A stretch of DNA of 64,000 bases from the NCBI GenBank assembly GCA_964035575.1, contig OZ037839.1, positions 868,001-932,000 of the forward strand, given 5' to 3'. Source of the stretch: Rhynchopus sp. YZ270_cl-10. Its lineage: Eukaryota. Shown here piece by piece: positions 1-64,000 of the stretch. The notes beneath the pieces are model-generated. The model was not told the DNA's origin. It saw nothing but the letters and a program-made list of their open reading frames with translations, and ran no database searches. The translations under genes were made by a program, and so were the position numbers. Every line of letters starts with the position of its first letter. Positions within the stretch are counted from its first letter, which is position 1.

Positions 1-29
1 CTGAAGAAAACATTGAATCCGCGCACCTA

Positions 30-155
30 CCACCTGATTTTTAACCCGCGTATAGGCGCGTAAAGGCCCGTATAGGACCGTATAGGCCAAACCCCACCTA
101 TTTTTCCCAGCCTTTACGCGCCTTTATGCCTTTACGCGGGGTAAAAATCAGGTGG
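30..155. mobile_element. MITE-like element (CCACCTGATTTTTA..CGCG terminal inverted repeats)
   Basis: CCACCTGATTTTTAACCCGCG ... CGCGGGGTAAAAATCAGGTGG; related copies near 23300-23390 and 29650-29802. Confidence 0.65.
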
Positions 156-539
156 AACTAGCAGTAAACCAAAGTGTATGTGTAAGCAAAGGTGGGAGTG
201 GGTTAACGTTGCGTCGAAGGGGGGGAGTCTCGGATCGGGGGGATGAACTGCATTGGCCAGCCTGCAGTGCACACCTCCCGCCCCCCCCTCTTTACTGTGG
301 TACATCGATAGATCGATATATGGTAAAAACAAAAGAAAAGGCAGAGCAGATGAATGAGTCTCTCACGACACACATATCTTCTGAGGGAACGAAAGAAAGG
401 TTATTTTTTTTTTGTAACAGGGGAGGTTTTTTTTTTTTTTTTTTGAAAACTTGGTTGTTTTAGTGTACACGGTGGAGTCTACCCGGGGGGGAGTTACTCT
501 TTTGGGGTGTCGGATTAGGGGGACTCCATAGTCCCCCTA

Positions 540-1248
540 GGCATACACTCGATGCGAGTCGCATTATCGCATTATCGCACAACTCTGGTCTGGCGAAAAA
601 TTATCGCACAATTATCGCACATTATCGCACTATTATCGCACGTTCTCGCACGGTTCTCCGTGGTCAAGTACGTGGAAAATACACTTCCCTCAACGCTTTT
701 TTTATGTTTTCGGGTCATTTTTAACTGTAAGGGAGACTCCCGAGAAGAAAACCTGTAATTTTCAACAAAACACGACGCCCATATACCCACAGCAACACAG
801 TACACAGTACACAGTACACAGTACACAGTACACAGTACACAGTACACAGTACACAGTACACAGTACACAGTACACAGTACACAGTACACAGTACACAGTA
901 CACAGTACACAGTACACAGTACACAGTACACAGTACACAGTACACAGTACACAGTACACAGTACACAGTACACAGTACACAGTACACAGTACACAGTACA
1001 CAGTACACAGCGGTTAGAGGGGTTGGGGTGTTGGGGGATACGGGAAAATGGGGTTACTTCATCTATTTTGCGACAGAAACTTCCCCTGGACACTACATGT
1101 CCCCAAAAACGAAACACAGGCCAGGCCTTCCCTTGTACCAAAATCCTCTACGTGTGCGATAATGATTATCGCATGCGATAATGGTGCGATAATGGTGTGC
1201 GATAATGCGATAATGATTATCGCATGCGACTCGCATCGAGTGTATGCC
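540..1248. mobile_element. Inner nested TIR element
   Basis: TA|GGCATACACTCGATGCGAGTCGCAT ... ATGCGACTCGCATCGAGTGTATGCC|TA, with subterminal TTATCGCA/TGCGATAA repeats. Confidence 0.7.
795..1010. repeat. (ACACAGT)n 7-bp microsatellite, about 31 units
   Basis: Perfect tandem repeat. Confidence 0.97.
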
Positions 1249-1668
1249 TAGGGGGACTCTTTGAGTCCCCCTTTAAGTCCCCCCCAAAGAGTAACTCCCC
1301 CCCGGGTAGACTCCACCGTGTAGACACCCGAAGATGGACTCCACTATTTATTTTTGAAAAGACCTGAAGAGGACAAAAAAAACAGTCAAAAGATGAGGAT
1401 GTCTCGCACACACATCTAGACAAAAAAATAAGAACAAGAGAAGAGGGAAGAGGGAGGGGGAAGAACGCCACACAGGGTTTTCTATGTGTGTTTGAAAATA
1501 GGTGTGGGTTACACAAACAAAACAGAACCCCATTGAGTTGGGGCGTGTTCTTTTGCATATCGGGTTCTGTACAAAAACACTGTGTAAAAAAAGGGGGAGG
1601 GGGGCTTTAAAGAGGAACCGACTGTAATAATCCAAATGGAAATGAATTTGAATCGAGGTTGGCATCAG

Positions 1669-3489
1669 ACTTTGTAGTCCCCCTGAATCCGCCAAAAAAA
1701 ATTCCACCAAGACCCAAGACGGACTTGAGGTGGACTTTTGACTGAGTCCGCCCAGACTCGGAATTTTGACCGGGTCCGCCATAGTCCGTCTCAATTCCGC
1801 CAAAACTCGGGAGGACTTGAGGCCGACTTGAGATGGACTATGGCGGAAGAGGAAGACTCAGTCAAAATTCCGCCTCAAGTCCGTCTCGGGTCTTTGTGGG
1901 ATTTTTTTTTTTTTTTTTTTTGGCGGACTCCGAGCAGGGCTCTCGCCAATCACCCCTTTTGGCCAAAATGGGGGGTGATTTGGGGTCCCCGAGCTTTCCC
2001 CCCGTAAAAGCGGTCGCGCGCGCGCTTCGCGCGCGCGACTCCCTGCCAGTGCAGGGAGGCGAGGCGCTTTCTCCCCTCGTTTGGGGTCAGCTTGTTTTTA
2101 TGCCCAAAAATTTTTTCAGCACTGCTGACCAGGGACATTGGGAACATAGGGAACTGTGTGTACGTGCTTTTTTTTTTTGCGGAGCAAAAAAAATAATACA
2201 AAATGGCGCCGCAGGCGAAAAAAAAATAAGGTACGGTGTAAAAAGCTAGCTTTTACATCACATACTCACTCAACGAAACCTTTTTTGCGGAGCAAAAAAG
2301 GAAAAATGGCGCCGCAGGCAAAAAAAAATTGAGATACAGACTGGATGATGCGGTCAGCAACCCAGTTCCCCATGGTACTCCCGTGGTTCAACCCTGGGAT
2401 TTTTTTTTTTTTTTTTTTGGAGGGGTGATCCGAAACCCGGATCACCACGTATTACCTTCCACATGTGGGACGTGTGATTTTCCATACGTGAATTAATTTT
2501 GATTTTTCCCTACGTGTGATTTCCCATACGTGGAAATCATACGTGTTTTTTATTATTTTTTTTTAGTTTTGTTCATACTTGTAGCTAACTAGCCGTGGTA
2601 CGTGGCGATTTTTTTAGCCAAAAGAAAGGAAAAAATCGGCCGGAAATAAATTTCCCTCCGGCAATAAATTTCCTTCCAGGATATGCACCTGGGAACTGGG
2701 TTGCATCCTGTACCTTAATTTTTTTTGCCTGCGGCGCCATTTTTCCTTTTTTGCTCCGCAAAAAGGGTTCGTTTGGTGTCAATAGCCATATTCGTACACC
2801 GTACTCTAATTTTTTTTCGCCTTCGGCGCCATAAAAAAAAAATGCAGTTCCCTATCAGGGGTCGCGCTGGATTACTACCGACTACCGTAGATTTTGGTGA
2901 TTTTGCTCGGTACGTTTTTCCTTGCTAAAACCAGAATCTCATATTTCATGTAAGTGTGTTTTTACACGCACATGCGACCTCACCGTGGAGAGCATCCGGC
3001 TCGCGCAATCAAAAGAAAGCAGGGAAAAGGGAAAAGGGAAAAGAAAAGGCAAAAGTTGGGCACCGTGCGCCTGCGGCGCTACCTGTTCCCAGTCAAAACA
3101 CCACAATTTCATGGTTTTCAGACCTGAAAATGACCATTGTTTGCGAGTATGGGTTCATATTTTGCGGAAATTTAAATCACCAAAATTTTGTACATATGAG
3201 CGGAGATGCCCCGCCAACGTACGGGGCCGAAAGCTCGGAATGGGTTTACCGGGCCACATATGAGCCGAGATGCCCCGCCAACGTGCGGGGCCGAAAGCTC
3301 GGAATGGGTTTTTTTTTTTTTTTTTAAATTTAGTGTCCCATACGTGTCCCATACGTATTAAATTTCAGAAGCTCCCCCAATGGTAACCACTGCGGATCAC
3401 CCCTCTTTTTTAAAAAAAAATTTTTTTTGGGTGATTTAAAACCCGATCACCCCCCGGCGAGAGCCATGGACTCAGGGGGACTACAAAGT
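1669..3489. mobile_element. TIR element with nested repeats
   Basis: 18-bp inverted ends ACTTTGTAGTCCCCCTGA / TCAGGGGGACTACAAAGT; inner inverted pair GAGGGGTGATCCG (about 2420) / CGGATCACCCCTC (about 3393); several CGCCTGCGGCG motifs. Confidence 0.55.
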
Positions 3490-4851
3490 ATGTGACATCT
3501 TAGAAAAACAAATTCAAATCGGAACCAGCTTTTAACGTTTTAACGGGGATTGATAAGCTGAACTGCCCTGCGAGATGGTGGTACGCTCTTCCCCTGATCT
3601 CTGTTGGGGCTGCTACATTTATCTTTTAAAAAGAGCGGCACCAGTGCGGACAAACATGGTTCATCCTTTAGTGTCCGCATGCAAAAAAAATTGGTTGAAT
3701 CAATGGTGTGGTTGAGCCCACCAAAGATACACTTTGTAGACTTCTAGTGGAGTTATATTAGAGGCAGAAAATAGGTGGTTTCAGCCACACCAAGCAAAAC
3801 AAAAAAATGTTTTCGAATCATGAACAATCAAGGAGGGGGGTGGGGGGGTTGGGTTCTTGACAAATCGGCTCAACACAGCCTGCCCCTCCTCCATTGCAGA
3901 CCAAATCGAAACAGAACGTTTAAAATGCTCGAGAAATTCGTTACGCTTTGCTTGTTGCTCAAAAGACTATAAACGGGAGGGGGGAAAATGAAGGTTGTTT
4001 TGTTGTTCGCTTCCAAATTGATAACGGTGAATATGCAGACTTACGGTTTGAATGCGTTTGCCTGAAGAACAGAAAATGTTCTGGAGCACAGGGGGGGGAA
4101 AGAGAAGGGGGAAACAAGCGGGGCGGTGCGGAATGCGCGAATTTTCATGAGGGTCTCGAGCATTTCGTCGAATACTATGTGTTTACTGAATATAATATGC
4201 TTGTGTCTCCTTCTTTTTGATCGTTCTTGTTTTGCATTGATGCATCCACAGTTTTAAAAAAATAGGGGTAAGGACAGCCTGGTCCCCCCAGGTATGACTG
4301 TTGGACAGTTCAGAACCACACATGGTTTTATCGTTAACCTTGTGGTTCTGAACTGTCCAAAAAGTCAAACCTGTGGGTACCAGACTGTCCTCACCCCTAA
4401 AAAATATCATACAATTCGTATTTTCCGAATTTCCCAGAAGAAACCTATTGTCTGTGAGGTATGAAGCTGGTGTAGAGCACAGACATGGGGAGGGGGGCTG
4501 TCCATGCGGGAGAGAGGTGAAAAAGGGGGTACAAAAGGAAACAATAGCATTGTCACGTTCTATCGCGACAGAAAACGTTCTTTTGTATATTGCATGTCCC
4601 TAAAAAAGAAGGGGAAAAAGGCTGGCATAAAATCAAGGTGATCTCTCTGCTGAAGGGCGTAGTGCTGGACGCTTTGTGCAGGATTTTTCACGTTCTCACT
4701 GTTCTCAACTGAAATGCCGTCCTTTTTGGAAAAATATTTTGGAACATTAAAAGGGCTGTGGTTTGACTTTAGTCGCAATTGAATACGCCAGCACATCGAA
4801 ATAGGGTAATGTTGAAAAAGCTGCATGATTTTGTTTGGAGGGGGGCTCGGA

Positions 4852-6492
4852 TCACTCCCTTGCGATAGCTGTCACCTGCATGCCATTGACAGAGAGCAGT
4901 AGAGGTGAGATCTTCGGCCTTGGTACAAAGTCATCCGCAACAGTGATGCGGAACTCAGCCATGACAGCCGCCATCAAGGTCTTGGCCTCCATAGCTGCCA
5001 TCTTGCGCCCAAGGCACGTTCTCGGACCAGCATTGAACGCAGGGTACGCAAACCCACGCTCGTCGTACCTCTTGCACTCGCCGCCCTCGTCAATCCACCT
5101 GCGTGGGTCGAACGTAAGCGGGTTCTCGTAGTTCGCAGGGTCACGTCCATGCAGGATCGGTGCGTACACAAGCCCCTCCCCCTTGTGTACAGGTGTCCCG
5201 CAAGGCAGCACGTCGTCCTCCACACAGAACTTGATGTCAATCGGGACAGATGGCCACTTCCGCAGCGTCTCCTGGAACACAGCCTGTGCAAAGTGCATGT
5301 CCTTCACGTCGTCTGTTGACGCAACCTCAGCCTCAAGTGCGGCACGGTGTTTGCTGTTCTCTGCCTGCGACAACTCAAAGAACGCCCACGTCATTGCCGA
5401 CGCAGTTGTGTCGCGGCCGGCAATTGTGAAGTTTGTGATGAAGTCGATGATCTCCTCGTCGTTGTACACTTTCCCCTCGCCGGCACGGTTCGCTTCGTTC
5501 TGTGCCTCAAGAAGCGAAATCAGGTCTGCCGAGTCGCAGTAGCTCTGCCCCGCACCTTCCTGCCGGCGCTCCGCAAGCACGTCACGCACGTAGTTGCGGA
5601 TGGTTGCGAGGGCCGCTGTGGACTGACGTTCGGCACCCATCTGCACCTTCTTCTGGATTTTCCAGAACGGGAAGATGATACGGCCCGTTATCCTGTCCTG
5701 CACACAGTCGAAGGCCTTCTGGAAGTCGACGTCCTTCTGCTCGCCACCCAACGAGTTCACCGCCTTCCCAAACGCAATCTCGTAGATGCAGTCAAACGTA
5801 TAGCACAGCAGCATCTGCTGGATGTCCACCACAGCACCCTTCTTCTCCCGCAGCACCTCGTTGAACTGCACTGCATGGCGCTGGAAGACCTCGCTCATGC
5901 GGTTCTCAAGCTGCCACGAGGTGAAGAGGTGTGCCGATGCACGCCGCTGCGCCTTCCAGCTGGCACCGTCGCTGTTGAAGATCCCATCGCCAAGCGCGTC
6001 GAAGAAGACGCCGTGGAGGAGCGGACCCTTTTCGTAGGCCGCAAAGTTTGTGTCCAACACGTGTCTGATGTTCTCTGTGGAGGAGACGACCACGGCGCTG
6101 AAGGCGGAGAGGGGGAAGTGGAAGGTCTTGAACCCTACTGCTTGCGCACAGTTCAGTGTGTGTGCGAGGAGCGCTTCGGGACCATGCAGAAAGCCATCTT
6201 GCATTATCTCTGCACGACAGGGACCTGGGTATGCGGCCGAGGGGAACAACGGCGGCGAGGTACGCACCTTACGCATGCACGCCCGCAGTACTGAGAAGAG
6301 GCATGCTGCTAGCAAGCACCACCCTAGTACACGTGTCCCCTCAAACGCCAGGCACACCGCAGTCAGCAATGGGAGCCACCCAGCCACCACCACAAACAGC
6401 AGCATTGCACCAACCTTGCGTGCAAGAGAGAACCGTGTTCTGTCCAGGTGGTGCACCCGTGAGGTGTAGTCCATACTGTCTGTAGACACCAT
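4852..6492 (-). CDS. Cytochrome P450 (CYP86/CYP704-clan-like, possibly a fatty-acid hydroxylase)
   Basis: N-terminal hydrophobic anchor, GDGIFNSDG..W...R, I-helix AGRDTT, ExxR (ETLR), FDPRRW, heme motif FNAGPRTCLG; start set at MVSTD. Confidence 0.93.
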   Translation of the reverse strand: MVSTDSMDYTSRVHHLDRTRFSLARKVGAMLLFVVVAGWLPLLTAVCLAFEGTRVLGWCLLAACLFSVLRACMRKVRTSPPLFPSAAYPGPCRAEIMQDGFLHGPEALLAHTLNCAQAVGFKTFHFPLSAFSAVVVSSTENIRHVLDTNFAAYEKGPLLHGVFFDALGDGIFNSDGASWKAQRRASAHLFTSWQLENRMSEVFQRHAVQFNEVLREKKGAVVDIQQMLLCYTFDCIYEIAFGKAVNSLGGEQKDVDFQKAFDCVQDRITGRIIFPFWKIQKKVQMGAERQSTAALATIRNYVRDVLAERRQEGAGQSYCDSADLISLLEAQNEANRAGEGKVYNDEEIIDFITNFTIAGRDTTASAMTWAFFELSQAENSKHRAALEAEVASTDDVKDMHFAQAVFQETLRKWPSVPIDIKFCVEDDVLPCGTPVHKGEGLVYAPILHGRDPANYENPLTFDPRRWIDEGGECKRYDERGFAYPAFNAGPRTCLGRKMAAMEAKTLMAAVMAEFRITVADDFVPRPKISPLLLSVNGMQVTAIARE

Positions 6493-7027
6493 ACTTGGAG
6501 ACCCCCAAAAATATCTTTCAGGAGAGGTGGAATGAAGAGAAAAAAGAGGGGGTAAAAGAGAAAAAGAAGTTGAGAGAGAGAGAGAGAGTGAACTTTTTTT
6601 TTTTGTACAAAGAAACATCGGCAGCTTTTTTATTATTACTACCAAAAAAAAAAAAAACACACAAGGCGTGTGAAATGATTTAAACAATCGCTAGCTTGGC
6701 CACCCCTCCCTCAGCACACCCTCAACCCCCGCATCCTATGTGTCCACACAACACATGGCCACCTTTTATAGTGGCTGTATTCTGAGAATTGCCTATCATA
6801 ATTCATGCACACCACAACACAGCTATGCATTGCCATATTCGTACAAATTATCGACCGTAATGATGTTCGGACCTTTTTTCAGGATTTTTCTGGAAGTTGG
6901 ACCTTTTTTTTTTTTTTTTCGATAATTTTCGTACGAATACGGTACACAATATAGCTGTGCTGTGATGTGTGGTATGCTTTAGAATAAGGAAAATCATCAC
7001 AATACAGCCTACCATTACCCCCTTTTT

Positions 7028-8371
7028 TTACCCTTCTTTTTCTTCCCCTCTTTTTCGTTTTAGCGTACGCGGCTGGGCGCGATCCGTACCGTTTTGTCTC
7101 TTTGTGGTCACAGCCCCTCCCCCTCCTCCTCCTACTCCTCCTCCTCCCCCTCCTCCCCCTCCTCCCGCTTTCTTTTCTATTGATTCCTGCACCGTACGGT
7201 ATCTCCTCAGGAGTGCGGGGATGTTGTTAATACAATGCGCCATATGCCCAAAGGCCTCAAAATTCCCTCCTGTAGTGAGGAACGCCGTAGAGGAGGTCGT
7301 ACGGGAGAGCGCACGGAGCGCATTGACCGCTCGCGGCACGGCGTCGCGCCTGCCTGCGGTCTTCCCCCCTTCCTCCCTGCCATCGACGACCAGCGCCTGC
7401 GCTGTCTTCGCAAGAAACATTTTCCGAAGCGTGGTCCGCAGACGTTGCGACAGACGGTGATGTTTCCAGATAGGGTCGGCATGGGTTGCTGCAAGGTACA
7501 GCCCCGCGGCCGCTTCATTCCACAACGGAAAATGCACCAGACCTGCATTAAAAGGCGGCGGATCGACTGTCAACATCACCTCCACAATACGTATGGCTAC
7601 TGCCGCAATTTCTGCTAGCTTTGCTTCGCTCACCTTTTCAGACTTTCCCTCCAACCGCTCCAACACCTCGTCATATGATGCATCTCTCCCCTGCTCCGCC
7701 CCGAGAAGCGATCGAAGTGGTTCCTCCCGCAACGTGGTTGCAAACTCCCCTTCAAGCTCAGCAAGAAACGTTGCGCCTTTGGCTTCATTGGTCGACAAAT
7801 CTTCGCTGCGCATTTGGGTGATCAGCTTGCCTACCATCCGAGGTGATGAACCACTCTTTTCACATATATCCTTTGCCGTAATACCTAAACGAAGTTTAAA
7901 TGCCGTCAGCGCTACGCACGAAGACGCTACAACTTTGGAAGAAGCATCCCCACGCCAGCTGGAAGAGATGATAAAGACGTAGAGCTTGGTTTTGCGGGAG
8001 GTCAGCTCTTTGAGGTATTTGACGGCGGTGAGGTTCTGGGCCTCGTTCATGTGGAGGGAAAGAGTGAGGCGGCCGACTTCGTCGTAGATTTCGGTAAGGC
8101 GTTGTGCAAAGCGTTCTTTGCGGTCGTTGTCTTGCTTCGTATCTGTGGCAATGTGTGTCCATCCGCGCATTTGAGTGTTGTCCCAAGTGCCGTCATCGTT
8201 ATATTCCGCAAAAATATCCCGTTCAGGCCCCTCCACCCCAACAATAGCCGAGCTCTGCCCGATATAACCACACACAGTGCACGCCAGCTCGTTGACCCCA
8301 TCTGCCAGCCAGGTCAGCTCAAACACCCCATCGCACCCCGGCTGGAGACAACGTTGTGATACAGGGTTCAT
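7028..8371 (-). CDS. TFIIB/BRF-like transcription initiation factor (Zn ribbon + cyclin fold)
   Basis: C-x4-C...CTVCG zinc ribbon followed by cyclin-like KVVASSCVALTAFKLRLGITAKDIC; Gly-rich and basic C-terminus. Confidence 0.7.
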   Translation of the reverse strand: MNPVSQRCLQPGCDGVFELTWLADGVNELACTVCGYIGQSSAIVGVEGPERDIFAEYNDDGTWDNTQMRGWTHIATDTKQDNDRKERFAQRLTEIYDEVGRLTLSLHMNEAQNLTAVKYLKELTSRKTKLYVFIISSSWRGDASSKVVASSCVALTAFKLRLGITAKDICEKSGSSPRMVGKLITQMRSEDLSTNEAKGATFLAELEGEFATTLREEPLRSLLGAEQGRDASYDEVLERLEGKSEKVSEAKLAEIAAVAIRIVEVMLTVDPPPFNAGLVHFPLWNEAAAGLYLAATHADPIWKHHRLSQRLRTTLRKMFLAKTAQALVVDGREEGGKTAGRRDAVPRAVNALRALSRTTSSTAFLTTGGNFEAFGHMAHCINNIPALLRRYRTVQESIEKKAGGGGGGGGGGVGGGGGGAVTTKRQNGTDRAQPRTLKRKRGEEKEG

Positions 8372-8773
8372 GGAGTGGTGCTTACCTGAGGGGGGAGCAA
8401 GGGTGGGTGGGGAGGGGAGGGGGAAGGGGTGTGTGGAGCGGGGGTGTCTAAGATTGAGGGGAAAAGGGTGGGGGAAGCTTTCAGTCTTCAAATATAAAGC
8501 CCTCTCGTGACAGTGTACCTTGGTGGACCCAAAAAAGTAAAAAGGGGGCGTTTTTGTGTCCTTCCACACTGACCCCAAAAAGGTAAGCTAACAAGGTCAG
8601 GCTAGAGTCAACCCCAACAGGGTCTTCTTTCCCGTTGTGCATGAAGAGGTTGCTGTGCTGGCACTGTGGTGTCGGTCTTCAGGGAATGCGGCAGAGGCAG
8701 GGATGCGGAAGACGGTTTCGGGGGTGGAGAGATGCAGGGCAATGTGTGCAGGTGTGTGGCTGCTGGCTGCTCG

Positions 8774-9739
8774 TCATTCGTTCATGGAGTGCCTCCGTCG
8801 CTTGTGGGATTCCTCGGGAGACGCGTATCTGGTGCGTTTCGGACGTTCTTCAACTACAAACTCCTTCAGATTGCTCTGCCTGACTTCGTTGTCCACAACA
8901 TCGCTGCAGCCTGAGAGGTAGATGCGCCTCAACGAAGTGCAGTTTTCAACGAAGTACAAACCCACTCGGGTAACATTTCTGAGTGGCGAGAAGTCAACTG
9001 CTGTCAGGCTGGTACAGCCTAAAAGAAAGAACCGACCGATCTGCGTAGCCTTATCGAATGGTGTCAAGTGTAGGGTCGACAAACTCACGCAGTGGGAAAG
9101 AAAGCTGTCACTGATGCAACCAACACCGCTGAGTGGTGTCAAATCCACTTCCTTTAAACCTCTGCAATTGGAAAGAAAGTGCCTGCCAATCTGCGTGAGG
9201 CAGAGTCCTGACCAGTTTAGTGTTGTTAAGCTTTGGCAGTTGAATAGAAAGTTTTTATCAATCTTCGTAAGACTGCTCAACCCAGAGAGATCGACGCTTG
9301 TCAATGTTCGACAATTATAGAGAAAGTTTTCTCGGATCTCCTTCACACCAGACACAGCAGAGAGATCAAGTGCAGTTAACGATGTCCCGTATAGGAAGCC
9401 CATCGGAATAACAGTCGCAACTCCTGCCTGAAGAAGCAAACAGGCCACCTCAGGATCCCTCGCCATCAGCAACGTCTCTGCTGCGATCTCTTCGACACCA
9501 AACGCATGAAGTCTTGTGATGGCTTCGTATTTCGTCGTTTTCGTCAACACGACTGTGTCTCCAGCACTCAGTTCTGTGATGTCCTCTCCTTCCTCCTTCC
9601 CTCCGAAGCCCATGCGGAAGCTGTCTTCGCACAACCCTGTTGCAGACGCCACCTTCTGCCGCATCGTCTCCGTTGTGTCCTTCTCACCCACCTCAATCAC
9701 GTACTCCTCCTCTCCAAAACCCTGAACAGTTAGTTCCAT
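8774..9739 (-). CDS. UBL + BspA-like LRR protein, divergent paralogue 1
   Basis: MELTVQG..EVGEKDTTETMRQKV ubiquitin-like N-terminus, then about 6-7 heterogeneous LxxVDLSxLxxxxxIxxxFLxxC repeats. Confidence 0.85.
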   Translation of the reverse strand: MELTVQGFGEEEYVIEVGEKDTTETMRQKVASATGLCEDSFRMGFGGKEEGEDITELSAGDTVVLTKTTKYEAITRLHAFGVEEIAAETLLMARDPEVACLLLQAGVATVIPMGFLYGTSLTALDLSAVSGVKEIRENFLYNCRTLTSVDLSGLSSLTKIDKNFLFNCQSLTTLNWSGLCLTQIGRHFLSNCRGLKEVDLTPLSGVGCISDSFLSHCVSLSTLHLTPFDKATQIGRFFLLGCTSLTAVDFSPLRNVTRVGLYFVENCTSLRRIYLSGCSDVVDNEVRQSNLKEFVVEERPKRTRYASPEESHKRRRHSMNE

Positions 9740-9859
9740 TTCTGTGTGTCGCTCTGTTTTGTGGGGGTTGAGGGAGCAAGCATCTGCAACTACGATTTCT
9801 CCTTGAGTACCGTACGAGAGGAACACTGCTTCAAATCAAAAAACAAAAAAAAAACCAAT

Positions 9860-9982
9860 CTCTGCTTTGCGGGGTATGGAGCTTGCAATGGATGATATCT
9901 AAACCTATCACTGAGTATCGATTGGTGGACAAGTCTGGTGCCAGCACCCGCGGTAATTCCAGCACCAATAGCGTATATGTTA
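9860..9982 (+). pseudogene. 18S rRNA gene fragment (about 120 bp)
   Basis: GATTGGTGGACAAGTCTGGTGCCAGCACCCGCGGTAATTCCAGCACCAATAGCGTATA is the conserved SSU 515F/530-loop region; rest of the rDNA is absent; 5' limit approximate. Confidence 0.88.
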
Positions 9983-12318
9983 GAGGGTGGGCGTGTTTTC
10001 CTAGAATTTGACGGACGTAGCTCGTAGAACCCAACGAGGAATGAGAAAAAAGGATAATATTGTGGCGAAATTATAAAAGTAGCGCACCGTGCGCCTGCGG
10101 CGCAAGCTTACCGTAAATTGCATGACATAGGTACTGGGTACTCACCCAAAAAAGTGGACGGCATCTAAAAATGTCCGCCTGCGGCGCGGCAGCCCTTGAC
10201 CCAGTTTCCCCCTTGTCTTGTTCAGTCGGCAGGATCACTTGGCCCATCACCATACACTGATGTTGACCAAAAGCCAAGAACATGTCATTTCGTCAAATTG
10301 ACCCCCACCACAGCGCGGACGGATCCCAAAAACTCCACAAACTAGCTTCTCCAGGTCTTTCGCGCGCGAATCGCGCGAAGAACGTTTTCTGCCTCACCCC
10401 CCTAAGGTCAAAAAAACCGGTTCCTAAAAAAAACTCTGAAAAAAACAAAACAAAAAAAATATTATTGAGATGAACCTACCGGGAGTGAAAAATACGGAAG
10501 TAACAAAGTGGAATGGCATGAAGCATGCAAGCGGAATGTGAAGTGATGTGAAGTGAAGGAAAGAGAGTTGAAGTGAAGGACACGCAGAGAGCACAAGAGG
10601 AACTGTGCCCTTGATCCGACCCCAAAGAAGTGTCCAATGAAGGTGGGTGGTACAGTGGGGATGATTTCTTGCTCACTCAACAAAACACTACTCGACCCGC
10701 CCAAACACACAGAATAATCCTAACACCCCAATTCCCACTCCCGCTTTCTTCACTGCCCCTAAAAACCAACGTCACCTAGTCTGCTGCGTACAACGTTGCT
10801 ACACTTGTCCATTCCGTCGACTTTAGACAACATTTTGCAGTAGGAGAGAAAACTGTAACCAATCGTGGTGACTGCTTGCAGGCCGGTGAAGTCCACTTCC
10901 GACAATGATGTGCAGTTGTAGAGAAAACTGTTACCAATCGTGGTGACTGCTTGCAGGCCGGTGAGGTCCACTTCCGACAATGATGTGCAGTTGTAGAGAA
11001 AAGTGCCACCAATCGTGGTGACTGCTTGCAGGCCGGTGAAGTCAACTTTCGACAACGATGTGCAGTTGTAGAGAAAATTGTTACCAATCGTGGTGACTGC
11101 TTGCAGGCCGGTGAAGTCCACTTCCGACAATGATGTGCAGTTGTCGAGAAAACTGTTACCAATCGTGGTGACTGCTTGCAGGCCGGTGAAGTCCACTTCC
11201 GACAACGATGTGCAGTCGGAGAGAAACCTACCACCAATCGTGGTGACTGCTTGCAGGCCGGTGAAGTCCACTTCCGAAAATGATGTGCAGTTGTAGAGAA
11301 AATTGTTACCAATCGTGGTGACTGCTTGCAGGCCGGTGAAGTCCACTTTCGACAACGATGTGCAGTTGTAGAGAAAATTGTTACCAATCGTGGTGACTGC
11401 TTGCAGGCCGGTGAAGTCCACTTTCGACAACGATGTGCAGTTGTAGAGAAAATTGTTACCAATCGTGGTGACTGCTTGCAGGCCGGTGAAGTCCACTTCC
11501 GACAACGTTGTGCAGTTGTTGAGAAACTCGTCACCAATCGTGGTGACTGCTTGCAGGCCGGCGAAGTCCACTTTCGACAACGATGTGCAGGTGTTGAGAA
11601 AATTGTTACCAATCGTGGTGACTGCTTGCAGGCCGGTGAAGTCCACTTCCGACAACGTTGTGCAGTTGTTGAGAAACCCGCCACCAATCGTGGTGACTGC
11701 TTGCAGGCCGGCGAAGTCCACTTTCGACAACGTTCTGCAGCCGTGGAGAAACCCGCCACCAATCGTGGTGACGCAGGGTAATGCAGGCAGGTGCAGTGTG
11801 ATGCCACAGTTGTCATCCACATTGGGTACGCAACTGAAACCAATGCGCGTTACGTCACTACCTGAGAAGAAGTCTTCTGGAATCTCAGTCGCAACTTCTG
11901 ACTGAAGAAGCAAGCTGGCCACCTTCGGATCCTCCACCTGCTGCAACCTTTCTGCTGGTAAACGTTTTTTAAAAATAGGATGGAGCACCCCGGTCCGAAA
12001 AGGAATGCAGCCACCCCTGGCTTCAGGCTCGCGAACCCAGTATTGCAGTAACACTGGGTCTCACGGGCCAAAAACCGAACAAAGAAAAGGAAAATGTTTG
12101 GGTTCAGCGACAGCGCCAATGGGCTGACGCGAGGCTGAACCAACTTAAAATAAAATAAAAAATCTTGTATCAACTTGAAAAGGAAAAGCAATGAACAGCA
12201 ACAGAGCCATTTGGGCTTACGCGTCGCTATAGTAACTGAAAAACAATGTTTTAAAAACAAGAATGTCGTTGACCAAGATTGAAATACACGAAAAAGGTAA
12301 AATACTAAGAATTGCCTC

Positions 12319-14342
12319 ATATTCCATGGGCATCGTTTCTGATGTTGTAGTTTGTCTGCTGAGTGATCACGCGCCCCCCCTACTAGGGAGGTCTTAGGTT
12401 CATGCTTCGGCTAGCACGTAAAAGCTACCATGTCGCCGAAGTTAGCGGTCCTCGTATTCCATGAGGTCTTTCAGATGTTGTTGTTTGACTGCTGAGTGAT
12501 CATGCGCCCCCCCTACTAGGGAGGTCTTAGGTTCATGCTTCGGCTTGCACGAAAAAAGCTACCATGTCGCCGAAGTTAGCGGTCCTCGTATTCCATGAGG
12601 TCTTTCAGATGTTGTTGTTTGACTGCTGAGTGATCACGCGCCCCCCCTACTAGGGAGGTCTTAGGTTCAGGCTTCGGCTAGCACGTAAAAGCTACCATGT
12701 CGTCGAAGTTAGCGGTCCTCGTATTCCATGAGGTCTTTCAGATGTTGTTGTTTGACTGCTGAGTGATCACGCGCCCCCCCTACTAGGGAGGTCTTAGGTT
12801 CAGGCTTCGGCTAGCACGTAAAAGCTACCATGTCGTCGAAGTTAGCGGTCCTCGTATTCCATGAGGTCTTTCAGATGTTGTTGTTTGACTGCTGAGTGAT
12901 CACGCGCCCCCCCTACTAGGGAGGTCTTAGGTTCATGCTTCGGCTAGCACGTAAAAGCTACCATGTCGTCGAAGTTAGCGGTCCTCGTATTCCATGAGGT
13001 CTTTCAGATGTTGTTGTTTGACTGCTGAGTGATCACGCGCCCCCCCTACTAGGGAGGTCTTAGGTTCATGCTTCGGCTAGCACGTAAAAGCTACCATGTC
13101 GTCGAAGTTAGCGGTCCTCGTATTCCATGAGGTCTTTCAGATGTTGTTGTTTGACTGCTGAGTGATCACGCGCCCCCCCTACTAGGGAGGTCCTAGGTTC
13201 GGGCTTCGGCTTGCACGTAGAAGCTACCATGTCGCCGAAGTTAGCGGTCCTCGTATTCCATGAGGTCTTTCAAATGTTGTTGTTTGACTGCTGAGTGATC
13301 ACGCGCCCCCCCTACTAGGGAGGTCTTAGGTTCATGCTTCGGCTTGCACGTAAAGAACTACCATGTCGCCGAAGTTAGCGGTCCTCGTATTCCATGAGGT
13401 CTTTCAGATGTTGTTGTTTGTCTGCTGAGTGATCACGCGCCCCCCCTACTAGGGAGGTCTTAGGTTCATGCTTCGGCTAGCACGTAAAAGCTACCATGTC
13501 GTCGAAGTTAGCGGTCCTCGTATTCCATGAGGTCTTTCAGATGTTGTTGTTTGACTGCTGAGTGATCACGCGCCCCCCCTACTAGGGAGGTCTTAGGTTC
13601 ATGCTTCGGCTAGCACGTAAAAGCTACCATGTCGTCGAAGTTAGCGGTCCTCGTATTCCATGAGGTCTTTCAGATGTTGTTGTTTGACTGCTGAGTGATC
13701 ACGCGCCCCCCCTACTAGGGAGGTCTTAGGTTCATGCTTCGGCTAGCACGTAGAAGCTACCATGTCGCCGAAGTTAGCGGTCCTCGTATTCCATGAGGTC
13801 TTTCAGATGTTGTTGTTTGTCTGCTGAGTGATCACGCGCCCCCCCTACTAGGGAGGTCTTAGGTTCATGCTTCGGCTAGCACGTAAAAGCTACCATGTCG
13901 TCGAAGTTAGCGGTCCTCGTATTCCATGAGGCATTTCTGATGTAGTTTGTCTGCTGAGTGATCACGCGCCCCCCCTACTAGGGAGGTCTTAGGTTCATGC
14001 TTCGGCTTGCACGTAAAAGCTACCATGTCGCCGAAGTTAGCGGTCCTCGTATTCCATGAGGCATTTCTGATGATGTAGTTTGTCTGCTGAGTGATCACGC
14101 GCCCCCCCCACTAGGGAGGTCTTAGGTTCATGCTTCGGCTTGCACGTAAAAGCTACCATGTCGTCGAAGTTAGCGGTCCTCGTATTCCATGAGGTCTTTC
14201 AAATGTTGTTGTTTGACTGCTGAGTGATCACGCGCCCCCCCTACTAGGGAGGTCTTGGGTTCAGGCTTCGGCTAGCACGTAAAAAGCTACCATGTCGCGA
14301 AGTTAGCGGTCCTCGTATTCCATGAGGCACTTCAGATGTTGT
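12319..14342. repeat. About 15 tandem copies of a 133-bp unit
   Basis: GTTAGCGGTCCTCGTATTCCATGAGG recurs at 12441, 12575, 12708, 12841, 12974, 13107, 13240 ... about 14302; near-identical units with no unique spacers. Confidence 0.96.
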
Positions 14343-14361
14343 TCTTCTTTTTCTTCTTGTT

Positions 14362-14427
14362 CCGAGTCTTTGCCGCAGTCCACTGCGTTGCCCGGGGTCA
14401 CCTCGTGGAGGTGCTCGGTAAAACCCC
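14362..14427 (-). ncRNA. HDV-like self-cleaving ribozyme (predicted)
   Basis: GGGGUU(P1) UUA CCGAGC(P2) ACC(P3) UCCACGA(L3) GGU(P3') GACCCC(P1') GG(P1.1) GCAA CGCAG-UGGA-CUGCG(P4) GCAAA(J4/2 with catalytic C) GACUCGG(P2'). Confidence 0.85.
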
Positions 14428-14882
14428 CTGCTGCAACCTTTCTGCTGTGATGTTTGTCTCACCCAATGCATGAAGAGCTGATATGGCTTCGTATTTCATC
14501 GTTTTCGTCAACACGACTGTGTCTCCAGCACTCAGTTCTGTGATGTCCTCTCCTTCCTCCTTCCCTCCGAAGCCCATGCGGAAGCTGTCTTCGCACAACT
14601 CTGCTGCAGTCGCCACCTTCTGCCGCATCGTCTCCGTTGTGTCCTTCTCACCCACCTCCATCACGAAGTCGTTCCCCAAGCCCTGGATAGTCAGTTCCAT
14701 TTTATGTGTCTCTTGATGTATCTCTGTGGGTGGGTTGTTGGGTAAGGAAGAGCTTTTAACCCGCAAACCCCAAGATTTTTTGTCATCTGAATGATGGTCA
14801 CTAGGGGAACGGTAGGGGCTAGGTCACCCATCTATAATTTATAGAATCGCAATTTATAGATTTGTAATTTATAGATTAATTA

Positions 14883-15282
14883 CAGGGGGGTAGCCAAATA
14901 AGAGGGGCGCCGCTCTTATTCGGCGTGCCTAATCGCAAAGTATTGGGTTTTCCGAGCTTTCGGGGTCAACTTATGGGGTCCTGTACAAAACCTTAAGGGG
15001 GGTCCAAAAAAAATTTTACCACCAATTTTTGCCCACAAAAAAGTTATTTCTCAGCGCAAAGTGACTCCATCACAGCACGCACAGACTCCCGAGAATCGGA
15101 AAAAAAAATTGGCAAAAATCGGTCGAAAATTTTTTCAGGCCCCCAACCAGTACCTCCCTTAAGACTTTGTACAGGAGGGGGGTGCCCCTCTTATTGGCCA
15201 GAGTTCGCCAGATCCCAGGGTGCCGCTCTTATTACCCCTGCCGCTCTTATTCGGCATGCCGCTCTTATTAGGCCCCCCCCTG
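14883..15282. mobile_element. Tc1/mariner-type MITE
   Basis: TA|CAGGGGGG..AATAAGAG ... CTCTTATTAGGCCCCCCCCTG|TA. Confidence 0.7.
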
Positions 15283-16313
15283 TAATTAATTTTTGGCCTT
15301 TTTTGGCCATTCTATAAATTAGAAATCTATTAAATAGAGGTTGGACTGTATTGAGATGTACCTATGCGTGCAAACTATCGACCGTAATAACCCTATTTTG
15401 GGACAAGTGTAACATGAGGTTATTTTGGGCAAAATAGCCCAAAAAGTGATCGCAAATACGATTCTCCACCCCGCAGGGGATCTGGCGAGTAGTTCCGAGG
15501 GGGTTTGGACACTTCTGTGCTTATCTGAGAACTTTTTTTTGAATTTTTAAGGTGAAAAAGCACCCTAAAAAAGAGGCAAATTCGGGCATTTTAAGCGGTT
15601 CCGTCCCTCATGAATACGTCTGGGACCCTCCCAGGACCCCTAAAAGCTGTAAAAACCATACATTTCCACCCCGGGACCCCAGAAGATGTGGACTGAAGTG
15701 TTTTTCGGGTGTTTAGAAGGAGCTTTGCCTGATTGGATAAATTTCTTGGCAAGTGTTAAATTTTGGTCCCCAAGCGTTACGCAATTTTGGGGTCTTTTTT
15801 CACAAAAAATCGATTTTTTTTTGGACAAGAAATGCTCTGTGAAGGTCGTCAGGTGGTTTATTGGGATATATGGGTGATCCCCAGGGCGATTTGCGGCCAG
15901 GCACGCCCATTTTAGTGGGTTTCTTCACCGAAATTTCAAAAAAATGGGTTTTGGACAGCAAAACGCCCTTGGTGGAACCCCCTACCCCCCCCCTGAGGTC
16001 CCCCCCCCTCCCCCCCCAAAAACGCGGACATTGTCCGCGTTTTTTGTTTTGATGCCACCCCTGTAGGTTGAACATTTTACTAATGCGGTAAGCCTCTAGT
16101 ACTTAGTCACCTTACTAAGAGCATACAAGAAGAACATTGGCCGTTAAAAGGAGAACACTTCCAAAAAAAGTATGTCTTGAGCGAAAACAAATTGAGAGAA
16201 AACACTAAAATCAAAATATCACAAAAATTGAGAGAAAAAAAAAACCCCACATTGTAATTTTGCACAACCTAACAAAATGTGGTCTTTCTGTTTTCGCCAT
16301 ATTTTCCCCTTTT

Positions 16314-17513
16314 TTACTCCACGTCGCTCCAATCCAGAGTACGGACCTGCAAGCCCGCCCCCGCAGCGAAGACATAGCGCCCACAGGCCGACACATCCAC
16401 ACCCCACGCATTCTCTCCCGGGACTGTTCGGAGTGTCCTGGCCTCCACCTCCACGATGTAGTCCTCTCCGTCTCCCTCTCTCTCTCCTCCTTCTCCTTCT
16501 CTTTCACCCTCTTCCCATGCCCACATCAACAACCCGCCACTCGCAGATGCAAGCACCATCTTATACGGATCGATCGGAACAAACACTGCACATCTAGGAC
16601 TACGCAGGGCAAGCCGTGCCACCACACATCTCTTCTCTCTATTATACACAGCAACCCCATTTTGTGTACACGCAACCACATAATATGCGCAACCTGACAA
16701 CGACACATGCCTGCAACCATCTACAGATGCTCCAAAGGGCGTTTCTGCTTCTTCCCACTCCCCTTGGTCTAGGGTGGACACCTTCACCTCTGACGCACTG
16801 CAGGATGCAATCCGAAGCAATCCATCAGAATACCTAGCAGCCACGTGACGCACTGCAGTGCAATGTGTATGAAGGAAGGTCAACAGCGTGCCCTTTTCTA
16901 AATCCCAGAGGCGTATCTTTGAGTCATCCCCACCAGAAACACAGAGGTGCCGTGGTTGTGTCTCCCCACAGCAGGCGGACACTGAATTTACCTCACCGTG
17001 ATGGCCATGGAGTTGGTGGGTTGGAGAGGAAAAGTTTGGGGTAGAATAGACTCGAACCACGCCGGATTGATCGCCGGTGATGACGTAGAGACTGCAGTGG
17101 GAGATGTCGATTGCGCAGACATCGCCACGTCCGGTGTGTTTGGTGAGGGTGTGGGTTGTGTTTGTATCGAAGTCGTGGAGGCTAACGGTGCGTGAGTCGC
17201 AGCGTGCGATGCCACAGTAACGTCCGCAGCGGGAGGCAGCGCAGTTCCATGCATGGCTGCAAGGAATGTCCGCATCGTGCAGCTCGCGGTGGTATCGAAA
17301 ATAGGACACATCCTCAGTCTCGACGTCCGCCACCTTCATGTCATCATCCCACAGCACAACGTCGCCAGCACGCAGTCGCATGGTATGTGCCAGGCACGGC
17401 TGTACGCCAAACCTCTCCCCGCATGCAGTGGATACATCTCCAACAGTGCTGTCCGCTGTGATGTCGAGAACAATGTTTTCGCCAGTGGGAGCATTGAGAA
17501 TGGTGAGACTCAT
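16314..17513 (-). CDS. UBL + WD40 repeat protein
   Basis: N-terminal MSLTILNAPTGENIVLDITADSTVGDV (ubiquitin-like); WD repeats such as GHHGEVNSV..VSGGDDSKIRLWD. Confidence 0.85.
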   Translation of the reverse strand: MSLTILNAPTGENIVLDITADSTVGDVSTACGERFGVQPCLAHTMRLRAGDVVLWDDDMKVADVETEDVSYFRYHRELHDADIPCSHAWNCAASRCGRYCGIARCDSRTVSLHDFDTNTTHTLTKHTGRGDVCAIDISHCSLYVITGDQSGVVRVYSTPNFSSPTHQLHGHHGEVNSVSACCGETQPRHLCVSGGDDSKIRLWDLEKGTLLTFLHTHCTAVRHVAARYSDGLLRIASCSASEVKVSTLDQGEWEEAETPFGASVDGCRHVSLSGCAYYVVACTQNGVAVYNREKRCVVARLALRSPRCAVFVPIDPYKMVLASASGGLLMWAWEEGEREGEGGEREGDGEDYIVEVEARTLRTVPGENAWGVDVSACGRYVFAAGAGLQVRTLDWSDVE

Positions 17514-17699
17514 TGGGGGGAAGGGGGAGGTGCTGTACTGTGCTGTGCTGTGGGGTGGGGAAATCACAAAAAAAGAATATAAAGGGAGAAAGAAGCTGGG
17601 AGGATTTGCAGCACCCATAGGTCTCCACACCTCAGGGCCCCTAAGCAGGAAATAAGTGTAAACCTTTTCCCTTTTTTTTTTTTTTTTTTTGCAGAAACA

Positions 17700-19160
17700 T
17701 TACAAATCCAGCAACTGCGATACAGGCGCCTTCCCATCCTTCACATCAAGCAGTACTTGAAGGTCTTTCTTCACTTCTTGGTATTGATTTTTAAATCCAT
17801 CGAACTCCGCGGTTCGCATGCTGAGCGAGTCTTGCAGGTTGCATATTAGTCTTTTATCCTTTTTCGCTTCTTCCCTCATGCTGCGCAACTGATGCGACTT
17901 GCCACCTTGCTCCTGTTCATAATCGATGTTGAGACCGACGGAACGCCGCCAGCAATCTTCTAAATTCAGGATATACTCATCCACCTCAAGCAACGACGCG
18001 CAGGCACCTAACTGCGGCATTGTGTCCGAGTCTGAGAGCATCTTCTGCCTGACATACTGCCCCGAATGATTTGTTCTGTAGATCAGCCGACGGTGTTCAT
18101 GCTTGACGACCTGCTGGGGCAACGCTTTGTGCATCGTACTCTGCTGCTCCGGCAGCGCCTGGTGAAGAAGCGCTGGACTAAACGCAGGACCTGACAGCCA
18201 ATCAATCTGATACCTCGTAAACAGACTGGCAAGAAGCTTTGAGACTGACAACGCAACGTGCTCGTCGTCGCTATTAAAGGAATCGCTTCCGTGGTTTTTA
18301 TTGATCAACTGAACCACCCCAACTGGCTCCGAAGATGCATTGAAAATTATTGGAAAACACAACAGACTTCTTCCTTGAGGCCGTTTTGACACCGGTGTTT
18401 TAGGAGTTGGATTACTAGAAAGGGTGGGTATCGTGGGCATTGATGGAACATCCTTTTTGTCATTAGTAATAAGCTGGTTCACTGCGATATTCGATGTCAA
18501 GACCGACCCCGCGACACCAGACGCCGCAGCCAACCGAATTGGCCCCTGCTGCTTCGCCCCCTTCTCTCCTTTGCCCCCAACCACCGCTACACTCTGTAAT
18601 TCATCCTTTACTCTGCCTGTATATAATAGTACATTGCCCTTCTCCGCCTTCGCAGCTTGAACCGCGCTTTCCAAAATAAAATACACTGAAGAAAGCAGTC
18701 TGCCCTGAACATTATCTTCCTTCGCTTTGGATGGGGGTGCGGTTATGGCTAGCCCTGGGGATACGGTATTTGAAGTGTTTTGGACCGGCATGGGGGTAGC
18801 TGTGGTGATGACTTTGGATTTGGAGAAGATGTCGGTGCATTCACGGATTGCACGCTCGAGAGCGAGGAAGCGGACGGTGAGGCTGTCAAGGCTTCGACCC
18901 ACCTTTTCAAGCTTGGCTTCAGGAGAATCCGTATCAGCTTGAACCGTCGCAGTAAGCGCCCTCGCAGAATCCAAAGCAATCTTCGTGCTTGCCGCGTGCT
19001 TCTTCAACCAATCGATCGATCTCTTCTTCGCATCGTCAGCCCGCTTCCGTTCAGACTTATCTATCGACTCCTTCCGGTTCACATTTCCCATTCCATTTGA
19101 ACTAGCCACAGAAGAGCGTTGAACACATGAAGGGCCATTCGAAGGAGGTCGGGGGAACAT
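17700..19160 (-). CDS. GAF-domain protein with coiled coils
   Basis: GVAGSV...RSLLCFPII..PVGVVQLINK...FNSDDE (PDE-type GAF motifs); heptad-rich ends. Confidence 0.85.
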   Translation of the reverse strand: MFPRPPSNGPSCVQRSSVASSNGMGNVNRKESIDKSERKRADDAKKRSIDWLKKHAASTKIALDSARALTATVQADTDSPEAKLEKVGRSLDSLTVRFLALERAIRECTDIFSKSKVITTATPMPVQNTSNTVSPGLAITAPPSKAKEDNVQGRLLSSVYFILESAVQAAKAEKGNVLLYTGRVKDELQSVAVVGGKGEKGAKQQGPIRLAAASGVAGSVLTSNIAVNQLITNDKKDVPSMPTIPTLSSNPTPKTPVSKRPQGRSLLCFPIIFNASSEPVGVVQLINKNHGSDSFNSDDEHVALSVSKLLASLFTRYQIDWLSGPAFSPALLHQALPEQQSTMHKALPQQVVKHEHRRLIYRTNHSGQYVRQKMLSDSDTMPQLGACASLLEVDEYILNLEDCWRRSVGLNIDYEQEQGGKSHQLRSMREEAKKDKRLICNLQDSLSMRTAEFDGFKNQYQEVKKDLQVLLDVKDGKAPVSQLLDL

Positions 19161-19292
19161 TTGATATTTGATAATGGGTAAACTGAATTGGTTATTTGGA
19201 TTTGGGGTTTGTGTGAGTATTTCTAGAGATGAGATCAAAAACGGTTTGATATTCCCGTAGTTGAGCGATTAGGTGAAAAAAAGCTTAAATTA

Positions 19293-19424
19293 CCGTAATC
19301 GTAAAAATTGTGGACCGTAAAAATGTTCCAGTTTGCCAAAAAAACCCAAAAAGTTCCAGAATTTTTACGGTCCAAGTATTATACGGTCCAAAATTTTTAC
19401 GGTCCACAATTTTTACGATTACGG
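19293..19424. mobile_element. MITE
   Basis: TA|CCGTAATCGTAAAAATTGTGGACCGTAAAAA ... TTTTTACGGTCCACAATTTTTACGATTACGG|TA. Confidence 0.85.
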
Positions 19425-19606
19425 TAGAGAAAATGTTGCAGGAGTTTTGGCGATATGAATACTAACGAATGAAGGGTGCATGACCTCTCACTCCCACTCA
19501 TGCACATCTCTGGTGGGGGCGTACTTCGTCACGCTCCTGTAAGGGCTGCCCTGATTGAATCTTCCTATGGAAACTATAGCGAAATAGTGCCTGAGTTTTT
19601 TTAAAA

Positions 19607-19748
19607 AAGGTGTCACTTTGTCGTTCCCTCACCCCCCTTCTTGTAGTTGTTTTTGACGCGTTGACGCTTCCACAGACACTATCTCTCACCTTGGGTGGTG
19701 TTGCGAAGCACAGTCGGAGTGAGTGAACGACGTGACAACTTTCCGCTC
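19607..19748. repeat. About 140-bp dispersed fold-back repeat, copy 1
   Basis: Near-identical to 33708-33852; ends GTCAC..GTCGTTC.CTCAC / GTGAG.GAACGACGTGAC can pair. Confidence 0.8.
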
Positions 19749-20105
19749 ACAAAAGTAGTGTGCGTAAAATAATAAAAAACCCATTTCATCTTTTTGTTTA
19801 GTTGGTACGCTACCCACGCCATACGATTAGGACAAAAAGTGTTTTGTCCTAATAAAAAATAAAAAGGAGTGAACCAACGAAGATCAAAAAGCCTTCGGGT
19901 TTTCGGGGTTTTGCCGCTCTTTTACTTTTTCTTTCTGGATAGAAGGCAGAAGGGGGGAACGGAGGGGAAAATAGGGGATGTCCTTTATGGTTTTCTCCAT
20001 CAAGAGAAAAAATATTTTGCGTATGGGGGGGGGGATGGAACGTTTGCTAAAAAAACACACAACGCAATCAGTTAGCCACTGGGGAATTGTTTTATGGTCT
20101 TAGTT

Positions 20106-21535
20106 CTAGAGTGCCTTTGTGCCCATGCTCACGGTGCCACAGCCCTCCAGGTCCGGCTGCTCCTCCTCAGGCTCAAAGAGGGATGGCAGCGCCCCGACCT
20201 GGATGAAGTAGGAGAGGAGGTCTGTCGACTGCACCAGGTGTGTGGTCAGGCCGGCCTCGTTCACGGTGTGCAGGTTGATGCCTTCGAAGGACGCTGTCTG
20301 GCCCGTTGCCTGCGGTGTGGGGTGGGTGTTTATTTTATAAATTCTTGGAGTACCGTAGTTGCCTCGGTTGTGTTGCCACAGTTGTGCAATCTCCCCCCCT
20401 TTTTTTTTGTACCGACAAATCATCCCCTGGGGTTCTGTACAAAAAAAAGTCGCCCGAAAAGGCTACGAAAGGCCTAATGAAGCTTCAAAGACCATCCTCA
20501 ACCCAATGGAGTATATGTTTAAGTTTAGGGGGGGGAAAGAAATTGAAGTTGACGCAGGCATCTCCGACCCATATACGATGCCAGCCATCCGGATGAAATC
20601 AGAAGTACCCTGCCAAAGAAAGGTTTATAAGATGAACCTAAGATGGCTAAAGCCTGAGTCTTCTTTGATGAAATTAACTGTTTTTTTTTTTTTTTTTTTT
20701 TGTTGTGTCGACAATCACCTGCTAGTGCAGGATCTGTACTCAATGTCGCCCGAAGGCTATTGTACTTAAAAGATATAGACGGAGGTCGTCCTCAACTCTG
20801 GAAAGTCGCTTTTATTTGGTGTTTATGCATTCGAGTGCTGTAATATACACAAAAGTTGCATCATCAAAGTTTGGGGGATAGGGTGGGTTAAAGGGGTCAC
20901 GTGAGAAAATAAAGTAGTTGGTTAGAAATTCAGTACATCATGTTTCAGTCCTAACTGCATACATTGGTAGTATCAGAGGGGGACATCGTCAGTGCAAGAC
21001 CCTCCGAGATGTAAAGAGTTTTAACCACTGTTGCTATTATCAAACAGTCTTTGCGCTCTACTTGTCTTTTCAAAAACTAAAACCTAGACCTGTCAACACA
21101 AAAATTATGAACGACTTAGCTTCTGTGAGCTCGCAAGGGAGGTGTCGCTACGCACCTGTCCGAAGACTGCTGCCCTAGAGAGTGCGTAATCCGGGAATTT
21201 TTTTTTTTTTTCCATACCGCAACGATGCCATAGTTCCCTGTAAACCGTGCCTCATGGCGGTAGCGGACGGCGAAGCGCTCTGCGTCCTCGTCTCCAATGA
21301 CTTCAAGGATCTTCGGCTTCACGTCGAACGCCGCGTTAAACGCAGGGAACGGCGCAATGATGTTCTCAAGGCCCTCAATCATGTTGCCCGACGCGTCCAT
21401 TGTGCAGTCCTCTGTGTACACCTTGAGCCAGTACTTCTTCTTGATCTCCTTCGTCTCCATACCCTTCTGCAGGAGGTCCAGCTTCTCAAGGAACTCTGTC
21501 CTCCTTCCTAACGCAGTCCAGGTTCGGCGGAGCAT
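20106..21535 (-). CDS. SnoaL/NTF2-like ester cyclase-fold protein, 2 exons (21535-21218, 20309-20106)
   Basis: A phase-0 GT-AG intron joins ...FTGNYGIVA to ATGQTASFEGINLHTV..DLLSYFIQVG, a SnoaL-like pattern; the MLRR N-terminus suggests mitochondrial targeting. Confidence 0.75.
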
Positions 21536-21848
21536 TGATTAAAAAAGGTTTGAGGAAGTCCTGTGGAGAATGGGGTAAATGTGGGGAGTCTAGGAGAGTT
21601 GTGTGCAGTGGTCGAGAAGTGGGTGAAGGAGGGGAAAAAAGACGATCGGCGGGATGCAAGGTACTGACACAGAACAAAAGCAAAAGAGAGGCTAAGAGGT
21701 GCAGATGGCAGAACACTCGTTTACGGGTTTTACGGGTTTGCCTCGCCGTTCATCAGCGGACGCAGGGCATTGCTTCTCCGCGGGGGGTATCGAACCCCCC
21801 CAGAGAGCACTTCATTGGCATTCACGTACAAACAAAAATATATATTAT

Positions 21849-21918
21849 GGTGTGGCTCTACGACCCCAAAATAGCAGAAAATAGCCCAAAAATAGCAACC
21901 CCCCCTTCAGCCACACCA
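21849..21918. mobile_element. Short MITE (GGTGTGGCT/AGCCACACC ends)
   Basis: Inverted ends with internal AAAATAGC repeats; opposite-orientation relative at about 38371-38490. Confidence 0.6.
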
Positions 21919-22907
21919 AATATTTGATTTGAAAAGTTGAAATACAAAAAAAAACCCCCCTCTCGTGACATCATGCACGCTCAGCAATGCCGCACATAGG
22001 GTGCTAGGATAAAAAGAGAAAGCTGGGGGACGCACTGTGTTTGTTTTTTTGGTTTTTTGTGTATTGTGTTTTTTTTAGCTTTTTTTTTGTTTTTTTTGTT
22101 TTTTTTTTTTTTTTTGTTTTTTTTTTAGTTTTTTTTCGAACACCAAGGCAATCACAGATACGTGATACCGAGTGTTTCTCTTTCGTGTGTTTTTTTTTCC
22201 CTGGATTAAAGTATAAAAGAAAGGTCAAAGAAGATGTGTGGGAAAAATATGGGAGGGGGTTAAAAAAAAAATTGGGTAATTGGAGAAAAGAAAACAAATG
22301 TTGTTGTGGAAATGGGGGGTGTGTTATGTTCAAAAAAAAATAATAATACGGACACAAACACAGTGTGTTTATTGTTCTCAGCTGTGTATGTGTGGTATAT
22401 AGAATTTTTTTTTTTTGGAAGGAAATATGGCGAACGCTTTTTTAGTTACTGTGCCTCTGGAAACAAAAAGAAAAAGAAAAAGAAAGTTGATGAGATGAGC
22501 CTAAGCCTCTCACTGCTTAGCCACCTTTACATTCAGTTCCCTTGTACAATTAGTTAGGCAACCCACCCCACTTCCCAAACAAAGATCGGGTATGTGGTTT
22601 GGGCGCTCAAATCCGGGCAAAAAAAAAAAAAAAAAAAAAAAAAGTGGAAAAAAGTGTGAACCTGCATTTTAGTGTTAGTGTGTTTGTGTGAATAAAAGTG
22701 AATCAAACAGACACCACCCTAATTTTCTTTTTTTGCCAGAAATTTGGAGTTTTGGTGGTTTTGGTGGTCTTTAATACCATTTTTAACTCAAGGAAAAAAA
22801 AATTAGGTGGGGAGACAATTACAAAACATGCTTTGTTTTTTTTTTGCTTTCCGTTTTGCTTGTCTGTCTCCAATCTTTTTAGTGCTGACAACTTAAAGAT
22901 GATGTTA

Positions 22908-23074
22908 CCGTGATCGTAAAAATGTTCGACCGTAAAAAAGGTCGAACTTCCAGAAAAATCCTGAAAAGGTCGAACATTTTTACGGTCGAACATTACTGTA
23001 CCAATATTCTACTGTAAAAAAAGGTCGAACTTCCTGAAAAATCTTGAAAAGGTCGAACATTTGTACGAATACGG
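22908..23074. mobile_element. MITE (TA|CCGT...ACGG|TA, GTCGAAC repeats)
   Basis: Relatives at about 6838-6944, 54763-54865 and 58563-58665, in both orientations. Confidence 0.65.
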
Positions 23075-24374
23075 TATGCATACAAGTAAAACGGACGTCA
23101 CGGAAATGAAAAAAAAATGCTCGACCCACTGCCGTCGTTGCCGTGAAAAATAAAAAAAAACGGCCGTGAAAAAAAAGCGCCTTTCTTATGTACAAAAATT
23201 TCACGGCCGTTAAAAAAAAACAACGGCCGTGAAATTTTTGTACAAGTCTTTGAAGGAACACACAGTGAAGTACGAGAAAAGGCGCCACTCAAGAACCATC
23301 CCACTGATTTTTACCCCGCGGATAGGAATGTACAGACCAAACCCCACCCAGTTCCCCCCATATTCCCACAACCCACCTGATTTTTACCCTGAAGAAAAGG
23401 AGGGTAGGGCAGGAGAGGACCGGTTAAGTGATATCGCACAGAAAACTGCGCTGGTAATGGGTACTCCTTGTAGGGTCTTGTTGCCTTTTGGCACATGTAT
23501 TGTGCCCACGGTGTGTTGTGTTCACTGGTCTGAAGGTGCTGGCTCTCATCTACCGATGCATGGGGTAAGTGACACAGCATCTGACCCGCCATCTGTAATC
23601 TTCTGGTTTCAACACTGCCTTTCAGTTCTGCATACTGAATTCGCAGCGTCCCGAGCGTCTCATAACCTCTTATTAGTCTTTGCCTGAGAAGGATGTGTGT
23701 GGACTCACTCAACCCCGTTCATCACTCTTGTGCCAAAGAAACCATCGAAACAGTACAAGTTCACGGGAGCAAAATGGTGGACCCCTCCCTCTGCGCGTAT
23801 CTCGCCAACGTAGCGAAGAAGATCCAGAGGTGTGCAAAACGTGATGCGATCTATTTTCCGACAAAAAAGACGGAGGATAGTTGTTCAATGGTGTGCTGAT
23901 TCTGTCGGAAGATTTTGCACTGGAAGCTGAAGAACACCGCAAATGGTTCAACACAGATGAGGTTCGTCTCACAGTATTGATGTGTGCTCCACAACGGAAA
24001 GCCCATCAAATATGAGAAGAGTACTTTGCTCAAGAACCGGTTACAAGTGCTGAAACACGAGAAATATGCTACTCTGAAGAACCGGGAGCACGTACAAGTG
24101 CTCAGAATGCCACACGCCCCAACTACAATTACCAGTAGCTGGAGCGTTTTGGGGGGGGAAATCGCGCTAAATCGGGTGTCATCGGCCGTCATCGGGCGCC
24201 ATCGTGTCAATCCTGAGTAATCGTGCATAATCGGGAATCATCATGCTAGGGGAAATTTTTTTCTCTCGTTGGTGAAGCTTTTAAATACCGGCATTTGCAT
24301 TTTCGGAATCCGTCCGGCCAGTGGTGGGGTCAATTTGCCGAAATGGACAAGTTCTCGTTTTTGGTCAAATTCCG

Positions 24375-24832
24375 CAGTATACACAGTATACACAGTATAC
24401 ACAGTATACACAGTATACACAGTATACACAGTATACACAGTATACACAGTATACACAGTATACACAGTATACACAGTATACACAGTATACACAGTATACA
24501 CAGTATACACAGTATACACAGTATACACAGTATACACAGTATACACAGTATACACAGTATACACAGTATACACAGTATACACAGTATACACAGTATACAC
24601 AGTATACACAGTATACACAGTATACACAGTATACACAGTATACACAGTATACACAGTATACACAGTATACACAGTATACACAGTATACACAGTATACACA
24701 GTATACACAGTATACACAGTATACACAGTATACACAGTATACACAGTATACACAGTATACACAGTATACACAGTATACACAGTATACACAGTATACACAG
24801 TATACACAGTATACACAGTATACACAGTATAC
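24375..24832. repeat. (CAGTATACA)n 9-bp minisatellite, about 51 units
   Basis: Perfect tandem repeat. Confidence 0.97.
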
Positions 24833-24864
24833 GCGGTATACTCCACAGTAGGGTGAAAACGTGG

Positions 24865-25245
24865 GCGGGCAGCGTGGGAGACCAGCGCAGTGAGGAGAGC
24901 CAGGAGCGCAGCAGGGCACGCAGCCATTTCCTGTCGAAGTCATCGTGGGGACGGAACAAAGGTTGCAGCTGTTCTCCAGGCGTGAGTGGCAGATTGTTGA
25001 TACGGAGACTGTTGTTCAGAGACAACCAGTGTATGAGGATGCTCCCCATCGCTGGAGGTAGCATCAATACTGTCCTTCAGGGCAGTAGGGATAACTCCGC
25101 AGTTCGACACACAGTTAGGCCACGGCGACCTGTCAGCAGTTGTGACGGAGTGGAAACTAGGATCTGAGCGTATAGCATCGCAGGCAGGGCAGGACCACCA
25201 TAAGTGCTCATTCGTGTCGTCAGCTTCCCGATCGCAGTGGGGCCG
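24865..25245 (-). pseudogene. Degenerate LINE ORF2 fragment (zinc-finger region)
   Basis: Minus strand reads PHCDREADDTNEHLWWSCPACDAIR..WPNCVSNCG and, after a frameshift, SWLSSLRWS. This matches CVHCEAGVDENHKHLWWECEAWSSIR..WPNCLAICG..SWLGGLQWS of the intact ORF2. Confidence 0.8.
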
Positions 25246-26290
25246 ATTCTTTTTGCACTTTTTATGTTGATTTTACCTCCAAGAATGACTTGGGAGGGAT
25301 GGGAAAGGTGAGGTCTGGCCCTGTCTACGAACGAAAAAGAAGAAACAAGCAAAATCGTGGAAATATTTCACGGCCGTGATCAAGGCAAAATTTCACGGCC
25401 GTTAATTTTTTCAGATTTTCTTCACGGCCGTGACCTCCCCGAAAAAAAAAAATTTTTCCCGTCGTGACGGCCGTTATACTTGTATGGGTATGTTTAAGAA
25501 AAAAAAAAAAAACAACTTGAAAGATAAACAACGAAATAGGACAGTAGAGGTGAACTCAGCACCACAGGGAGAAGAAGATGAGGGAGAGTGTCAAGGGAGA
25601 TGTAGATTGAGGGAGAGAACGTAAATGTGTTTGTTTTTTTTTCTTTTAAATTGTGTCTTGCCTTTTTTTATTGTTGCATTGAGGAAGGGAAGGAGGGAGG
25701 AGATCACAAATTTAGAACGAAAAAAAAGAAGAGAAGATAAACTGAGCGAATTTTTAAAAAAAACAAGTAATTGCTATCAGAAAAAAACGGGGTGTGCTGT
25801 GGTTATGGGGGGACCCACACCCCTGAACACCGCCCTGTAGAAATAATCTACACTGTCTGCTCTTCTGCAGGTATGCGAAAACGCTGCCAGAACCACTGGG
25901 ACACCTGCACTTGAAACGTTCAAGAACGGGGGCTGTCATCCTCAGACCCCTCTTCGTCTCGCACCATTTGCTCGATGGATGGTCGGTGTGTTCCAGCTCG
26001 TTGTCGTCCACAGCCTCCCACTCATCGTGGCCGGAGGAGTGTGTAAGGAACACAGACGACTAACTGTCGTCGATCACACCATGCGCATCAGCACCACCCA
26101 GCAAAGCGCCAGGCTGCTATGTTGGTTTCGAAAATCACGCGGGGTTTCCCACAGCACACCTCGTTTTTTTTTCTTAGCAATTCCTTGTTTTGTTGTTGTT
26201 GTTTTCCACACACCTTCCTTCAACCCTTGTAGGATCAGTTGCTATTTTCTTCTAGAAAACTTGAAATTACACATTTCAAGAGAACAAATT

Positions 26291-26818
26291 AAAAAGGGTC
26301 CTTATTTGCATTTTTGGGATCCGCCCGTGCAGTGGTGGGGTCAATCTCGAAAATTGGATAATTTTTTGACCACTTAAATTTTGAGAAAAATGAGCCCGGT
26401 TGCTTATACGTGGGGCCCATTTTCGGCTAAAATTTTCCTCAAAATCTGGTTTTGTAAAATTGACCCTTTACTCCCCCCCCACATCGATTTCAATACTATA
26501 CCTTACTTCACCTACGGTTGCCCTTACAGGGGGGGTGAAGGAAGGTAAGTTGAAAAAGGGTCCTTATTTGCATTTTTGGGATCCGCCCGTGCAGTGGTGG
26601 GGTCAATCTCGAAAATTGGATAATTTTTTGACCACTTAAATTTTGAGAAAAATGAGCCCGGTTGCTTATACGTGGGGCCCATTTTCGGCTAAAATTTTCC
26701 TCAAAATCTGGTTTTGTAAAATTGACCCTTTACTCCCCCCCCACATCGATTTCAATACTATACCTTACTTCACCTACGGTTGCCCTTACAGGGGGGGTGA
26801 AGGAAGGTAAGTTGAAAA
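26291..26818. repeat. Perfect 262-bp tandem duplication
   Basis: Identical blocks offset by 262 bp; contains the GGATCCG..GTGGTGGGGTCAAT motif also seen near 24305, 27620 and (reversed) 10295. Confidence 0.9.
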
Positions 26819-27213
26819 GTTACTTGCGTCTCTTTGTTGATGTTCGTTTGTTGCGTTGAAGCATCTACAATGGTTATTTATTCACAACACAATATATCCA
26901 TATTCCACTCTCGAATCGGTTCGTGCACCGATTTTCGAGTGAAATGAGTTACACCATGATTTGCTAATAAAATAGCCCTGTTTTTCACAACAGTTTGGGA
27001 CGCTCAGAAAGCCTCCCTATCTTTCACTGGAGCGCAGAATTTTATTTTATTTTGAAAAAAATTCGAGAATGAGAGGGGGTCATTTAAAACAACTTTATTT
27101 TTACCGTTGTATGAATTACACTGACGGAACTTACACGGGGGGAGAAGGGAAGGGTAGGGAGAAAGAAAGAGAAAAAAAAGAAAAAGAAAATTTTCAAAAA
27201 AAAAATAACTATT

Positions 27214-27362
27214 TATTGCGTGATGTAAAGTGCACTTTATATCACGAGGGAGCTATGGTTCCGAGTTGTAGGTTTTAGTACACGAGCGCAGCGAGTGTAC
27301 TAATATGCAACTCGGAACCATAGCTCCCGAGTTATATGAAGTGCGCTTTACAGAATGCAATA
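27214..27362. mobile_element. About 150-bp fold-back MITE
   Basis: TGTAAAGTGCACTT..GGGAGCTATGGTTCCGAGTTG..TAGTACAC / GTGTACTA..CAACTCGGAACCATAGCTCCC..AAGTGCGCTTTACA. Confidence 0.8.
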
Positions 27363-27370
27363 CGATATTT

Positions 27371-28896
27371 TATCTCACGGGGATATAAACGAGCGCTTGA
27401 TTTTGCGATTTTTGCTGTAAAAAGGTGACGTAAAGTAAAGGGGGGGTCCAAATAACTATATTATTCGGTAACTTTGAAAAGCCAAAATCGCGGCAAAAAA
27501 AAAAAGTTATTTTGGAACCTAAGTTATTTGGGGGTAAACTTATTTGGGCACTGAAAACAGGGTTTTTTCTCGTTGCCAACTTGGTGAAGCTTTTAGACAC
27601 CGGTATTTGCTTTTTTGGAATCCGTCCGGCCAGTGGTGGGGTCAATTTGCCAAAATGGACAAGTTCTCGTTTTTGATCAATTTCCTCATAGTACACAGTA
27701 GCAGGACAGCACCAGAGGTCGGGGTTGGGGGTCCAAAAGTCGGGAGTCGGCGGGAGGGTCAACTCTTATTTTCTGTTTTCCTGTTTTGTAGTTTGGTAAA
27801 GACCCCAGAAGACCCGACCGCCCGAATGATGATGCTGCTTTAAATCTGTTTCTCCCCAGACTTCCTTCTCCAGCGTGGCTGCCGCCTAGATGATTATATC
27901 TGTGGTGTAAAAAACTAGCTTTTTACACCGTACCATAAAATTTTTTCGCCTGCGGCGCCATTTTATATAGTACACTATCAGTTTGGGGAAAATTTTTGAA
28001 AAATAAAAAAGGAGGTGAGAGGGGGCGAAGTTATTCGGTAACTTTTTCGGCACCCAAAATCTGAGAAAAAAAAAAGTTATTTGGGGAAATAGCTATTATT
28101 TGGGGGTAAACTTATTTGGGCCCCCCCTTTAGGCTTCGTCACGTATTTTTGGCTTGGGATAGGTGGGAGAGTGACATAAACCTTATTCATATGGGATACC
28201 TGTTGGTGATGTGGGTGTAGGGAGAAGGAGAGGGTGTGTTGGTGATGCAAGACAAACACCTCATGTTTGATGCTGACAATCCCACTTTGAAGGCTACCTA
28301 TTCTCCCACTTGCCGAAGTGGGAGCCCTGCGACAGACTCTGTGGTAGATATCGAGCAATTTCTTGCAGAAATTGCTCGATGTCTGCCACAGAGAACACCA
28401 AGGCTTGCTTCGGGGCTTCATTCTTGGCCCATGCCTTGATCATGGTCAAGGTAGTAGAGCACGAAGCGTTCCTCACGCAGGCTGCCCGGCCTCTTCGTAT
28501 TGCACCAGTCCATGAACTGATCCCATCGTTTGGCGTAGGCAGCTTTGGAGCGCACATTTGGCACGCTTTGGCCAGCACATGTTTCAGCCTCGTACGCCTC
28601 CATCATACGATCGGACTTGGTCTTGGGATTTTTTTTGTGTTTTTTTTTTTTTTTTTTTTTGAAACGTAGTTGTATTAGTGTAGCCACCCTGGAGTGTGCT
28701 CCACTATATTTTTTGTCGATTTTTTGTAGTGTAGATACCTGCGTGATGGTAAAGTACTTTATGCCATGGCATAAAGTTTTATGTCACGATCCCACCTATC
28801 CCAAGCCAAAAATACGTGACGTAACTACTTTACGTCACGCTTTTTTACAGCTAAAATCGCAAAAATCAAGGGCGAGTTTTTATCACTAGTGAGATA
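27371..28896. mobile_element. 1.5-kb element with about 65-bp imperfect TIRs and mixed cargo
   Basis: TATCTCAC..CTTGATTTTGCGATTTT..CTGTAAAAAGGTGACGTAAAGTA versus TACTTTACGTCACGCTTTTTTACAG..AAAATCGCAAAAATCAAG..GTGAGATA. Confidence 0.7.
28300..28605 (-). pseudogene. Possible tyrosine-recombinase (Crypton/DIRS) N-terminal fragment
   Basis: RSKAAYAKRWDQFMDWC..EERFVLYYL resembles the SAM-like core-binding helix pattern; truncated by a stop. Confidence 0.4.
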
Positions 28897-30857
28897 AAAA
28901 AAATGAATGTGCCTATCGTGCACACACAGCATACAAAACATCCCCTCTCCCATACCGCTGTAATGATAAGACAGCACACAGTCCCCCTCATCCAATGGGA
29001 GGACAGGAGCGTTAATGTACACGACACTGAAGTTAAATGGAAAAGAAGAAAAAAAAAAAAATGCCTGCATGCGACGATACATAGAAAAGAAAAAGAAAAA
29101 ATGAAATGGTAGCTATCGATACAGGCATTCCTCCGGCTGACCCACTGTACGATCCCAGCCATCCAGATGAAAGCACCCAAAGAAAGAAAAGGGAACTTGA
29201 AAGGTGCAAAACGCGGAAAGAGAAAAAAAAGCCCACCTCGCACCAGGTCGTGGGCTGGACCGAAGTCTGCATCCATTTCAATGCACACCATTCAGGCAAT
29301 TCACCCTGTAAGAACACTAGGTACCTTTCACAAAGCTCAAATACTCCATCGGTGCATGACACATTGCATAGACAAAGATGTTTACTTTAAAAAAAAAACA
29401 ACACATCCTCGCAAATCTCAAAAATTCTTCTTTTTTACATTTTGAAAAATTTATTTCATACTTTCTATTCAACTGAATAGAAGGTCATAAAAAACGTCGT
29501 GAAAAAAATGTAGAAAAAAATGATGTTTTTGGGTGACGGGGTGCGGATTCGTGACCCAAAACACAATGCTGTGGCAAAAGTGAAAAAAAAAATATAATTC
29601 TTTGATTTGAAATGAAATATCTTATGAAGAGTTTGTTCTATCCATGATCCACCTTATTTTTACCCCGCGTACAGGCGCGTAAAGGCGTGTATAGGTATAG
29701 GCGCGTAGAGGCGCGTAAAGGCCCGTACAGGCCAAACCCCACCCATTTTTCCCAGCCTTTACGCGCCTTTAAGCGCCTATACGCGGGGTAGAAATCAGGT
29801 GGAATGATGACAAAACAAACAAAAACATCGAAACGATTGAATGTACTTCTGCACATATGTAAGACATGAAAAATGGGGGTAAGTCGGGACACCTTCTCTA
29901 TGACGTGGAATAGAAGTAGACGCGGCACATGTCTGGCACTAATAAATACCGTTTCCATGTGGGGTCCTACTATTTGATTTTTTTCTTTCTTTGAAAACTT
30001 GGTTGTATTAGTGTAGCCACCCGAGGATGAACTCCACTATTTTTTGTTTTGAAACATATAGTTGCAGTACTGTACACACCTCACCCCCCCCAAGGACACA
30101 TTCAAATAAAGAAAAAAAATGTTGATTATAAACTACTATCACTAGATAGCAGCCACAATTTTTTCTTCACAGGATCCTTAAAAGAGAGCAAATGGGGTAC
30201 GCCTTGCAGAGAAGAAGAAAAAACGTTTGGCAAGAGACTGCACACCACAGCTCTCCTGCCTCGCTGTGTTAAGTTCATTGTCATAAAAAGGAACGCCGCG
30301 AAAGGCTGGGGTGGGGATGCGGGGGCGGAGAAGTGCTCTCTCGTGTGGGAGGAGGTTTCGCAACCGGGCCCCATGCAAACGTAAAAAAAAAAAGAAGGGA
30401 AAAAAAAAGTGTTGTTTGTGCGTAAAGCGTGTAATAAATATTCTGTGGTGATATTTTTATTACTGCAATACGCTCCCACTGACTACCTGGCAGTGAAGAG
30501 GAAACTTCTTTGAGGCCAAAAAAAAAAAAAAAATGTTGACTTGAAATACAAAGCCCTCTCGTGTTCGAAACGTGACGCCGGATTATACTGGTGCAAATGG
30601 GTGGGCACAAAAGGAAGGAAAGTACCTTTGGCATTTTTCAGTGAGGAGTAGAACTGGACAGATGCCTAACGCCATCTGCTAGGTTCTTCAAACGGCTTGT
30701 GAAAAAAAAAAGGGGTGTGTGGGTGGTATGATGCAAAAAGAAGTAATGACAGAACGCAATTTTGGCAAATCGTATCCTTTTGTTTTATTTTGAATTATTT
30801 TGAAAGGTTATGACGTCACAGGAATGCGCGCCAGACCATCCAACCTGAAGGGAAAGA

Positions 30858-31082
30858 GGAAAGGGAAAGGGAAAGGGAAAGGGGAAGGGGAAGGGGAAGG
30901 GGAAGGGGAAGGGGAAGGGGAAGGGGAAGGGGAAGGGGAAGGGGAAGGGGAAGGGGAAGGGGAAGGGGAAGGGGAAGGGGAAGGGGAAGGGGAAGGGGAA
31001 GGGGAAGGGGAAGGGGAAGGGGAAGGGGAAGGGGAAGGGGAAGGGGAAGGGGAAGGGGAAGGGGAAGGGGAAGGGGAAGGGG
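30858..31082. repeat. (GGGGAA)n hexamer repeat preceded by (GGGAAA)n
   Basis: About 33 perfect GGGGAA units. Confidence 0.96.
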
Positions 31083-32493
31083 AGAGGGGGAAAAAAAAAC
31101 AAAAAAAAACAAAAAAAAAGTGAAAATGACAGTGGGGGGTCAAAAGGGGGTGAACAAACGGTATTTTTTTTAGTTTGGAAAAAAAAAAAGAAGAAAAACG
31201 CATTTTTTAAGGCACGTTCACCGGAAAATCCGACCCACCCATACCCGGTCAAAAACGTGTCCTGACCCGTTTTTGACCCTCTAGATGCCCTGTGGGGCTG
31301 GAAATGGGGTTTTCAGAGAAATTGCCACACTTTGGTTACAAAGTTGTAACAGAATGTTTTGTGACTCATCAAATAATTGCGTGTCAATGAAAAACTACTA
31401 ATTCTTGCTAAACTTATCCCGTTGCGGGTCGGTTCACGAATCCCACTCGCTGGGTGGGAATAATACACACTGACCCACAACTCACTGCGGTAAATTGTGG
31501 GGACATAATTTAACGGTAATTATAAGCTTTTTTTTTTTTTTTTTTTGTGTTAGTGTCGGACACATATCTTGCCATTCACTACATTTGTTCTTTATTTTTC
31601 AAAAAAAAATGTTAAACATGCTTCCATGATGGGAAGTTTCCTTTTTTGTTATTGTTTTCTTATTTGTAGGGTTACGGCCTGTCTTTACGTAGTTTTTTTT
31701 TTTTCGTTGCATCAACAATCACCGAACAATCCCACCAGGTACGAGAATTCGGGTTTGTACTCAATATTGGCCGAAGCCTTTTTTTTGTACTACGGAAGGT
31801 ATAGACATCGCGAAATGGAAAATGTGGGGGGGGGAGAGGGGTTGAACTGTTGAACGCTTTCCCACCCCCAGAGCGTATGTTTATGTTGGTGTTGTACACC
31901 TGCTGGTATAAAGATCTGTACTCAGTGTCGGCAAAAGCTTTTTGTACTACGGAAGGTACAAACGTCGCTCGTCCTCTCAACCCTTTTTCTTTTCGTTTCT
32001 AAAAAATTGTTGGAGTAGTGTAGTTGCCTCGGTTGTGTTGCCACAGTTGTGCAATCTCCACTGTTTCTTTCTCTCTTTATTTGTACTCCACAAAGGATCA
32101 AAACTGACAGGTCAATCGACACTTTTTGTGGAATACCATTTACGGGGGATGGGGGGAACGGACACATATCACATCCTGTAACAAAAAAAAAGGGGGGTTT
32201 TTGTAAGATGATAAGCCTCGGGAGTGCTTAGTCACCAAAAAATAATTCGGTAATAAAATAAAAGCAAGCCAGGGCAGGGAAGAGAAGGGAAGAGGTAAAG
32301 ACAGGGAAAAGGGGAGACACTCTTTTTTTCTTAGATGAGGACCACAACACACCAGATGGTTTGGATACAAAAAAAAAAAAAAAAGAAGGAGCAGAGAAGT
32401 TCAGTTTTTAAAACTTTTTTACTTTTTTTTTACTATGAAAAAAAGTATATAACACGGTTACTTCATGACTGTGATTTTTTTTCTTCACGTTTA

Positions 32494-33531
32494 CATACAT
32501 TGAAATCCCCGGGAGTCGCGGAGACTCTCCACTGGTGTTTTCGAGAGTTTTAGCGATTAAAAAAAAAGAAAAAAAACTCTCGAAAACTCTCCAATTTAAA
32601 AAAAAACTCTCCAAAACTCTCCAATACTCCCCGATTTAAAAAAAATACTCTCGAAAACTCTCCAATTTATAAAATAAAAATTTGCAATTAATCGCGAATT
32701 TATGAAAAAATCTCGAAAACTGGGCCATCTATGAACGGGGAGAGATTTTTTCACAAGCTCTCACTACGTTCCGAGGGGGTTTTTGTACTTTAGTGATGTG
32801 GCTGGCAACATGTATTCTATGGTGGTCAAAAGTGCAATGTTCCTTCTCCAATGGATTTATTGGGTGTACTGCTATACTGGGACAATATGGTCAGATCACT
32901 CTTCAAACCACCTGGAAAAGTGCACGGCATCTAAAAATTTCCGCCTGCGGCGGGAAGCCCTCGACCCGTTTTCACCCTTTTCTTGTTCCTTATCCCCATA
33001 TTTAAAATAGCCCTGCTTACATGTGGTGGTATGCTTCCCTGCTGGTATGGTGTACCATTTTTCGCCCAGAGTAATTTAAGCGTAATTATATCTTAAACAG
33101 GTGTGGATAATTCCCAAGCGCATTTGTCGCATTTGTGATCGACCTGTGGGCTCGTTTGCTCATGTCCGCCACCACTGTGCCGCCTAAAGCCGCGAGGCTT
33201 ATCACCCCTCTGTCGTGGTGGGTGCATTTTGCGAATCAATCGGTAGGTGTAATGTGAGTACGTAGACTGAACGTGTGCCCAGGTAGGCACAGGTCAGATG
33301 CGGATGGCACCAGGTGTGCACGGTTGTGTTTGGGGTAAAATGCTACAAAAAATCGCGATTTTACTCCCGGGGATTAATCGCGAATTTTGTCGCGATTAAT
33401 CGCGAAAACTCTCCGTAAAAAAAAAAAAAACACTCTCGAAAACTCTCGAAACCAAAAAAACACTCACGGGGAGTTCGTTTTTTTTGATTTTTTGCCAAAC
33501 TCCCCGTGACTCCCCGGGATTTCAATGTATG
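32494..33531. mobile_element. TIR element, about 1 kb
   Basis: CATACATTGAAATCCCCGGGAGTCGCGGG ... CCCGTGACTCCCCGGGATTTCAATGTATG; internal AAAACTCTC repeats. Confidence 0.8.
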
Positions 33532-33707
33532 CGTTTAGGCAGAAATGAAGTGTAAAAAAAAATTGGAAATAAATGGGCATTTTCGCACTCGTTTTGCTTG
33601 GCAAAACTCGTGTGAACAACGCCCATTTTCTTTATCTTTTTGAGGAGAAAAAATATAAATGGGGGTCAGTGGTTAGCACTGTCCTCCCATACACATATTT
33701 TTAGAAA

Positions 33708-33852
33708 AAAGTGTCACTTTGTCGTTCCCTCACCCCCCCTTCTTGTAGTTGTTTTTGACGCGTTGACGCTTCCACAGACACTATCTCTCACCTGTTGGGT
33801 GGTGTTGCGAAGCACGGTTGGAGTGAGTGAACGACGTGACAACTTTCCGCAC
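33708..33852. repeat. About 140-bp dispersed fold-back repeat, copy 2
   Basis: Near-identical to 19607-19748. Confidence 0.8.
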
Positions 33853-35136
33853 AATAAAAGAAAAAAAAATAAATTTTTTCACAAAGCAAGATAAAACCCT
33901 GGGAGTTTAGCGTTGCACTCCGTCCTTCATCTTCGCAAATGATGCGCATCACAGCAAAGGAAAGCTGGGCCCAAGAGGGCATACACCCCACCACGGAAGA
34001 CAGCCTTGCGGAAACAGGCTTTTCTTTTGTTTTTCTTTTTTTCTTTTGTTTTTCAGAGAGTCATCCGAGAATGAATACTCTTCTCCTTTATTGAAAACTT
34101 ACTGACAAAAAAAAAAAAAACTACCGTGTAGTCAGCGTCACACCTCGGTAGGTTACAGTAAAAAAAAGGGGGGGAAAAGAGAGAAAAAAAAGGCCCTCAT
34201 GTTTGGTCATCTAACTAATGACTAAAAGGTACAAAAAATGGGAAAAGAGAAGGAAACTTGGAGTACAACGACATGCTGCCCAGGGAAAGAAGAGAAAGTG
34301 AGGTGTCATCAATGGGGGGGGGTTTTAAAAAATGTAGTGGAAATTGAGATGACACGTCGACATTGTGTGTCGAGCAGCTACTGCAGCGTGGCGTTTTTTT
34401 TTGTTGTTGTTGTTATTTTTTTTGAAACAAAAAAAAAAAAAATTATAATCCCCCTTTCCATACGAAGGGTTGAGTTTTCGTTCGTGTTTTTTTATTTCTG
34501 TTTTTTAAAAAAATGTTGCTTTTTTTGGTACCTTTTTTTGTTGACAATTTGCATGTAGATACCTAAGTAGAAGCTCCGTTGTACAAAGCACGTGGCGACA
34601 AACGCCGAAGTTCCACTCCTTGGCAACTAGGGTCTGTACTCAAAGTTGAAAGGTGCTAAAAAAAAACGCATCTCAGTAGCTCACGCAAAGAAAATAAAAT
34701 AAAAGAAAGTTTGTACGATGAGTAAGATGTGTCTCGTCGGTCGTGCATCGTGCACACACACACTCTCTCTAAAAAAAAACAGTTTCGACCTATACCCTTG
34801 AAGGATAAGGGACCCAAAACTTTGTTGTAAATGAATTTTTTTCGCCCCCTTTCTTTTTGACACGGATATGTGGCTTTCCTCGTGGAGCTACTGCAGCAAT
34901 AAAGAAAGCGAGGAAAAAGACCCCAAAAAATAAAACAATGGGGCTGATTAGGGAGGGATTTTTTTTTTTTTAAATTTGGGAAGGAAAAAGATGATTTTTT
35001 TATTTTATTTCTGGTGTTAGGTTTGTTAATTTTAGTTTATTCATTTTATCGTCCTTTTTGTTTTTGTTTTTGTTTTTTTTTTTTTGCACAGGTTTTATTT
35101 ATAAAAAAAACCGACCGCTTTTTTTGGTCCTTTCTC

Positions 35137-37752
35137 TTACCTCTCGTTCACCAAAATGCCAGTAATCATATGCGTATGAAGCTCGCTTGTGTACCATTCG
35201 ATGGAGTTGTTCGAGACATTGGGGTCGATAGTGTCACCTCTCCTCTTTGCTCCGACAGTTTCTTGCCCGACGGAGTAGGTGTCGGGTTGGATTTTGACCT
35301 GGAAACAATATATTATGCAATCAATAAATTGATAGTATATGGTGAGGGATCAACAAAAATGTTGAAAATGTAACACGCCTCTAATAAAAAGAACGCTTTT
35401 GATTTTCGACTATCAGAAAATAAGAAAGGACCCTAAGCCTCTCGTGCTTAGTCACCTTATCATATTCAAAACAAAAAAATAGCTAATAATTAACCCTCTC
35501 CTGTGCTTAGTCATATTTGATCACAATTCGTTATCGCACAGCAGAAGAAGAAGAAAAAAGTTGACTTGAAATACAAAGCCCTCTCGTGATAGTGGGGGAA
35601 AATGAAGTCATACCTGAAGCGCAAACCGGTACCGCTTGCCGTTGTACGCATGCTCGGTCATGTAGGCCCTACCGTAGTCACAGTATTTGATGGAGGGGCT
35701 GAAGAAGATGTGCGACGGGGGGTCGAAGAACTCATTCTTGCCGTTGTGTGAGTTTGTGCGCTTGAAGCCACGTTGGATGTGCCCGTCACGGATCGGGATT
35801 TTGCCTCCTTTAGGTGTGGTCGAGCCTGGCTTGAGGAGCTGCCCACAGCAGAGAATGTCGAATAGGTGTTCAGGCGAGGTGCCGTGGTAGCAGGTGTGCC
35901 ACGTCTTGAAGGCCAGCTGCTCCATGGCGGGGGTCTTGGAAGTACGTACCCCGATTCTCGACCAGCCTACCGGAAGAATGTAATCGGTACCACCACGTTT
36001 GTACACTCCACCGTCGGTGTGGCACCCTGCACAGAAGCACCGATCCATGGACTCCAGGAGGTGGTCAAGGAGGATAGGACGTTCGGAGAGCTTCGAGATG
36101 AGTGCAGACCTGCAGCGCCTGAACTGCGCGCAGGTCGTCGCAGGGACCTCGGTGGAGAGAAGGGGACGGCCGAGGTTGACGATGAGCGGTGCCTGTCCTG
36201 TTTCCTTGGAGGTCTCGATTTTGTACATAGCGTTTTTCTTGAGTCCGTCCACCTGCACCACACCGTGCGCCAGCTGCGTGCCTTCGCCTGATGCAACGAT
36301 TTTCCCCGCATCAGCATCAATCTCACTCCAAAACGCATCTGTCTCCTGCTTGATTTTCAAGGCAACCTTACAGTCCCTCGAGGCAGGCATATTCAGCTTC
36401 AGGGTCAACGCCGTGTCAGTCACCTTCGTACACTGCACCACCACCACCTGCGCTGCAGGCGTTTCGAAGACAGAACGCTGGCTATACGGACCCCACCCAG
36501 AGGAGGTTCTGACACACGCTGCGGTCTCATACGTCGTCTTCTCTTGGAGTCCGCGGAGAATGATCGCGCATTCCGAAGCGCGCGGTGCAATCCCTTTACC
36601 AAGGGAGACCAGCAGATTCGTTCTCGAATCCACATGGAACCATTTGTCGGTGTTCACCTTTCTGCACCGTATCGCAACATTCACCGCACATTCCGGTACA
36701 TTCCACTCAAAGTGGACCGTCGATGGCGTGACCTTCCCTATCTTCAGAGGCTGCATCACGACCTGCGTTGTGTTCACCACCGCCTCGCTCCAGGGGGTAT
36801 ACTCTCCCTTCTTCGTCAACCCTCTCGCACTGAAGGTGTACGCCTGCCCTTCATCAAGCTTCTTCAACTGAATGGAACGTTGAGACGCCGCAGGCGCCCA
36901 GGCATCACGCTCTGTAACTAAGCGCGATTTTACTGCGTCGACCTGAAGCCAATCGGAGGATCCCTTCTTTTTTCCACGAATTGAAACATTCCAAAATGAG
37001 TCTGCAGCGGACCCATCCCATTCTAAAGTAATACTATTCCTCGAAACCGATCCGCATCGGAGTACTATCGGCATTTCCGGTCCATTTGAGGCTGGTGACG
37101 TAGAAAAGCTCACTACATCCCCCATCGCCCCCGATCGTACCGAATCTGCTTGAAGAGTAAATTCATAGGACGTCTCTGGGGTCAACCCTTCCACCAAGGT
37201 TTTTCCATTTGGAAACGTCGCCGCATCGTTCGTCGGGCCAATATCAGCAGGAATTGAAGAATCCTTCTCAAGAGTCTGCCACACCGTTTCCCCCTTTCTC
37301 CTGATCTTCACAAAGAGGGGTGTTGTGCTCTCTGCCTCCCACGTTAGCGTAGCGGAATGCGGAGTTAGCTCCTCCACGACCACTTCTGGGAGAGGTACCG
37401 CGCGGGTCGGGGTTTTGAAGGAAACGGGGTCGGAGTAAGGGCCGGCACTTCCAGTATGGCTCACTGCACAGCAGGTGAACTCATAAGCGACCAACTCTTT
37501 CAGACCCCCTACGATAAGACTGCCGGATTTTGAGTTCGCGCCCTTCCCTTTCCCGAGGGGGACTAATTGGTTCGTGTTCGGGTCAACCGTCATCCAAACA
37601 GAACCTTTCTCGCGGCAACGTACCTCCACACTGCTTCCCTGCCGATTACTCCACTCCAAAGTAACACTAGAACTGCTCATATGAGCAAACCTCAATGGCC
37701 CCATCTTCTGAGGCATCCTATTAGGAGAAGCGACACAGCAAAAAAACGGCAT
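35137..37752 (-). CDS. Fibronectin type III repeats + NEURL4-like ADP-ribosyltransferase domain, 2 exons (37752-35614, 35298-35137)
   Basis: About 5 FN3-like units (S.TLEW..L....YEF); C-terminus LPVGWSRIG..YHGT..FFSPSIKY..FALQ|VKIQPDTY..IEWYT..ITGILV completed across a phase-0 GT-AG intron. Confidence 0.8.
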
Positions 37753-38609
37753 TTTTTTTTTTAAAGGAGACTATGAAAAACCCCCTAATCGGGGAAGAAG
37801 AAGAAAGAGTGTGCAAAGGGGGAGGAGGAAAAGTGGGGGAGGGAGGGAAGGGGGGGGGTTACCTCTCTCTCTCTCTCTTAAAAGGGCGAAGTGGTTTTGT
37901 TGTGGGGGTGTGTGGGGGGTTTTTTATTTCTTTCTTATTTGTCGCCTGTATTTGGGGTGGTGGTGGTGATGGTGGTAGGAAGATGCTAACTTAGATTCAT
38001 ATACTTTCAGTTCACAAAATTGAAAGTATTTGAGAGGGTCAACACAAAAAATGCATCCCTTCTTTTTTGGTTTTTTGGTTTTTAGATTTTTTTTATTTAT
38101 AACTCCGATGATAACTTAGAATAATCGAAAAATTTTTGTTTAATTATAGACTACTATCACTAGATAGCAGCCACGGGTTTTTCTTCACAGGATCCTTAAA
38201 AGAGAGCAAATAGAAGGAGCACGCTTTGCAGTAGGAGGTGGCAGAGTCGGACAATAGATGAAAATAAAAAGAGTAAGTTGCGATGCACCTCCGACTTCCG
38301 ATGCCAGCCATCCGGATGCACAAAGCACCCTGCGGTCTACAACAGGAGATGCAAAAAAGGAAACCTAATGTGGTGTGGCTGAAAGGGGGTGCTATTTTCT
38401 GCTATTTTCTGCTATTCTGAGCATCTGGATTTTTTTGGTGCGGCTAAGGGAGGTGCTATTTTTTGCTATTTTGGGGTCGTCAGCCACACCATAATGACTT
38501 AAAAAATGAAAACACCCCCTCTAGTCGTTTTTTTTTGTTGTTTTTTCGAGTACTGTACAGTACTCTCAAAGGCTAGAATAGCGTTTTTATTTTTTTTTCT
38601 TTTTTCTTT

Positions 38610-39380
38610 TTAGGAACCCTTCAGTTCTCTCTGCTGACCCCCTTCACCTTCTACTTCACCCTCACTACGCAGCATCGCTTCGACACTAGCCGTGTCTTCT
38701 GCAGAGAGCCCTGTACAGCCATGTGTGCCAGCAAGACGTAACGCACGTAGAAGGAGAGCGTTCTGTGCGCGCAGTGTCTGCACCTCCTTGAGGGTGCTGA
38801 GGGGGACTGCCGTTGAGACTGAGGTAGAGGGCGCACCCAGCTGCACATCCTCCACAGAGCACCACCAGGAGCCCCCACCGTGCAGCGTCACCTTGAAGCA
38901 GTGTGCGCTGGTTATCTCCGATATGGTCCCCGCCTCGTTGCTGTGCGGGGGGACCTGGACCACCACAGCCTGGCCTAGCACCACCTCCTTCACCGATGTC
39001 ATCTGCACTTCACCGTCGCTGCTAGATCGAGCGGAGGAAGGTGAGCTACCCGCTGCCTGGTTCACCCGGACAGCGGCATTGAGTTCCGTGTTTACTAGAA
39101 AGTCTGAGATGGACTGCAGCTTTTTTACCTTAGGCTTTGAGGCGATCTGGTCGACGGTGAGTTTCGGCCGATGAGGTAACAAAGCACCAATAGGCCTTGC
39201 CACACCCTCCACGGTCCAGCGAGGGTGTTCCTTCCGTAGTGTTTGAAGGGCCGTCGCGAACTCAACAGCGGTGGCGACGTCGTCTTCTGGGAAGGTGATA
39301 CGGGCTTCGCGTCGTACGGCGCTGTCGGGTGGTGTCAGCACAGCGTTCTCCACCTCGTCGTCATCATCGGGTCGTTTCAT
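38610..39380 (-). CDS. Hypothetical protein with a small SH3/Tudor-like beta domain and coiled coil
   Basis: GC-rich 256-codon ORF; LGQAVVV..GTISEI..FKVTL..SWW. Confidence 0.6.
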   Translation of the reverse strand: MKRPDDDDEVENAVLTPPDSAVRREARITFPEDDVATAVEFATALQTLRKEHPRWTVEGVARPIGALLPHRPKLTVDQIASKPKVKKLQSISDFLVNTELNAAVRVNQAAGSSPSSARSSSDGEVQMTSVKEVVLGQAVVVQVPPHSNEAGTISEITSAHCFKVTLHGGGSWWCSVEDVQLGAPSTSVSTAVPLSTLKEVQTLRAQNALLLRALRLAGTHGCTGLSAEDTASVEAMLRSEGEVEGEGGQQRELKGS

Positions 39381-39657
39381 AGCATTATTATGTCCATTTT
39401 TTGTCCTGGGGTGGAAGTTAAAAATGGTAGGGGAAGGTGAGCGAATAGTTATTAATTCAAGCACCTCCAACCGACTGCACAATGCCATCGGTCAGGAAAA
39501 AGAAGGGGGAAAAAAAAAGGTTGGTGGATTGCCCGTTCGGGGTACACGTTGTCAAAGTTTTCAAAAAAGTTGCATTTTTCTTTAACCGTGTTCTGTGGGC
39601 CTCGCAGCCCATTTTTTGTTCGCCCATCCCAAACCCCAATACCCCAAGACCCCGCCC

Positions 39658-40816
39658 TCATGCTTTCTGTTGACGCACAGCGCCTGCCCGTTTAGCCTCC
39701 GTGTCTGTGTGGAAGCCTGCGACGCGCCCTGAGGCCCAGAAGGATCGTTCCTGAGCGTATCTGATACGTTCTCTGGTGCGCAGTGCGTCCTCCATCGATG
39801 ACCCGAGCGTTACCTCGGCACCAGAAAGAGCTTTCGGCACAGCGTTGAGCTCAGCCTCTGCGGCACTGTACTTAAAGTGTTCATGGGGAAGAGGCGACAG
39901 CAGGTCAGGGCACACAGCATCTGTGGGAAGGGGGGTGATTTTTTTTGGTTTTGGTTTTATACAAAAGGTAGCCAGTTTTTTAATGAGGTAATGTTGCAGG
40001 GAAAGGGGGGAAATGCTCGAGAGACTCATTACTCTTTGTTGCTCAAAAGGCTAAAAATGGGAAGGGAAAAAGAGGAAAGGGGAAAAAAAAAAGAAAATGA
40101 AGCTTATTAATGCAGACACCTCCGACTGACGCATAGCTGGATGAAAGCACAGGAAATATGATATTAATGGTACCCCTGACAACCACATCTTTGCGAGGTT
40201 CTTGTGAGGGGTTCGCTTTTCCCTGGCGTTTTTTTTTTTTTTAATTGGAAGCCCCCTTTTTTTTGAGGTAGTTATTTTTTTTTTAACCATTCCTTGGTAA
40301 CGGAGCATTGTACGGTCCTGGAAGCGCCAACTCCTGGAAAAAATGGGTTAAAGAGGAAGTTGCCTTTTCCTAAACGCACAACCGTATATTTCTTCTTCTT
40401 TCCTTTTTGATAAATTGGAGTAGTTGCCTCGGGTTTTGTGTTGCCACAGTTTGTGGCAATCCTCTCCCTTTATCTTTTCTTTTTTTTTCCATACGTTCTG
40501 TCAGGATTCTCGGGTTCACCTTGCTCCACTCCGCCTGTTTCACAGAGGCTATTTGCTGCTGCGCGTCCAGGGTCGCTCGCTTTACTGCCTGCGCGACGAG
40601 AGTGGGACAGAGGTGGCCTGTTTCTTCGTCTCTGATGCCGGCATCGTTGGACGGGTCGAACGTGATCCCCTGCACCCGCCCGCAGCCCGTATACCTGACT
40701 GTACATCCTTCCGACCGCCCGCGCACCACTGTCGAAGCAATAGCCCTTTTAGTAGCCTCGGCCTTTGCCCCTTCCCGAAAGCTCTTCACCAGGCTGTTGC
40801 TAAATACAAATGACAT
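39658..40816 (-). CDS. YbaB/EbfC-like protein, 2 exons (40816-40495, 39920-39658)
   Basis: VRGRSEGCTVRYTGCGRVQGITFDPS...LVAQAVKRATLDA fits the YbaB pattern; a phase-1 GT-AG intron gives 194 aa. Confidence 0.6.
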
Positions 40817-41375
40817 TTAAAAAAAAAAAAAAAAAAAAACTATCCCTGAAAAAAGAGTAGGGGAGAAAGGGAGAAAGGGAGAAAGGGAGAAAGGGGTTGA
40901 ATGGGTTTATATATGGGGGGCGTGGGTGGTCTTGTCGTCTGACAGGGTATCGATAGTGAGAAGTAGTGTTTTGTTCTCTGTCAATTTCTGAAATATCAAA
41001 AATGGATGCTTTGTGGGTAAAAAATACGGAAGTAACAAAGTGGAATGGCATTTTTTTGAATCAGCTATCTGATGTGATAGTCATCTTTTCCTTTTTTGAT
41101 AGGGAGACGGGGTGTGCATGCAAAGTTAAATGGAATGACATGAAGCATGCAAGCGGAATGTGAAGCGAAGTGAAGTAAAGAGAGTTGAAGTGAAGGACAC
41201 GCAGAGAGCACAAGAGGAACTGTGCCCATAATCCTACCCCAAAGAAGTGTCCAATGAAGGTGGGTGGTACAGTGGGGATGATTTATTGCTCACTCAACAA
41301 AACACTACTCGACCCGCCCAAACACACAGAATAATCCTAACACCCCAATTCCCACTCCCGCTTTCTTTACTGCCC

Positions 41376-43052
41376 CTAAAAACCAACGTCACCTAGTCTG
41401 CTGCGTACAACGTTGCTACACTTGTCCATTCCGTCGACTTTCGACAACATTGTGCAGTTGTGGAGAAAATAGGCACCAATCGTGGTGACTGCTTGCAGGG
41501 CAGCGAGGTCGACTTCCGACAACGATGTGCAGTCGGAGAGAAACCTGGTACCAATCGTAGTGACTGATTGCAGGGCGGTCAGGTCGACTTCCGACAACGA
41601 TGTGCAGTCGGAGAGAAACCTGTCACCAATCGTGGTGACTGATTGTAGGCCACTGAGATCGACTTTCGACAACGTTGTGCAGTAGGTGAGAAACTTGTTA
41701 CCAATCGTGGTGACTGATTGCAGGCTGGTGAAGTCCGCTTCCGACAACTTTGTGCATTTGTAGAGAAAATCATCACCAATCGTGGTGACTGCTTGTAGGT
41801 CGATGAAGTCCACTTTCGACAAGGATGTGCAGTGGTGGAGAAACCTGTCACTAATCGTGGTGACTGCTTGCAGGCCACTGAGATCGACTTTCGCCAACGT
41901 TGTGCAGTAGGTGAGAAACTTGTCACCAATCGTGGTGACTGCTTGCAGGCCGGTGAAGTCTACTTCCGACAACGTTGTGCATTTGTAGAGAAAATCATCA
42001 CCAATCGTGGTGACTGCTTGCAGGCCGATGAAGTCCACTTTCGACAAGGATGTGCAGTAGGTGAGAAACTCGTCACCAATCGTGGTGACTGCTTGCAGTC
42101 CGGTGAAGTCCACTTTCGACAACGTTGTGCAGGAGTAGAGAAACCTGTCACCAATCGTGGTGACTGCTTGCAGGCCGGTGAAGTCCACTTCCGACAACGT
42201 TTCGCAATTGTAGAGAAACCCGTCACCAATCGTGGTGACTGCTTGCAGGCTGGTGAAGTCCAATTTCGACAACGATGTGCAGTTGTAGAGAAAATGATCA
42301 CCAATTGTGGTGACTGCTTGCAGGCCGGTGAAGTCCAATTTCGACAACGATGTGCACTCGGAGAGAAACCCGTCACCAATCGTGGTGACTGCTTGCAGGG
42401 CGGTAAAGTCCACTTTCGACAACGTTGTGCAGTCGGAGAGAAACCCGCAACCAATCGCGGTGACTGATTGCAAGCCGGTGAAGTCCACTTTCGACAACGA
42501 TGTGCAGTTGTAAAGAAACCCGTCACCAATCGTGGTGACTGCTTGCAGGCCGGTGAAGTCCACTTTCGACAACGTTTCGCAGTTGGAGAGAAAATCGTAA
42601 CCAATCGTGGTGACGCAGGGTAATGCAGGCAGGTGCAGTGTGACGCCACAGTTGTCATCCACATTGGGTACGCAACTGAAACCAATGCGCGTTACGTCAC
42701 TACCTGAGAAGAAGTCATCTGGAATCTCAGTCGCAACTTCTGCCTGAAGAAGCAAGCTGGCCACCTTCGGATCCTCCACCTGCTGCAACCTTTCTGCTGT
42801 GATGTTTGTCTCACCCAATGCATGAAGAGCTGATATGGCTTCGTATTTCATCGTTTTCGTCAACACCACTGTGTCTCCAGCACTCAGTTCTGTGATGTCC
42901 TCTCCTTCCTCCTTCCCTCCGAAGCCCATGCGGAAGCTGTCTTCGCACAACTCTGTTGCAGACGCCACCTTCTGCCGCATCGTCTCCGTTGTGTCCTTCT
43001 CACCCACCTCCATCACGAAGTCGTTCCCCAAGCCCTGGATAGTCAGTTCCAT
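41376..43052 (-). CDS. UBL-LRR paralogue 3 (16 LRRs), intact
   Basis: UBL N-terminus + 16 x 25-aa LSKVDFTGLQAVTTIGxxFLxxCT + cap. Confidence 0.92.
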   Translation of the reverse strand: MELTIQGLGNDFVMEVGEKDTTETMRQKVASATELCEDSFRMGFGGKEEGEDITELSAGDTVVLTKTMKYEAISALHALGETNITAERLQQVEDPKVASLLLQAEVATEIPDDFFSGSDVTRIGFSCVPNVDDNCGVTLHLPALPCVTTIGYDFLSNCETLSKVDFTGLQAVTTIGDGFLYNCTSLSKVDFTGLQSVTAIGCGFLSDCTTLSKVDFTALQAVTTIGDGFLSECTSLSKLDFTGLQAVTTIGDHFLYNCTSLSKLDFTSLQAVTTIGDGFLYNCETLSEVDFTGLQAVTTIGDRFLYSCTTLSKVDFTGLQAVTTIGDEFLTYCTSLSKVDFIGLQAVTTIGDDFLYKCTTLSEVDFTGLQAVTTIGDKFLTYCTTLAKVDLSGLQAVTTISDRFLHHCTSLSKVDFIDLQAVTTIGDDFLYKCTKLSEADFTSLQSVTTIGNKFLTYCTTLSKVDLSGLQSVTTIGDRFLSDCTSLSEVDLTALQSVTTIGTRFLSDCTSLSEVDLAALQAVTTIGAYFLHNCTMLSKVDGMDKCSNVVRSRLGDVGF

Positions 43053-43498
43053 TTTATGTGTCTCTTTGATGTATCTCTGCTGGTGGGTTGTTGGGTAAGG
43101 AAGAGCTTTTAACCCGCAAACCCCAAGATTTTTTATCATCTGAATCCAAAGAAGCAAGAATTTATAACTTTTTAAAGTTTTCAGATTTATTAGATACGAG
43201 GGAGGGTTTGGTGGGGAAGAACCTTTTTTTGCGTTTTTTTGGCCGTGTTTCATCGCGCTGTTTTCAGTGACACTCTGTCAATAACACACAAACACACGCG
43301 ACTCACACCAATGTACATATGTCTGCCGACGTTTCGGCAATCGTCAGTAGCACTCACACACGAGCAGACTCCACCGATATTTCGGTGCACCCGTTCTTGT
43401 CCCTGTTTCAATCACTCGCGGATCGACTTACACAAACCCCACACTCCCGGCCTACGTACGTATAGCCAGAGAGCTAAAACACAAATAATTTTCTACCT

Positions 43499-43684
43499 CA
43501 CTGCCTCTGAGACAATGTACAGGGTGCTCACGACCCAAAGCAGACCAACCCCGATAACAGAAGAAACACACAAAAAAACGCTCTGTCACACTGCCTCTGA
43601 GACAAAATACTGGGTGCTCGCGACCCAAGGTAGACCAACACCCGATAACAGAACAAACACAAGAGCACTGTTCTCTCTCACTGC
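43499..43684. repeat. Two diverged 90-bp tandem units
   Basis: CACTGCCTCTGAGACAA..GGGTGCTC.CGACCCAA..AGACCAAC.CCCGATAACAGAA repeated. Confidence 0.7.
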
Positions 43685-45618
43685 ATCGCAGCCAACGTGA
43701 AGGGCATTCTCAACCCCGGCAGCCCGACATGGGCGGTAACCCACACACGCACACACCTCGACCTGTCGGTGAAATGTGGCTCTACTCCAACCCGCCCCGT
43801 ATTAGAAAAATGGAAAAAATGATGGGAGTAGGGTACGGTGTTCAATTTCCTTTTAGCATTGCATGTAATCATATAAAATAAAATGGATGCTTTGTCACGG
43901 CGTACGAAAGTGCTTCGAGGAGTTTTTTTTGAGAAAATTCCAAAAAAAAAAAAAAAAAAACGCTTGAATTTTTAGGGAAAAGCGCTTTTTTCCCTTAAGG
44001 GGTTTGTTAAGGGGGTTTAAGTCCACACTACAAGTGACCCAAACCAAATTTATCGAGTCGCCGATTTCCCGCTGTGGTCATTTTTCTGATAAAAATTACA
44101 AACGCAGTGCCATTTTATGGGAAGCTTTTTTAGAAATGTTGCGTACCGTGTCTTCGCCAGGAACTTTTGGGTGCCATGACCGCTGTTTACTGATAAGAAG
44201 GCTGACATCCACTGCGGCTTGTGGACGGCCACCTGCACCGGCCTCGGAAGAGTACAGTGTACAGGCCTCCTGCACAACAGCCCGGTAGGAAGTGAGAAGG
44301 AGCGAATGTCGCTGATTCGGAGGAACTCTGACTGTGCTTGGTTAACATTCGTCTCTCTGCCGGAGGCTACGATTGCAGGGGGGGTTTTTTTGGTACCATG
44401 CAACGGAAGTTTTTCAAAACTCAAAAATCCTGGCGGCGGGGCCGATAGTCGTCTTTTCCTTTTTTGATAGGGGGACGGGGCGGGGTGTGCATGCAAAGTT
44501 AAATGGAATGACATGAAGCATGCAATCGGAATGTGAAGTGTGGTGAGGTGAAGAACACGCAGAGAGCACAAGAGGAACTGTGCCCTTGATCCGACCCCAA
44601 AGAAGTGTCCAATGAAGGTGGGTGGTACAGTGGGGATGATTTCTTGCTCACTCAACAAAACACTACTCGACCCGCCCAAACACACAGAATAATCCTAACA
44701 CCCCAATTCCCACTCCCGCTTTCTTTACTGCCTCTAAAAACCAACGTCACCTAGTCTGCTGCGTACAACGTTGCTACACTTGTCCATTCCGTCGACTTTC
44801 GACAACGTTGTGCAGTTGGTGAGAAAATAATCACCAATCGTGGTGACTGCTTGCAGGCCGGTGAAGTCCACTTCCGACAACATTTTGCAGTGGGAGAGAA
44901 ACCCTTCACCAATCGTGGTGACTGATTGCAGGCCGGTGAAGTCCAATTTCGACAACATTTCGCAGTCGGAGAGAAACCCTTCACCAATCGTGGTGACTGC
45001 TTGCAGGCCGGTGAAGTCCACTTTCGACAACGATGTGCACCTGTAGAGAAACCAGTCACCAATCGTGGTGACTGCTTGCAGGCCGGTGAAGTCCACTTTC
45101 GACAACGATGTGCACCTGTAGAGAAACCAGTCACCAATCGTGGTGACTGCTTGCAGGCCGGTGAAGTCCACTTCTGACAACGTTGTGCACTCGGAGAGAA
45201 ACTTGTCACCAATCGTGGTGACTGCTTGCAGGCCGGTGAAATCCACTTCCGACAACGTTTCGCAGTAGGAGAGAAAATCGTCACCAATCGTGGTGACGCA
45301 GGGTAATGCAGGCAGGTGCAGTGTGACGCCACAGTTGTCATCCACATTGGGTACGCAACTGAAACCAATGCGCGTTACGTCACTACCTGAGAAGAAGTCT
45401 TTTGGAATCTCAGTCGCAACTTCTGCCTGAAGAAGCAAGCTGGCCACCTTCGGATCCTCCACCTGCTGCAACCTTTCTGCTGTGATGTTTGTCTCACCCA
45501 ATGCATGAAGAGCTGATATGGCTTCGTACTTCATCGTTTTCGTCAACTGGTGGGGGCCCGTTTTCGATGCATGCACCCCTATCCGAGATAGGTGATACAA
45601 TACATCGTGGAGGTGATG

Positions 45619-48600
45619 TTACATAAGTCCATCACCGCCCCTGCTGTGCCCATCCTTCTGCTTCGTCTGCTTCTTCTTGAAGAAGCCTCCCAGCGTCGTC
45701 TGACGCCCCTTCGAGGTGTCGTGGTGGCGGCGGCAGCAGTGCTCCAGCGTACTCTTCTCTTGCACACAGTTCCCGCACCTCGAGAGTCTATGCTTAGTGC
45801 ATGCTTCGTGTCGGATCGGTAACCCGTCGTCGTTGGAGTGGTGCGCAAAGCAGCAATGCATCAGGTCTGCCTGGGCGTTCTTCGAGCAGGCATCACACTT
45901 CGTCTTCCGGTGCAGCACACATATCGCAAACTGGAAGATCGGAACCGCTCCTTCAGGTGCCTTCACGGGTGCGTCCCCTGGACGCACGTGCTCATGGTGC
46001 CGGTAGCGAGCATGCGCAGATGTCTCCTGTTCAGCCCGCTGGATGAATGGTAGTGCCCTCCTGCCCCTAACTTCTGTGGAGGGGTACGCCGTCTCAGCAG
46101 AATACTCCCCCATCCATGTACCTCTCGCTCTATCGCCACCACGGAGCTCCGCCTCAGACATGCCTTCGGAGCTGCGTTGCAGACGGTACGCCACACCAGC
46201 ATCGTATAGCGCACGCAATGCCTTCAACGTTTCTTCTCCGCCGGCAAAGATAGGACGGCGGTCGATGCCTGTGATGGCGTTCGCCCCAAACGAAGCGAGA
46301 ACATGCGTTACCTTCACCTTCCCCGGATGGAGAGAGCTCTCCGAAAAGGTTCTGAGTGAAGCCAACATATGCCCAAAGGTGGTCGTCTTCGCCATTTCTC
46401 TGTGGGCCAGCGCTACTGGCACCACGTCGTCATCATCGTCGTCTTCCTCACTCCCGTCGTCTTCCCCCCCATTGTTGACTTCTTCCCCAGTCCCATCCCT
46501 CGGCTGCTTCAGCTTCGGCGCTATTCTGCCGGTCTTGTCCCCAGGTCGGATGTCCATCCCTGTGGCAACCTCGAAGTCGATGAGCAGCTCCATGTGGGAG
46601 ACTTCACGTCCAGCTTCGTCGCTCCATTGTAAACCACCCAGCCAGGAGGCAAACGCCAGCAGCAGCGCACGTCCATACGGCCACCTCCTTTTCAGGGGGG
46701 TGTAGTCCACCAAACTGTTCGCGTGTTGCGTCGTCGTGTCCAACTCCGGCGCCCACGTCCACGGGTATCGGTCTTCTTGCAGTCGCGGGTTCGTCGCTTC
46801 CGGTCTGCTCCACTTGGAGCGTGCGATGAGGATGCGCACCATCATCTTCTGCAGGTCTGCAACACGGGCGCATTCCAAAGGTGTGTCCGGTGTGCACATG
46901 CCGCAGATAGCGAGACAGTTTGGCCAGGTCGTTCTGTCAATGTCCAACAGCAAGGGGTACTCCGCACGAATGCTACTCCATGCTTCACATTCCCACCACA
47001 AGTGTTTGTGATTTTCGTCCACCCCCGCTTCGCAGTGCACGCAGATGGCCGAGTCCCGTATGCGCGCTCTCGCAAGTCGCACCCCCGTTATCGCACCGTC
47101 AGCTACAATGTGTCGTAGCGTCCCCGCCTCGTAATCCGTCAAAGTTTTGCTTCGGGTGAGAGCAAGGGTTTTCTCCTTATCCACCCCCGCTTCAATACCC
47201 TTCAGGTTAGCTCTGCCTTTGCCATTGGCCTTCGCAGTCGTCTTCGTACGGGAGAGTCGAATGAAGAACATCCGTTCTCGCACAACGTGGCCCAGTCTAC
47301 CCAAGCTTACTGTCTTCACATCAACGATGCTCCCATCGTGCGTTTTCACTTTTGTCGTGTCTATCCATGACCACGCAAGGCGGCTGAGGGCTCGCGCAAT
47401 CAACCCGATGGGTCCTCCAGTCTTCGCCTGCTTCGCTTTCGCACGTGACCTGCACTTTTCGACCAGCAAACAGATCTCATCCGATTTGCGTATCATCGCC
47501 GCCCACGTCATGATCCTTCTGTAGTCGAATGCCACCGAGGGGTCGAGCAGATGGCCTTTCTCGAAGACATTCAGCATGACCGGTACGCTTCTTCGGTTCA
47601 TCTTGTTCACGCCGTGGACCCCTTTCTCCACTGCAGTTGCAAGACTGTTCACGTATTTCCCAGGTGGGTCCTGCACCGTGATACCGTACACAGATTTCGA
47701 CATCACTGCAGCCTGCATGATGCCTGCTTTCTCACCTTGAGTCAGCGGGAGGCATCCCACCTTACCTGCTAGCGGTCCGCATGCGTCGATGGTGTCTTCC
47801 AGCTTCGTCGGGAGCGTGGGCGTCCCAGCCTGTCGGGCCTGCACCGTCGCCCCCAGGCACTCCGACTTCTCGACGCGAGTAAGATCCGCGCCGTTCATCT
47901 GCACAGTTTCCTCTTCATCAGGACGGTTGCTCTGCCACGTGCTCTTCCCCGCGTGGACGCGTTGTCCCGTCAAGTCTGCAAAGTGTCCGGTGAAGGCGAC
48001 ACCCGCTCGCAGCTGGTCGAGGGTCTTCGTCAGGAGGTTGGTGTCGTCAGCATACGCCAGCCCCTGCGTGCCCGTTTCCTTCTCCACCCCGTTCATCCAC
48101 ACCGCCACCAGCGCATTCAGGAAGATTACGCTCAGTGGGCATCCTTGGAGGATACCATTCGTCGCAAACCATTCTTTGCCAAGACCTGCCGGAAGTTTGA
48201 AACGCCTCCCCAGCTTCTTGTATATACCCCGGATGGGGCGCATCATGTTGTCGGGAAGACCCAACCGTTCGACGAGCTGGAACATGATCTCTTGGGGAAC
48301 ACGGTCAAAGCACTTCTGATAGTCGAAGGAGGCTAGATAGATAGGTGTGTCGTCTATCAGAGCCTCCTCCATCTTCGCACAGAGAAACCACAGCAGGTCT
48401 TCGGTTCCGTGTTTGTTCCGGAAGCCGTGTTGCCGCTCGTGAATCCAGGATTCCTGCCACGTCGCCACTTTGCGGAGTCGAGTCGCCGCCCATAACCTGT
48501 ACATCACACTGGTGATGGTAATGGGTCGCTGCTTCAGGGGCTCCTCGCCTTCTCCTTTGGGGATGAGCACCACCAACGCCCTCGCAATCACCCTGGGCCA

Positions 48601-50625
48601 GTTCCCAGTATCCTCGATCAGGTTCAGGCAGCGCGCGAGTTCCTCCAGCAGTGTCAAAGGCAGTTCCTTCAGCTCCTCCACCCTCCACCCATCGAGGCCT
48701 GCCGCCTTTTTCCGCTTCATCTTGCCGATGGTCGTACGGAGGTCGTCGGCGGTCAGGGGTTCGCATACACAAGGGGTCCCTTCAGGAATGTGTTCCTTGA
48801 ACCTATCAAAGAACGTCGTCCACGCAGGTTCTTCGGAATCGTCGTACATCCGGAACACCCCACCCCAAGCACGGTCATCCATGAGCAGTTCATCCATCTC
48901 CTGGAGGTTAGCTGTAACCGTGCCGTCCTCCCGTTTCAGGAACGTGGTGTGTGACGACGTAGCCTTCCGCAGGAACGAGAACACCTTCGCTGGGTTCTCC
49001 TTCATGTGTTCTTTCATTGTGCGGCGCCATTCCTTGATGCGGGCCCGACGCCGTTGCTCCAGCAGGACAAAACCCCTCTTCTTCAAGCAGCCAAGGAGCC
49101 CACACAACGCCTCTATCCCAGGAAGGTCGAGGTCCCAGGTGTCACTCTTCAGTAGATGCTTCTTCTTGCGGATTTTCGCCCACAGCTGCCGTTCGTTCAA
49201 CGATTCTGCAGATGGCTGACCGAAGCGCTTCCTCCGATCACCAATGAGCTGCTCCATCTGACGACATGTCTTCTGCAGTTGAGCCGTCTCCAGGTTCACA
49301 GCATCCGGCGTGTCGCAGTCCATGCGGGCCGTCCGATGTCGGAGAACGTCGGGTTGCACCTCCCCTCTCCCCCTGTGGCGTTGTTGCTTCGGGTCTGAGT
49401 CTGCAGCACCTCTCTTCAGCAGGTAGTCCTCCGCAATCTTGCAGAAGCGTGCCCAGCGATCTTCAACCGACATCTTCGTCAGGTCGGCTTCAGGGGCAGC
49501 GTTCTCCTGCATCACCTTCGCTGCAAGCTCCTTCTCCTTCTTCGCCGGCCATTTCGTCCAGTCGTCGCCGATCAAAGAAAGGGGAGGGCGTGCCTGCGGT
49601 GCCTTCTGCTCGTATCGCGTCAGGTCTAACGTCAACACCACCGGTCTGTGTACCGGGAGGCAGCTCTCTTTCCAGACCACCACTTTGGAGATCGCAGGGG
49701 CAGCCACGTGGTTCGCCAGCACCAAGTCGATACGTCTGCCAGACGATGTGGAGGTATAGCATGTGTTCTCTGCTGCCTTACCCAACTGCTGTGCGTAGGT
49801 ATCTGCCGCATCAACCCATTTGCCGGAGGAGATGGCCGCTCGAATGGCTAGACTTTCGTTAGCCTCTACGTTGAAGTCTCCGGCAATGAACACCGGTATG
49901 TCCCCAAGGCTGGCTGCTTCTTCAAAGATGCCTGTCAGGAGTTGCTCCGTGCGGTCGCTGTCAGCACACACACCATAAAACGAGAACACAGAGATGTTAC
50001 GTCCCCCGCTCCCATATGCCACCTGCGCATGCGTAAAGCGGCATTCGTTCCACGCTTGTTGGGCACATTGTGGCGGTACTGCTCTGGTCGGTATGTCAGC
50101 GCACGTCATGATCGCAACTCCACCATTCTGCGTGCGCGTGCGCAGAGGGTCTGATCCCTGGCTTCGTCTGCAAGGGGCACCAAAGAGAAGCTGCTTGGCA
50201 CCATACCCCTTCACGTCGTTTGCTGCCCCCTTCATCTCTTCTTCTGTGAGGCGCACCTCCTGCAGAGCACAAACGTCCACATCCCACTCCCCCACCGCAG
50301 GGTGTGCCCTCAGAGACGTCACGTTTGCCGTGCCAAGCGACATGGTCGACGGACCCGGATGCTCCTCCACGTCTCCACATGTCAGCAGTGACCCCCTGCC
50401 CAAAAACGCCCCTCGTCGCCTCCCTCGACGCACCCTGTGTCCGACCCCTCGCCCCACCCCCCTTCGCGTTCTACCCTTACCCCTTGTCCCCGACAGCATA
50501 CAGCCCGCAGAGCGCAAACGATGCTGACCCCTTGTTGGGGAGACAGTTTTCACAAAAACGTCTCGTTCTCCAACTACGCACGAAGAAGCCAATCCTGTGC
50601 CGTACCCTTCCACCGCACCACACCG
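45619..50625 (-). CDS. LINE ORF2: 2A-like peptide, APE endonuclease, reverse transcriptase, zinc finger, Cys/His repeats, PIP box
   Basis: APE motifs ANVTSL, LQE, GDFN, RIDLV, HRPV; RT motifs KAAGLDG, RPITI, QHGF, FDYQKCFD, LQGCPLS, YADD; CxxC..HLWWEC. Confidence 0.95.
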   Translation of the reverse strand, partial: RCGAVEGYGTGLASSCVVGERDVFVKTVSPTRGQHRLRSAGCMLSGTRGKGRTRRGVGRGVGHRVRRGRRRGAFLGRGSLLTCGDVEEHPGPSTMSLGTANVTSLRAHPAVGEWDVDVCALQEVRLTEEEMKGAANDVKGYGAKQLLFGAPCRRSQGSDPLRTRTQNGGVAIMTCADIPTRAVPPQCAQQAWNECRFTHAQVAYGSGGRNISVFSFYGVCADSDRTEQLLTGIFEEAASLGDIPVFIAGDFNVEANESLAIRAAISSGKWVDAADTYAQQLGKAAENTCYTSTSSGRRIDLVLANHVAAPAISKVVVWKESCLPVHRPVVLTLDLTRYEQKAPQARPPLSLIGDDWTKWPAKKEKELAAKVMQENAAPEADLTKMSVEDRWARFCKIAEDYLLKRGAADSDPKQQRHRGRGEVQPDVLRHRTARMDCDTPDAVNLETAQLQKTCRQMEQLIGDRRKRFGQPSAESLNERQLWAKIRKKKHLLKSDTWDLDLPGIEALCGLLGCLKKRGFVLLEQRRRARIKEWRRTMKEHMKENPAKVFSFLRKATSSHTTFLKREDGTVTANLQEMDELLMDDRAWGGVFRMYDDSEEPAWTTFFDRFKEHIPEGTPCVCEPLTADDLRTTIGKMKRKKAAGLDGWRVEELKELPLTLLEELARCLNLIEDTGNWPRVIARALVVLIPKGEGEEPLKQRPITITSVMYRLWAATRLRKVATWQESWIHERQHGFRNKHGTEDLLWFLCAKMEEALIDDTPIYLASFDYQKCFDRVPQEIMFQLVERLGLPDNMMRPIRGIYKKLGRRFKLPAGLGKEWFATNGILQGCPLSVIFLNALVAVWMNGVEKETGTQGLAYADDTNLLTKTLDQLRAGVAFTGHFADLTGQRVHAGKSTWQSNRPDEEETVQMNGADLTRVEKSECLGATVQARQAGTPTLPTKLEDTIDACGPLAGKVGCLPLTQGEKAGIMQAAVMSKSVYGITVQDPPGKYVNSLATAVEKGVHGVNKMNRRSVPVMLNVFEKGHLLDPSVAFDYRRIMTWAAMIRKSDEICLLVEKCRSRAKAKQAKTGGPIGLIARALSRLAWSWIDTTKVKTHDGSIVDVKTVSLGRLGHVVRERMFFIRLSRTKTTAKANGKGRANLKGIEAGVDKEKTLALTRSKTLTDYEAGTLRHIVADGAITGVRLARARIRDSAICVHCEAGVDENHKHLWWECEAWSSIRAEYPLLLDIDRTTWPNCLAICGMCTPDTPLECARVADLQKMMVRILIARSKWSRPEATNPRLQEDRYPWTWAPELDTTTQHANSLVDYTPLKRRWPYGRALLLAFASWLGGLQWSDEAGREVSHMELLIDFEVATGMDIRPGDKTGRIAPKLKQPRDGTGEEVNNGGEDDGSEEDDDDDDVVPVALAHREMAKTTTFGHMLASLRTFSESSLHPGKVKVTHVLASFGANAITGIDRRPIFAGGEETLKALRALYDAGVAYRLQRSSEGMSEAELRGGDRARGTWMGEYSAETAYPSTEVRGRRALPFIQRAEQETSAHARYRHHEHVRPGDAPVKAPEGAVPIFQFAICVLHRKTKCDACSKNAQADLMHCCFAHHSNDDGLPIRHEACTKHRLSRCGNCVQEKSTLEHCCRRHHDTSKGRQTTLGGFFKKKQTKQKDGHSRGGDGLM
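50350..50400 (-). other. 2A-like (StopGo) peptide GRGSLLTCGDVEEHPGP
   Basis: 16/17 identical to T2A GRGSLLTCGDVEENPGP; lies immediately before the APE domain. Confidence 0.85.
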
Positions 50626-53600
50626 TCACCGCCCCACATCGCGCAGGGTGTTGCGGCCTACCAACCTGTTGTCTAGTCCCTGGACGGGACGAAACGCGAT
50701 CTCGATGACGTCCCCCGCTACCTTCACGACAGTCACCGGGATGGCTGCGCCGTTGCCTCCCTCCTCGCAGTACTCCATGGAGTCGCCAGCCTCCAGCACT
50801 GCGTTCCCGTACGACTCCTCGTTCTTCTCGTTCCCCTCCGCCTGCTCTTTTGCGGGGACTTCCGTCCGCATCCTGCGCGGCGGACTCAGCAGCGCCACCG
50901 TCTCACCGGACTCACTGCGGTCTTCCCGCTTGCCCGCCAGGGTCACGGCAGGTGGCGCCACCGGCACTCTGGGAGCTGGCGAGGTCTCCGCGTCCTCCTC
51001 GACAGCCGCACAGTCTGGCGATGTCTGCACCGGCAGTGCCATGTCGGCGTCGTCCATCCGTGCCTCGGCGTCTGGTGTCGTGGGTGCGGGGGTCCCTGCG
51101 CCGGCGTTCTCCCCTTGCTCCTGCTCACGTTGTGCCTGCACTGCTGCAGCACGTCTCTCCTTCTTTGCCGCCGCTTCTTCCTGTGCTGCCCGTAGTGCCT
51201 CCCGTCGTTTCTCAGCGGCCACAATGTTCCTGCGTTTCTTCTTCTTCTTCGGGGACGCCACCACAACCTCCACATCACCGGCGCCAGCAACGTCCGCAGT
51301 CGGCGATGTGTCCCTGGGCGGTGCTGACCGCGACCGGTTCCGTGCTTCGGCGACTTCTACGACTACCCCCGGCTTTCCACGGATGGTGTCAGCCCTCCTC
51401 CTCCTGCGGCGCGGGCTCAGCTCCTCAACCTCACTGGACCCATTTCCCGCACGTATCCGCTTACCTGCCATCGTTGCGGGCTCCGGTGACATCACGTCCT
51501 CGGCATTCCCGTCTGGGAGTGTGTCCAACAATTCATCCGCCATCTGCATCTCGGGTGTTGTGGGCGCTGCAGTGGGCACTGCGACAGTCGGGGCCGTAGT
51601 AGCAGCAGCCTCCCCCTCGCGCTGCCTGGCGTTCTCAGCAGCAACTGCAGCAGCGGCGGCGGCGGCTTCCTCCTCCTGCTGCCAGAGGATTGCAGCAGCA
51701 GCGTCGGCTTCCTCACGCTGCTTGAGGACTGCAGCAGCGGCGGCCTTCTCCTCCTCCTCACGCTGCCTCAGGGCTGCAGCAGCAGCGGCCTTCACCTCCT
51801 CCTCGCGCTGCTTGAGGGCTGCAGCAGCGGCGGCCTTCGCCTCCTCCTCACGCTGCCTCAGGGCTGCAGCAGCGGCGGCCTTCACCTCTTCCTCACGCTG
51901 CTTGAGGACTGCAGCAGCAGCGGCCTTCTCCTCCTCCTCACGCTGCCTCAGGGCTGCAGCGGCGGCGGCCTTCGCCTCCTCCTCCTCCTGCCTCAGGGCT
52001 GCAGCAGCAGCAGCGGCGTCCTCTCTCGCAGCAGCCGTGGCCTCCTTCGGCATGGAACAGAGCTTGCCCACTTGCTCCAGCATGGCCGCCATCCACACCT
52101 GCTGCTCCTTCCGTTGCTCCACCCGTTCTTCCCGCAACTGGGCCGTCAGCGACGCCACCGTCTCCTGCAGCAGGGTCTGGAGGCGCTCGCCCACCAGGCG
52201 GTCCAACCTCTCCTCCATCCGGCGCTCCAACTCCGCCCACTTCTCGCCTGCGTCCTCAGGTGATGGGGCGGGCGACGTCATTGGGGGTTGACCCTTCGGC
52301 GTCCGTTGCTTCGTTGTTGTTGTTGTTGTTGGTGGAGGTGTCCTTGATGTGGTAGTGGGTGGCTTCGCTGCAGCTGGCGCTGTTGCTGCTTGGCGTGCGT
52401 GCGCAGCCCAGGACACCCAACCGTAGTCGGGCCCAGTGCCACGGTTGTGCTGCGCTGTCGCCGCCGGCGCCGTCCGGGCACCAAATGTCGGACCAGACGC
52501 ATGTGCGGTATGTACCTTGGCCTTCTGTTTCGCCCCCGGACCCGGAGCCGTTGCCCTACCCCCGCCCTCCTTATGCCCATCCTTGCGGATCAGCAGCCCC
52601 TTCCCGTTCCCCTCCATGTCCATGGCCCACGTCGGCGGATCCAGCTTCGCTCCCACCACCCAACGCCATCCCTCCAGCCTCCGCAGCGGCGTCACCGTCC
52701 ACCCTGCGCCTGCCAGCGACTCCATCACCGCTTCACCGGACGTACCCGACGGGAAACCGGACACCACGTATCGACCTTCGGGCGCCTTTCCCTCCTGCAT
52801 GAGTGCCGCATTTGCACGCTCCTGATCCTCCTTCTTCACCCGTATCCCCAGGGACTCGTACCTCGCCGCCACTCCCCATCCCCCCATCCGGGTCGCCAGC
52901 CCCTGGGCCTCTTCTAGCCCCACCCCGTCCACCAACCACACGACAGGCAGATGCTCCGACTGCTCGCGTCTCATCCGGAAGAAGACACCCCCCTTCCCAC
53001 TCTGCTTCAGGCAGCGCTCTGCTACGTCCTCCCTTACGTCGGCCACCGAGGAGATCAGCTTACCCTCCTGCCACAATGGTGGGCGGTTGAGGTTGCACCC
53101 CACCTCCGCACGCATCTTCTTCCCCGCTGACACCAGGTCCTGCGCTTGTCCTGCTGTCGGCCTCATCGTCACAAACACCGTCACCAGTTGGACGGCCGCC
53201 GACGCCTTCTTCCCCCCGTTTCCTCTCCCCGGCCTCAGCCTCCCCACCACGTACACGGCCGTGCTCGCCGCCCCGTTCACCTTCCCCCCATTCCCCTGCT
53301 TACCCATGGGGCACTGCATCTTCTCCCCACCAGACTTCGGGAAGGACCCGAAACCCACCCACGTCACGCCCGGCGTGCGCGCGATCTTCCCCTCTGCCTC
53401 TACCTCTCTACCCTGCGGCACAAGACAGACCCCCTCCGACTTATCCACCACCTCCCCCCACGGCACAAGCGTCGATCCCACCCACTCCGATTGCAGCAAT
53501 GTCAGCGCTGCCGTCGTCTTCTTTTTCCCTCCCCCCTGGGTGAAGCCCCCCTCCGTCCCCGCCTTCGCATCGTTTCGCGGTTGCGGCACGGTGTACGGCT

Positions 53601-54129
53601 TCTCCGTCACCTCCAACGCACCCCCCACCATCGCCTTGCGGGCCCGGTCTTCGGCGGCTTCTTCCCCCGTGCTCGTGGGGAGGACGCACAGGTAGTGGCA
53701 TGCGTCCACGTACGCCACCGTCACCGCTGCACCGCTGCCCTTCTCCTTCGGGTGCACCTTCAGCACACGCACCTCCCCATCCTTCACCGAGAAGGCATAC
53801 ACCTCCCGCATCAGCACCTCCGCCAACGCCTTCAGGGTCAGGTGGTCCCCCCAGGACCCCTGCTTCGCCATCGCCGAGCAGTACCTCCGGTAGGCGGACG
53901 GTCCTCCGTCAACGTGCTCACCCCAATTCTCCGCTTCCCGTTCCAACACCCCCACCGCCATCTCCCTCAGCCCCCCGTGCGCCGTGGCGTCTCCGTGCAC
54001 AGCCATCGAGACCGCCTTAAATTGGCAGTCTCCGTTCCCCCCTGCGTCCTTTACCCGCATGTCGAAGCCCCTCAGGTATTTCTGCAGCACCCCCTTTTCC
54101 CCCCCTTGGCCACCTGCCCCTCCGCACAT
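50626..54129 (-). CDS. LINE ORF1: N-terminal OTU-like cysteine protease, RRM-like region, Ala/Glu coiled-coil repeats
   Basis: GNGDCQFKAVS..WGDHLTLKALA..CHY; RYVVSGFPSGTS; (AAAAALRQREEE)n; first in-element ATG at 54129. Confidence 0.85.
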   Translation of the reverse strand: MCGGAGGQGGEKGVLQKYLRGFDMRVKDAGGNGDCQFKAVSMAVHGDATAHGGLREMAVGVLEREAENWGEHVDGGPSAYRRYCSAMAKQGSWGDHLTLKALAEVLMREVYAFSVKDGEVRVLKVHPKEKGSGAAVTVAYVDACHYLCVLPTSTGEEAAEDRARKAMVGGALEVTEKPYTVPQPRNDAKAGTEGGFTQGGGKKKTTAALTLLQSEWVGSTLVPWGEVVDKSEGVCLVPQGREVEAEGKIARTPGVTWVGFGSFPKSGGEKMQCPMGKQGNGGKVNGAASTAVYVVGRLRPGRGNGGKKASAAVQLVTVFVTMRPTAGQAQDLVSAGKKMRAEVGCNLNRPPLWQEGKLISSVADVREDVAERCLKQSGKGGVFFRMRREQSEHLPVVWLVDGVGLEEAQGLATRMGGWGVAARYESLGIRVKKEDQERANAALMQEGKAPEGRYVVSGFPSGTSGEAVMESLAGAGWTVTPLRRLEGWRWVVGAKLDPPTWAMDMEGNGKGLLIRKDGHKEGGGRATAPGPGAKQKAKVHTAHASGPTFGARTAPAATAQHNRGTGPDYGWVSWAAHARQAATAPAAAKPPTTTSRTPPPTTTTTTKQRTPKGQPPMTSPAPSPEDAGEKWAELERRMEERLDRLVGERLQTLLQETVASLTAQLREERVEQRKEQQVWMAAMLEQVGKLCSMPKEATAAAREDAAAAAAALRQEEEEAKAAAAAALRQREEEEKAAAAAVLKQREEEVKAAAAAALRQREEEAKAAAAAALKQREEEVKAAAAAALRQREEEEKAAAAAVLKQREEADAAAAILWQQEEEAAAAAAAVAAENARQREGEAAATTAPTVAVPTAAPTTPEMQMADELLDTLPDGNAEDVMSPEPATMAGKRIRAGNGSSEVEELSPRRRRRRADTIRGKPGVVVEVAEARNRSRSAPPRDTSPTADVAGAGDVEVVVASPKKKKKRRNIVAAEKRREALRAAQEEAAAKKERRAAAVQAQREQEQGENAGAGTPAPTTPDAEARMDDADMALPVQTSPDCAAVEEDAETSPAPRVPVAPPAVTLAGKREDRSESGETVALLSPPRRMRTEVPAKEQAEGNEKNEESYGNAVLEAGDSMEYCEEGGNGAAIPVTVVKVAGDVIEIAFRPVQGLDNRLVGRNTLRDVGR

Positions 54130-54166
54130 CGCGTCGAGGCTGCCCCCCGCCGCCGTCCTTCTTCCC

Positions 54167-54250
54167 CGCGCTTTAGCAGACGCCTCCCCCCATAGAGGAG
54201 GGGGGCGTCTCCCGAGGGTACCCCGTGGAGGCGCGTCGTCTCTCACCCTC
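54167..54250 (-). ncRNA. HDV-like ribozyme at the LINE 5' end (predicted)
   Basis: GAGGGU(P1)..CGC(P2) GCC(P3) UCCACGG(L3) GGU ACCCUC(P1') GG G AGACGCC..GGCGUCU(P4) GCUAAA GCG(P2'); P2 is short. Confidence 0.75.
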
Positions 54251-55041
54251 TTCATCGTTTTCGTCAACACCACTGTGTCTCCAGCACTCAGTTCTGTGAT
54301 GTCCTCTCCTTCCTCCTTCCCTCCGAAGCCCATGCGGAAGCTGTCTTCGCACAACTCTGTTGCAGACGCCACCTTCTGCCGCATCGTCTCCGTTGTGTCC
54401 TTCTCACCCACCTCAATCACGAAGTCCTTCCCCAAGCCCTGAATAGTCAGTTCCATTTTCTGTGTCTCTTGATGTATCTCTGCGGGTGGGTTGTTGGGTA
54501 AGGAAGAGCTTTTAACACGCAAACCCCAAGATTTTTTATCATCTGAATCCAAAGAAGCAAGAATTTATAACTTTTGAAAATTTTTCAAATTTATTAGATA
54601 CGAGGGAGGGCTTGGTGGGGAAGAACTTTTTTTCGCGTTGTTTTAACTCTGGGAGGGAGAGAAAGAGAGAGAGAGAGGGTTATTGTGGGTAAGTTGTGCG
54701 GGTGTATTAACACCAGCCCAATACCACGGAGAATGGTTCTGCTCAAATAAAAAACTTCAAAATACCGTCTTCGTACAAATTATCGACCATAAAAATGTTC
54801 GACCTTTTCAGGATTTTATTAGAAGTTCGACCTGTTTTACGGTCGAACATTCTTACGACCACGGTAAAAAGGAAAAAGAATTTGCCGTGTTATGAGAAGA
54901 AAGAAAAATAGAGAAGTGGAAAAGTGCAGATGCCTCACCGCACATCGGCAGACGCAGGGCATTGGTTCCCTTCGGGGTTATCAAACCCCAGAGAGCACTT
55001 CTTTGGGGAAAATGAGGCTTTTTGGAGAAAATCTAGACACC

Positions 55042-55270
55042 AACACAATTTAAAAAAAAAAAATGCTCGAGAGACTCGTTACTCTTTGCTTGTTGCTCAA
55101 AAGGATAAAAAGGGGAAGAGGAAAAATTTTGGTTGTTTGTTGTTCGCTTCCACAAGGAGCACAGGGGGGAAAGAGAGGGGGAAAGCAAGCGGGGAGGTGG
55201 ATACGCCGAACGCGCGACTTTTCACGAGGGTCTCGAGCATTTTGTCAAATACTACGTGTTTACTAAAATA
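55042..55270. repeat. Dispersed element of about 230 bp (ATGCTCGAGA...TCTCGAGCAT)
   Basis: Also at about 3925-4190 and partially at 40013; absent from the paralogous site at about 58860. Confidence 0.75.
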
Positions 55271-55338
55271 AAAAAAAAGGAAAAGGAAAAGGAAACAGAA
55301 CTACGGAAGCAGTCTGTTCCATATTTTTTTTTTAAATA

Positions 55339-55606
55339 CCGACCCTCCCCCGTGAAATTGTCCCCCCCCAAAAACCGGTATTTTGCCCCGACGGACAATT
55401 TCAAGGCAGGGGGGGACAATTTCAAGGGAGTCGCAGGGACAACCTTTGCTCCCCCTTCTTCACACCAAAACGGCCATCCCCCTACAGTACGAGAAATTGT
55501 CCCCCCTTTTTTCCGTACGTGATATTGTCCCCCCCTCACTTTTTCTCCCAGGGGGGACAATTTCAAGGGGGTCGGAGGGGGGGACAATTTCACGGGGGAG
55601 GGTCGG
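55339..55606. mobile_element. Young TA-flanked MITE
   Basis: TA|CCGACCCTCCCCCGTGAAATTGTCCCCCC...GGGGGGACAATTTCACGGGGGAGGGTCGG|TA; empty paralogous site at about 58915. Confidence 0.9.
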
Positions 55607-55755
55607 TAAAATATGAAAAGAAAGGCTTTTTTTGCTAAACTATTGGAGTTGCAGTTGCCTCAGTTGTGTTGCCGTTGTGCAATCTCCACTTTTCTCCTTT
55701 GGGTTAGGATCATAGAACGGAACATGCCATGAGTGGGTATTGACACAACCCAAAC

Positions 55756-56239
55756 TCATCCTTGCAGGAGTGTATCGGATTGTATAGCGGATTTGATGTC
55801 TTTGTGTTTTGTGGATTCAGCGGAGGAGGCGGAATGGGACAGAGGGGAGGCACCATCCTCAGGGGTGGTGGTGTCCGCTATCAGTGGAATGGCATGTGCC
55901 GTATCAGAAGCTTGGAGCGCCTTGCTTTCACGTTCCTTTTCTGCTGTGTACTCCTCGACGAATTGCTTGTATGTGCTTTGCTTCATGAAATGTCGCAGAC
56001 TACTGAGAGGTTGTGGTCGTCCTGCGCCGCGTCCGCTGCCGGCAGGACGTTGTGCGCTCTTTGCACCATTGAAGGTGACGGCGCTTGCGTTCAGCTTGTT
56101 CGCAGCAGCCTTGTCTTGAAGCTCCTGCCGGTAGACGCAGGCCCGTTCATCAATCTGGCGTTGTTTGTCGCTGTCCTCGCGTTGCCTTTGCCCCTTCCCG
56201 AAAGCTCTTCACCAGGCTGTTGCTAAATGCAAATGACAT
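55756..56239 (-). pseudogene. Out-of-frame chimaera: YbaB-like 5' end fused to the 3' part of the 59067 gene
   Basis: MSFAFSNSLVKSFREGAKA, then a switch at about 56185 to sequence near-identical to 59493-59067. Confidence 0.85.
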
Positions 56240-56725
56240 TTCGAAAAAAAAGAAGAAAAAAAAACAATATCCCTGAAAAAAGAGGAGTAGGGGAGAAAGG
56301 GAGAAAGGGGTTGAATGGGTTTATATAATATTATGGATGCGTGAGTGGGGGGCGTGGGTGGTCTTGTCGTCTGACAGGGTATCGATAGTGAGAAGTGGTG
56401 TATATTTCTCTGTCAATTTCTGATATAAAAAAATGTATGACTTGTGTGGGAGTGAAAAATACGGAAGACATAAAGAGGAATGGCATGAAGCATGCAAGCG
56501 GAATGTGAAGTGATGTGAAGTGAAGGAAAGAGAGTTGAAGTGAAGGACACGCAGAGAGCACAAGAGGAACTGTGCCCTTGATCCGACCCCAAAGAAGTGT
56601 CCAATGAAGGTGGGTGGTACAGTGGGGATGATTTATTGCTCACTCAACAAAACACTACTCGACCCGCCCAAACACACAGAATAATCCTAACACCCCAATT
56701 CCCACTCCCGCTTTCTTTACTGCCC

Positions 56726-58252
56726 CTAAAAACCAACGTAACCTAGTCTGCTGCGTACAACGTTGCTACACTTGTCCATTCCGTCGACTTTCGACAACGT
56801 TGTGCATTTGTAGAGAAACCTGTCACCAATCGTGGTGACTGATTGCAGGGCAGTGAGGTCGACTTCCGACAATGATGTGCAGTTGAAGAGAAAATCGTCA
56901 CCAATCGTGATGACTGCTTGAAGGCCGGTGAAGTCCACTTTCGACAACGTTGTGCATTTGTAGAGAAACCTGTCACCAATCGTGGTGACTGCTTGCAGGC
57001 CGGTGAGGTCCACTTCCGACAACAGTTTGCAGTTGTAGAGACAATAATCACCAATCGTGGTGACCGCTTGCAGGCCGGTGAAGTCCACTTTCGACAACGA
57101 TGTGCAGGAGGAGAGAAAATAATCACCCATCGTGGTAACTGATTGAAGGCCGGTGAAGTCCACTTCCGACAACGTTGTGCACTCGGAGAGAAAATAATCA
57201 CCGATCGTGGTGACTGCTTGCAAGGCGGTGAGGTCCACTTCCGACAACGTTGTGCAGTTGTAGAGAAAATAATCACCAATCGTGGTGACTGATTGCAGGC
57301 CGGTGAAGTCCACTTCCGACAACGATGTGCAGTTGTAGAGAAACCTATCACCAATCGTAGTGACTGATTGCAGGCCGGTGAAGTCCACTTCCGACAACGA
57401 TGTGCAGGAGGAGAGAAAATAATTACCAATCGTGGTGACTGATTGCAGGCCGGTGAAGTCCACTTTCGACAACGTTGTGCATTTGTAGAGAAACCTGTCA
57501 CCAATCGTGGTGACTGCTTGCAAGCCGGTGAGGTCCACTTCCGACAACGATGTGCAGTTGTAGAGAAAATAATCACCAATCGTGGTGACTGCTTGCAAGC
57601 CGGTGAAGTCCACTTCCGACAACGATGTGCAGTTGTAGAGAAACCTATCACCAATCGTGGTGACTGATTGCAGGCCGGTGAAGTCCAATTTCGACAACGA
57701 TGTGCAGGAGGAGAGAAAATAATTACCAATCGTGGTGACTGCTTGCAGGCCGGTGAAGTCCACTTTCGACAACGTTGTGCAGTTGCAGAGAAACCTATCA
57801 CCAATCGTGGTGACGCAGGGTAATGCAGGCAGGTGCAGTGTGATGCCACAGTTGTCATCCACATTGGGTACGCAACTGAAACCAATGCGCGTTACGTCAC
57901 TACGTGAGAAGAAGTCTTCTGGAATCTCAGTCGCAACTTCTGCCTGAAGAAGCAAGCTGGCCACCTTCGGATCCTCCACCTGCTGCAACCTTTCTGCTGT
58001 GATGTTTGTCTCACCCAATGCATGAAGAGCTGATATGGCTTCGTACTTCATCGTTTTCGTCAACACCACTGTGTCTCCAGCACTCAGTTCTGTGATGTCC
58101 TCTCCTTCCTCCTTCCCTCCGAAGCCCATGCGGAAGCTGTCTTCGCACAACTCTGTTGCAGACGCCACCTTCTGCCGCATCGTCTCCGTTGTGTCCTTCT
58201 CACCCACCTCAATCACGAAGTCCTTCCCCAAGCCCTGGATAGTCAGTTCCAT
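56726..58252 (-). CDS. UBL-LRR paralogue 5 (14 LRRs), intact
   Basis: Same architecture as 41376-43052. Confidence 0.92.
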   Translation of the reverse strand: MELTIQGLGKDFVIEVGEKDTTETMRQKVASATELCEDSFRMGFGGKEEGEDITELSAGDTVVLTKTMKYEAISALHALGETNITAERLQQVEDPKVASLLLQAEVATEIPEDFFSRSDVTRIGFSCVPNVDDNCGITLHLPALPCVTTIGDRFLCNCTTLSKVDFTGLQAVTTIGNYFLSSCTSLSKLDFTGLQSVTTIGDRFLYNCTSLSEVDFTGLQAVTTIGDYFLYNCTSLSEVDLTGLQAVTTIGDRFLYKCTTLSKVDFTGLQSVTTIGNYFLSSCTSLSEVDFTGLQSVTTIGDRFLYNCTSLSEVDFTGLQSVTTIGDYFLYNCTTLSEVDLTALQAVTTIGDYFLSECTTLSEVDFTGLQSVTTMGDYFLSSCTSLSKVDFTGLQAVTTIGDYCLYNCKLLSEVDLTGLQAVTTIGDRFLYKCTTLSKVDFTGLQAVITIGDDFLFNCTSLSEVDLTALQSVTTIGDRFLYKCTTLSKVDGMDKCSNVVRSRLGYVGF

Positions 58253-59066
58253 TTTATGTGTCTCTTTGATGTATCTCTGCGGGTGGGTTGTTGGGTAAGG
58301 AAGAGCTTTTAACCCGCAAACCCCAAGATTTTGAATCATCTGAATCTAAAGAAGCAAGAATTTATAACTTTTGAAAAGTTTTCAAATTTATTAGATACGA
58401 GGGAGGGCTTGGTGGGGAAGAACTTTTTTTTCGCGTTGTTTTAACTCTGGGAGGGAGAGAGAGAGAGAGAGAGAGAGGGTTATTGTGGGTAAGTTGTGCG
58501 GGTGTATTAACACCAGCCCAATACCACGGAGAATGGTTCTGCTCAAATAAAAAACTTCAAAATACCGTGTTCGTACAAATTATTGACCGTAAAAATGTTC
58601 GACCTTTTCAGGATTTTATTAGAAGTTCGACCTGTTTTACGGTCGAACATTCTTACGACCACGGTAAAAAGGAAAAAGAATTTGCCGTGTTATGAGAAGA
58701 AAGACAAATAGAGAAGTGGAAAAGTGCAGATGCCTCACCGCACATCGGCAGACGCAGGGCATTGGTTCCCTTCGGGGTTATCAAACCCCAGAGAGCACTT
58801 CTTTGGGGAAAATGAGGCTTTTTGGAGAAAATCTAGACACCAACACAATTTAAAAAAATAAAAAAAAAGCAAACAGAACTACGGAAGCAGTCTGTTTCAT
58901 ATTTTTTTAAAAAATAAAATATGAAAAAAAAAAAGGCTTTTTTTGCTAAACCATTGGAGTTGCAGTTGCCTCAGTTGTGTTGCCGTTGTGCAATCTCCAC
59001 TTTTCTCCTTTGGGTTAGGATCATAGAACGGAACATGCCATGAGTGGGTATTGACACAACCCAAAC

Positions 59067-59537
59067 TCATCCTTGCAGGAGTGTATCGGATTGTATAGCG
59101 GATTTGATGTCTTTGTGTTTTGTGGATTCAGCGGAGGAGGCGGAATGGGACAGAGGGGAGGCACCATCCTCAGGGGTGGTGGTGTCCGCTATCAGTGGAA
59201 TGGCATGAGCCGTATCAGAAGCTTGGAGCGCCTTGCTTTCACGTTCCTTTTCTGCTGTGTACTCCTCGACGAATTGCTTGTATGTGCTCTGCTTCATGAA
59301 ATGTCGCAGACTACTGAGAGGTTGTGGTCGTCCTGCGCCACGTCCGCTGCCGGCAGGACGTTGTGCGCTCTTTGCACCATTGAAGGTGACGGCGCTTGCG
59401 TTCAGCTTGTTCGCAGCAGCCTTGTCTTGAAGCTCCTGCCGGTAGACGCAGGCCCGTTCATCAATCTGGCGTTGTTTGGCGCTGTCCTCGCGTTGCTTCT
59501 GTCGGTGTTGCTGGATCATCGAATTGAAGATGGGCAT
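59067..59537 (-). CDS. Hypothetical charged/helical protein, 156 aa
   Basis: ORF MPIFNSMIQQ...; its 3' part is duplicated at 55756-56184. Confidence 0.6.
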   Translation of the reverse strand: MPIFNSMIQQHRQKQREDSAKQRQIDERACVYRQELQDKAAANKLNASAVTFNGAKSAQRPAGSGRGAGRPQPLSSLRHFMKQSTYKQFVEEYTAEKERESKALQASDTAHAIPLIADTTTPEDGASPLSHSASSAESTKHKDIKSAIQSDTLLQG

Positions 59538-60002
59538 CGTTCGGGTCTCATGAATAATTTTCTGTTGAATTTTTTTTTTTTTTTTTTTTGAAAAAATTTG
59601 GTACTGTAGTGAGCATGAGCTTCCATAGTACGTTATTCTTTGCAAAGTTTGCTGAAACGAAAAGGTTGTGTTTTTCTAGCTGGGATGTGCTTTTAAATTA
59701 TTTGGGTGTCTGTGGGTATTCCTCATGTATCAGCAAGGTAGCTATGCACGGCGACCTAGTTATGCCCGAAATATAACAACACCTATGGCAAGGTGGTGAT
59801 AGTGCTATATCCCAACCCAACAATTGTTTCAGATACATTCTTTTTCTAATGAAAAGAAGGTACAGAGGGTGCTAAAAAAAATCCAACAATGATAAAAGCG
59901 TGAAGATAAAACCAAAAACGACATTTGATGTTTTCTGAGGCCCCTCAGCGAGTGTGCCGGATCTGGTTGAGTCACGGAGCCACCAACACTCCACAGTCTT
60001 TT

Positions 60003-63000
60003 TTACTGCGCTTCCAGAAAAACTCGCGTATGCGACTAGGGCAAAAAGCATGATAAGGGAGTATCGTTAATATAAGATACCTTTGGTAAAAAGAGGGAGG
60101 GGATGTATTTTTTGATAAAATAGAAGTTAAATTCTAGAATTTTCAGGCACGATGGCACCAAAAACGCTGGGAAAAAAAGAAAGAAAGACAAAAAGAAAAC
60201 AGTTTGAGGGGAGGGGGTTTACCTGCATCTGCTGGAATTCAGGCTGGTTGCATTCTGCAGGCTTCATGCGAAACTTTTGGTAGTGCAATGAAAATGAGAC
60301 CTTGCTGCAGAAGGACTGTGGTGTGGTGTGGTGTGGTGTGGTGTGGTTGATATCAGTTTCCCGAAGGTAATTCGTGCTAATCAAATCAAGGCCGCACTTA
60401 CAAAGTTTAGCCACAAACTACGCCCCCCTGCCTACTATCAGGTATTGCCAAAGGTGGTGTGGTGTGGCATTTAAAAAGGTAATTAGGCCTGTGTCATGTA
60501 GGTTCCATGACAAAAAATAAAATAAAATAAAAGTGAAGCTGCTCCCTCGACCACACTTCGTGTTGGCGGGAGAAAGAAAGCAAGGTTGATTTGTTATCCA
60601 AAAGCACTCTCCTGACAGTGTAAATAACTTAAATAAAGTATTTCAACATGTGCATCCAATGAATTGATAATCATAGGGATAGTGGAGCGTTAGGGTCTGC
60701 GGGTTGAGCCAGATGACGTCTGATGATGCACGATTTGGCGCGATTATTTTCCCGGAAAACGCGCATTTTGGGATCAACAAAAATGCTCCCCATATTTCTT
60801 CTAAATAAAAGAAAAGGTTTGTTGTATTGACCCCTAAGCCTCTCGTACTTAGCCATCTTCATCACAATCAATAAAAACAGGGTGGTCTCTTTCCTCACAG
60901 GTGAGTCGTTTTGCTCCCCCCCTTTTTGCCCATTTCTCAATACCTGACACTCTTTTATCGCCTTTACCCACGGGTGGGTGATGGCAACGTGCTGTGAGTT
61001 GCTGTTCGCGGCGGTCATGGCCTTTTGGCACCAATATGCTGCTTCCTTGTATCGTCTGAGTGCGATCATGGTCACGGAGAGGTTATGCGTAAGAACCTAA
61101 CGGGTGAAAGGGGTGAATTAAAGTGAAAGATATACCACGCACGCAACTTGGTGAATGGTTAAAAAGGGAGGAACCCCTTGAAGCAACAATAAGCGGTCGT
61201 TGTTCACAGATGCAGCTTTCATTATTATTATTTTTTCACAAAAAAAAAAGTGGTGATCATACAATGTGCGACGCATCTGCAATGGGCATCGGGTTAGAGA
61301 GGAGCTGCAGGTTGAAGCGTACAGGCGCCTGGTCAAAGCTGTTCGCTGCTGGGTTTGCAGTCTGCAGGGTTTTTGGTGGTGTATGCGTTGTGAATCTAAG
61401 ATGTGGTGACTTCCTGCAATGTGCTTTACCCATTTGAGTCAGTTCAGGTAAGTTCATGCATTTTTTATTTGAAACCTTTTGTTTGATAATAGCCTTGCAC
61501 TATCCTTAAAAGAGAGTTGAGAGTGCGTTTTGCAGTAGACTTTTTTTGAAAACTTTTTTTTACCATTCCTTTTTTAGGGGAACATTTTCAAAAAAAAAAA
61601 TAGAAACTAACTTTCGGTTCTGAATAAAAAGAAAACAATGAAAAACAACTTTTTCGTTTTTCGTTTATCGCTCCGCAAGCTTGTTGTGTTTTTTCGCTGA
61701 AGTGTGTGTTGTATGAGAGAGAAAAAATAATGAGTGAGAAAACACAAGCTGGCGGGCACGCACCTTCCGTCGTTTCTATTTCCTATTGTCAAGTACCTTG
61801 ATTTACAAAAAAAAAAAAATGGTGTATTACTGGCCACCCCAAAATAGCACAAAATAGCACTTTATCACACTTTTTCGCACGTTTTCGCATCCCCTTCAGC
61901 CACAATATATATCAGTCAATAATTGAGCCACCGGGACTTTTTTCCGTTTTTGTACAGAAAAAATTTTAATTTCTACTCGTCAAAAAAAATTGTCCGACCC
62001 CGCAATTAAAAGATATCGACTCGGAAACCCATCCCCGCTGGGTTTTGAAAACTTTTGATGTCGTTGGTTCACCTCAGATGTGTGAGGGCCTCGACCAAAA
62101 CCAGTTTTTCCAGTTTTCGGGTATAAGCCTGGGCGGTAGTATTTTACAAAAAAATCCTCAAAATTCAAAAAAAACTGTTCGAATGGATTCAGATCGTGCA
62201 AAACAGTCAAAATATCACTTTTGACAAAGAAAAAAAAGTGATCCTCACTGTTACGCAGCCACCCTCCTGACCCCCCTGGAACCTGGTTTTTGTGTGGGGG
62301 GTTCCCTGTACAAAGTCTTAAGGGAAGTCTGAAGGGGTACTGGTTGGTGGCCATTTTTTGCCTACAAAAAATCAGGAAAAAAAATTTTTTTTTTCGGTTC
62401 TCGGGAGTCTGTGCGTGCTGTGATGGCGTCACTTTGCGCTCAGAAATGAGTATTTTTGACCTAAAATGCATGTGTCAGTTTAGACTGGCTGTACGCCGTT
62501 TTCCACGGTGTACAGCCACAACTACCCATGTACAGAAGAATTTTTAACTTCTACTCATTTCCAGAAATCGTGCGACCCCGCAATTAAAAGATATCGACTC
62601 GGAAATCCATCCCCGCAGGGTTTTAATTTTTTTTTTAAATTTCGGTGCGTCGCATTCATGCAATTCATTTCCGACTTTTTGGGATTCACCAATCTGGAGT
62701 TCAAAAAAATATTTTTATTATTTTTATTTTTATTTCTTTGCATTCCGCTGCTCAAAATCTTTCAATTGCGGGGTCGGACAATTTTTTTTGACCATCAGTT
62801 TTTTGTTCAACGAACCTTGGGAGAAAAGTCCCGGTGGTTCAGTTATTGACTGATATATTTTTGTAATTTCTTTTTTTTTTTTACTATTTGTATACCGATG
62901 ACGTTACATCTAAGTCCACTTTACGTGCAGCAGCCAGCGCCTTCGCGGCTTCTTCCCATCGTTCGCAGAAGCATAGTGTCACTGCATCGCGTGCAATGAA

Positions 63001-63621
63001 GAAGGACGAGGCGTAGGTCACTTTGCATCGCCCCCAGTGTTTGAGGGCGTTCACGGACTGTTGACAGGCAGCCTTGACTTTGTTCCGTCTGAAGAAGTAG
63101 TTCGAGAGGTTTGTCGCGACTGCAGCACGGAAGAAGGCGCTGTGGTGCGGCAGCTCCACCAGCTTGGCCGCCTCCTCTGCCTGCTTGAAGAGCTGGAACG
63201 CCTTCGCAAGGATCCCTTCACGGTTTGCCTTCGACGCCACTGTACGCGACTCTTTCAAGAAGAAGGTGGCAAAGTTGAGTGTCGTGAGTACGTGATGCTT
63301 CACTGCGGCAGTATACTGAAAGTCGTCGTCGCTGAAAACACAGCGTCGGAGGTGAAGACATTGTGCCAGTGTGTCGAGACATTCTTGCCAATATCCTCCA
63401 GAGCGTTGCTCGCGGGCTCGTTTATTCCGTGCCTTGATTAGATCGAGGGGCTGCCGGAACGTCTCGTTCTTCGTGGTCAGCACGTCATAGTACTCGTTGA
63501 AAACATCGTCGGAGCTGAACAGAAGCGGTAACGTGTCACGTTCGTATTCACTGTTTAACACACCTTCCAACCATATAGGCCGCACACCCTCGGGAAGCGA
63601 GAGAACCTGCCCTCCAGCCAT
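60003..63621 (-). CDS. TPR-like alpha-helical protein, predicted 5 exons (63621-62896, 61361-61263, 61096-60944, 60315-60223, 60035-60003)
   Basis: All four introns are GT-AG and phase 0; TPR-like motifs AVATNLSNYFFRRNKVKAA and VLTHNLSVTMIALRRYKEAAYWCQKA; last exon least certain. Confidence 0.65.
61912..62853. mobile_element. Intronic TA-flanked TIR element
   Basis: TA|TCAGTCAATAATTGAGCCACCGGGACTTTT ... AAAAGTCCCGGTGGTTCAGTTATTGACTGA|TA. Confidence 0.85.
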
Positions 63622-64000
63622 GCCAAAACAACAACGTATGAACCACCTAAAACCGGAAAATGTGGATGTGGATTGGGAGGCGTGGGTGGGGTGGGGGGGC
63701 GGGAGGCGTCTGTAGTGGATATAAAGAGAAAATGGGTGCTGGAACATATAAAGTAGAACTATTGTTTCTTAGACTTGGGGTCAGAACGACGTGGTGGGGG
63801 CCTGTGGGGTGGGAAGCAGCAGTATCCATGATTTTCGGTCACTTTGAAAAATCATGAAAAAGCAGGGCCTTCAACGTGTCGAAGTTAAGCCTTAACTTCG
63901 ACAACTTTTTTTTTTTGGTTTTTTTTTTTGTCGAAGTTCGACAAATCTAAAAAAAATATGGGATTTTGGCAAAATCCTTTTATTTCTGACCGAGTTGCAG

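What the first reader, a model, noticed from the sequence alone, without database searches (positions are those of the whole stretch)
11938..54268. Candidate new LINE/SINE pair: HDV-like ribozyme 5' ends, shared ACCA 3' ends, 18-bp TSDs
Seen: two insertions with unrelated bodies (11956-14427 non-coding; 45548-54250 coding) share their termini logic. Each begins at G1 of a predicted HDV-like ribozyme. Each ends in ACCA without poly(A). Their 3' tails align: SINE TCGGACCGGGGTGC-TCCATC..AAAACG..ACCA versus LINE TCGGATAGGGGTGCATGCATC..AAAACG..ACCA. With those boundaries both TSDs are exactly 18 bp (GCAGAAAGGTTGCAGCAG and GTTGACGAAAACGATGAA). Caveat: microhomology allows 19 bp for the LINE and up to 21 bp for the SINE. 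Known: L1Tc/ingi and NARTc/RIME/SIDER carry 5' HDV-like ribozymes but end in poly(A) with shorter TSDs. Inference: the 2.5-kb element is mobilised in trans by this LINE family through a tRNA-like CCA tail.
Basis: partly seen in the sequence, partly recalled or inferred. Interest (0 to 1): 0.9.

Follow-up and report, generated by a model that had tools for sequence, protein, structure and literature searches.

The report
Retrotransposon targeting a protein-coding gene family
A young retrotransposon in a protist repeatedly lands at the same codon of a protein-coding gene family with hundreds of members and starts with a predicted self-cutting RNA that likely frees it from the host transcript; a short non-coding element beside it has the same end design, but its proposed partnership and CCA-tail mechanism are not established.

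Summary
Both inserts lie at the stated coordinates, empty paralogs confirm the target duplications, and an HDV-like ribozyme fold starts at each 5' boundary and nowhere else in the window. The LINE (OTU-protease ORF1, fixed TGA, 2A-APE-RT ORF2, no RNase H) is site-specific. All 8 copies with a visible flank join this family at the same codon; host flanks are 57-95% identical while full-length elements are 99.8-100% identical, and two copies are 5'-truncated, so the insertions are independent. It works like R1/R2 in rDNA or ingi in RHS genes. The CCA-tail claim is weakened. Other copies end raggedly (AC, ACC, ACCA; SINE-type tails often stop at CGTTTA), although no listed junction shows poly(A). 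The LINE/SINE tail match is marginal (p 0.015-0.06), no tRNA-like fold was found, and SINE-type tails occur outside the LINE's target. The 2.5-kb element is a real multicopy non-autonomous retroelement whose partner is uncertain. Verdict: new variant of a known kind; interest 0.62.

The parts
45548..54250 (-). Full-length APE-RT LINE, 8,703 bp, site-specific for the Ubl-BspA gene family
   Evidence: TSD and empty paralogs; Pfam RVT_1, Exo_endo_phos, OTU; other copies at the same codon
54169..54250 (-). Predicted HDV-like ribozyme at the LINE 5' end (P1 6 bp, P2 only 3-4 bp, long P4); open in the ORF1 frame
   Evidence: Relaxed descriptor hit at the boundary; not found by Rfam; activity untested
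50626..54129 (-). ORF1 from its own ATG to TGA: OTU cysteine protease, a central domain of uncertain fold, an alanine-rich coiled repeat
   Evidence: Pfam OTU E 1e-9; structure predictions uninformative
50626..50628 (-). Single TGA separating ORF1 and ORF2 in the same frame; fixed among copies
   Evidence: Contigs spanning it show 0 other letters in 3 of 4 runs; ORF1 proteins end here and ORF2 proteins P0039, P0049, P0056, P0057 begin just after it
45619..50625 (-). ORF2, 1668 open codons: leader, 2A-like peptide, APE, RT, zinc-knuckle-like and Cys/His C-terminus; no RNase H
50350..50397 (-). 2A-like peptide directly before APE, N-to-H variant (DVEEHPGP); the sister subfamily has DVEENPGP
   Evidence: motif and N-to-H variant described in PMC3708506
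45548..45618 (-). 71-nt 3' UTR: hairpin, AAAACG, ACCA end, no poly(A)
   Evidence: fold z -2.83; ragged ends in other copies
45530..45547 (.). LINE target-site duplication, 3' copy (18 bp)
54251..54268 (.). LINE target-site duplication, 5' copy (18 bp, up to 19)
54251..54456 (-). Ubiquitin-like N-terminal part of the disrupted host gene, in frame with LINE ORF1
44734..45547 (-). BspA-LRR remainder of the host gene disrupted by the LINE
   Evidence: Pfam LRR_5; continuity with paralogs
11956..14427 (-). Non-coding, multicopy non-autonomous retroelement, 2,472 bp
   Evidence: TSD and empty paralogs; other copies and flanks
14362..14427 (-). Predicted HDV-like ribozyme at the 5' end of the non-coding element
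   Evidence: Rfam RF02682 37.7 bits; strict descriptor
12315..14343 (-). Tandem array, 15.2 x 133 bp, 96% matches, no known RNA family
11956..12020 (-). 3' tail (hairpin, A-rich stretch, ACCA) shared with other elements that have different bodies
   Evidence: tables 2, 7, 8
11938..11955 (.). SINE target-site duplication, 3' copy (18 bp, up to 21)
14428..14445 (.). SINE target-site duplication, 5' copy
14428..14700 (-). Ubiquitin-like N-terminal part of the host paralog disrupted by the non-coding element; holds an empty LINE site at 14495-14512

Best explanation
The 8.7-kb element is a young APE-type LINE whose copies insert at one codon of a ubiquitin-like/BspA-LRR gene family with hundreds of members, and which is likely co-transcribed with the host gene and released by a predicted 5' HDV-like ribozyme, as R2 is from rRNA. 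Shown: domain content, open ORFs, recurrent insertion at the same junction in diverged paralogs, 18-bp duplication in the window copy, no poly(A) at any listed junction. Inferred: the endonuclease nicks both strands at fixed positions 18 nt apart; reverse transcription starts within the last 0-2 nt of an ACCA end; ORF2 is made by reinitiation or readthrough past the fixed TGA, then trimmed by the 2A peptide. The 2.5-kb element is a non-autonomous passenger of the same lineage (ribozyme, tandem array, short structured tail). It is likely moved by a LINE of this lineage, more probably a less site-specific sister family than this exact family.
For: Of 9 ORF1 proteins of this type, 8 reach the 5' end; 6 of these 8 (one is the window's) carry a host Ubl N-terminus joined at the identical codon, and 2 start at the element's own Met with no flank visible. 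Of 22 listed ORF2 members (41 in the two clusters), 2 carry a foreign N-terminus; both are Ubl at that codon and both are 5'-truncated at different element positions. Flanks are 57-95% identical, full-length elements 99.8-100%, so they are not co-duplicated copies of one insertion. A further truncated copy joins a Ubl-type flank 2-4 nt short of the site in two runs (joint 49840-54272). An X3 contig keeps the same 3' target boundary with a 2-nt shorter element end. The target family has 376 hits. A non-Ubl flank can be seen by this method: the sister ORF1 type shows 2 visible flanks, 0 of them Ubl. The ribozyme descriptor hits only the two boundaries. Both inserts are co-oriented with the host gene. 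In R2/R1 hybrid SIDEs the passenger uses its partner's site (PMC3414825), which the SINE here does not.
Against: No genome was held, so 5' and 3' junctions of other copies could not be paired and TSD length is measured for one LINE and one SINE copy only. Flanks are visible only when open in frame, which favours in-frame coding targets; targets of most truncated copies are unknown. Five X4 contigs at the LINE 3' end have mixed flanks (agreement 0.59), compatible with diverged paralogs or with other targets. The LINE ribozyme has only a 3-4 bp P2 and is not recognised by Rfam; neither ribozyme was assayed. One of 119 family proteins breaks at the SINE's codon (P0239), hinting at a second hot spot, which would fit locus accessibility rather than a strict nuclease. 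Short conserved segments can suffice for a true LINE/SIDE pair (PMC3414825), so the weak tail match does not exclude this LINE as partner.
Confidence: 0.72

Rival explanations
1. One reading: the 2.5-kb element is the dedicated SINE of this LINE family, and both are primed through a tRNA-like CCA 3' end, encoded or added after transcription.
For: Both window copies end in ACCA with 18-bp minimal TSDs. Observed ends form a ladder: A, AC, ACC, ACCA, which partial CCA addition or ragged initiation on a CCA end would give. Ribozymes share P1/P3/L3 geometry. The 12-of-14 match around CGGA..GGGGTGC occurs exactly in both tails. No poly(A) at any listed junction.
Against: Tail similarity p 0.015 global, 0.06 local. 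No tRNA or acceptor-stem fold. The commonest listed SINE-type end lacks CCA (7, 4, 5 contigs). The SINE's last CA may belong to the target. The SINE does not use the LINE's site, and an identical-tail copy has a non-Ubl flank (X1 record 3).
Confidence: 0.22
2. The Ubl-BspA codon is an RHS-like hot spot: a loosely specific endonuclease prefers a degenerate motif common in this family, and several retroelements pile up there without strict targeting.
For: ingi/RIME and L1Tc/NARTc show relative site specificity and an RHS hot spot (PMC7563717, PMC5814959). Target 18-mers vary between paralogs. Two unidentified breaks lie at the LINE codon (P0296) and the SINE codon (P0239).
Against: 8 of 8 visible flanks of this family are at one codon and 0 elsewhere, while the sister ORF1 type shows 0 of 2 there.
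Confidence: 0.25
3. One ancestral insertion was spread among paralogs by segmental duplication or gene conversion.
For: The host family is tandemly clustered (5 paralogs in this window) and full-length copies are nearly identical.
Against: Flanks differ up to 1-2 codons from the junction and are only 57-95% identical; truncated copies with different breakpoints and from two ORF2 subfamilies share the host junction.
Confidence: 0.04

Closest known systems
ingi/RIME and L1Tc/NARTc of trypanosomes, with the RHS hot spot
   Same: APE-RT LINE with 5' HDV-like ribozyme and a 2A peptide before APE (N-to-H variant also seen in L1Tc); non-autonomous partner with ribozyme head; recurrent insertion in the 5' coding region of a protein-coding multigene family (PMC5814959, PMC7563717, PMC3708506, PMC12278014; passages).
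   Different: Those have one ORF, RNase H, poly(A), shorter TSDs (7-11 nt used in PMC4035085; 9 nt in PMC5814959) and only relative site specificity; LINE and SINE share a near-identical 77-nt head. Here: separate OTU ORF1 plus 2A, no RNase H, no poly(A), 18-bp TSD, heads alike in fold rather than sequence.
R1 (R1Bm, Drosophila R1) and R2/R1 hybrid SIDEs
   Same: APE endonuclease cutting both strands at fixed sites with a fixed duplication (14 bp); ribozyme-headed passengers released from a host co-transcript (PMC1919474 passages; PMC3414825 abstract and section 7).
   Different: Target is 28S rDNA, not protein-coding genes; R2/R1 SIDEs use the partner's site. The family profile here matched human L1 ORF2 and L1-type endonucleases in the PDB, with no R1Bm or TRAS1 endonuclease among the 60 of 67 rows shown.
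R2 and R2 SIDEs
   Same: Self-cleavage from a host co-transcript by a 5' HDV-like ribozyme; multicopy target (PMC3414825 abstract).
   Different: R2 uses a restriction-like endonuclease and a single ORF; the target is rDNA.
Tx1-clade site-specific APE elements (Keno and relatives)
   Same: Site-specific APE elements; the listed targets are rRNA, spliced leader, tRNA, snRNA genes, transposons, microsatellites and telomeres (PMC4640811 passages).
   Different: Protein-coding genes are not in that list; membership of Tx1 could not be tested.
Unclassified Diplonema papillatum APE-RT elements (KAJ9444445.1, KAJ9450885.1)
   Same: About 51% RT identity, same clade in the quick tree (10-row set, SH-aLRT 100), 2A before APE, homologous OTU region upstream.
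   Different: Auto-annotated only; the genome paper defers rigorous TE analysis (PMC10161547).

Membership tests
APE-type non-LTR retrotransposon (LINE) | APE and RT domains in one ORF | tested here: met
   Pfam Exo_endo_phos E 6e-10 and RVT_1 E 2.5e-19
APE-type non-LTR retrotransposon (LINE) | TSD, 5'-truncated copies, no LTRs | tested here: met
ingi/L1Tc clade | RNase H after RT | tested here: not met
   No RNase H hit in P0049 or P0056, though present in relatives P0013, P0025, P0009, P0010
ingi/L1Tc clade | Single ORF | tested here: not met
   Two ORFs separated by a fixed TGA
ingi/L1Tc clade | Poly(A) tail | tested here: not met
   None in the window or in listed junctions (198 and 69 loose-end rows were not shown)
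ingi/L1Tc clade | 5' HDV-like ribozyme and N-terminal 2A | tested here: met
   Predicted only
ingi/L1Tc clade | RT phylogeny with named clade references | not testable with these tools
   No named reference RTs were available; tree holds relatives only
R1 clade | Sequence-specific APE insertion with fixed TSD | tested here: inconclusive
   5' junction fixed in 8 of 8 visible flanks; TSD measured in one copy
R1 clade | Endonuclease/RT similarity to R1Bm or TRAS1 | tested here: inconclusive
   Profile matched L1-type structures; no R1Bm/TRAS1 among 60 of 67 rows shown
L1/Tx1 group | RT phylogeny; L1-type endonuclease; zf-RVT | tested here: inconclusive
   Best PDB match L1 ORF2 (189 bits whole protein); zf-RVT and RVT_3 in relatives; hints only
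HDV-like ribozyme | Nested double pseudoknot with P1, P1.1, P2, P3, P4 and J4/2 cytosine | tested here: met
   the LINE's P2 is short
HDV-like ribozyme | Self-cleavage 5' of G1 | not testable with these tools
   needs an in vitro assay
Pol III SINE (tRNA, 5S or 7SL head) | Small-RNA-derived head | tested here: not met
   No tRNA; Rfam gives only the HDV hit
SIDE (internally deleted LINE) | Head and tail derived from one identifiable LINE | tested here: inconclusive
   Only a 30-nt 77% match at the ribozyme core to this LINE; no protein remnants; parent not identified
CCA-primed retroelements (Mauriceville-type; recalled) | tRNA-like 3' structure ending in invariant CCA | tested here: not met
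   No tRNA-like fold; ragged ends

The most novel reading that the evidence does not exclude
An unnamed clade of APE LINEs in which one family has evolved strict, single-nucleotide targeting of a protein-coding multigene family, lands in frame so that the host ubiquitin-like domain fuses to its OTU protease ORF1, and, together with ribozyme-headed passengers, primes reverse transcription on a non-polyadenylated CCA-type 3' end.
Probability: 0.15. Interest if true: 0.85.

Novelty: new variant of a known kind. Interest (0 to 1): 0.62.

Why it matters
Known target-specific LINEs use RNA genes, repeats or other transposons as safe havens (list in PMC4640811); the RHS hot spot is the closest protein-coding precedent and is described as relative specificity. 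A young APE element that homes to one codon of a several-hundred-member protein family would be a new target class, a candidate new sequence-specific APE endonuclease with an 18-nt stagger, and a force that knocks out members of a repeat-protein family (2 of 5 paralogs in this window are disrupted). It also combines an ORF1 with a 2A peptide, whereas 2A was reported to correlate with loss of ORF1 (PMC3894237, PMC3708506), and it gives a poly(A)-free TPRT system to test how 3' ends are defined.

Tried and rejected
No whole genome was held, so the genome-wide TSD table could not be made. No RNA holder was listed among the runs, so expression was not examined. Viral contigs: no relative of the ORF2 alignment and no match to the shared ribozyme-core pattern. 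Metagenome relatives: 56 loci; the relaxed descriptor gave one hit, on the opposite strand of L028, and Rfam found no HDV family in 9 of the 56; most loci lack termini, so this says nothing about the lineage. ORF1 structure predictions were unusable (mean pLDDT 41 and 34), so no fold search was run. The protein atlas and the representatives search gave no answer. The RT tree is the quick tree, 63 rows, 26 short rows dropped, with no named clade references. No stable structure downstream of the TGA (z 0.70 and -0.65), so readthrough has no structural support; the UGA-C readthrough context is recalled and was not found in PMC5009743. The 133-bp unit has no unusual fold (z -0.95) and no Rfam family; twister or hammerhead readings were considered by eye and dropped. 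The SINE shows no protein remnants of 158 collected element proteins. The tail of P0239 and the end of P0296 match nothing in the window. Earlier findings of the scan: none returned. Literature: 10 searches listed no paper on this family or on a LINE strictly targeting a protein-coding family other than RHS; three wanted papers were not held, Repbase was not available, and 7 of the D. papillatum supplementary files held as text had no hit for ribozyme, target site or hot spot.


Full report
Setting. No genome is held for the window. It is eukaryotic: it carries an SSU rRNA fragment, and the closest named relatives of the RT are Diplonema papillatum proteins at 51% identity. A diplonemid or related euglenozoan host is an inference.

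Observation. Both inserts are on the minus strand at the stated coordinates, each between identical 18-mers; microhomology allows 21 bp for the non-coding element and 19 bp for the LINE. Three empty paralogs per site hold the 18-mer once, so these are true target duplications. Rfam's HDV model from F. prausnitzii matches 14427-14360 at 37.7 bits, under its gathering score of 44, and does not match the LINE end. A pseudoknot descriptor found 14427 alone when strict (3 hits in 100 shuffles) and exactly 14427 and 54250 when relaxed (32 hits in 100 shuffles). A chance hit would not be expected to start on the first base inside a TSD, twice. The tail alignment is there but weak: 76 of 5000 shuffles reach the global and 307 of 5000 the local score.

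Anatomy of the LINE. ORF1 carries an OTU protease; ORF2 (1668 open codons) carries APE and RT and no RNase H. The two ORFs are in one frame with a single TGA between them. The TGA is fixed: spanning contigs show no other letters in three of four runs, and database ORF1 proteins end and ORF2 proteins begin at it. A 2A-like peptide precedes APE, with the N-to-H change known from 20% of L1Tc copies (PMC3708506, passages); the sister subfamily has the canonical NPGP. The ORF2 clusters hold 34 and 7 members, copies of subfamily A mostly 97-100% identical. A D. papillatum gene model has a homologous OTU region, tandem repeats, APE and RT, so the layout is older than this genome.

Target. Both inserts interrupt paralogs of a ubiquitin-like/BspA-LRR family, in the gene's direction, at sites 67 bp apart. 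The family gave 376 hits, of which 120 were listed. Proteins called over other copies reveal their flanks. Of 9 ORF1 proteins of this type, 8 reach the 5' end; 6 of them, including the window's, begin with a host Ubl domain joined at the same codon, and 2 begin at the element's own Met. Of 22 listed ORF2 members, 2 have a foreign N-terminus, both Ubl at that codon and truncated at different element positions. Flanks are 57-95% identical while full-length elements are 99.8-100% identical over 550 residues. Read contigs add a truncated copy joined 2-4 nt short of the site in two runs. The sister ORF1 type (59% identical) shows 2 visible flanks, neither Ubl, so other flanks can be seen by this route. 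Limits: flanks show only when open in frame, most truncated copies have unknown targets, 'same assembly' rests on shared contig lengths, and 5' and 3' junctions of other copies could not be paired.

3' ends. For the LINE, five contigs of run X4 stop matching one base before the terminal A, and one X3 contig ends two bases short at the same target boundary (198 loose-end rows not shown). For the non-coding element, one X1 contig with an identical tail ends in ACC at a non-Ubl flank; one locus seen in X2 and X4 aligns through ACCA but has another body; 7, 4 and 5 contigs in X2, X4 and X3 stop matching after CGTTTA with mixed flanks; others continue with different letters (69 rows not shown). No listed junction shows a poly(A) run. 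The 60-nt tail is therefore shared by several elements at 85% or more, ends raggedly, and is not tied to the LINE's site. The ladder A, AC, ACC, ACCA keeps a CCA model alive, but no tRNA or acceptor-like fold was found.

The non-coding element. It consists of the ribozyme, 15.2 copies of a 133-bp unit and 360 bp of unique 3' sequence. Contigs of its body have about ten times the depth of contigs that run into unique flank (1453 against 96-132 in X2); depth is no copy number, but with the distinct flanks it shows several copies. It has no small-RNA head and no protein remnant, so it is closer to a SIDE or NARTc-type passenger than to a Pol III SINE. One of 119 family proteins breaks at its codon, a hint of a second hot spot.

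Mechanism. Shown: recurrent same-codon insertion, TSDs, co-orientation, absence of poly(A). Inferred: read-through transcription from the host gene, release by the ribozyme as for R2 and its SIDEs (PMC3414825, abstract and section 7), two fixed nicks as for R1Bm (PMC1919474, passages), and initiation within the last bases of the tail. Full-length copies land in frame with the host Ubl domain and the ribozyme region is open only in that frame; I put the chance of this at roughly one in six, so a functional fusion is speculation. In R2/R1 SIDEs the passenger uses the partner's site; the element here does not, which favours a less specific sister family as its driver, though the same paper shows that short conserved tail segments can be enough.

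Comparison. The nearest known system is ingi/RIME and L1Tc/NARTc with the RHS hot spot (PMC7563717, PMC5814959, PMC12278014, PMC4035085; passages). This element fails ingi membership on RNase H, single ORF and poly(A). A family profile matched L1-type structures best, a hint only; the clade could not be fixed without named references. Target lists for sequence-specific LINEs name RNA genes, repeats and transposons (PMC4640811, passages). 2A was reported to go with loss of ORF1 (PMC3894237, first third read). OTU domains are reported from Ginger and Helitron transposons (PMC2836005, passages). The D. papillatum genome paper lists LINE-like ORFs without analysing them (PMC10161547, passages and 7 supplementary files searched). 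Repbase and subscription reviews were not available and may describe this lineage.

Verdict. Observation confirmed; interpretation partly supported. The strongest result is site-specific insertion of a young, ribozyme-headed, poly(A)-less APE LINE into one codon of a protein-coding multigene family. New variant of a known kind; interest 0.62.

Noticed in passing
window 9853-9968: Isolated 116-bp eukaryotic SSU rRNA fragment (Rfam 78 bits) just upstream of a Ubl-BspA paralog; scattered rRNA pieces are also reported in D. papillatum.
   Followed up: no
window 8774-9835, 10759-14700, 41376-43277, 44734-54456, 56726-58345: Five co-oriented ubiquitin-like/BspA-LRR paralogs with 75-bp repeats; the family has at least 376 proteins, none named among the 120 listed.
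   Followed up: partly
window 25000-25278: Degenerate fragment of a related LINE (zinc-knuckle region, E about 1e-10) followed by 52 copies of a 9-bp repeat at 24375-24841; no TSD found.
   Followed up: partly
proteins P0056, P0057: ORF2 only 77% identical to the window's but with an identical 58-residue leader after the TGA; suggests recombinant subfamilies sharing one ORF1.
   Followed up: partly
proteins P0132, P0140: Sister ORF1 type whose translated 5' leader keeps the ribozyme-region peptide (75% identical) with changes compatible with a preserved P4; flanks are not Ubl. Candidate driver of the non-coding element.
   Followed up: partly
proteins P0239, P0296: Two Ubl-family proteins that break into unidentified sequence at the SINE codon and at the LINE codon respectively.
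   Followed up: partly
proteins P0013, P0025, P0032: More distant relatives with OTU, APE, RT and an RVT_3-type RNase H in a single ORF.
   Followed up: no
window 45603-45615: The LINE 3' UTR repeats the 11-mer that forms P3/L3 of the non-coding element's ribozyme; probably chance.
   Followed up: no
window 1694-1909, 4263-4399, 19291-19426, 27214-27362, 29631-29820, 55063-55607: Several MITE-like inverted repeats and small insertions between paralogous intergenic regions.
   Followed up: no
window 12030-12130: Stable hairpin series just upstream of the non-coding element's tail (z -3.76).
   Followed up: no

Follow-up and report, generated by a model that had tools for sequence, protein, structure and literature searches.

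Genes and insertions at the locus

The window, a 64,000-nucleotide stretch of the genome of Rhynchopus sp. YZ270_cl-10 (contig OZ037839.1, positions 868,001 to 932,000; all positions below are those of the window), carries a cluster of minus-strand genes for proteins in which a ubiquitin-like (UBL) domain and a linker are followed by leucine-rich repeats (LRRs), encoded in four of the copies by 75-bp units. The initial annotation described four paralogues with 13, 16, 7 and 14 repeats, and these counts were recovered both by Tandem Repeats Finder and by reading the units in frame (arrays at 10836-11772 in p1, 41433-42614 in p2, 44791-45297 in p3 and 56783-57814 in p4). All four array-bearing copies exist, but only two of them are uninterrupted: p2 (41376-43052; UBL, linker, 16 LRR units and C-cap; LRR_5 E-value 9.3e-58) and p4 (56726-58252; the same order with 14 units; LRR_5 E-value 5.3e-73), the latter being the copy used for the structure model. 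The 3' part of p1 (10759-11957) consists of the linker end, N-cap, 13 LRR units, C-cap and stop, and is separated from its own UBL; its homology to p2 and p4 stops at 11957, and the 5' part, an intact UBL with the start of the linker (MELTIQ...AERLQQ), was located by homology at 14427-14700. In p3 the linker, N-cap, seven LRR units and C-cap lie at 44734-45547, while the UBL (MELTIQ...TKTMK) lies at 54250-54456. A fifth, divergent member of the family had been missed: p0 (8774-9739, minus strand) is an uninterrupted UBL-linker-LRR open reading frame of 321 amino acids (Pfam LRR_5 E-value 1e-17; ubiquitin E-value 2.4e-4, below the cut-off) with unhomogenised repeats and a basic, NLS-like C-terminal tail. 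Its UBL DNA is 86% identical to those of p2 and p4 by self-BLAST, and P0100 is the same protein.

Each split copy carries a minus-strand insertion flanked by a target-site duplication. In the 2.47-kb insertion in p1 (11958-14426) a 133-bp satellite is repeated 15 times (12315-14346), and the insertion has no long open reading frame; its 21-bp target-site duplication, CAGCAGAAAGGTTGCAGCAGG, has a copy at 11937-11957. The 8.7-kb insertion in p3 (45548-54249) is a non-LTR retrotransposon (LINE) with two open reading frames and a 19-bp target-site duplication, GTTGACGAAAACGATGAAG, of which one copy lies at 45529-45547. ORF2 (45619-50499) encodes an N-terminal 2A-like motif (DVEEHPGP), an AP-endonuclease and a reverse transcriptase; 2A-like sequences are placed by excerpts of PMC3708506 in the trypanosome elements Ingi and L1Tc and also in multicellular organisms. 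ORF1, which runs to 50626, encodes an OTU protease domain and shares its reading frame with the UBL of the host gene, which now forms the N-terminus of a fusion protein. The same UBL-LINE junction was found in other paralogues; the element, which is apparently active, enters several of them in frame at a single codon downstream of the UBL. This apparently site-specific LINE, with ORF1 fused to the UBL of the family, is a second lead from the locus and one that would be easily verified.

Elsewhere in the window, an open reading frame survey counted about 15 genes on one strand. An Rfam scan gave a small-subunit rRNA (SSU) fragment as its sole match; the sequence GCCAGCACCCGCGG is presumably the kinetoplastid form of the 530 loop. 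The one-strand gene arrangement, the N-terminal 2A-like motif of the LINE and this loop together suggest a euglenozoan or kinetoplastid-like source. A tRNA search of the window found none, and NCBIfam profiles gave no match above cut-off in the window proteins, TIGR02167 being recorded below threshold for p0 only. A search of sequencing runs for the p4 locus listed no RNA run that contains it. In two runs guessed to be RNA, 0.05 of its words were present; one run matched only at 90-99%, in a few short pieces.

Architecture and predicted location of the proteins

Each protein has a ubiquitin-fold domain at its N-terminus, followed by a helical linker and a BspA-type solenoid, the last assigned to Pfam LRR_5 (PF13306) with 153, 194, 112 and 243 bits for p1 to p4 and 64.7 bits for p0, against a gathering score of 27.7. 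An AlphaFold2 model of p4 (pLDDT 89.9, pTM 0.83) has two strands per repeat unit, at unit positions 17-19 and 3-4. In this model the variable residues lie off the xVDx strand, as the initial annotation had proposed. The top Foldseek match of the model is 4fs7, a Bacteroides BspA-type LRR protein (E-value 3.9e-9, TMt 0.56), with 4gt6 and 4h09 also listed.

In the predicted structure of the N-terminal domain, the order of strands and helix is that of ubiquitin. Residues 1-70 of the p4 N-terminal model (pLDDT 73.9) superpose on ubiquitin chains with TMt 0.74-0.77 and an rmsd of 2.1-2.4 A over 70-72 columns. Scores against Pfam PF00240 are 17.7 (p2), 18.2 (p4) and 21.2 (p0) bits and do not reach the gathering score of 25.4, while some relatives do have a precomputed PF00240 match. 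There is no conjugatable Gly-Gly end; the domain ends ...GDTVVLTKTMK and passes directly into the linker. Docking of the UBL to the proteasome, which had been suggested earlier, is not supported by the residues concerned: the position equivalent to ubiquitin Ile44 is Gly in 55, Glu in 7 and Ser in 4 of the 66 family sequences, and that equivalent to Val70 is Thr in 58 of the 66. Because the domain lacks the Ile44/Val70 patch and scores below threshold for ubiquitin in Pfam, any tie to the proteasome or to ubiquitin receptors would be weak. A Pfam scan for UBA, NACHT/NB-ARC and F-box domains found none of them, returning only LRR families and the weak ubiquitin match.

The proteins are predicted to be intracellular. 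The absence of a signal peptide reported earlier holds, since the protein starts with the ubiquitin fold, and the N-terminus has no hydrophobic stretch (best 10-residue Kyte-Doolittle mean 0.81). Among the C-terminal tails of 155 relatives, 30 are CaaX-like (CSVS, CVCM or CVIS), 37 are basic and NLS-like, and 14 are hydrophobic; together with the N-terminal UBL, these tail types fit an intracellular location. Features of export or surface anchoring were not found at either end, the N-terminus being occupied by the ubiquitin fold and the C-termini of relatives by CaaX- or NLS-like tails.

A conserved repeat with four hypervariable codons

All 50 units in p1 to p4 are 25 codons long and in frame, the spacing is exactly 25 residues throughout, and no unit contains a stop codon. 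Over these 50 units the variation is concentrated where the initial annotation had placed it, in the motif TTIG-xx-FL-xx-C, and every one of the variable pairs that it listed (GG/HG, NN/YN, DE/TY, DW/YR, EG/SH, DR/YK and AY/HN) is present in the arrays. Codons 6, 7, 10 and 11 of the unit, hereafter the hypervariable (HV) codons, encode 8, 11, 8 and 10 distinct residues, respectively. Thirteen of the remaining 21 codons show just one or two residues, and codons 13, 14, 17, 20, 21, 22 and 25, which had escaped earlier notice, are di- or oligomorphic.

The same pattern extends beyond the window. In 15 proteins of the subfamily variation is limited to the same codons, and their 113 units contain 89 distinct four-residue sets at the HV positions. 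Asp, Asn, Tyr, Ser and Gly account for 355 of the 452 HV residues in these proteins, and Leu, Ile, Val and Met for none. In distant, intact relatives (130 units) the same four positions are again the most variable. From the strand positions in the model, the type of residue and the geometry of a solenoid, the HV residues are probably solvent-exposed.

The scaffold is almost invariant at silent sites, as previously claimed (pS 0.10). An overlapping open reading frame in a second frame (e.g. 56743-57864) was considered as the cause of this constraint and set aside as a by-product of a stop-free 75-nucleotide unit; the relative P0132 frameshifts into the second frame of its array.

The unit variants are real sequence, as indicated by exact matches to the p4 array in other sequencing runs. 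In runs belonging to three studies, short contigs account for 28, 28, 26 and 18 of its 30 bins, which answers for the variants in this array the concern that they might be assembly artefacts. These Logan contigs are 35-270 nucleotides long, shorter than any array, and so bear on unit variants and not on unit order or number; likewise, their summed depths are not readable as copy number.

Recombination and substitution rates

The initial annotation invoked recombination within the arrays, and several observations agree. Of the 50 units, 31 have their closest counterpart within their own array, compared with 12.7 by chance; adjacent units in p1 and p3 are identical; and in p4 a four-unit block has been duplicated, units 2, 3 and 4 matching units 6, 7 and 8 with 2-3 differences. 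That duplication also accounts for the double occurrence of DRFLYN-DYFLYN, which had been read as shuffled order. Changes in unit number through ordinary unequal recombination or slippage are thus directly visible in the arrays, while first and last units pair across genes. Outside the arrays, the near-identity of UBLs, linkers, caps and 3' flanks noted earlier was borne out, with pS of 0-0.04 between paralogues in non-repeat coding sequence and 242-272 identical positions in 280-bp 3' flanks. Near-identity of framework, UBL, linker and caps even at silent sites, next to non-coding flanks that have drifted by 3-13%, is the signature of gene conversion.

Against this background the HV codons stand out. 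Their pN is 0.44, compared with a scaffold pS of 0.10 (ratio 4.4, bootstrap 3.4-6.3), and flank divergence provides the same neutral yardstick, HV nonsynonymous diversity being about 4-5 times as high. Relative to the few silent sites of the same codons the ratio is 1.43 (1.10-2.00). Parsimony on a FastTree tree gave 71.3 nonsynonymous changes on 10.2 HV sites and 28 synonymous changes on 16.6 scaffold sites, a ratio of 4.15; with 17 nonsynonymous changes expected and 71 observed, the Poisson P is about 3e-22. These tests cover the 50 units of the four copies in the window and are crude, consisting of pairwise Nei-Gojobori counts and of parsimony on recombining 75-nucleotide units that are non-independent and in which recombination inflates change counts at any common polymorphism. 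The HV codons in the four young copies evolve about 4 times faster than the silent-site proxies, and the positive selection proposed earlier at the four sites agrees with ratios above 1 by either measure (4.4 against scaffold silent sites, 1.4 against their own).

The HV codons are mostly one-base steps apart, among NAY and NNC codons, the pattern expected of point mutation. It is likely that diversifying selection keeps these codons diverse, and that ordinary recombination together with such selection accounts for the pattern as a whole. Part of the family is at the same time decaying, and relaxed constraint contributes to the pattern, because p1 and p3 are interrupted and several relatives (P0125, P0126, P0132 and P0144) are truncated or frameshifted.

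Extent of the family

A search with the whole protein gave 863 matches, and the UBL-linker module is present in at least 376 proteins; among the 120 UBL-linker proteins listed, all but 10 have LRR_5 and all are unnamed. In a set of 1.84 billion representatives, 167 match the UBL-linker module, the weaker matches being polyubiquitins. The family is therefore large, comprising several hundred genes, and lineage-restricted. No description of a UBL-BspA-LRR fusion was found in the literature.

Interpretation and alternatives

The explanation that we think rather probable is that the four genes are young copies within a lineage-restricted UBL-linker-BspA-LRR family, and that in each repeat four residues, polar or aromatic, likely contribute to a ligand-binding ridge diversified by selection. 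Point mutations at codons 6, 7, 10 and 11 would be retained by diversifying selection, so that each protein would display its own stripe of side chains rich in Asp, Asn, Tyr, Ser, Gly and Arg. The invariant UBL-linker, perhaps together with the conserved concave strand face, would link this variable binder to a single shared partner, most likely one belonging to the ubiquitin system, and the protein would serve as an adaptor. A deep-branching eukaryote would thereby provide a concrete, testable case of a family of binders that act inside the cell and are diversified in the germline, with the UBL-linker module as a defined handle for a partner search.

The explanation with some remaining weight, though we consider it unlikely, is neutral decay, by which the four positions would be unconstrained surface residues in a pseudogene-rich birth-and-death family whose scaffold was frozen by conversion or recent duplication. 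The two copies split by insertions, the truncated or frameshifted relatives, the ratio of just 1.43 against the HV codons' own silent sites, and nonsynonymous and synonymous variant counts within those codons that are near the site ratio all fit this account. Conversion or duplication, however, would have erased the HV variation as well, because the HV codons sit in the same 75-bp units, and yet HV nonsynonymous diversity is 4.4 times the scaffold silent diversity and about 4-5 times the flank divergence. Furthermore, the HV residues are strongly non-random, without one aliphatic among 452, no array contains a stop codon in any of its 50 units, and the same positions are most variable in distant, intact relatives. 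Assembly error, with arrays mis-collapsed or mis-expanded and the differences arising as consensus errors, is very improbable: near-identical 75-bp units are hard to assemble and no Logan contig spans an array, but each of the four arrays stays in frame, keeps its 25-codon spacing exactly and is free of stop codons; contigs from other runs match 26-28 of the 30 bins of the p4 array exactly, and variation is kept to the same codons in 15 proteins.

Two further alternatives concern how and where the proteins would act. That they are classical BspA-like surface adhesins, reaching the surface by an unconventional route and binding prey, host or substrate, seems to us improbable. The repeat type is identical, and excerpts of PMC2843621 give inferred transmembrane domains for only about 190 of 911 TvBspA proteins and a signal peptide for one entry; on the other hand, a ubiquitin fold at the extreme N-terminus and CaaX-, NLS- or tail-anchor-like C-termini in relatives are features of cytosolic or nuclear targeting. 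Programmed diversification, either by VLR-like somatic cassette assembly or by retroelement-templated mutagenesis, is hardly credible here. It is suggested by hypervariable codons on a constant framework and by the reverse transcriptase within p3, but that enzyme is encoded by an ordinary APE-type LINE flanked by target-site duplications, every 75-bp unit lies inside one of four complete arrays with no partial cassettes flanking them (self-BLAST of the window), the HV codons are mostly single-base steps apart, and the unit variants turn up again, as exact matches, in short-read contigs from runs of three studies.

The selection-diversified ridge can also be extended to a stronger reading, itself unlikely, in which the protist would maintain several hundred cytosolic UBL-LRR receptors as a germline library, with CaaX, NLS or tail-anchor signals directing them to different compartments. 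Their ridges would recognise intracellular non-self, in the form of fast-evolving viral, endosymbiont or retroelement proteins, and the UBL head would hand the catch on to a degradation or signalling machine. If so, the family would amount to an innate immune repertoire based on a pair of domains not known together from animals or plants. The site-specific LINE would in turn exploit it, using the UBL of the family for the expression of its own OTU-protease ORF1.

Comparison with known systems

To our knowledge, large BspA-like LRR families are found in a few parasitic protists, where they are usually taken for surface proteins and little is known of what they do. Excerpts of PMC2843621 describe 911 TvBspA proteins in Trichomonas vaginalis and a BspA-like (TpLRR) multigene family in Entamoeba, propose a surface or binding role and treat the proteins as surface or extracellular. 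As far as this text goes, the Rhynchopus family resembles these in being a huge expansion of BspA-type LRRs in a eukaryotic microbe, with clustered genes and many pseudogenes, and resembles TvBspA in that many members lack a signal peptide or membrane span. It differs from TvBspA in the UBL-linker that heads essentially every member (PMC2843621 reports no such domain, and the word "ubiquitin" occurs 0 times in it) and in its CaaX-, NLS- or tail-anchor-like tails. The bacterial BspA-type proteins 4fs7 (BACOVA_04585), 4gt6 and 4h09 share the fold and the Pfam family, but identity is 18-20%, and they lack a UBL and are annotated as cell-surface proteins. DUF285/PARCEL repeats are described, in excerpts of PMC2996958, as BspA-like and 25 residues long, with hydrophobic positions that are conserved and hydrophilic ones that vary; the units here are likewise 25-residue and BspA-like, but the window proteins match LRR_5 and not DUF285. 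Uncharacterised ESM Atlas clusters that pair DUF285 with a ubiquitin-family domain (scores 0.78-0.84) are at the level of leads.

The UBL-UBA proteasome shuttle factors Rad23, Dsk2 and Ddi1 begin with a UBL that is an integral, non-conjugatable part of the chain, and they bind cargo through the part that follows. By these general features, the proteins described here are similar in placing an N-terminal UBL ahead of a would-be cargo-binding part, which is the logic put forward in the initial annotation, but they have no UBA, they carry Gly and Thr at the positions of Ile44 and Val70, and it is an LRR that would bind the cargo.

In lamprey VLRs, which are put together from cassettes in somatic cells, the variation lies on the concave face of the strands; plant NLRs carry NB-ARC domains. 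With VLRs and plant NLR/LRR receptors the family shares an LRR solenoid in which hypervariable residues are set on a constant framework. In contrast to VLRs, the concave-strand residues (Ser, Lys/Glu, Asp, Thr) are conserved here and the variable residues follow the second strand; the genes are also, unlike those of VLRs, already complete in the germline and, unlike those of NLRs, encode no nucleotide-binding domain. The analogy to VLR module shuffling drawn in the initial annotation fails for this reason, self-BLAST having found complete germline genes and no stray cassettes in the window. TAL effector repeats are also tandem and, apart from a few hypervariable codons in each unit, near-identical in DNA sequence, but they have another fold and two hypervariable positions instead of four. 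A TALE-like recognition code was considered and rejected, 89 residue sets in 113 units being far too many for a small code. What sets the present family apart is the combination of a BspA-type repeat with a strictly conserved ubiquitin-fold head, tails of the cytosolic, nuclear or membrane-leaflet targeting types and an excess of substitution at four positions of each unit.

The gene copies and their products

The window is eukaryotic and intron-poor, and all of its long ORFs with a recognisable product lie on the minus strand. Tandem Repeats Finder located four 75-bp arrays, one in each of the UBL-LRR paralogues p1 to p4, and these contain 13, 16, 7 and 14 units, respectively, each of exactly 25 codons and in frame when read on the minus strand, just as the initial annotation had counted them. 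Every array is preceded by a common N-cap and followed by a common C-cap (KVDGMDKCSNVVRSRLGDVGF). Self-BLAST and reading of the junctions established that only p2 (41376-43052, minus strand) and p4 (56726-58252, minus strand) are uninterrupted. The other two copies are disrupted by insertions: the UBL and linker start of p1 (14427-14700, minus strand) are split from the rest of the gene by a 2.47-kb insertion, and the UBL of p3 (54250-54456, minus strand) by an 8.7-kb non-LTR retrotransposon. A divergent, intact fifth paralogue, p0 (8774-9739, minus strand), was absent from the initial annotation. Upstream of p3 (54250-56185) and p4 (58046-59496), about 1.4 kb of sequence aligns in two blocks at 98% identity, and both genes are therefore part of a recent segmental duplication that includes a neighbouring small gene (59067-59537).

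The spacer between p0 and p1 contains an isolated fragment of eukaryotic SSU rRNA (9853-9968, plus strand; 116 nt, Rfam RF01960, 78 bits, model positions 479-594), which includes GCCAGCACCCGCGGTAATTCC. A 16-kb stretch of lower GC (0.40-0.45) at 19300-35600 has no ORF longer than about 160 aa except repeat-derived ones; within it lie a T-rich tract (22040-22136), 52 copies of CAGTATACA (24375-24841), an exact 262-bp tandem duplication (26291-26818) and 40 copies of GAAGGG (30847-31089).

The products join a UBL and a linker to a BspA-type LRR array. All four arrays match Pfam LRR_5, with 112-243 bits vs a cut-off of 27.7. AlphaFold2, run for p4 on a family alignment of 64 sequences, gave a model with pLDDT 89.9 (about 98 across much of the repeat region) and pTM 0.83, in which each unit forms two short strands, at unit positions 17-19 (KVD) and 3-4 (TI). 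Foldseek ranks 4fs7 from Bacteroides, a BspA-type LRR protein, first (E 3.9e-9), ahead of 4gt6 and 4h09. Residues 1-70 fall under Pfam's ubiquitin cut-off; in a model of their own (pLDDT 73.9), residues 1-147 nevertheless fit ubiquitin, with TMt 0.74-0.77 and rmsd 2.1-2.4 Å. This UBL is without a Gly-Gly end and continues into three conserved helices. MGFGGK is near-invariant in the family UBLs, whereas all 66 family sequences have Gly, Glu or Ser in place of ubiquitin Ile44, and 58 of them have Thr in place of Val70. The head thus has the ubiquitin fold but has lost the canonical patch by which ubiquitin is recognised, and the missing Ile44 patch weakens the idea of a proteasome link. The first 70 or so residues of a WD40 protein (16314-17618, minus strand) also look ubiquitin-like by eye.

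Diversity within and between the arrays

Codons 6, 7, 10 and 11 of the unit (TTIG-xx-FL-xx-C), here called the HV codons, specify 8-11 different residues apiece over the 50 units. Across the 46 internal units, nonsynonymous diversity at these codons is 0.44, which is 4.4 times (3.4-6.3 on bootstrapping over units) the synonymous diversity of 0.10 in the remaining 21 codons; with the few silent sites of the HV codons themselves as reference, the ratio falls to 1.43 (1.10-2.00). Parsimony on a FastTree of units counted 71.3 nonsynonymous HV changes on 10.2 sites, where 17 would be expected if neutral, and 28 synonymous scaffold changes on 16.6 sites (ratio 4.15, Poisson P ~3e-22), although all these rate tests are crude because the units recombine and are non-independent, and recombination inflates the changes counted at common polymorphisms. 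The strong rate excess at four positions per unit has the same direction by all three yardsticks. The HV codons are mostly one base apart (NAY, NNC), and entropy in 130 units of more distant relatives peaks at the same four positions. The 113 units examined in 15 subfamily proteins carry 89 distinct four-residue HV sets; of their 452 HV residues, 355 are Asp, Asn, Tyr, Ser or Gly, and none is Leu, Ile, Val or Met.

The concave-strand positions of the LRR (16, 17, 19 and 21; S, K/E, D, T) are conserved, and the variable stripe therefore follows the second strand, which bears out the earlier placing of the variable residues off the xVDx strand. Since the units stack in register in the confident solenoid model, equal unit positions must, on that prediction, line up along the rod.

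The framework around the variable codons evolves in concert. Between paralogues, pS of the UBL, linker and caps is 0-0.04 and the 280-bp 3' flanks diverge by 3-13%, so that the coding framework is more uniform than the adjoining neutral DNA. This points to homogenisation by gene conversion, and against such uniformity the diversity of the HV codons stands out further. The nearest unit lies in the same array for 31 of the 50 units (12.7 expected by chance) and in another array for 15, with 4 ties. Unit number changes by duplication: units 5 and 6 of p1 are identical, as are units 3 and 4 of p3, and in p4 units 2, 3 and 4 recur, with 2-3 differences, as units 6, 7 and 8 through a four-unit block duplication. 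The recurrence of repeat types reported initially thus stands, but their shuffled order does not, the p4 pattern being that of the block duplication. The first units of p2 and p3 pair across genes, as do the last units of p2, p3 and p4, which fits arrays evolving by internal unequal exchange. Self-BLAST found no stray cassettes in the window, so nothing suggests VLR-like assembly. In runs of three studies, short contigs that match exactly account for 18-28 of the 30 bins of the p4 array; none spans an array.

On the favoured reading of the diversity, the four HV positions would form an exposed ligand-binding ridge, with variation maintained by selection. The strongest alternative is that constraint has relaxed in a family that is partly in decay. 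It is consistent with the pseudogenes found among the members but leaves unexplained why diversity should reach four times the neutral yardsticks when the rest of each unit is homogenised, and why the HV residue make-up should be so biased.

Insertions within the genes

The LINE in p3 (45548-54249, minus strand; 8.7 kb) is flanked by a 19-bp target-site duplication. Its ORF1, with an OTU protease domain in which the Cys and His motifs are present, forms an in-frame fusion with the host UBL; ORF2 specifies a 2A-like DVEEHPGP, an AP-endonuclease and a reverse transcriptase. Two relatives from the protein searches, P0162 and P0163, are LINE copies 100% identical over 501 residues, each on a different UBL and with exactly the p3 junction (VVLTKT[MT]K followed by RVRDDAPPRG), and in P0214 another UBL meets, at the same point, an ORF2 truncated at its 5' end. 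Four different UBLs (P0160, P0162, P0163 and P0214) thus share the in-frame junction, three on ORF1 copies without a difference over the 501 residues compared and one on the truncated ORF2, and P0175, P0195 and P0219 end abruptly at this site. The LINE 3' end and the target site have CGAAAACG in common. From these sequences the LINE appears to be site-specific for the codon right after the UBL of UBL-LRR genes, and it looks active, with the gene family serving as landing pad and supply of start codons.

The p1 insertion (11958-14426, minus strand; 2.47 kb) has a 21-bp target-site duplication, 15 copies of a 133-bp satellite and no ORF. The motif CCTCCACG(A/G)GGT occurs at its 5' end and at that of the LINE, which makes the insertion a possible non-autonomous partner. 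The break in P0144, a relative elsewhere, falls at the AERLxQ codon as in p1, but different sequence follows it.

Extent of the family and comparison with known systems

With the whole protein as query, 863 relatives score E 1e-3 or lower, several of them truncated or frameshifted, and a 112-residue UBL-linker query matches 376 longer proteins. LRR_5 is carried by all but 10 of the 120 UBL-linker matches listed, which lie on contigs of 0.1-2.2 Mb. Among 1.84 billion 50%-identity representatives the module has just 167 matches, about 85 of them true relatives and the remainder polyubiquitins, and is therefore restricted to a narrow lineage. P0120 (899 aa), the sole NCBI-source relative among the matches listed, has a hydrophobic N-terminus, no UBL and two blocks of VTTIGxxFLxxC repeats that closely resemble those of p4 (48% identity over 28% of its length). 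A bacterial source is possible, and P0120 could hint at where the repeat came from.

The tails of 155 relatives include 30 that are CaaX-like (CSVS, CVCM, CVIS), often preceded by Cys and Lys, 37 basic and NLS-like, 14 hydrophobic and 19 with a DKCSNVV-type cap as in the window. Together with the position of the UBL at the extreme N-terminus, the CaaX-like, NLS-like and hydrophobic tails argue for intracellular proteins that are sent to different compartments. Such proteins would be cytosolic adaptors, in which the invariant UBL-linker contacts one common partner.

A UBL-BspA-LRR fusion was not found described in the literature searched; Atlas clusters joining DUF285 repeats with ubiquitin-family domains exist, with scores <0.9, and are a lead only. 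The TvBspA genes of Trichomonas and the BspA-like genes of Entamoeba are alike in repeat type and in forming a vast, partly pseudogenised family (PMC2843621), and that paper contains no mention of ubiquitin. New here are the pairing of a UBL with a BspA-type LRR, the probable intracellular setting and the scale.

Follow-up and report, generated by a model that had tools for sequence, protein, structure and literature searches.

The closest described counterparts of the locus reported here are the trypanosomatid pairs L1Tc/NARTc and ingi/RIME, in which an HDV-like ribozyme (Pr77/L1TcRz) starts at nucleotide +1 of autonomous and non-autonomous elements alike; for L1Tc/NARTc, one head common to different bodies and a proposed release from polycistronic transcripts are described as well (PMC3185411, PMC4035085). 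R2 elements and R2 SIDEs carry a 5' HDV-like ribozyme with a P1 of 6-7 bp, insert site-specifically and include non-autonomous derivatives, and the trypanosome hot spot RHS is a large coding family with a fixed site in the 5' coding region that receives a LINE and a SINE and with truncated pseudogenes (PMC3774820, PMC7563717). The present locus, a ribozyme-headed insert in a gene for a ubiquitin-like, leucine-rich-repeat protein (Ubl-LRR), resembles these systems in the features named, release being a prediction here. R2 targets 28S rDNA and has a restriction-like endonuclease; different from R2, the target here is coding DNA, the target-site duplication (TSD) is 20 nt long, and the LINE found in the window (the whole 64,000-nt stretch of DNA analysed) has an APE endonuclease.

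Compared with L1TcRz, the ribozyme starting at 14427 has a P1 of 6 bp that begins with G, and two P1.1 pairs instead of one. Different from NARTc, the insert is 2.5 kb long, consists mostly of a tandem array and has no poly(A), and different from L1Tc/ingi, the window LINE has a separate ORF1 bearing an OTU domain. Ubl-LRR is a protein family unrelated to RHS, and it has two sites 65 nt apart with different elements at each. A further likeness is to the Rfam family HDV-F-prausnitzii (RF02682), to which the ribozyme aligns end to end with the same P3-L3-P1.1 core and J4/2 layout, whereas one P1 position is gapped and the context of RF02682 is bacterial. The ribozyme is predicted to work like L1TcRz in L1Tc/NARTc and like the R2 ribozyme (PMC3185411, PMC4035085, PMC6765202).

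The interrupted gene encodes a ubiquitin-like domain followed by BspA-type leucine-rich repeats and belongs to a family of at least 299 clusters. Its frame enters the insert and stops at a TGA nine codons in, and when bridged across the insert it is open down to the stop. Since this frame is already broken by the TGA, truncation of the host mRNA by the ribozyme, as claimed in the initial annotation, would be a side effect at most. That annotation had the ribozyme co-oriented with the host gene, and both indeed lie on the minus strand, which carries 10 of the 11 ORFs of at least 400 aa in the window, a layout that suggests a unidirectional gene cluster. In Diplonema papillatum, genes are reported to be likely co-transcribed in large groups (PMC10161547).

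The site without the insert is found in three paralogues within the window. From the window alone, the boundary G next to the TSD could belong to either side. In contigs of runs X1, X2 and X3 (three of four runs, one study), the ribozyme is joined to other flanks exactly behind 14427, and the element therefore starts at G14427, 5' of which the cut is predicted. Thus, the claim that the predicted cleavage site coincides with the TSD boundary is borne out both by the exact 20-nt repeat and by these flanks. The annotated features are collected in the table.

Features of the interrupted Ubl-LRR gene, its insert and the window LINE (window coordinates)
Feature	Coordinates	Strand	Basis
3' part of host gene, BspA-type leucine-rich repeats, frame open	10759..11957	-	Pfam LRR_5, E 3.8e-45
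TSD, downstream copy, 20 nt	11938..11957	-	exact repeat
Whole non-coding insert, 2,470 nt, inferred non-autonomous retroposon	11958..14427	-	20-nt TSD, empty sites
3' tail, ~360 nt, U-rich, two terminal hairpins (12076-12019, 12017-11977)	11958..12314	-	folding
Tandem array, 15.2 copies of a 133-nt unit, mean pairwise identity 95%	12315..14343	-	TRF, unit alignment
A-rich linker after ribozyme	14344..14361	-	sequence
HDV-like ribozyme fold	14362..14427	-	sequence, Rfam RF02682, pair table, shuffle control
TSD, upstream copy, 20 nt	14428..14447	-	exact repeat of 11938-11957
5' part of interrupted Ubl-LRR gene, 91 codons	14428..14700	-	frame analysis
Full-length LINE, 8.7 kb, inside Ubl-LRR paralogue	45548..54250	-	Pfam, junctions
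Second HDV-like fold, exact 5' end of LINE, 84 nt	54167..54250	-	descriptor match, pair table

In the 66 nt at the 5' end of the insert, every pair of a nested double pseudoknot was assigned in a pair table, with P1, P1.1, P2, P3 and P4 in the right order. P1 comprises 6 bp (14427-14422 with 14399-14394; four G-C, one U-A and one U-G), with the G1-C pair at the predicted cut, and is followed by a J1/2 of UUA. P2 is formed by five Watson-Crick pairs (14418-14414 with 14366-14362) and by C14413-G14368 across a bulged A, P3 by 3 bp (ACC/GGU) closing the loop L3 UCCACGA, P1.1 by two C-G pairs (G14393, G14392), and P4 by 5 bp with the loop UGGA. The L3 core is as in HDV-like ribozymes, and J4/2 reads GCAAA, with C14372 as the predicted catalytic C followed by A. 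The junction GGGCAAC at 14393-14387 is one that we take to be the same as in genomic HDV. A P1 of 6 bp was considered as a novelty and rejected, since two reports give 6-7 bp as the range for HDV-like ribozymes (PMC4908430, PMC3774820). As modelled, the segment 14427-14362 corresponds to the structural definition of an HDV-like ribozyme. All double-pseudoknot elements listed in the initial annotation, including L3, the P1.1 GG and J4/2, were thus recovered in the pair table and in the full-length Rfam alignment, and its word "textbook" is apt for the helices, all of which were assigned, and less so for the 6-bp P1 and for a competing hairpin in the nested fold (see below).

The HDV-like profile search named there as a check returned a match to RF02682 at 14360-14427 that spans model positions 1-74 of 74 with 37.7 bits (E 9.4e-5 with 2.7 kb searched, E 2.2e-3 for the whole window). 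This score lies below the gathering score of the family (44 bits), so that no HDV match appears when the whole window is compared with Rfam at the gathering threshold, and membership of RF02682 by score was rejected. A custom HDV descriptor matched twice in the window, at 14427 and at 54250, and in 1,500 shuffled windows it gave 16 matches of any length and one compact match, a control that is optimistic because the descriptor was written after both window matches were known. A version allowing a P2 bulge on one strand only missed the LINE ribozyme, and the relaxed version was used. Among the run contigs, the ribozyme head differs by 0-3 bases, and no variant letters inside the ribozyme are listed for runs X1-X4; run X4 has no coverage over 14390-14427 and run X6 none over the ribozyme, which is not taken as absence of the ribozyme. 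An exact 27-nt ribozyme pattern had no match in the metagenome contig collection.

A second HDV-like fold forms the head of the window LINE, which lies between TSD copies of 18 nt (54268-54251 and 45547-45530) and encodes an ORF1 with an OTU domain (PF02338) and an ORF2 with an APE endonuclease (PF03372) and a reverse transcriptase (RT; PF00078). This head has a P1 of 6 bp, a P2 of 5 bp with one bulge, L3 UCCACGG and J4/2 GCUAA; it was missed by Rfam at E<=1 over the whole window. Its core aligns to the insert ribozyme better than each of 2,986 random window pieces (2,986/2,986). Between the two heads, both bases are exchanged in two of the six P1 pairs and a single base in one more P1 pair and in one P3 pair; P1.1 is the same in both heads, and P2 and P4 keep their pairing in spite of different sequences. 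With two sequences to compare, these compensatory changes provide modest but real evidence for selection on the HDV-like fold. As a side observation, the first 69 codons of the LINE's host gene run in frame through the LINE ribozyme into ORF1, giving a chimeric frame of 1,308 codons. An 11-nt copy of the insert P3-L3 lies in the LINE 3' UTR (45618-45608, minus strand) without a matching P3 3' strand and is probably there by chance.

The fold might have been inherited from a LINE ancestor and now be weak or dead, the head serving mainly as an internal promoter or a protein-binding hallmark, as Pr77 also does, or this copy might be silenced by its flank. Such a reading would fit the Rfam score under the cut-off and the minimum-energy nested fold, computed by a program blind to pseudoknots, in which a competing 6-bp hairpin closes L3 (z -0.78). 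It would also fit the host flank, where nine bases upstream of 14427 are complementary (8/9) to P4-J4/2 in this copy and C14372 is paired with the flank at a probability of 0.23-0.60 in a pseudoknot-blind model; strong modulation of cleavage by upstream sequence has been described for L1TcRz and for HDV (PMC3185411, PMC4615214). We consider a weak or dead fold distinctly improbable, because all helices are intact, the catalytic C is present, the head varies so little among the run contigs, and compensatory changes preserve the fold in the related head of the LINE. The preferred reading is a working ribozyme, with a host flank that may, from the pairing model, dampen or slow the predicted cleavage of the 14427 copy. 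Since cleavage by an HDV-like ribozyme takes place solely in front of its first nucleotide, it would free only the element's 5' end, and the 3' end would have to be defined by other means; of the initial claim that the ribozyme cuts itself out of read-through transcripts, 5' release therefore stands as a prediction, while excision from the transcript is overstated. The site-specific insertion and the second ribozyme, heading the LINE at 54250, go unmentioned in that annotation.

Behind the ribozyme, the insert is non-coding, as had been annotated: no RT or other known protein domain was found in it, its long frames occur only at the host junctions, and it has no poly(A) at the 3' end. For the final 128 nt of the tail, the folding energy is -54.1 kcal/mol (z -4.83), a stability that none of 200 shuffles reached. 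Other copies continue from the common head into a body of a second kind at about 14345 (loose ends, in all four runs X1-X4). On X1 contigs, depth over the head is about 2,000-7,500 against 144 on a unique-flank contig, which is not a copy number and suggests many copies. With its TSD, its lack of coding capacity and its dispersed copies with a fixed end, the insert has these features of a non-autonomous non-LTR retroposon. A classical SINE with a Pol III head (tRNA, 7SL or 5S) was rejected, as ARAGORN found no tRNA in the insert and Rfam gave only the HDV model and two chance-level matches. An origin as an internal-deletion derivative (SIDE) of the window LINE was likewise rejected, the 5' likeness being limited to a 30-nt core of 77% identity.

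In run X1, depth over the array is about ten times that over the head, which again is not a copy number; arrays therefore seem general to the element family. Head-to-tail units of retrozyme-like size, together with this depth and seeming generality, could be taken as signs of a rolling-circle concatemer in which every unit is a small self-processing RNA and contains a ribozyme that escaped recognition. We regard this as extremely improbable: the 133-nt units have no Rfam match at E<=10, ribozymes included, two units fold no better than shuffles (z -0.06 and +0.53), and in 7 of 15 units one pair of the longest hairpin is broken by an A, the base in question being absent from one unit. Moreover, one and the same short hairpin is found at both ends of the array, a pattern expected from slippage or unequal crossing-over, and tandem amplification is the likeliest origin of the array. 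Hammerhead, twister, twister-sister, pistol, hatchet, HDV and tRNA were each rejected as identities of the unit by Rfam, ARAGORN and inspection for their motifs.

Where a host frame enters the ribozyme, it closes with an invariant peptide of 9 residues, and insertion sites can therefore be read from truncated paralogues. Searching the family for members of 55-175 aa led to 38 clusters, and expansion of all 20 multi-member clusters yielded 69 proteins. The resulting tally covers the Ubl-LRR family and those of its gene calls that have a suitable length, and the sequence that follows the head is known for the 14427 copy alone. Eight of the 69 proteins (the window copy included), on six contigs, end in the ribozyme read-through peptide at the codon boundary 91|92, and no element 8-mers in another frame or position were found among 189 family proteins. 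A further flank from the run contigs fits the same codon position with 15.1 bits, a score reached by 1 of 127,936 non-family window 10-mers; one flank in run X3 was unreadable. The same front end at the same codon in eight family copies suggests that the insert is likely a jumping element aimed at one spot. At the same codon-91 boundary, a different element, recognised by a "PDGG" read-through, is found in 19 of the 69 proteins, three of them starting slightly further in (P0280, P0287, P0293, P0296, P0310, P0312 and P0316-P0322 are among those with this read-through).

We asked what else could have put one head at one codon in eight genes. Recombination upstream of the insertion site has been described for RHS pseudogenes (PMC7563717), and in a family as large as Ubl-LRR a single old insertion might have been spread by gene conversion or recombination. 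Two of the eight carriers (P0278 and P0337) are closely related, and a single event may account for both. Over the 12 residues that precede the junction, seven of the eight carriers agree with another paralogue of their own subfamily at 12/12 positions and the eighth at 10/12, which favours separate insertions over one spread event. Furthermore, the seven carriers compared are only 53-79% identical, the TSD of the window copy is perfect and belongs to that copy's subfamily, and another element occupies the same site in 19 proteins. A spread event thus appears very improbable, and separate insertions at a fixed site are the preferred reading.

The window LINE lies at a second fixed site, after codon 69 and 65 nt upstream of the first. 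In six other truncated paralogues, the frame passes into this LINE at the same codon (in one at the LINE 5' end and in five further in, all confirmed by tblastn), and in none of the six does it do so at codon 91; two very short LINE-like tails (P0298 and P0306) were left out of this count. In P0305, P0306, P0308, P0332 and P0343, the protein sequence gives way at codon 69 to a different short foreign peptide, which points to one more element at this site. The window LINE could itself mobilise the insert, as it has the same type of 5' fold, a TSD of similar length (18 versus 20 nt) and a similar terminal hairpin motif, and belongs to a multi-copy family with 34 members in the collection searched. 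Against this stand the different codons used in the six paralogues and the weakness of the 3' match: the terminal hairpin motif has 19 matches in 27 positions, equalled by 81 of 2,980 random window pieces, nine of 5,000 shuffles were as good in a window chosen afterwards, and BLAST of the insert tail against the LINE found no match. We therefore think it unlikely that this LINE is the mobiliser. The driver is rather likely to be a relative (sister) of the window LINE, because the two use different sites. The "PDGG" element may be the true partner LINE, or it may be another passenger; its peptide has no tblastn match in the window.

Among the matches listed for the LINE RT, the closest named relatives are from Diplonema papillatum (50% identity), which makes a diplonemid-like euglenozoan the likely host, and no trypanosomatid L1Tc/ingi protein occurs among the named matches of the 120 listed. 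Against structures, L1 and R2 score alike (about 57 bits). The LINE group seems distinct from L1Tc/ingi. RT searches of metagenome and viral contig collections gave no related locus. Six RT loci from genome contigs had no Rfam match, no convincing ribozyme core and no clear element 5' end, and these RT-related loci are probably eukaryotic contaminants of bins.

Building on the observed fold, boundary, 20-nt TSD, common head at one codon in eight paralogues and related fold at the LINE head, we propose the following steps. The insert would be transcribed passively, along with the unidirectional cluster of host genes, and the ribozyme would cut 5' of G14427, giving a uniform transcript 5' end whatever the flank. 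An APE-RT LINE protein could then bind the structured 3' tail in trans and insert the element through target-primed reverse transcription at two nicks spaced by 20 nt, its endonuclease presumably preferring the coding sequence around codons 85-91 of the Ubl-LRR family, and damage to the host gene would be a by-product. Together, we hold with good confidence that the HDV-like fold is the exact 5' end of a likely non-autonomous retroposon, which is predicted to release its own 5' end, to depend on a LINE protein in trans and to target one fixed site in Ubl-LRR genes.

The known specific targets of APE-type endonucleases are mostly rRNA, snRNA and repeats. In a broader reading, to which we give about even chances, the Ubl-LRR family is a landing pad for several retroelement families in a diplonemid-like protist, evolved independently of RHS. 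There, APE machinery would hit coding DNA of 53-79% protein identity at two positions exact to the nucleotide, 65 nt from each other, and the elements would be set free from polycistronic RNA by their ribozyme heads. If true, this would mean strict APE targeting of a degenerate coding sequence. With two fixed sites, different elements and many natural target variants, the family offers a direct read-out of recognition by an APE-type LINE endonuclease, and the sites allow a test of whether hot-spot gene families recur in polycistronic genomes.

The role of the ribozyme is already known from L1Tc/NARTc and R2, and taken alone it is one more member of a well-known kind; what is new is the host lineage, the array that makes up the body, and a coding gene family being targeted with nucleotide precision. 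With this locus, the range of retroelements with a ribozyme head comes to include a probable diplonemid and a LINE group seemingly distinct from L1Tc/ingi. In the open literature, we found no prior report of an HDV-like ribozyme in diplonemids or of such gene-family targeting, and the word "ribozyme" is absent from the main text and seven supplements of the D. papillatum genome paper. At 66 nt, the ribozyme is cheap to assay.

Three further observations concern other parts of the window. Upstream of the host gene, at 14827-15344, lies a large imperfect palindrome with nested inverted repeats and 18-nt tandem units, which is MITE- or foldback-like. An isolated 116-nt fragment of eukaryotic SSU rRNA (9853-9968, plus strand, 78.4 bits) follows an A-rich run and sits just upstream of another Ubl-LRR paralogue. 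A 512-aa ORF at 17700-19238 (minus strand) has no Pfam match, and its language-model look-alikes are GAF-domain proteins (score 0.95).

Follow-up and report, generated by a model that had tools for sequence, protein, structure and literature searches.

In human L1 and SART1, two ORFs are carried on one RNA and ORF2 is made rarely, by termination-reinitiation or unconventional initiation at the ORF2 AUG, and the spacer in L1 is short (PMC5972666). Neither element has a 2A peptide or a leaky-stop context. The L1Tc/Ingi elements carry a 2A peptide directly before the APE endonuclease (Heras 2006 as cited in PMC3708506) and have neither an ORF1 nor an upstream in-frame stop; 20% of L1Tc copies carry the variant HPGP, which has reduced activity (PMC3708506). 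The highly active T2A peptide of Thosea asigna virus (about 99%) has the sequence GDVEENPGP (PMC8623073). Among viruses, UGA-CGG is the Type II readthrough context and stands upstream of a polymerase in the same frame in alphaviruses (nsP3/nsP4), tobraviruses, furoviruses and coltiviruses; this hexamer is kept between diverged lineages, and a conserved stem-loop begins 7-9 nt past the stop (PMC3159437). Finally, readthrough of the ORF1 stop has already been suggested for the Group 3 LINEs of Paramecium tetraurelia (PMC5405496), in a paper whose available text mentions no 2A peptide.

The element considered here lies in a window of 64,000 nucleotides (the whole stretch of DNA that was analysed) and is an 8,703-bp APE-type LINE on the minus strand (45548-54250), flanked by a perfect 18-bp target duplication. 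Its parts are as follows.

54269..54459, minus strand: exon of a host Ub-LRR (BspA-type) gene that encodes its ubiquitin-like N-terminus and reads in frame into the LINE (paralog matches)
54251..54268, minus strand: 5' copy of the target-site duplication, GTTGACGAAAACGATGAA, the identical 18 bp standing at both element ends
45548..54250, minus strand: full-length LINE insertion without a poly(A) tail, its flanks joining gaplessly in the empty paralogous site 42847-42864
45530..45547, minus strand: 3' copy of the target-site duplication, identical over 18 bp to the 5' copy
50629..54129, minus strand: ORF1, 1,167 codons from an AUG conserved in both subfamilies (sequence comparison)
53695..54039, minus strand: OTU cysteine-protease domain in ORF1 (Pfam PF02338, 9.8e-10)
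45619..50349, minus strand: body of ORF2 after the 2A, stop included, ending in TAA (frame and domains)
49672-50298, minus strand: APE in ORF2 (Pfam Exo_endo_phos, 6.3e-10)
47914-48564, minus strand: RT in ORF2 (Pfam RVT_1, 2.5e-19)

An N-terminal APE endonuclease followed by a reverse transcriptase in one ORF, together with the target-site duplication and several genomic copies, identifies the element as a LINE. At least seven ORF1s of one subfamily (A) and four of a second (B) are spread over at least seven contigs of one ENA assembly, and the element is a young, recently active, multi-copy APE-type LINE. The 18-bp target occurs just once in each of four paralogous sites that lack the LINE (58064, 42864, 14512 and 9548, with one mismatch at 9548), and GC content is 58-66% inside the LINE versus about 50% in the flanks. 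The sequence-only reading had implied that ORF1 starts at 54459 (MELTIQ), a position that proves to be host sequence, since comparison with the empty paralogous site places the beginning of the LINE at 54250. Ubiquitin and LRR_5 matches are found in the paralogs at 41376-43253 and 8774-9739; the in-frame junction falls at the same codon of host Ub-like paralogs in at least five of them, and four other copies of the LINE are joined to different paralogs. ORF1 comprises the OTU domain, for which OTUD5 and OTUD1 are the nearest solved chains, a central domain shared with the Diplonema protein P0004, an Ala/Glu-rich repeat array and a conserved C-terminal domain. ORF2, whose frame of 1,668 codons is intact in the window copy, also has Cys/His motifs and a long C-terminal region, and its nearest solved chains are L1 ORF2p and R2. 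The nearest named relatives of the LINE are Diplonema proteins. Its 3' UTR is only 71 nt long.

The minus strand at the junction between the two ORFs reads GAT GTG GGG CGG TGA CGG TGT GGT, with the TGA at 50628-50626, and the following features are found from the stop to the 2A.

50623..50628, minus strand: ORF1 stop TGA and the next codon CGG; the stop is present at 5/5 subfamily A and 4/4 subfamily B ORF1 ends, and B contigs read TGA CGG
50401..50622, minus strand: spacer of 75 codons including the CGG, Arg/Gly-rich, open in the ORF1/ORF2 frame, with no coding-like GC pattern
50540..50564, minus strand: local spacer hairpin, its 10-bp stem carrying a single bulge (z = -2.09 for a 46-nt piece)
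50497..50499, minus strand: earliest AUG past the stop in any of the three frames, sharing that of the 2A and ORF2 (frame scan)
50350..50400, minus strand: 2A-like peptide GRGSLLTCGDVEEHPG/P, the segment encoding GRGSLLTCGDVEEHPGP

The claim that ORF1 and ORF2 share one frame with a single TGA between them is borne out by the stop-to-stop frames 50626..54564 and 45619..50625, which coincide. Across the 8,703-nt element this frame contains two stops, namely the TGA and the TAA that ends ORF2, whereas the two remaining sense frames have 78 and 123. Counted from the codon behind the TGA up to the proline of the 2A, 92 codons follow one another without a stop, in agreement with the distance of about 90 first reported, and the 2A directly precedes APE. 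TGA is a normal stop in this DNA, as had also been claimed: the P450 ORF (4852-6618) and two other host ORFs end in it. Decoding of the TGA as selenocysteine was considered and dropped because of the 71-nt 3' UTR and the lack of a SECIS match. The Type II context (UGA followed by CGG or CUA) is present in the window copy and in subfamily B, and in the window copy the downstream ORF continues in the same frame without a further stop before its domains. A spacer of 75 open codons, however, arises in 4% of shuffled sequences and, in the non-coding frames, in 5-17% of windows of equal length, so that the open frame alone is no more than suggestive and the weight of the argument comes from comparing copies.

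Other copies were compared through proteins and sequencing-run contigs, the subfamily B junction being read from 30-letter contig ends. A sense codon in place of the stop, which would have marked the TGA as a lesion of one copy, was not found in any of the nine ORF1s that reach the end, all of which stop at the homologous codon: the five of subfamily A finish ...NTLRDVGR and the four of subfamily B finish ...CLFGRTK in the same alignment column, the last 37 columns being gapless. The two subfamilies are only 50% identical in ORF1, and the codons flanking TGA-CGG differ between them whereas TGA-CGG itself is kept, the subfamily B contigs (runs X1, X4 and X7) reading ACG AAG TGA CGG. In runs X1 and X4 every variant at 50626-50628 stays below 5%, and at 50518-50569 the A-type and B-type contigs together account for the full depth (1914+599=2513 in X4; 792+282=1074 in X1). 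The frame of subfamily B is continuous from the stop through 18 nt, an ungapped 114-nt block and 108 nt to the 2A block; its spacer differs in length from that of the window copy by -6 and +39 nt. This continuity is judged from block lengths and is compatible with in-frame stops inside the subfamily B spacer. In the RT stretch 48223-48319, 20 of the 25 differences between A and B fall at third positions, and 17 codons change synonymously against four that are replaced (p=2e-6), which indicates strong purifying selection on RT between the subfamilies. These comparisons indicate that the stop is ancestral rather than a lesion of the window copy.

The 2A-like peptide fits the class A motif D(V/I)ExNPG/P at every position of DVEEHPGP except that His replaces Asn, and is one residue away from T2A (GDVEEHPGP against GDVEENPGP). 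Both listed differences between the subfamilies within the 2A (50368 and 50374) are synonymous, and the His is kept, while the adjoining spacer has diverged beyond alignment. Class A 2A peptides with His are rare but known, and the replacement lowers StopGo activity in tested peptides, usually without always abolishing it (PMC12338488, PMC3708506); His variants can thus be active (PMC12338488). Among the best 150 relatives, 40 carry [NH]PGP before APE, and nine of these 40 have His in a 2A-like context, so that HPGP is recurrent. The Diplonema protein P0001 has GRGSLLTCGDVHENPGP at the same place before APE, ending GDVHENPGP where T2A has GDVEENPGP, and the 2A is kept among relatives as a peptide on the N-terminal side of the downstream protein. 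Moreover, two relatives read on without an intervening stop: P0004 unites an ORF1-like region with two 2A motifs and APE-RT in a single ORF, and P0096 an ORF1-like region with APE. A metagenome scan with an alignment gave 11 loci, of which only L001 is close; the rest belong to other clades of 2A LINEs, which have leaders of their own and lack an upstream ORF in frame. L001, a single and degenerate copy, carries a TGA in frame, 40 codons ahead of where its 2A ends, and its next in-frame AUG lies 124 codons past that stop. No match was obtained in a metagenome scan with a single protein, and no informative relative in a GTDB scan with the alignment; viral contigs matched over the 2A region only. 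When the protein collection was searched for the window's own ORF2 (917-2919 aa, 247-788 aa, and exactly from both ATGs), only P0017, a frameshifted protein of 567 aa, was recovered. Purifying selection on ORF2 and the exclusively synonymous changes in the 2A argue that, in the lineages that carry the stop, ORF2 is expressed despite it and translation passes through the 2A.

The reading that we tentatively prefer, with a probability of roughly 0.4, is that ORF1 ends at a leaky UGA-CGG and that ORF2p is likely made by readthrough and is predicted to be freed at the 2A. A minority of ribosomes would read through the UGA to give an extended ORF1p-ORF2p, which would be released by peptide-bond skipping at ...EEHPG/P, with His in place of Asn; readthrough would then set a low ratio of ORF2p to ORF1p. 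Such an arrangement may have originated when a single-ORF ancestor (ORF1-2A-ORF2, as in P0004) gained a leaky stop. This scheme accords with a conserved 2A and an ORF2 under purifying selection, and the LINE resembles the Type II viruses in the polymerase downstream in the same frame and in a hexamer kept between diverged lineages (PMC3159437). Whereas those viruses have a conserved stem-loop, no significant stimulatory structure is seen 3' of the stop in the LINE: the sequence folds no better than shuffles (z -0.11, +0.63 and -0.65), a 7-bp hairpin starting 8 nt after the UGA (z = -0.65) is not significant, and an Rfam search at the ORF1/ORF2 junction gave no match. In the hairpin at 50540-50564, subfamily B changes one of the 20 stem bases versus four of the five loop or bulge bases (Fisher 0.002, post hoc).

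A serious rival, which we regard as doubtful but which would explain most of the same data, is termination followed by reinitiation or resumed scanning at the AUG 50499 (in subfamily B perhaps at an AUG four codons past the stop), with the 2A removing a short leader as it does in the ORF1-less L1Tc/Ingi. In the window copy no AUG in any frame precedes this one, which lies 126 nt past the stop and shares the frame of the 2A; the 42 open codons between encode CGAVEGYGTGLASSCVVGER among others. For SART1 and human L1, ORF2 translation by reinitiation has been accepted or proposed (PMC5972666, PMC3708506), and a short leader before the 2A is usual in 2A LINEs (PMC3708506; loci L003-L008 and L017). 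The spacer, moreover, is not coding-like in its GC content by codon position (0.63/0.67/0.53), unlike the ORFs; its eight listed differences between subfamilies (five at third positions; four codons synonymous versus three replacing; p=0.09) give a weak coding signal. The in-frame AUG of subfamily B, 12 nt after the stop, is also favorable to reinitiation, but it matches GUG in A, so that no start codon is conserved near the stop. The overlapping or adjacent UAAUG of the SART1 type is likewise absent, the first AUG lying 126 nt past the stop in the window copy and 12 nt past it in subfamily B. It also counts against this explanation that ribosomes generally reinitiate poorly once they have translated an ORF longer than 1,100 codons. 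The explanation further needs several coincidences, namely the sharing of ORF1's frame (1 in 3), a spacer length that differs by 6 nt ahead of the AUG (1 in 3) and a run of 42 codons free of stops (0.16-0.37), and it leaves unexplained why TGA-CGG is kept while its neighbors diverge.

A separate ORF2 mRNA, which a euglenozoan host would make by use of a spliced-leader acceptor in the spacer and which would be capped and start upstream of AUG 50499, appears improbable. In its favor, trans-splicing of mRNAs is the rule in Diplonema (PMC10161547), to which the nearest named relatives belong, and within the spacer GC content falls locally to 0.47-0.50 (50595-50550), with stretches of pyrimidines ahead of AG; this explanation nevertheless needs the same coincidences of frame as reinitiation, as well as a host that is presumably a diplonemid. 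A last alternative is that the TGA arose by nonsense mutation in copies that are dead, or that ORF2p is no longer made and the elements are moved in trans; this is highly improbable and already largely refuted here. Broken copies do exist (P0006 and P0013 frameshifted in ORF1, P0017 in ORF2, and minority 1-nt and 4-nt indels in ORF2), but the stop is common to both subfamilies (9/9 ends), RT is under purifying selection between them, and in the window copy the ORF2 frame is intact and the target duplication perfect.

The preferred scheme of readthrough and StopGo differs from each of the described systems. L1Tc/Ingi and this LINE both have a 2A directly before APE, HPGP among their copies (PMC3708506) and, probably, euglenozoan hosts, but this LINE has a 1,167-codon, OTU-bearing ORF1 before the 2A and does not have the single-ORF layout of the Ingi clade. 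The Paramecium elements belong to a different clade and host, and readthrough is likewise only suggested there (PMC5405496). Two precedents named in the sequence-only reading are in print, namely UGA-CGG as the leaky Type II context of viruses (PMC3159437) and 2A-like peptides with N-to-H variants in L1Tc (PMC3708506). The sequence-only reading had also named no such strategy for LINEs, which does not stand for readthrough itself, in view of the suggestion for Paramecium, but stands for its tandem with a 2A, of which the available text of the cited sources gives no description. LINE 2A peptides, HPGP variants and predicted LINE readthrough have thus each been published, and only the tandem of readthrough and 2A appears to be new. 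A broader reading, which we consider rather unlikely, is that three virus-style polyprotein devices are combined on one LINE RNA: a host-Ubl fusion with an OTU, the leaky UGA-CGG and the His-variant 2A. The LINE would borrow the start of a host gene, the OTU protease could trim off the host part, the leaky stop would set the ORF1p:ORF2p ratio as in gag-pol, and the 2A would free ORF2p. If so, no retrotransposon known earlier would have joined readthrough to StopGo.

It has long been asked how LINEs produce small amounts of ORF2p from an RNA with two ORFs, and the only models tested are those of reinitiation (SART1 and human L1). In the present case, lineages with a selected ORF2 have all preserved the stop together with its leaky context, the frame common to both ORFs and the 2A, which makes for a simple, testable prediction of gag-pol-like readthrough and subsequent StopGo. 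In addition, the in-frame targeting of host ubiquitin-like genes bears on how LINEs obtain translatable mRNAs under polycistronic transcription. Confirmation of the preferred reading would bring readthrough into the repertoire of LINE expression, place two recoding events in series in a cellular element, and provide a natural, selected class A HPGP 2A to study.

On the minus strand, one frame runs from 54564 to 45619 with a TGA as its sole interruption (GGG CGG TGA CGG TGT). Over the whole element, this coding frame contains 2 stops and the other two sense frames 78 and 123. The features concerned, all read on the minus strand, are these:

54251-54459, minus strand: ubiquitin-like domain of the host gene
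54130-54250, minus strand: 40 open codons ahead of the LINE's own AUG
54129, minus strand: first AUG internal to the LINE
53695-54039, minus strand: OTU protease domain (Pfam, 9.8e-10)
51644-52014, minus strand: Ala/Glu-rich repeat array of ORF1
50628-50626, minus strand: TGA ending ORF1
45619-50613, minus strand: intact ORF2
50564-50540, minus strand: local hairpin in the spacer
50499, minus strand: earliest AUG past the stop in any frame
50400-50350, minus strand: 2A-like peptide GRGSLLTCGDVEEHPGP
50343, minus strand: AUG behind the 2A-like peptide

Exo_endo_phos (APE; Pfam, 6.3e-10) and RVT_1 (Pfam, 2.5e-19) lie 3' of the TGA. Counting from the TGA, the 2A-like peptide ends with codon 92, and APE homology starts right behind it. 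The sequence-only reading, which had described one in-frame TGA-CGG and a later 2A-like peptide abutting APE, was correct. Moreover, TGA closes the P450 ORF and two further host ORFs of the window and is therefore an ordinary stop here, as had been claimed.

Other ORF1 copies, belonging to one ENA assembly, came from the protein collection. In subfamily A, that of the window's LINE, P0007 (the window's ORF1), P0008, P0009, P0012 and P0014 all end ...NTLRDVGR, while P0006 and P0013 carry an earlier frameshift and do not reach the ORF1 end; in the diverged subfamily B (47-50% identical to A), the ending is ...CLFGRTK in each of P0010, P0011, P0015 and P0016. The A and B ends share one alignment column, the last 37 columns being ungapped, and the stop occupies the homologous codon in 9/9 informative copies (5 A and 4 B). 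No fused ORF1-ORF2 protein was found among proteins of up to 2,919 aa. Among contigs from public sequencing runs, the A-type cross the stop without differences at depths of 792 (X1), 1914 (X4) and 4.1 (X2), and the B-type, at depths of 282 (X1), 599 (X4) and 2.4 (X7), leave the alignment at 50601 with a loose end reading AGG ACG AAG TGA CGG GAT GGT GTG ATG GTT when reverse-complemented, which translates as ...RTK* in agreement with P0010. Over 50518-50569, A and B depth together account for all depth aligned. No variants appear at 50626-50628 at the 5% listing threshold, which bounds only common ones because contigs can drop rare variants. A sense codon in other copies, the outcome named beforehand as damaging, was thus sought and not found, and the possibility that the TGA is a lesion of the window copy is ruled out by the nine copies and the run contigs. 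The TGA-CGG hexamer is kept in the A and B contigs; in L001, the one near metagenome relative, the stop is followed by TGC. The Ala/Glu-rich array of ORF1 (AAAAALRQREEE...) varies in its number of repeats from copy to copy, so that ORF1 measures between 1,224 and 1,395 aa; the P0006 frameshift falls within the array and that of P0013 adjoins it.

Between stop and 2A, subfamily B has 18 nt, an ungapped 114-nt block (50601-50488) and 108 nt (69 in the window), differing in length from the window by -6 and +39 nt; all B segments are multiples of three, and hence stop and 2A share one frame there too. Within ORF2, the RT stretch 48223-48319 has 20/25 subfamily differences at third codon positions, with 17 synonymous versus 4 replacing codons (p=2e-6), and of seven scattered ORF2 differences 6 are synonymous and 1 replacing. 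The larger ORF2 length differences (12, 6, 3 and 3 nt) are all in frame, and three pairs of 1-nt indels are each compensated within ~6 nt; three minority frameshifts (+1 at 47849, +4 at 49424, -1 at 49548) are uncompensated. These mostly synonymous, in-frame differences argue that ORF2 has been kept functional in two stop-carrying lineages. In the 2A, the two A/B differences (50368 and 50374) listed over 50354-50402, a coverage inferred from distance-to-end values, are both synonymous, with the His codon intact, and the spacer beside the 2A is too diverged to align. The 2A must hence be translated by ribosomes arriving from upstream, and the AUG at 50343 is excluded as the principal start of ORF2.

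The best single reading, tentative at a probability of roughly 0.42, is that readthrough of the TGA followed by StopGo, the predicted skipping at G|P, would produce ORF2p. By chance, the shared frame, a frame-keeping length difference of 6 nt ahead of any AUG, and 42 open codons would be expected together at ~0.02-0.04 (the open-codon chance combined with simple thirds for frame). The hexamer is kept while adjacent codons differ, and UGA-CGG is the Type II readthrough context of alphaviruses, tobraviruses, furoviruses and coltiviruses (PMC3159437), in line with the viral groups named in the sequence-only reading (tobraviruses, furoviruses, some alphaviruses). Relatives have one single ORF and, in L001 (35% identical in APE; L001:1-260), the upstream frame is open to the contig start and ends in a TGA in frame with its 2A (SCGDVEQNPGP), 40 codons before the 2A end and followed by 124 codons without an in-frame AUG, in a copy that is degenerate further on. 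Nevertheless, the AUG at 50499 is in the ORF2 frame, and in subfamily B an AUG lies in frame four codons past the stop, so that reinitiation at 50499, then StopGo, is a strong rival, albeit on balance a less likely one. By codon position, the GC content of the spacer does not resemble that of coding sequence; its 8 listed differences include only 4 synonymous versus 3 replacing codons (p=0.09), and folds 3' of the stop are no better than shuffles. The local hairpin reaches z=-2.09, with B differing at 1/20 stem versus 4/5 loop bases (post hoc, p=0.002). A separate, trans-spliced ORF2 mRNA is improbable alongside a stop and 2A held in one frame, and copies that are dead or trans-mobilised are very improbable beside the predominantly synonymous ORF2 differences.

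Among named proteins, the closest are LINE gene models of Diplonema papillatum, elements annotated only coarsely in the genome paper (PMC10161547). P0001 (43% identical) has GRGSLLTCGDVHENPGP immediately ahead of APE, and in P0004 a single ORF spans an ORF1-like region, two RCGDVHPNPGP motifs and APE-RT. With a cut-off of E<=0.001, a full HMMER search returned 666 matches; among the best 150, 40 carry [NH]PGP just ahead of APE, with His in a 2A-like context in 9 of these. In other relatives a single ORF joins APE to an OTU domain (P0070, P0049, P0038, P0110) or to an ORF1-like region (P0096); in P0026 the N-terminus is protease-like and two RGG|G sites stand just ahead of APE. Within the group, ORF2p may be freed either by a 2A or by a protease with its cleavage site. 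The protein collection holds the window's ORF1 but not its intact ORF2, the only ORF2 copy found there being the frameshifted P0017.

The flanks of the GC-rich block recur in the window joined at 42847-42864 with 18 bp in common (an empty paralogous site), which places the LINE at 45548-54250 (8,703 bp); its target duplication of 18 bp is perfect, and it has no poly(A) tail. Upstream, MELTIQ..., which starts at 54459, is the ubiquitin-like N-terminus encoded by a host gene family with additional BspA-type LRRs (Ub-LRR), and the LINE lies in such a gene in the same orientation and in register, its 5' end (54250) directly behind the ubiquitin-like domain. The insertion looks like site-specific, in-frame targeting of this family, an unexpected extra. 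P0008, P0009, P0013 and P0014 have the same-codon junction in different paralogs (..LTK(T/V)xK|RVRDDAPP), with LINE parts 98-100% identical; the 18-bp target is unoccupied in four window paralogs (58064, 42864, 14512, 9548), and subfamily B copies have other upstream contexts. The LINE's first AUG aligns to a Met in subfamily B, and the 40 codons ahead of it are partly protein-conserved between subfamilies (RV[RK]D[DS]APPRGTLG[RG]RPPP). Subfamily B has TLGG there, resembling a deubiquitinase cleavage site, and we speculate that, with the OTU domain, the host-derived N-terminus could be trimmed off. The window holds at least 5 Ub-LRR paralogs, with 75-bp tandem repeats (10816-11957, 41433-42864, 44791-45297, 56783-58064) encoding 25-residue LRR units. 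An isolated 116-nt eukaryotic SSU rRNA fragment lies at 9853-9968 on the plus strand (Rfam, 78 bits), and scattered rRNA gene pieces are reported for Diplonema papillatum (PMC10161547).

That 2A-like peptides precede APE in L1Tc and other LINEs, N-to-H variants included, was stated correctly in the sequence-only reading and is in print: such peptides are known from Ingi as well as L1Tc, and from several metazoan LINE clades, mostly in elements lacking ORF1, whereas the window's LINE has one, and HPGP is found in 20% of L1Tc copies with reduced activity (PMC3708506; PMC3894237). The window motif has His for Asn relative to GDVEENPGP of Thosea asigna virus (PMC8623073), one residue apart; in systematic screens, His before PGP is rare in class A and usually weaker than Asn, although sometimes active (PMC12338488). 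Literature searches on LINE readthrough, 2A-like LINEs and diplonemid retrotransposons uncovered no account of a retrotransposon in which a 2A follows a leaky-type stop, so the novelty supposed earlier appears to hold for the tandem but not for readthrough, which one sentence suggests at the ORF1 stop of Paramecium Group 3 LINEs (PMC5405496). The stop and 2A are a real, conserved feature under selection, with readthrough and StopGo as the proposed mechanism. The fused relatives, with their OTU, ORF1-like, 2A and RGG|G elements, show that continuous translation from upstream into APE-RT with a separating device is common in this group; 2A-bearing LINEs and predicted readthrough LINEs were known already, and the window's LINE is a variant of both kinds.
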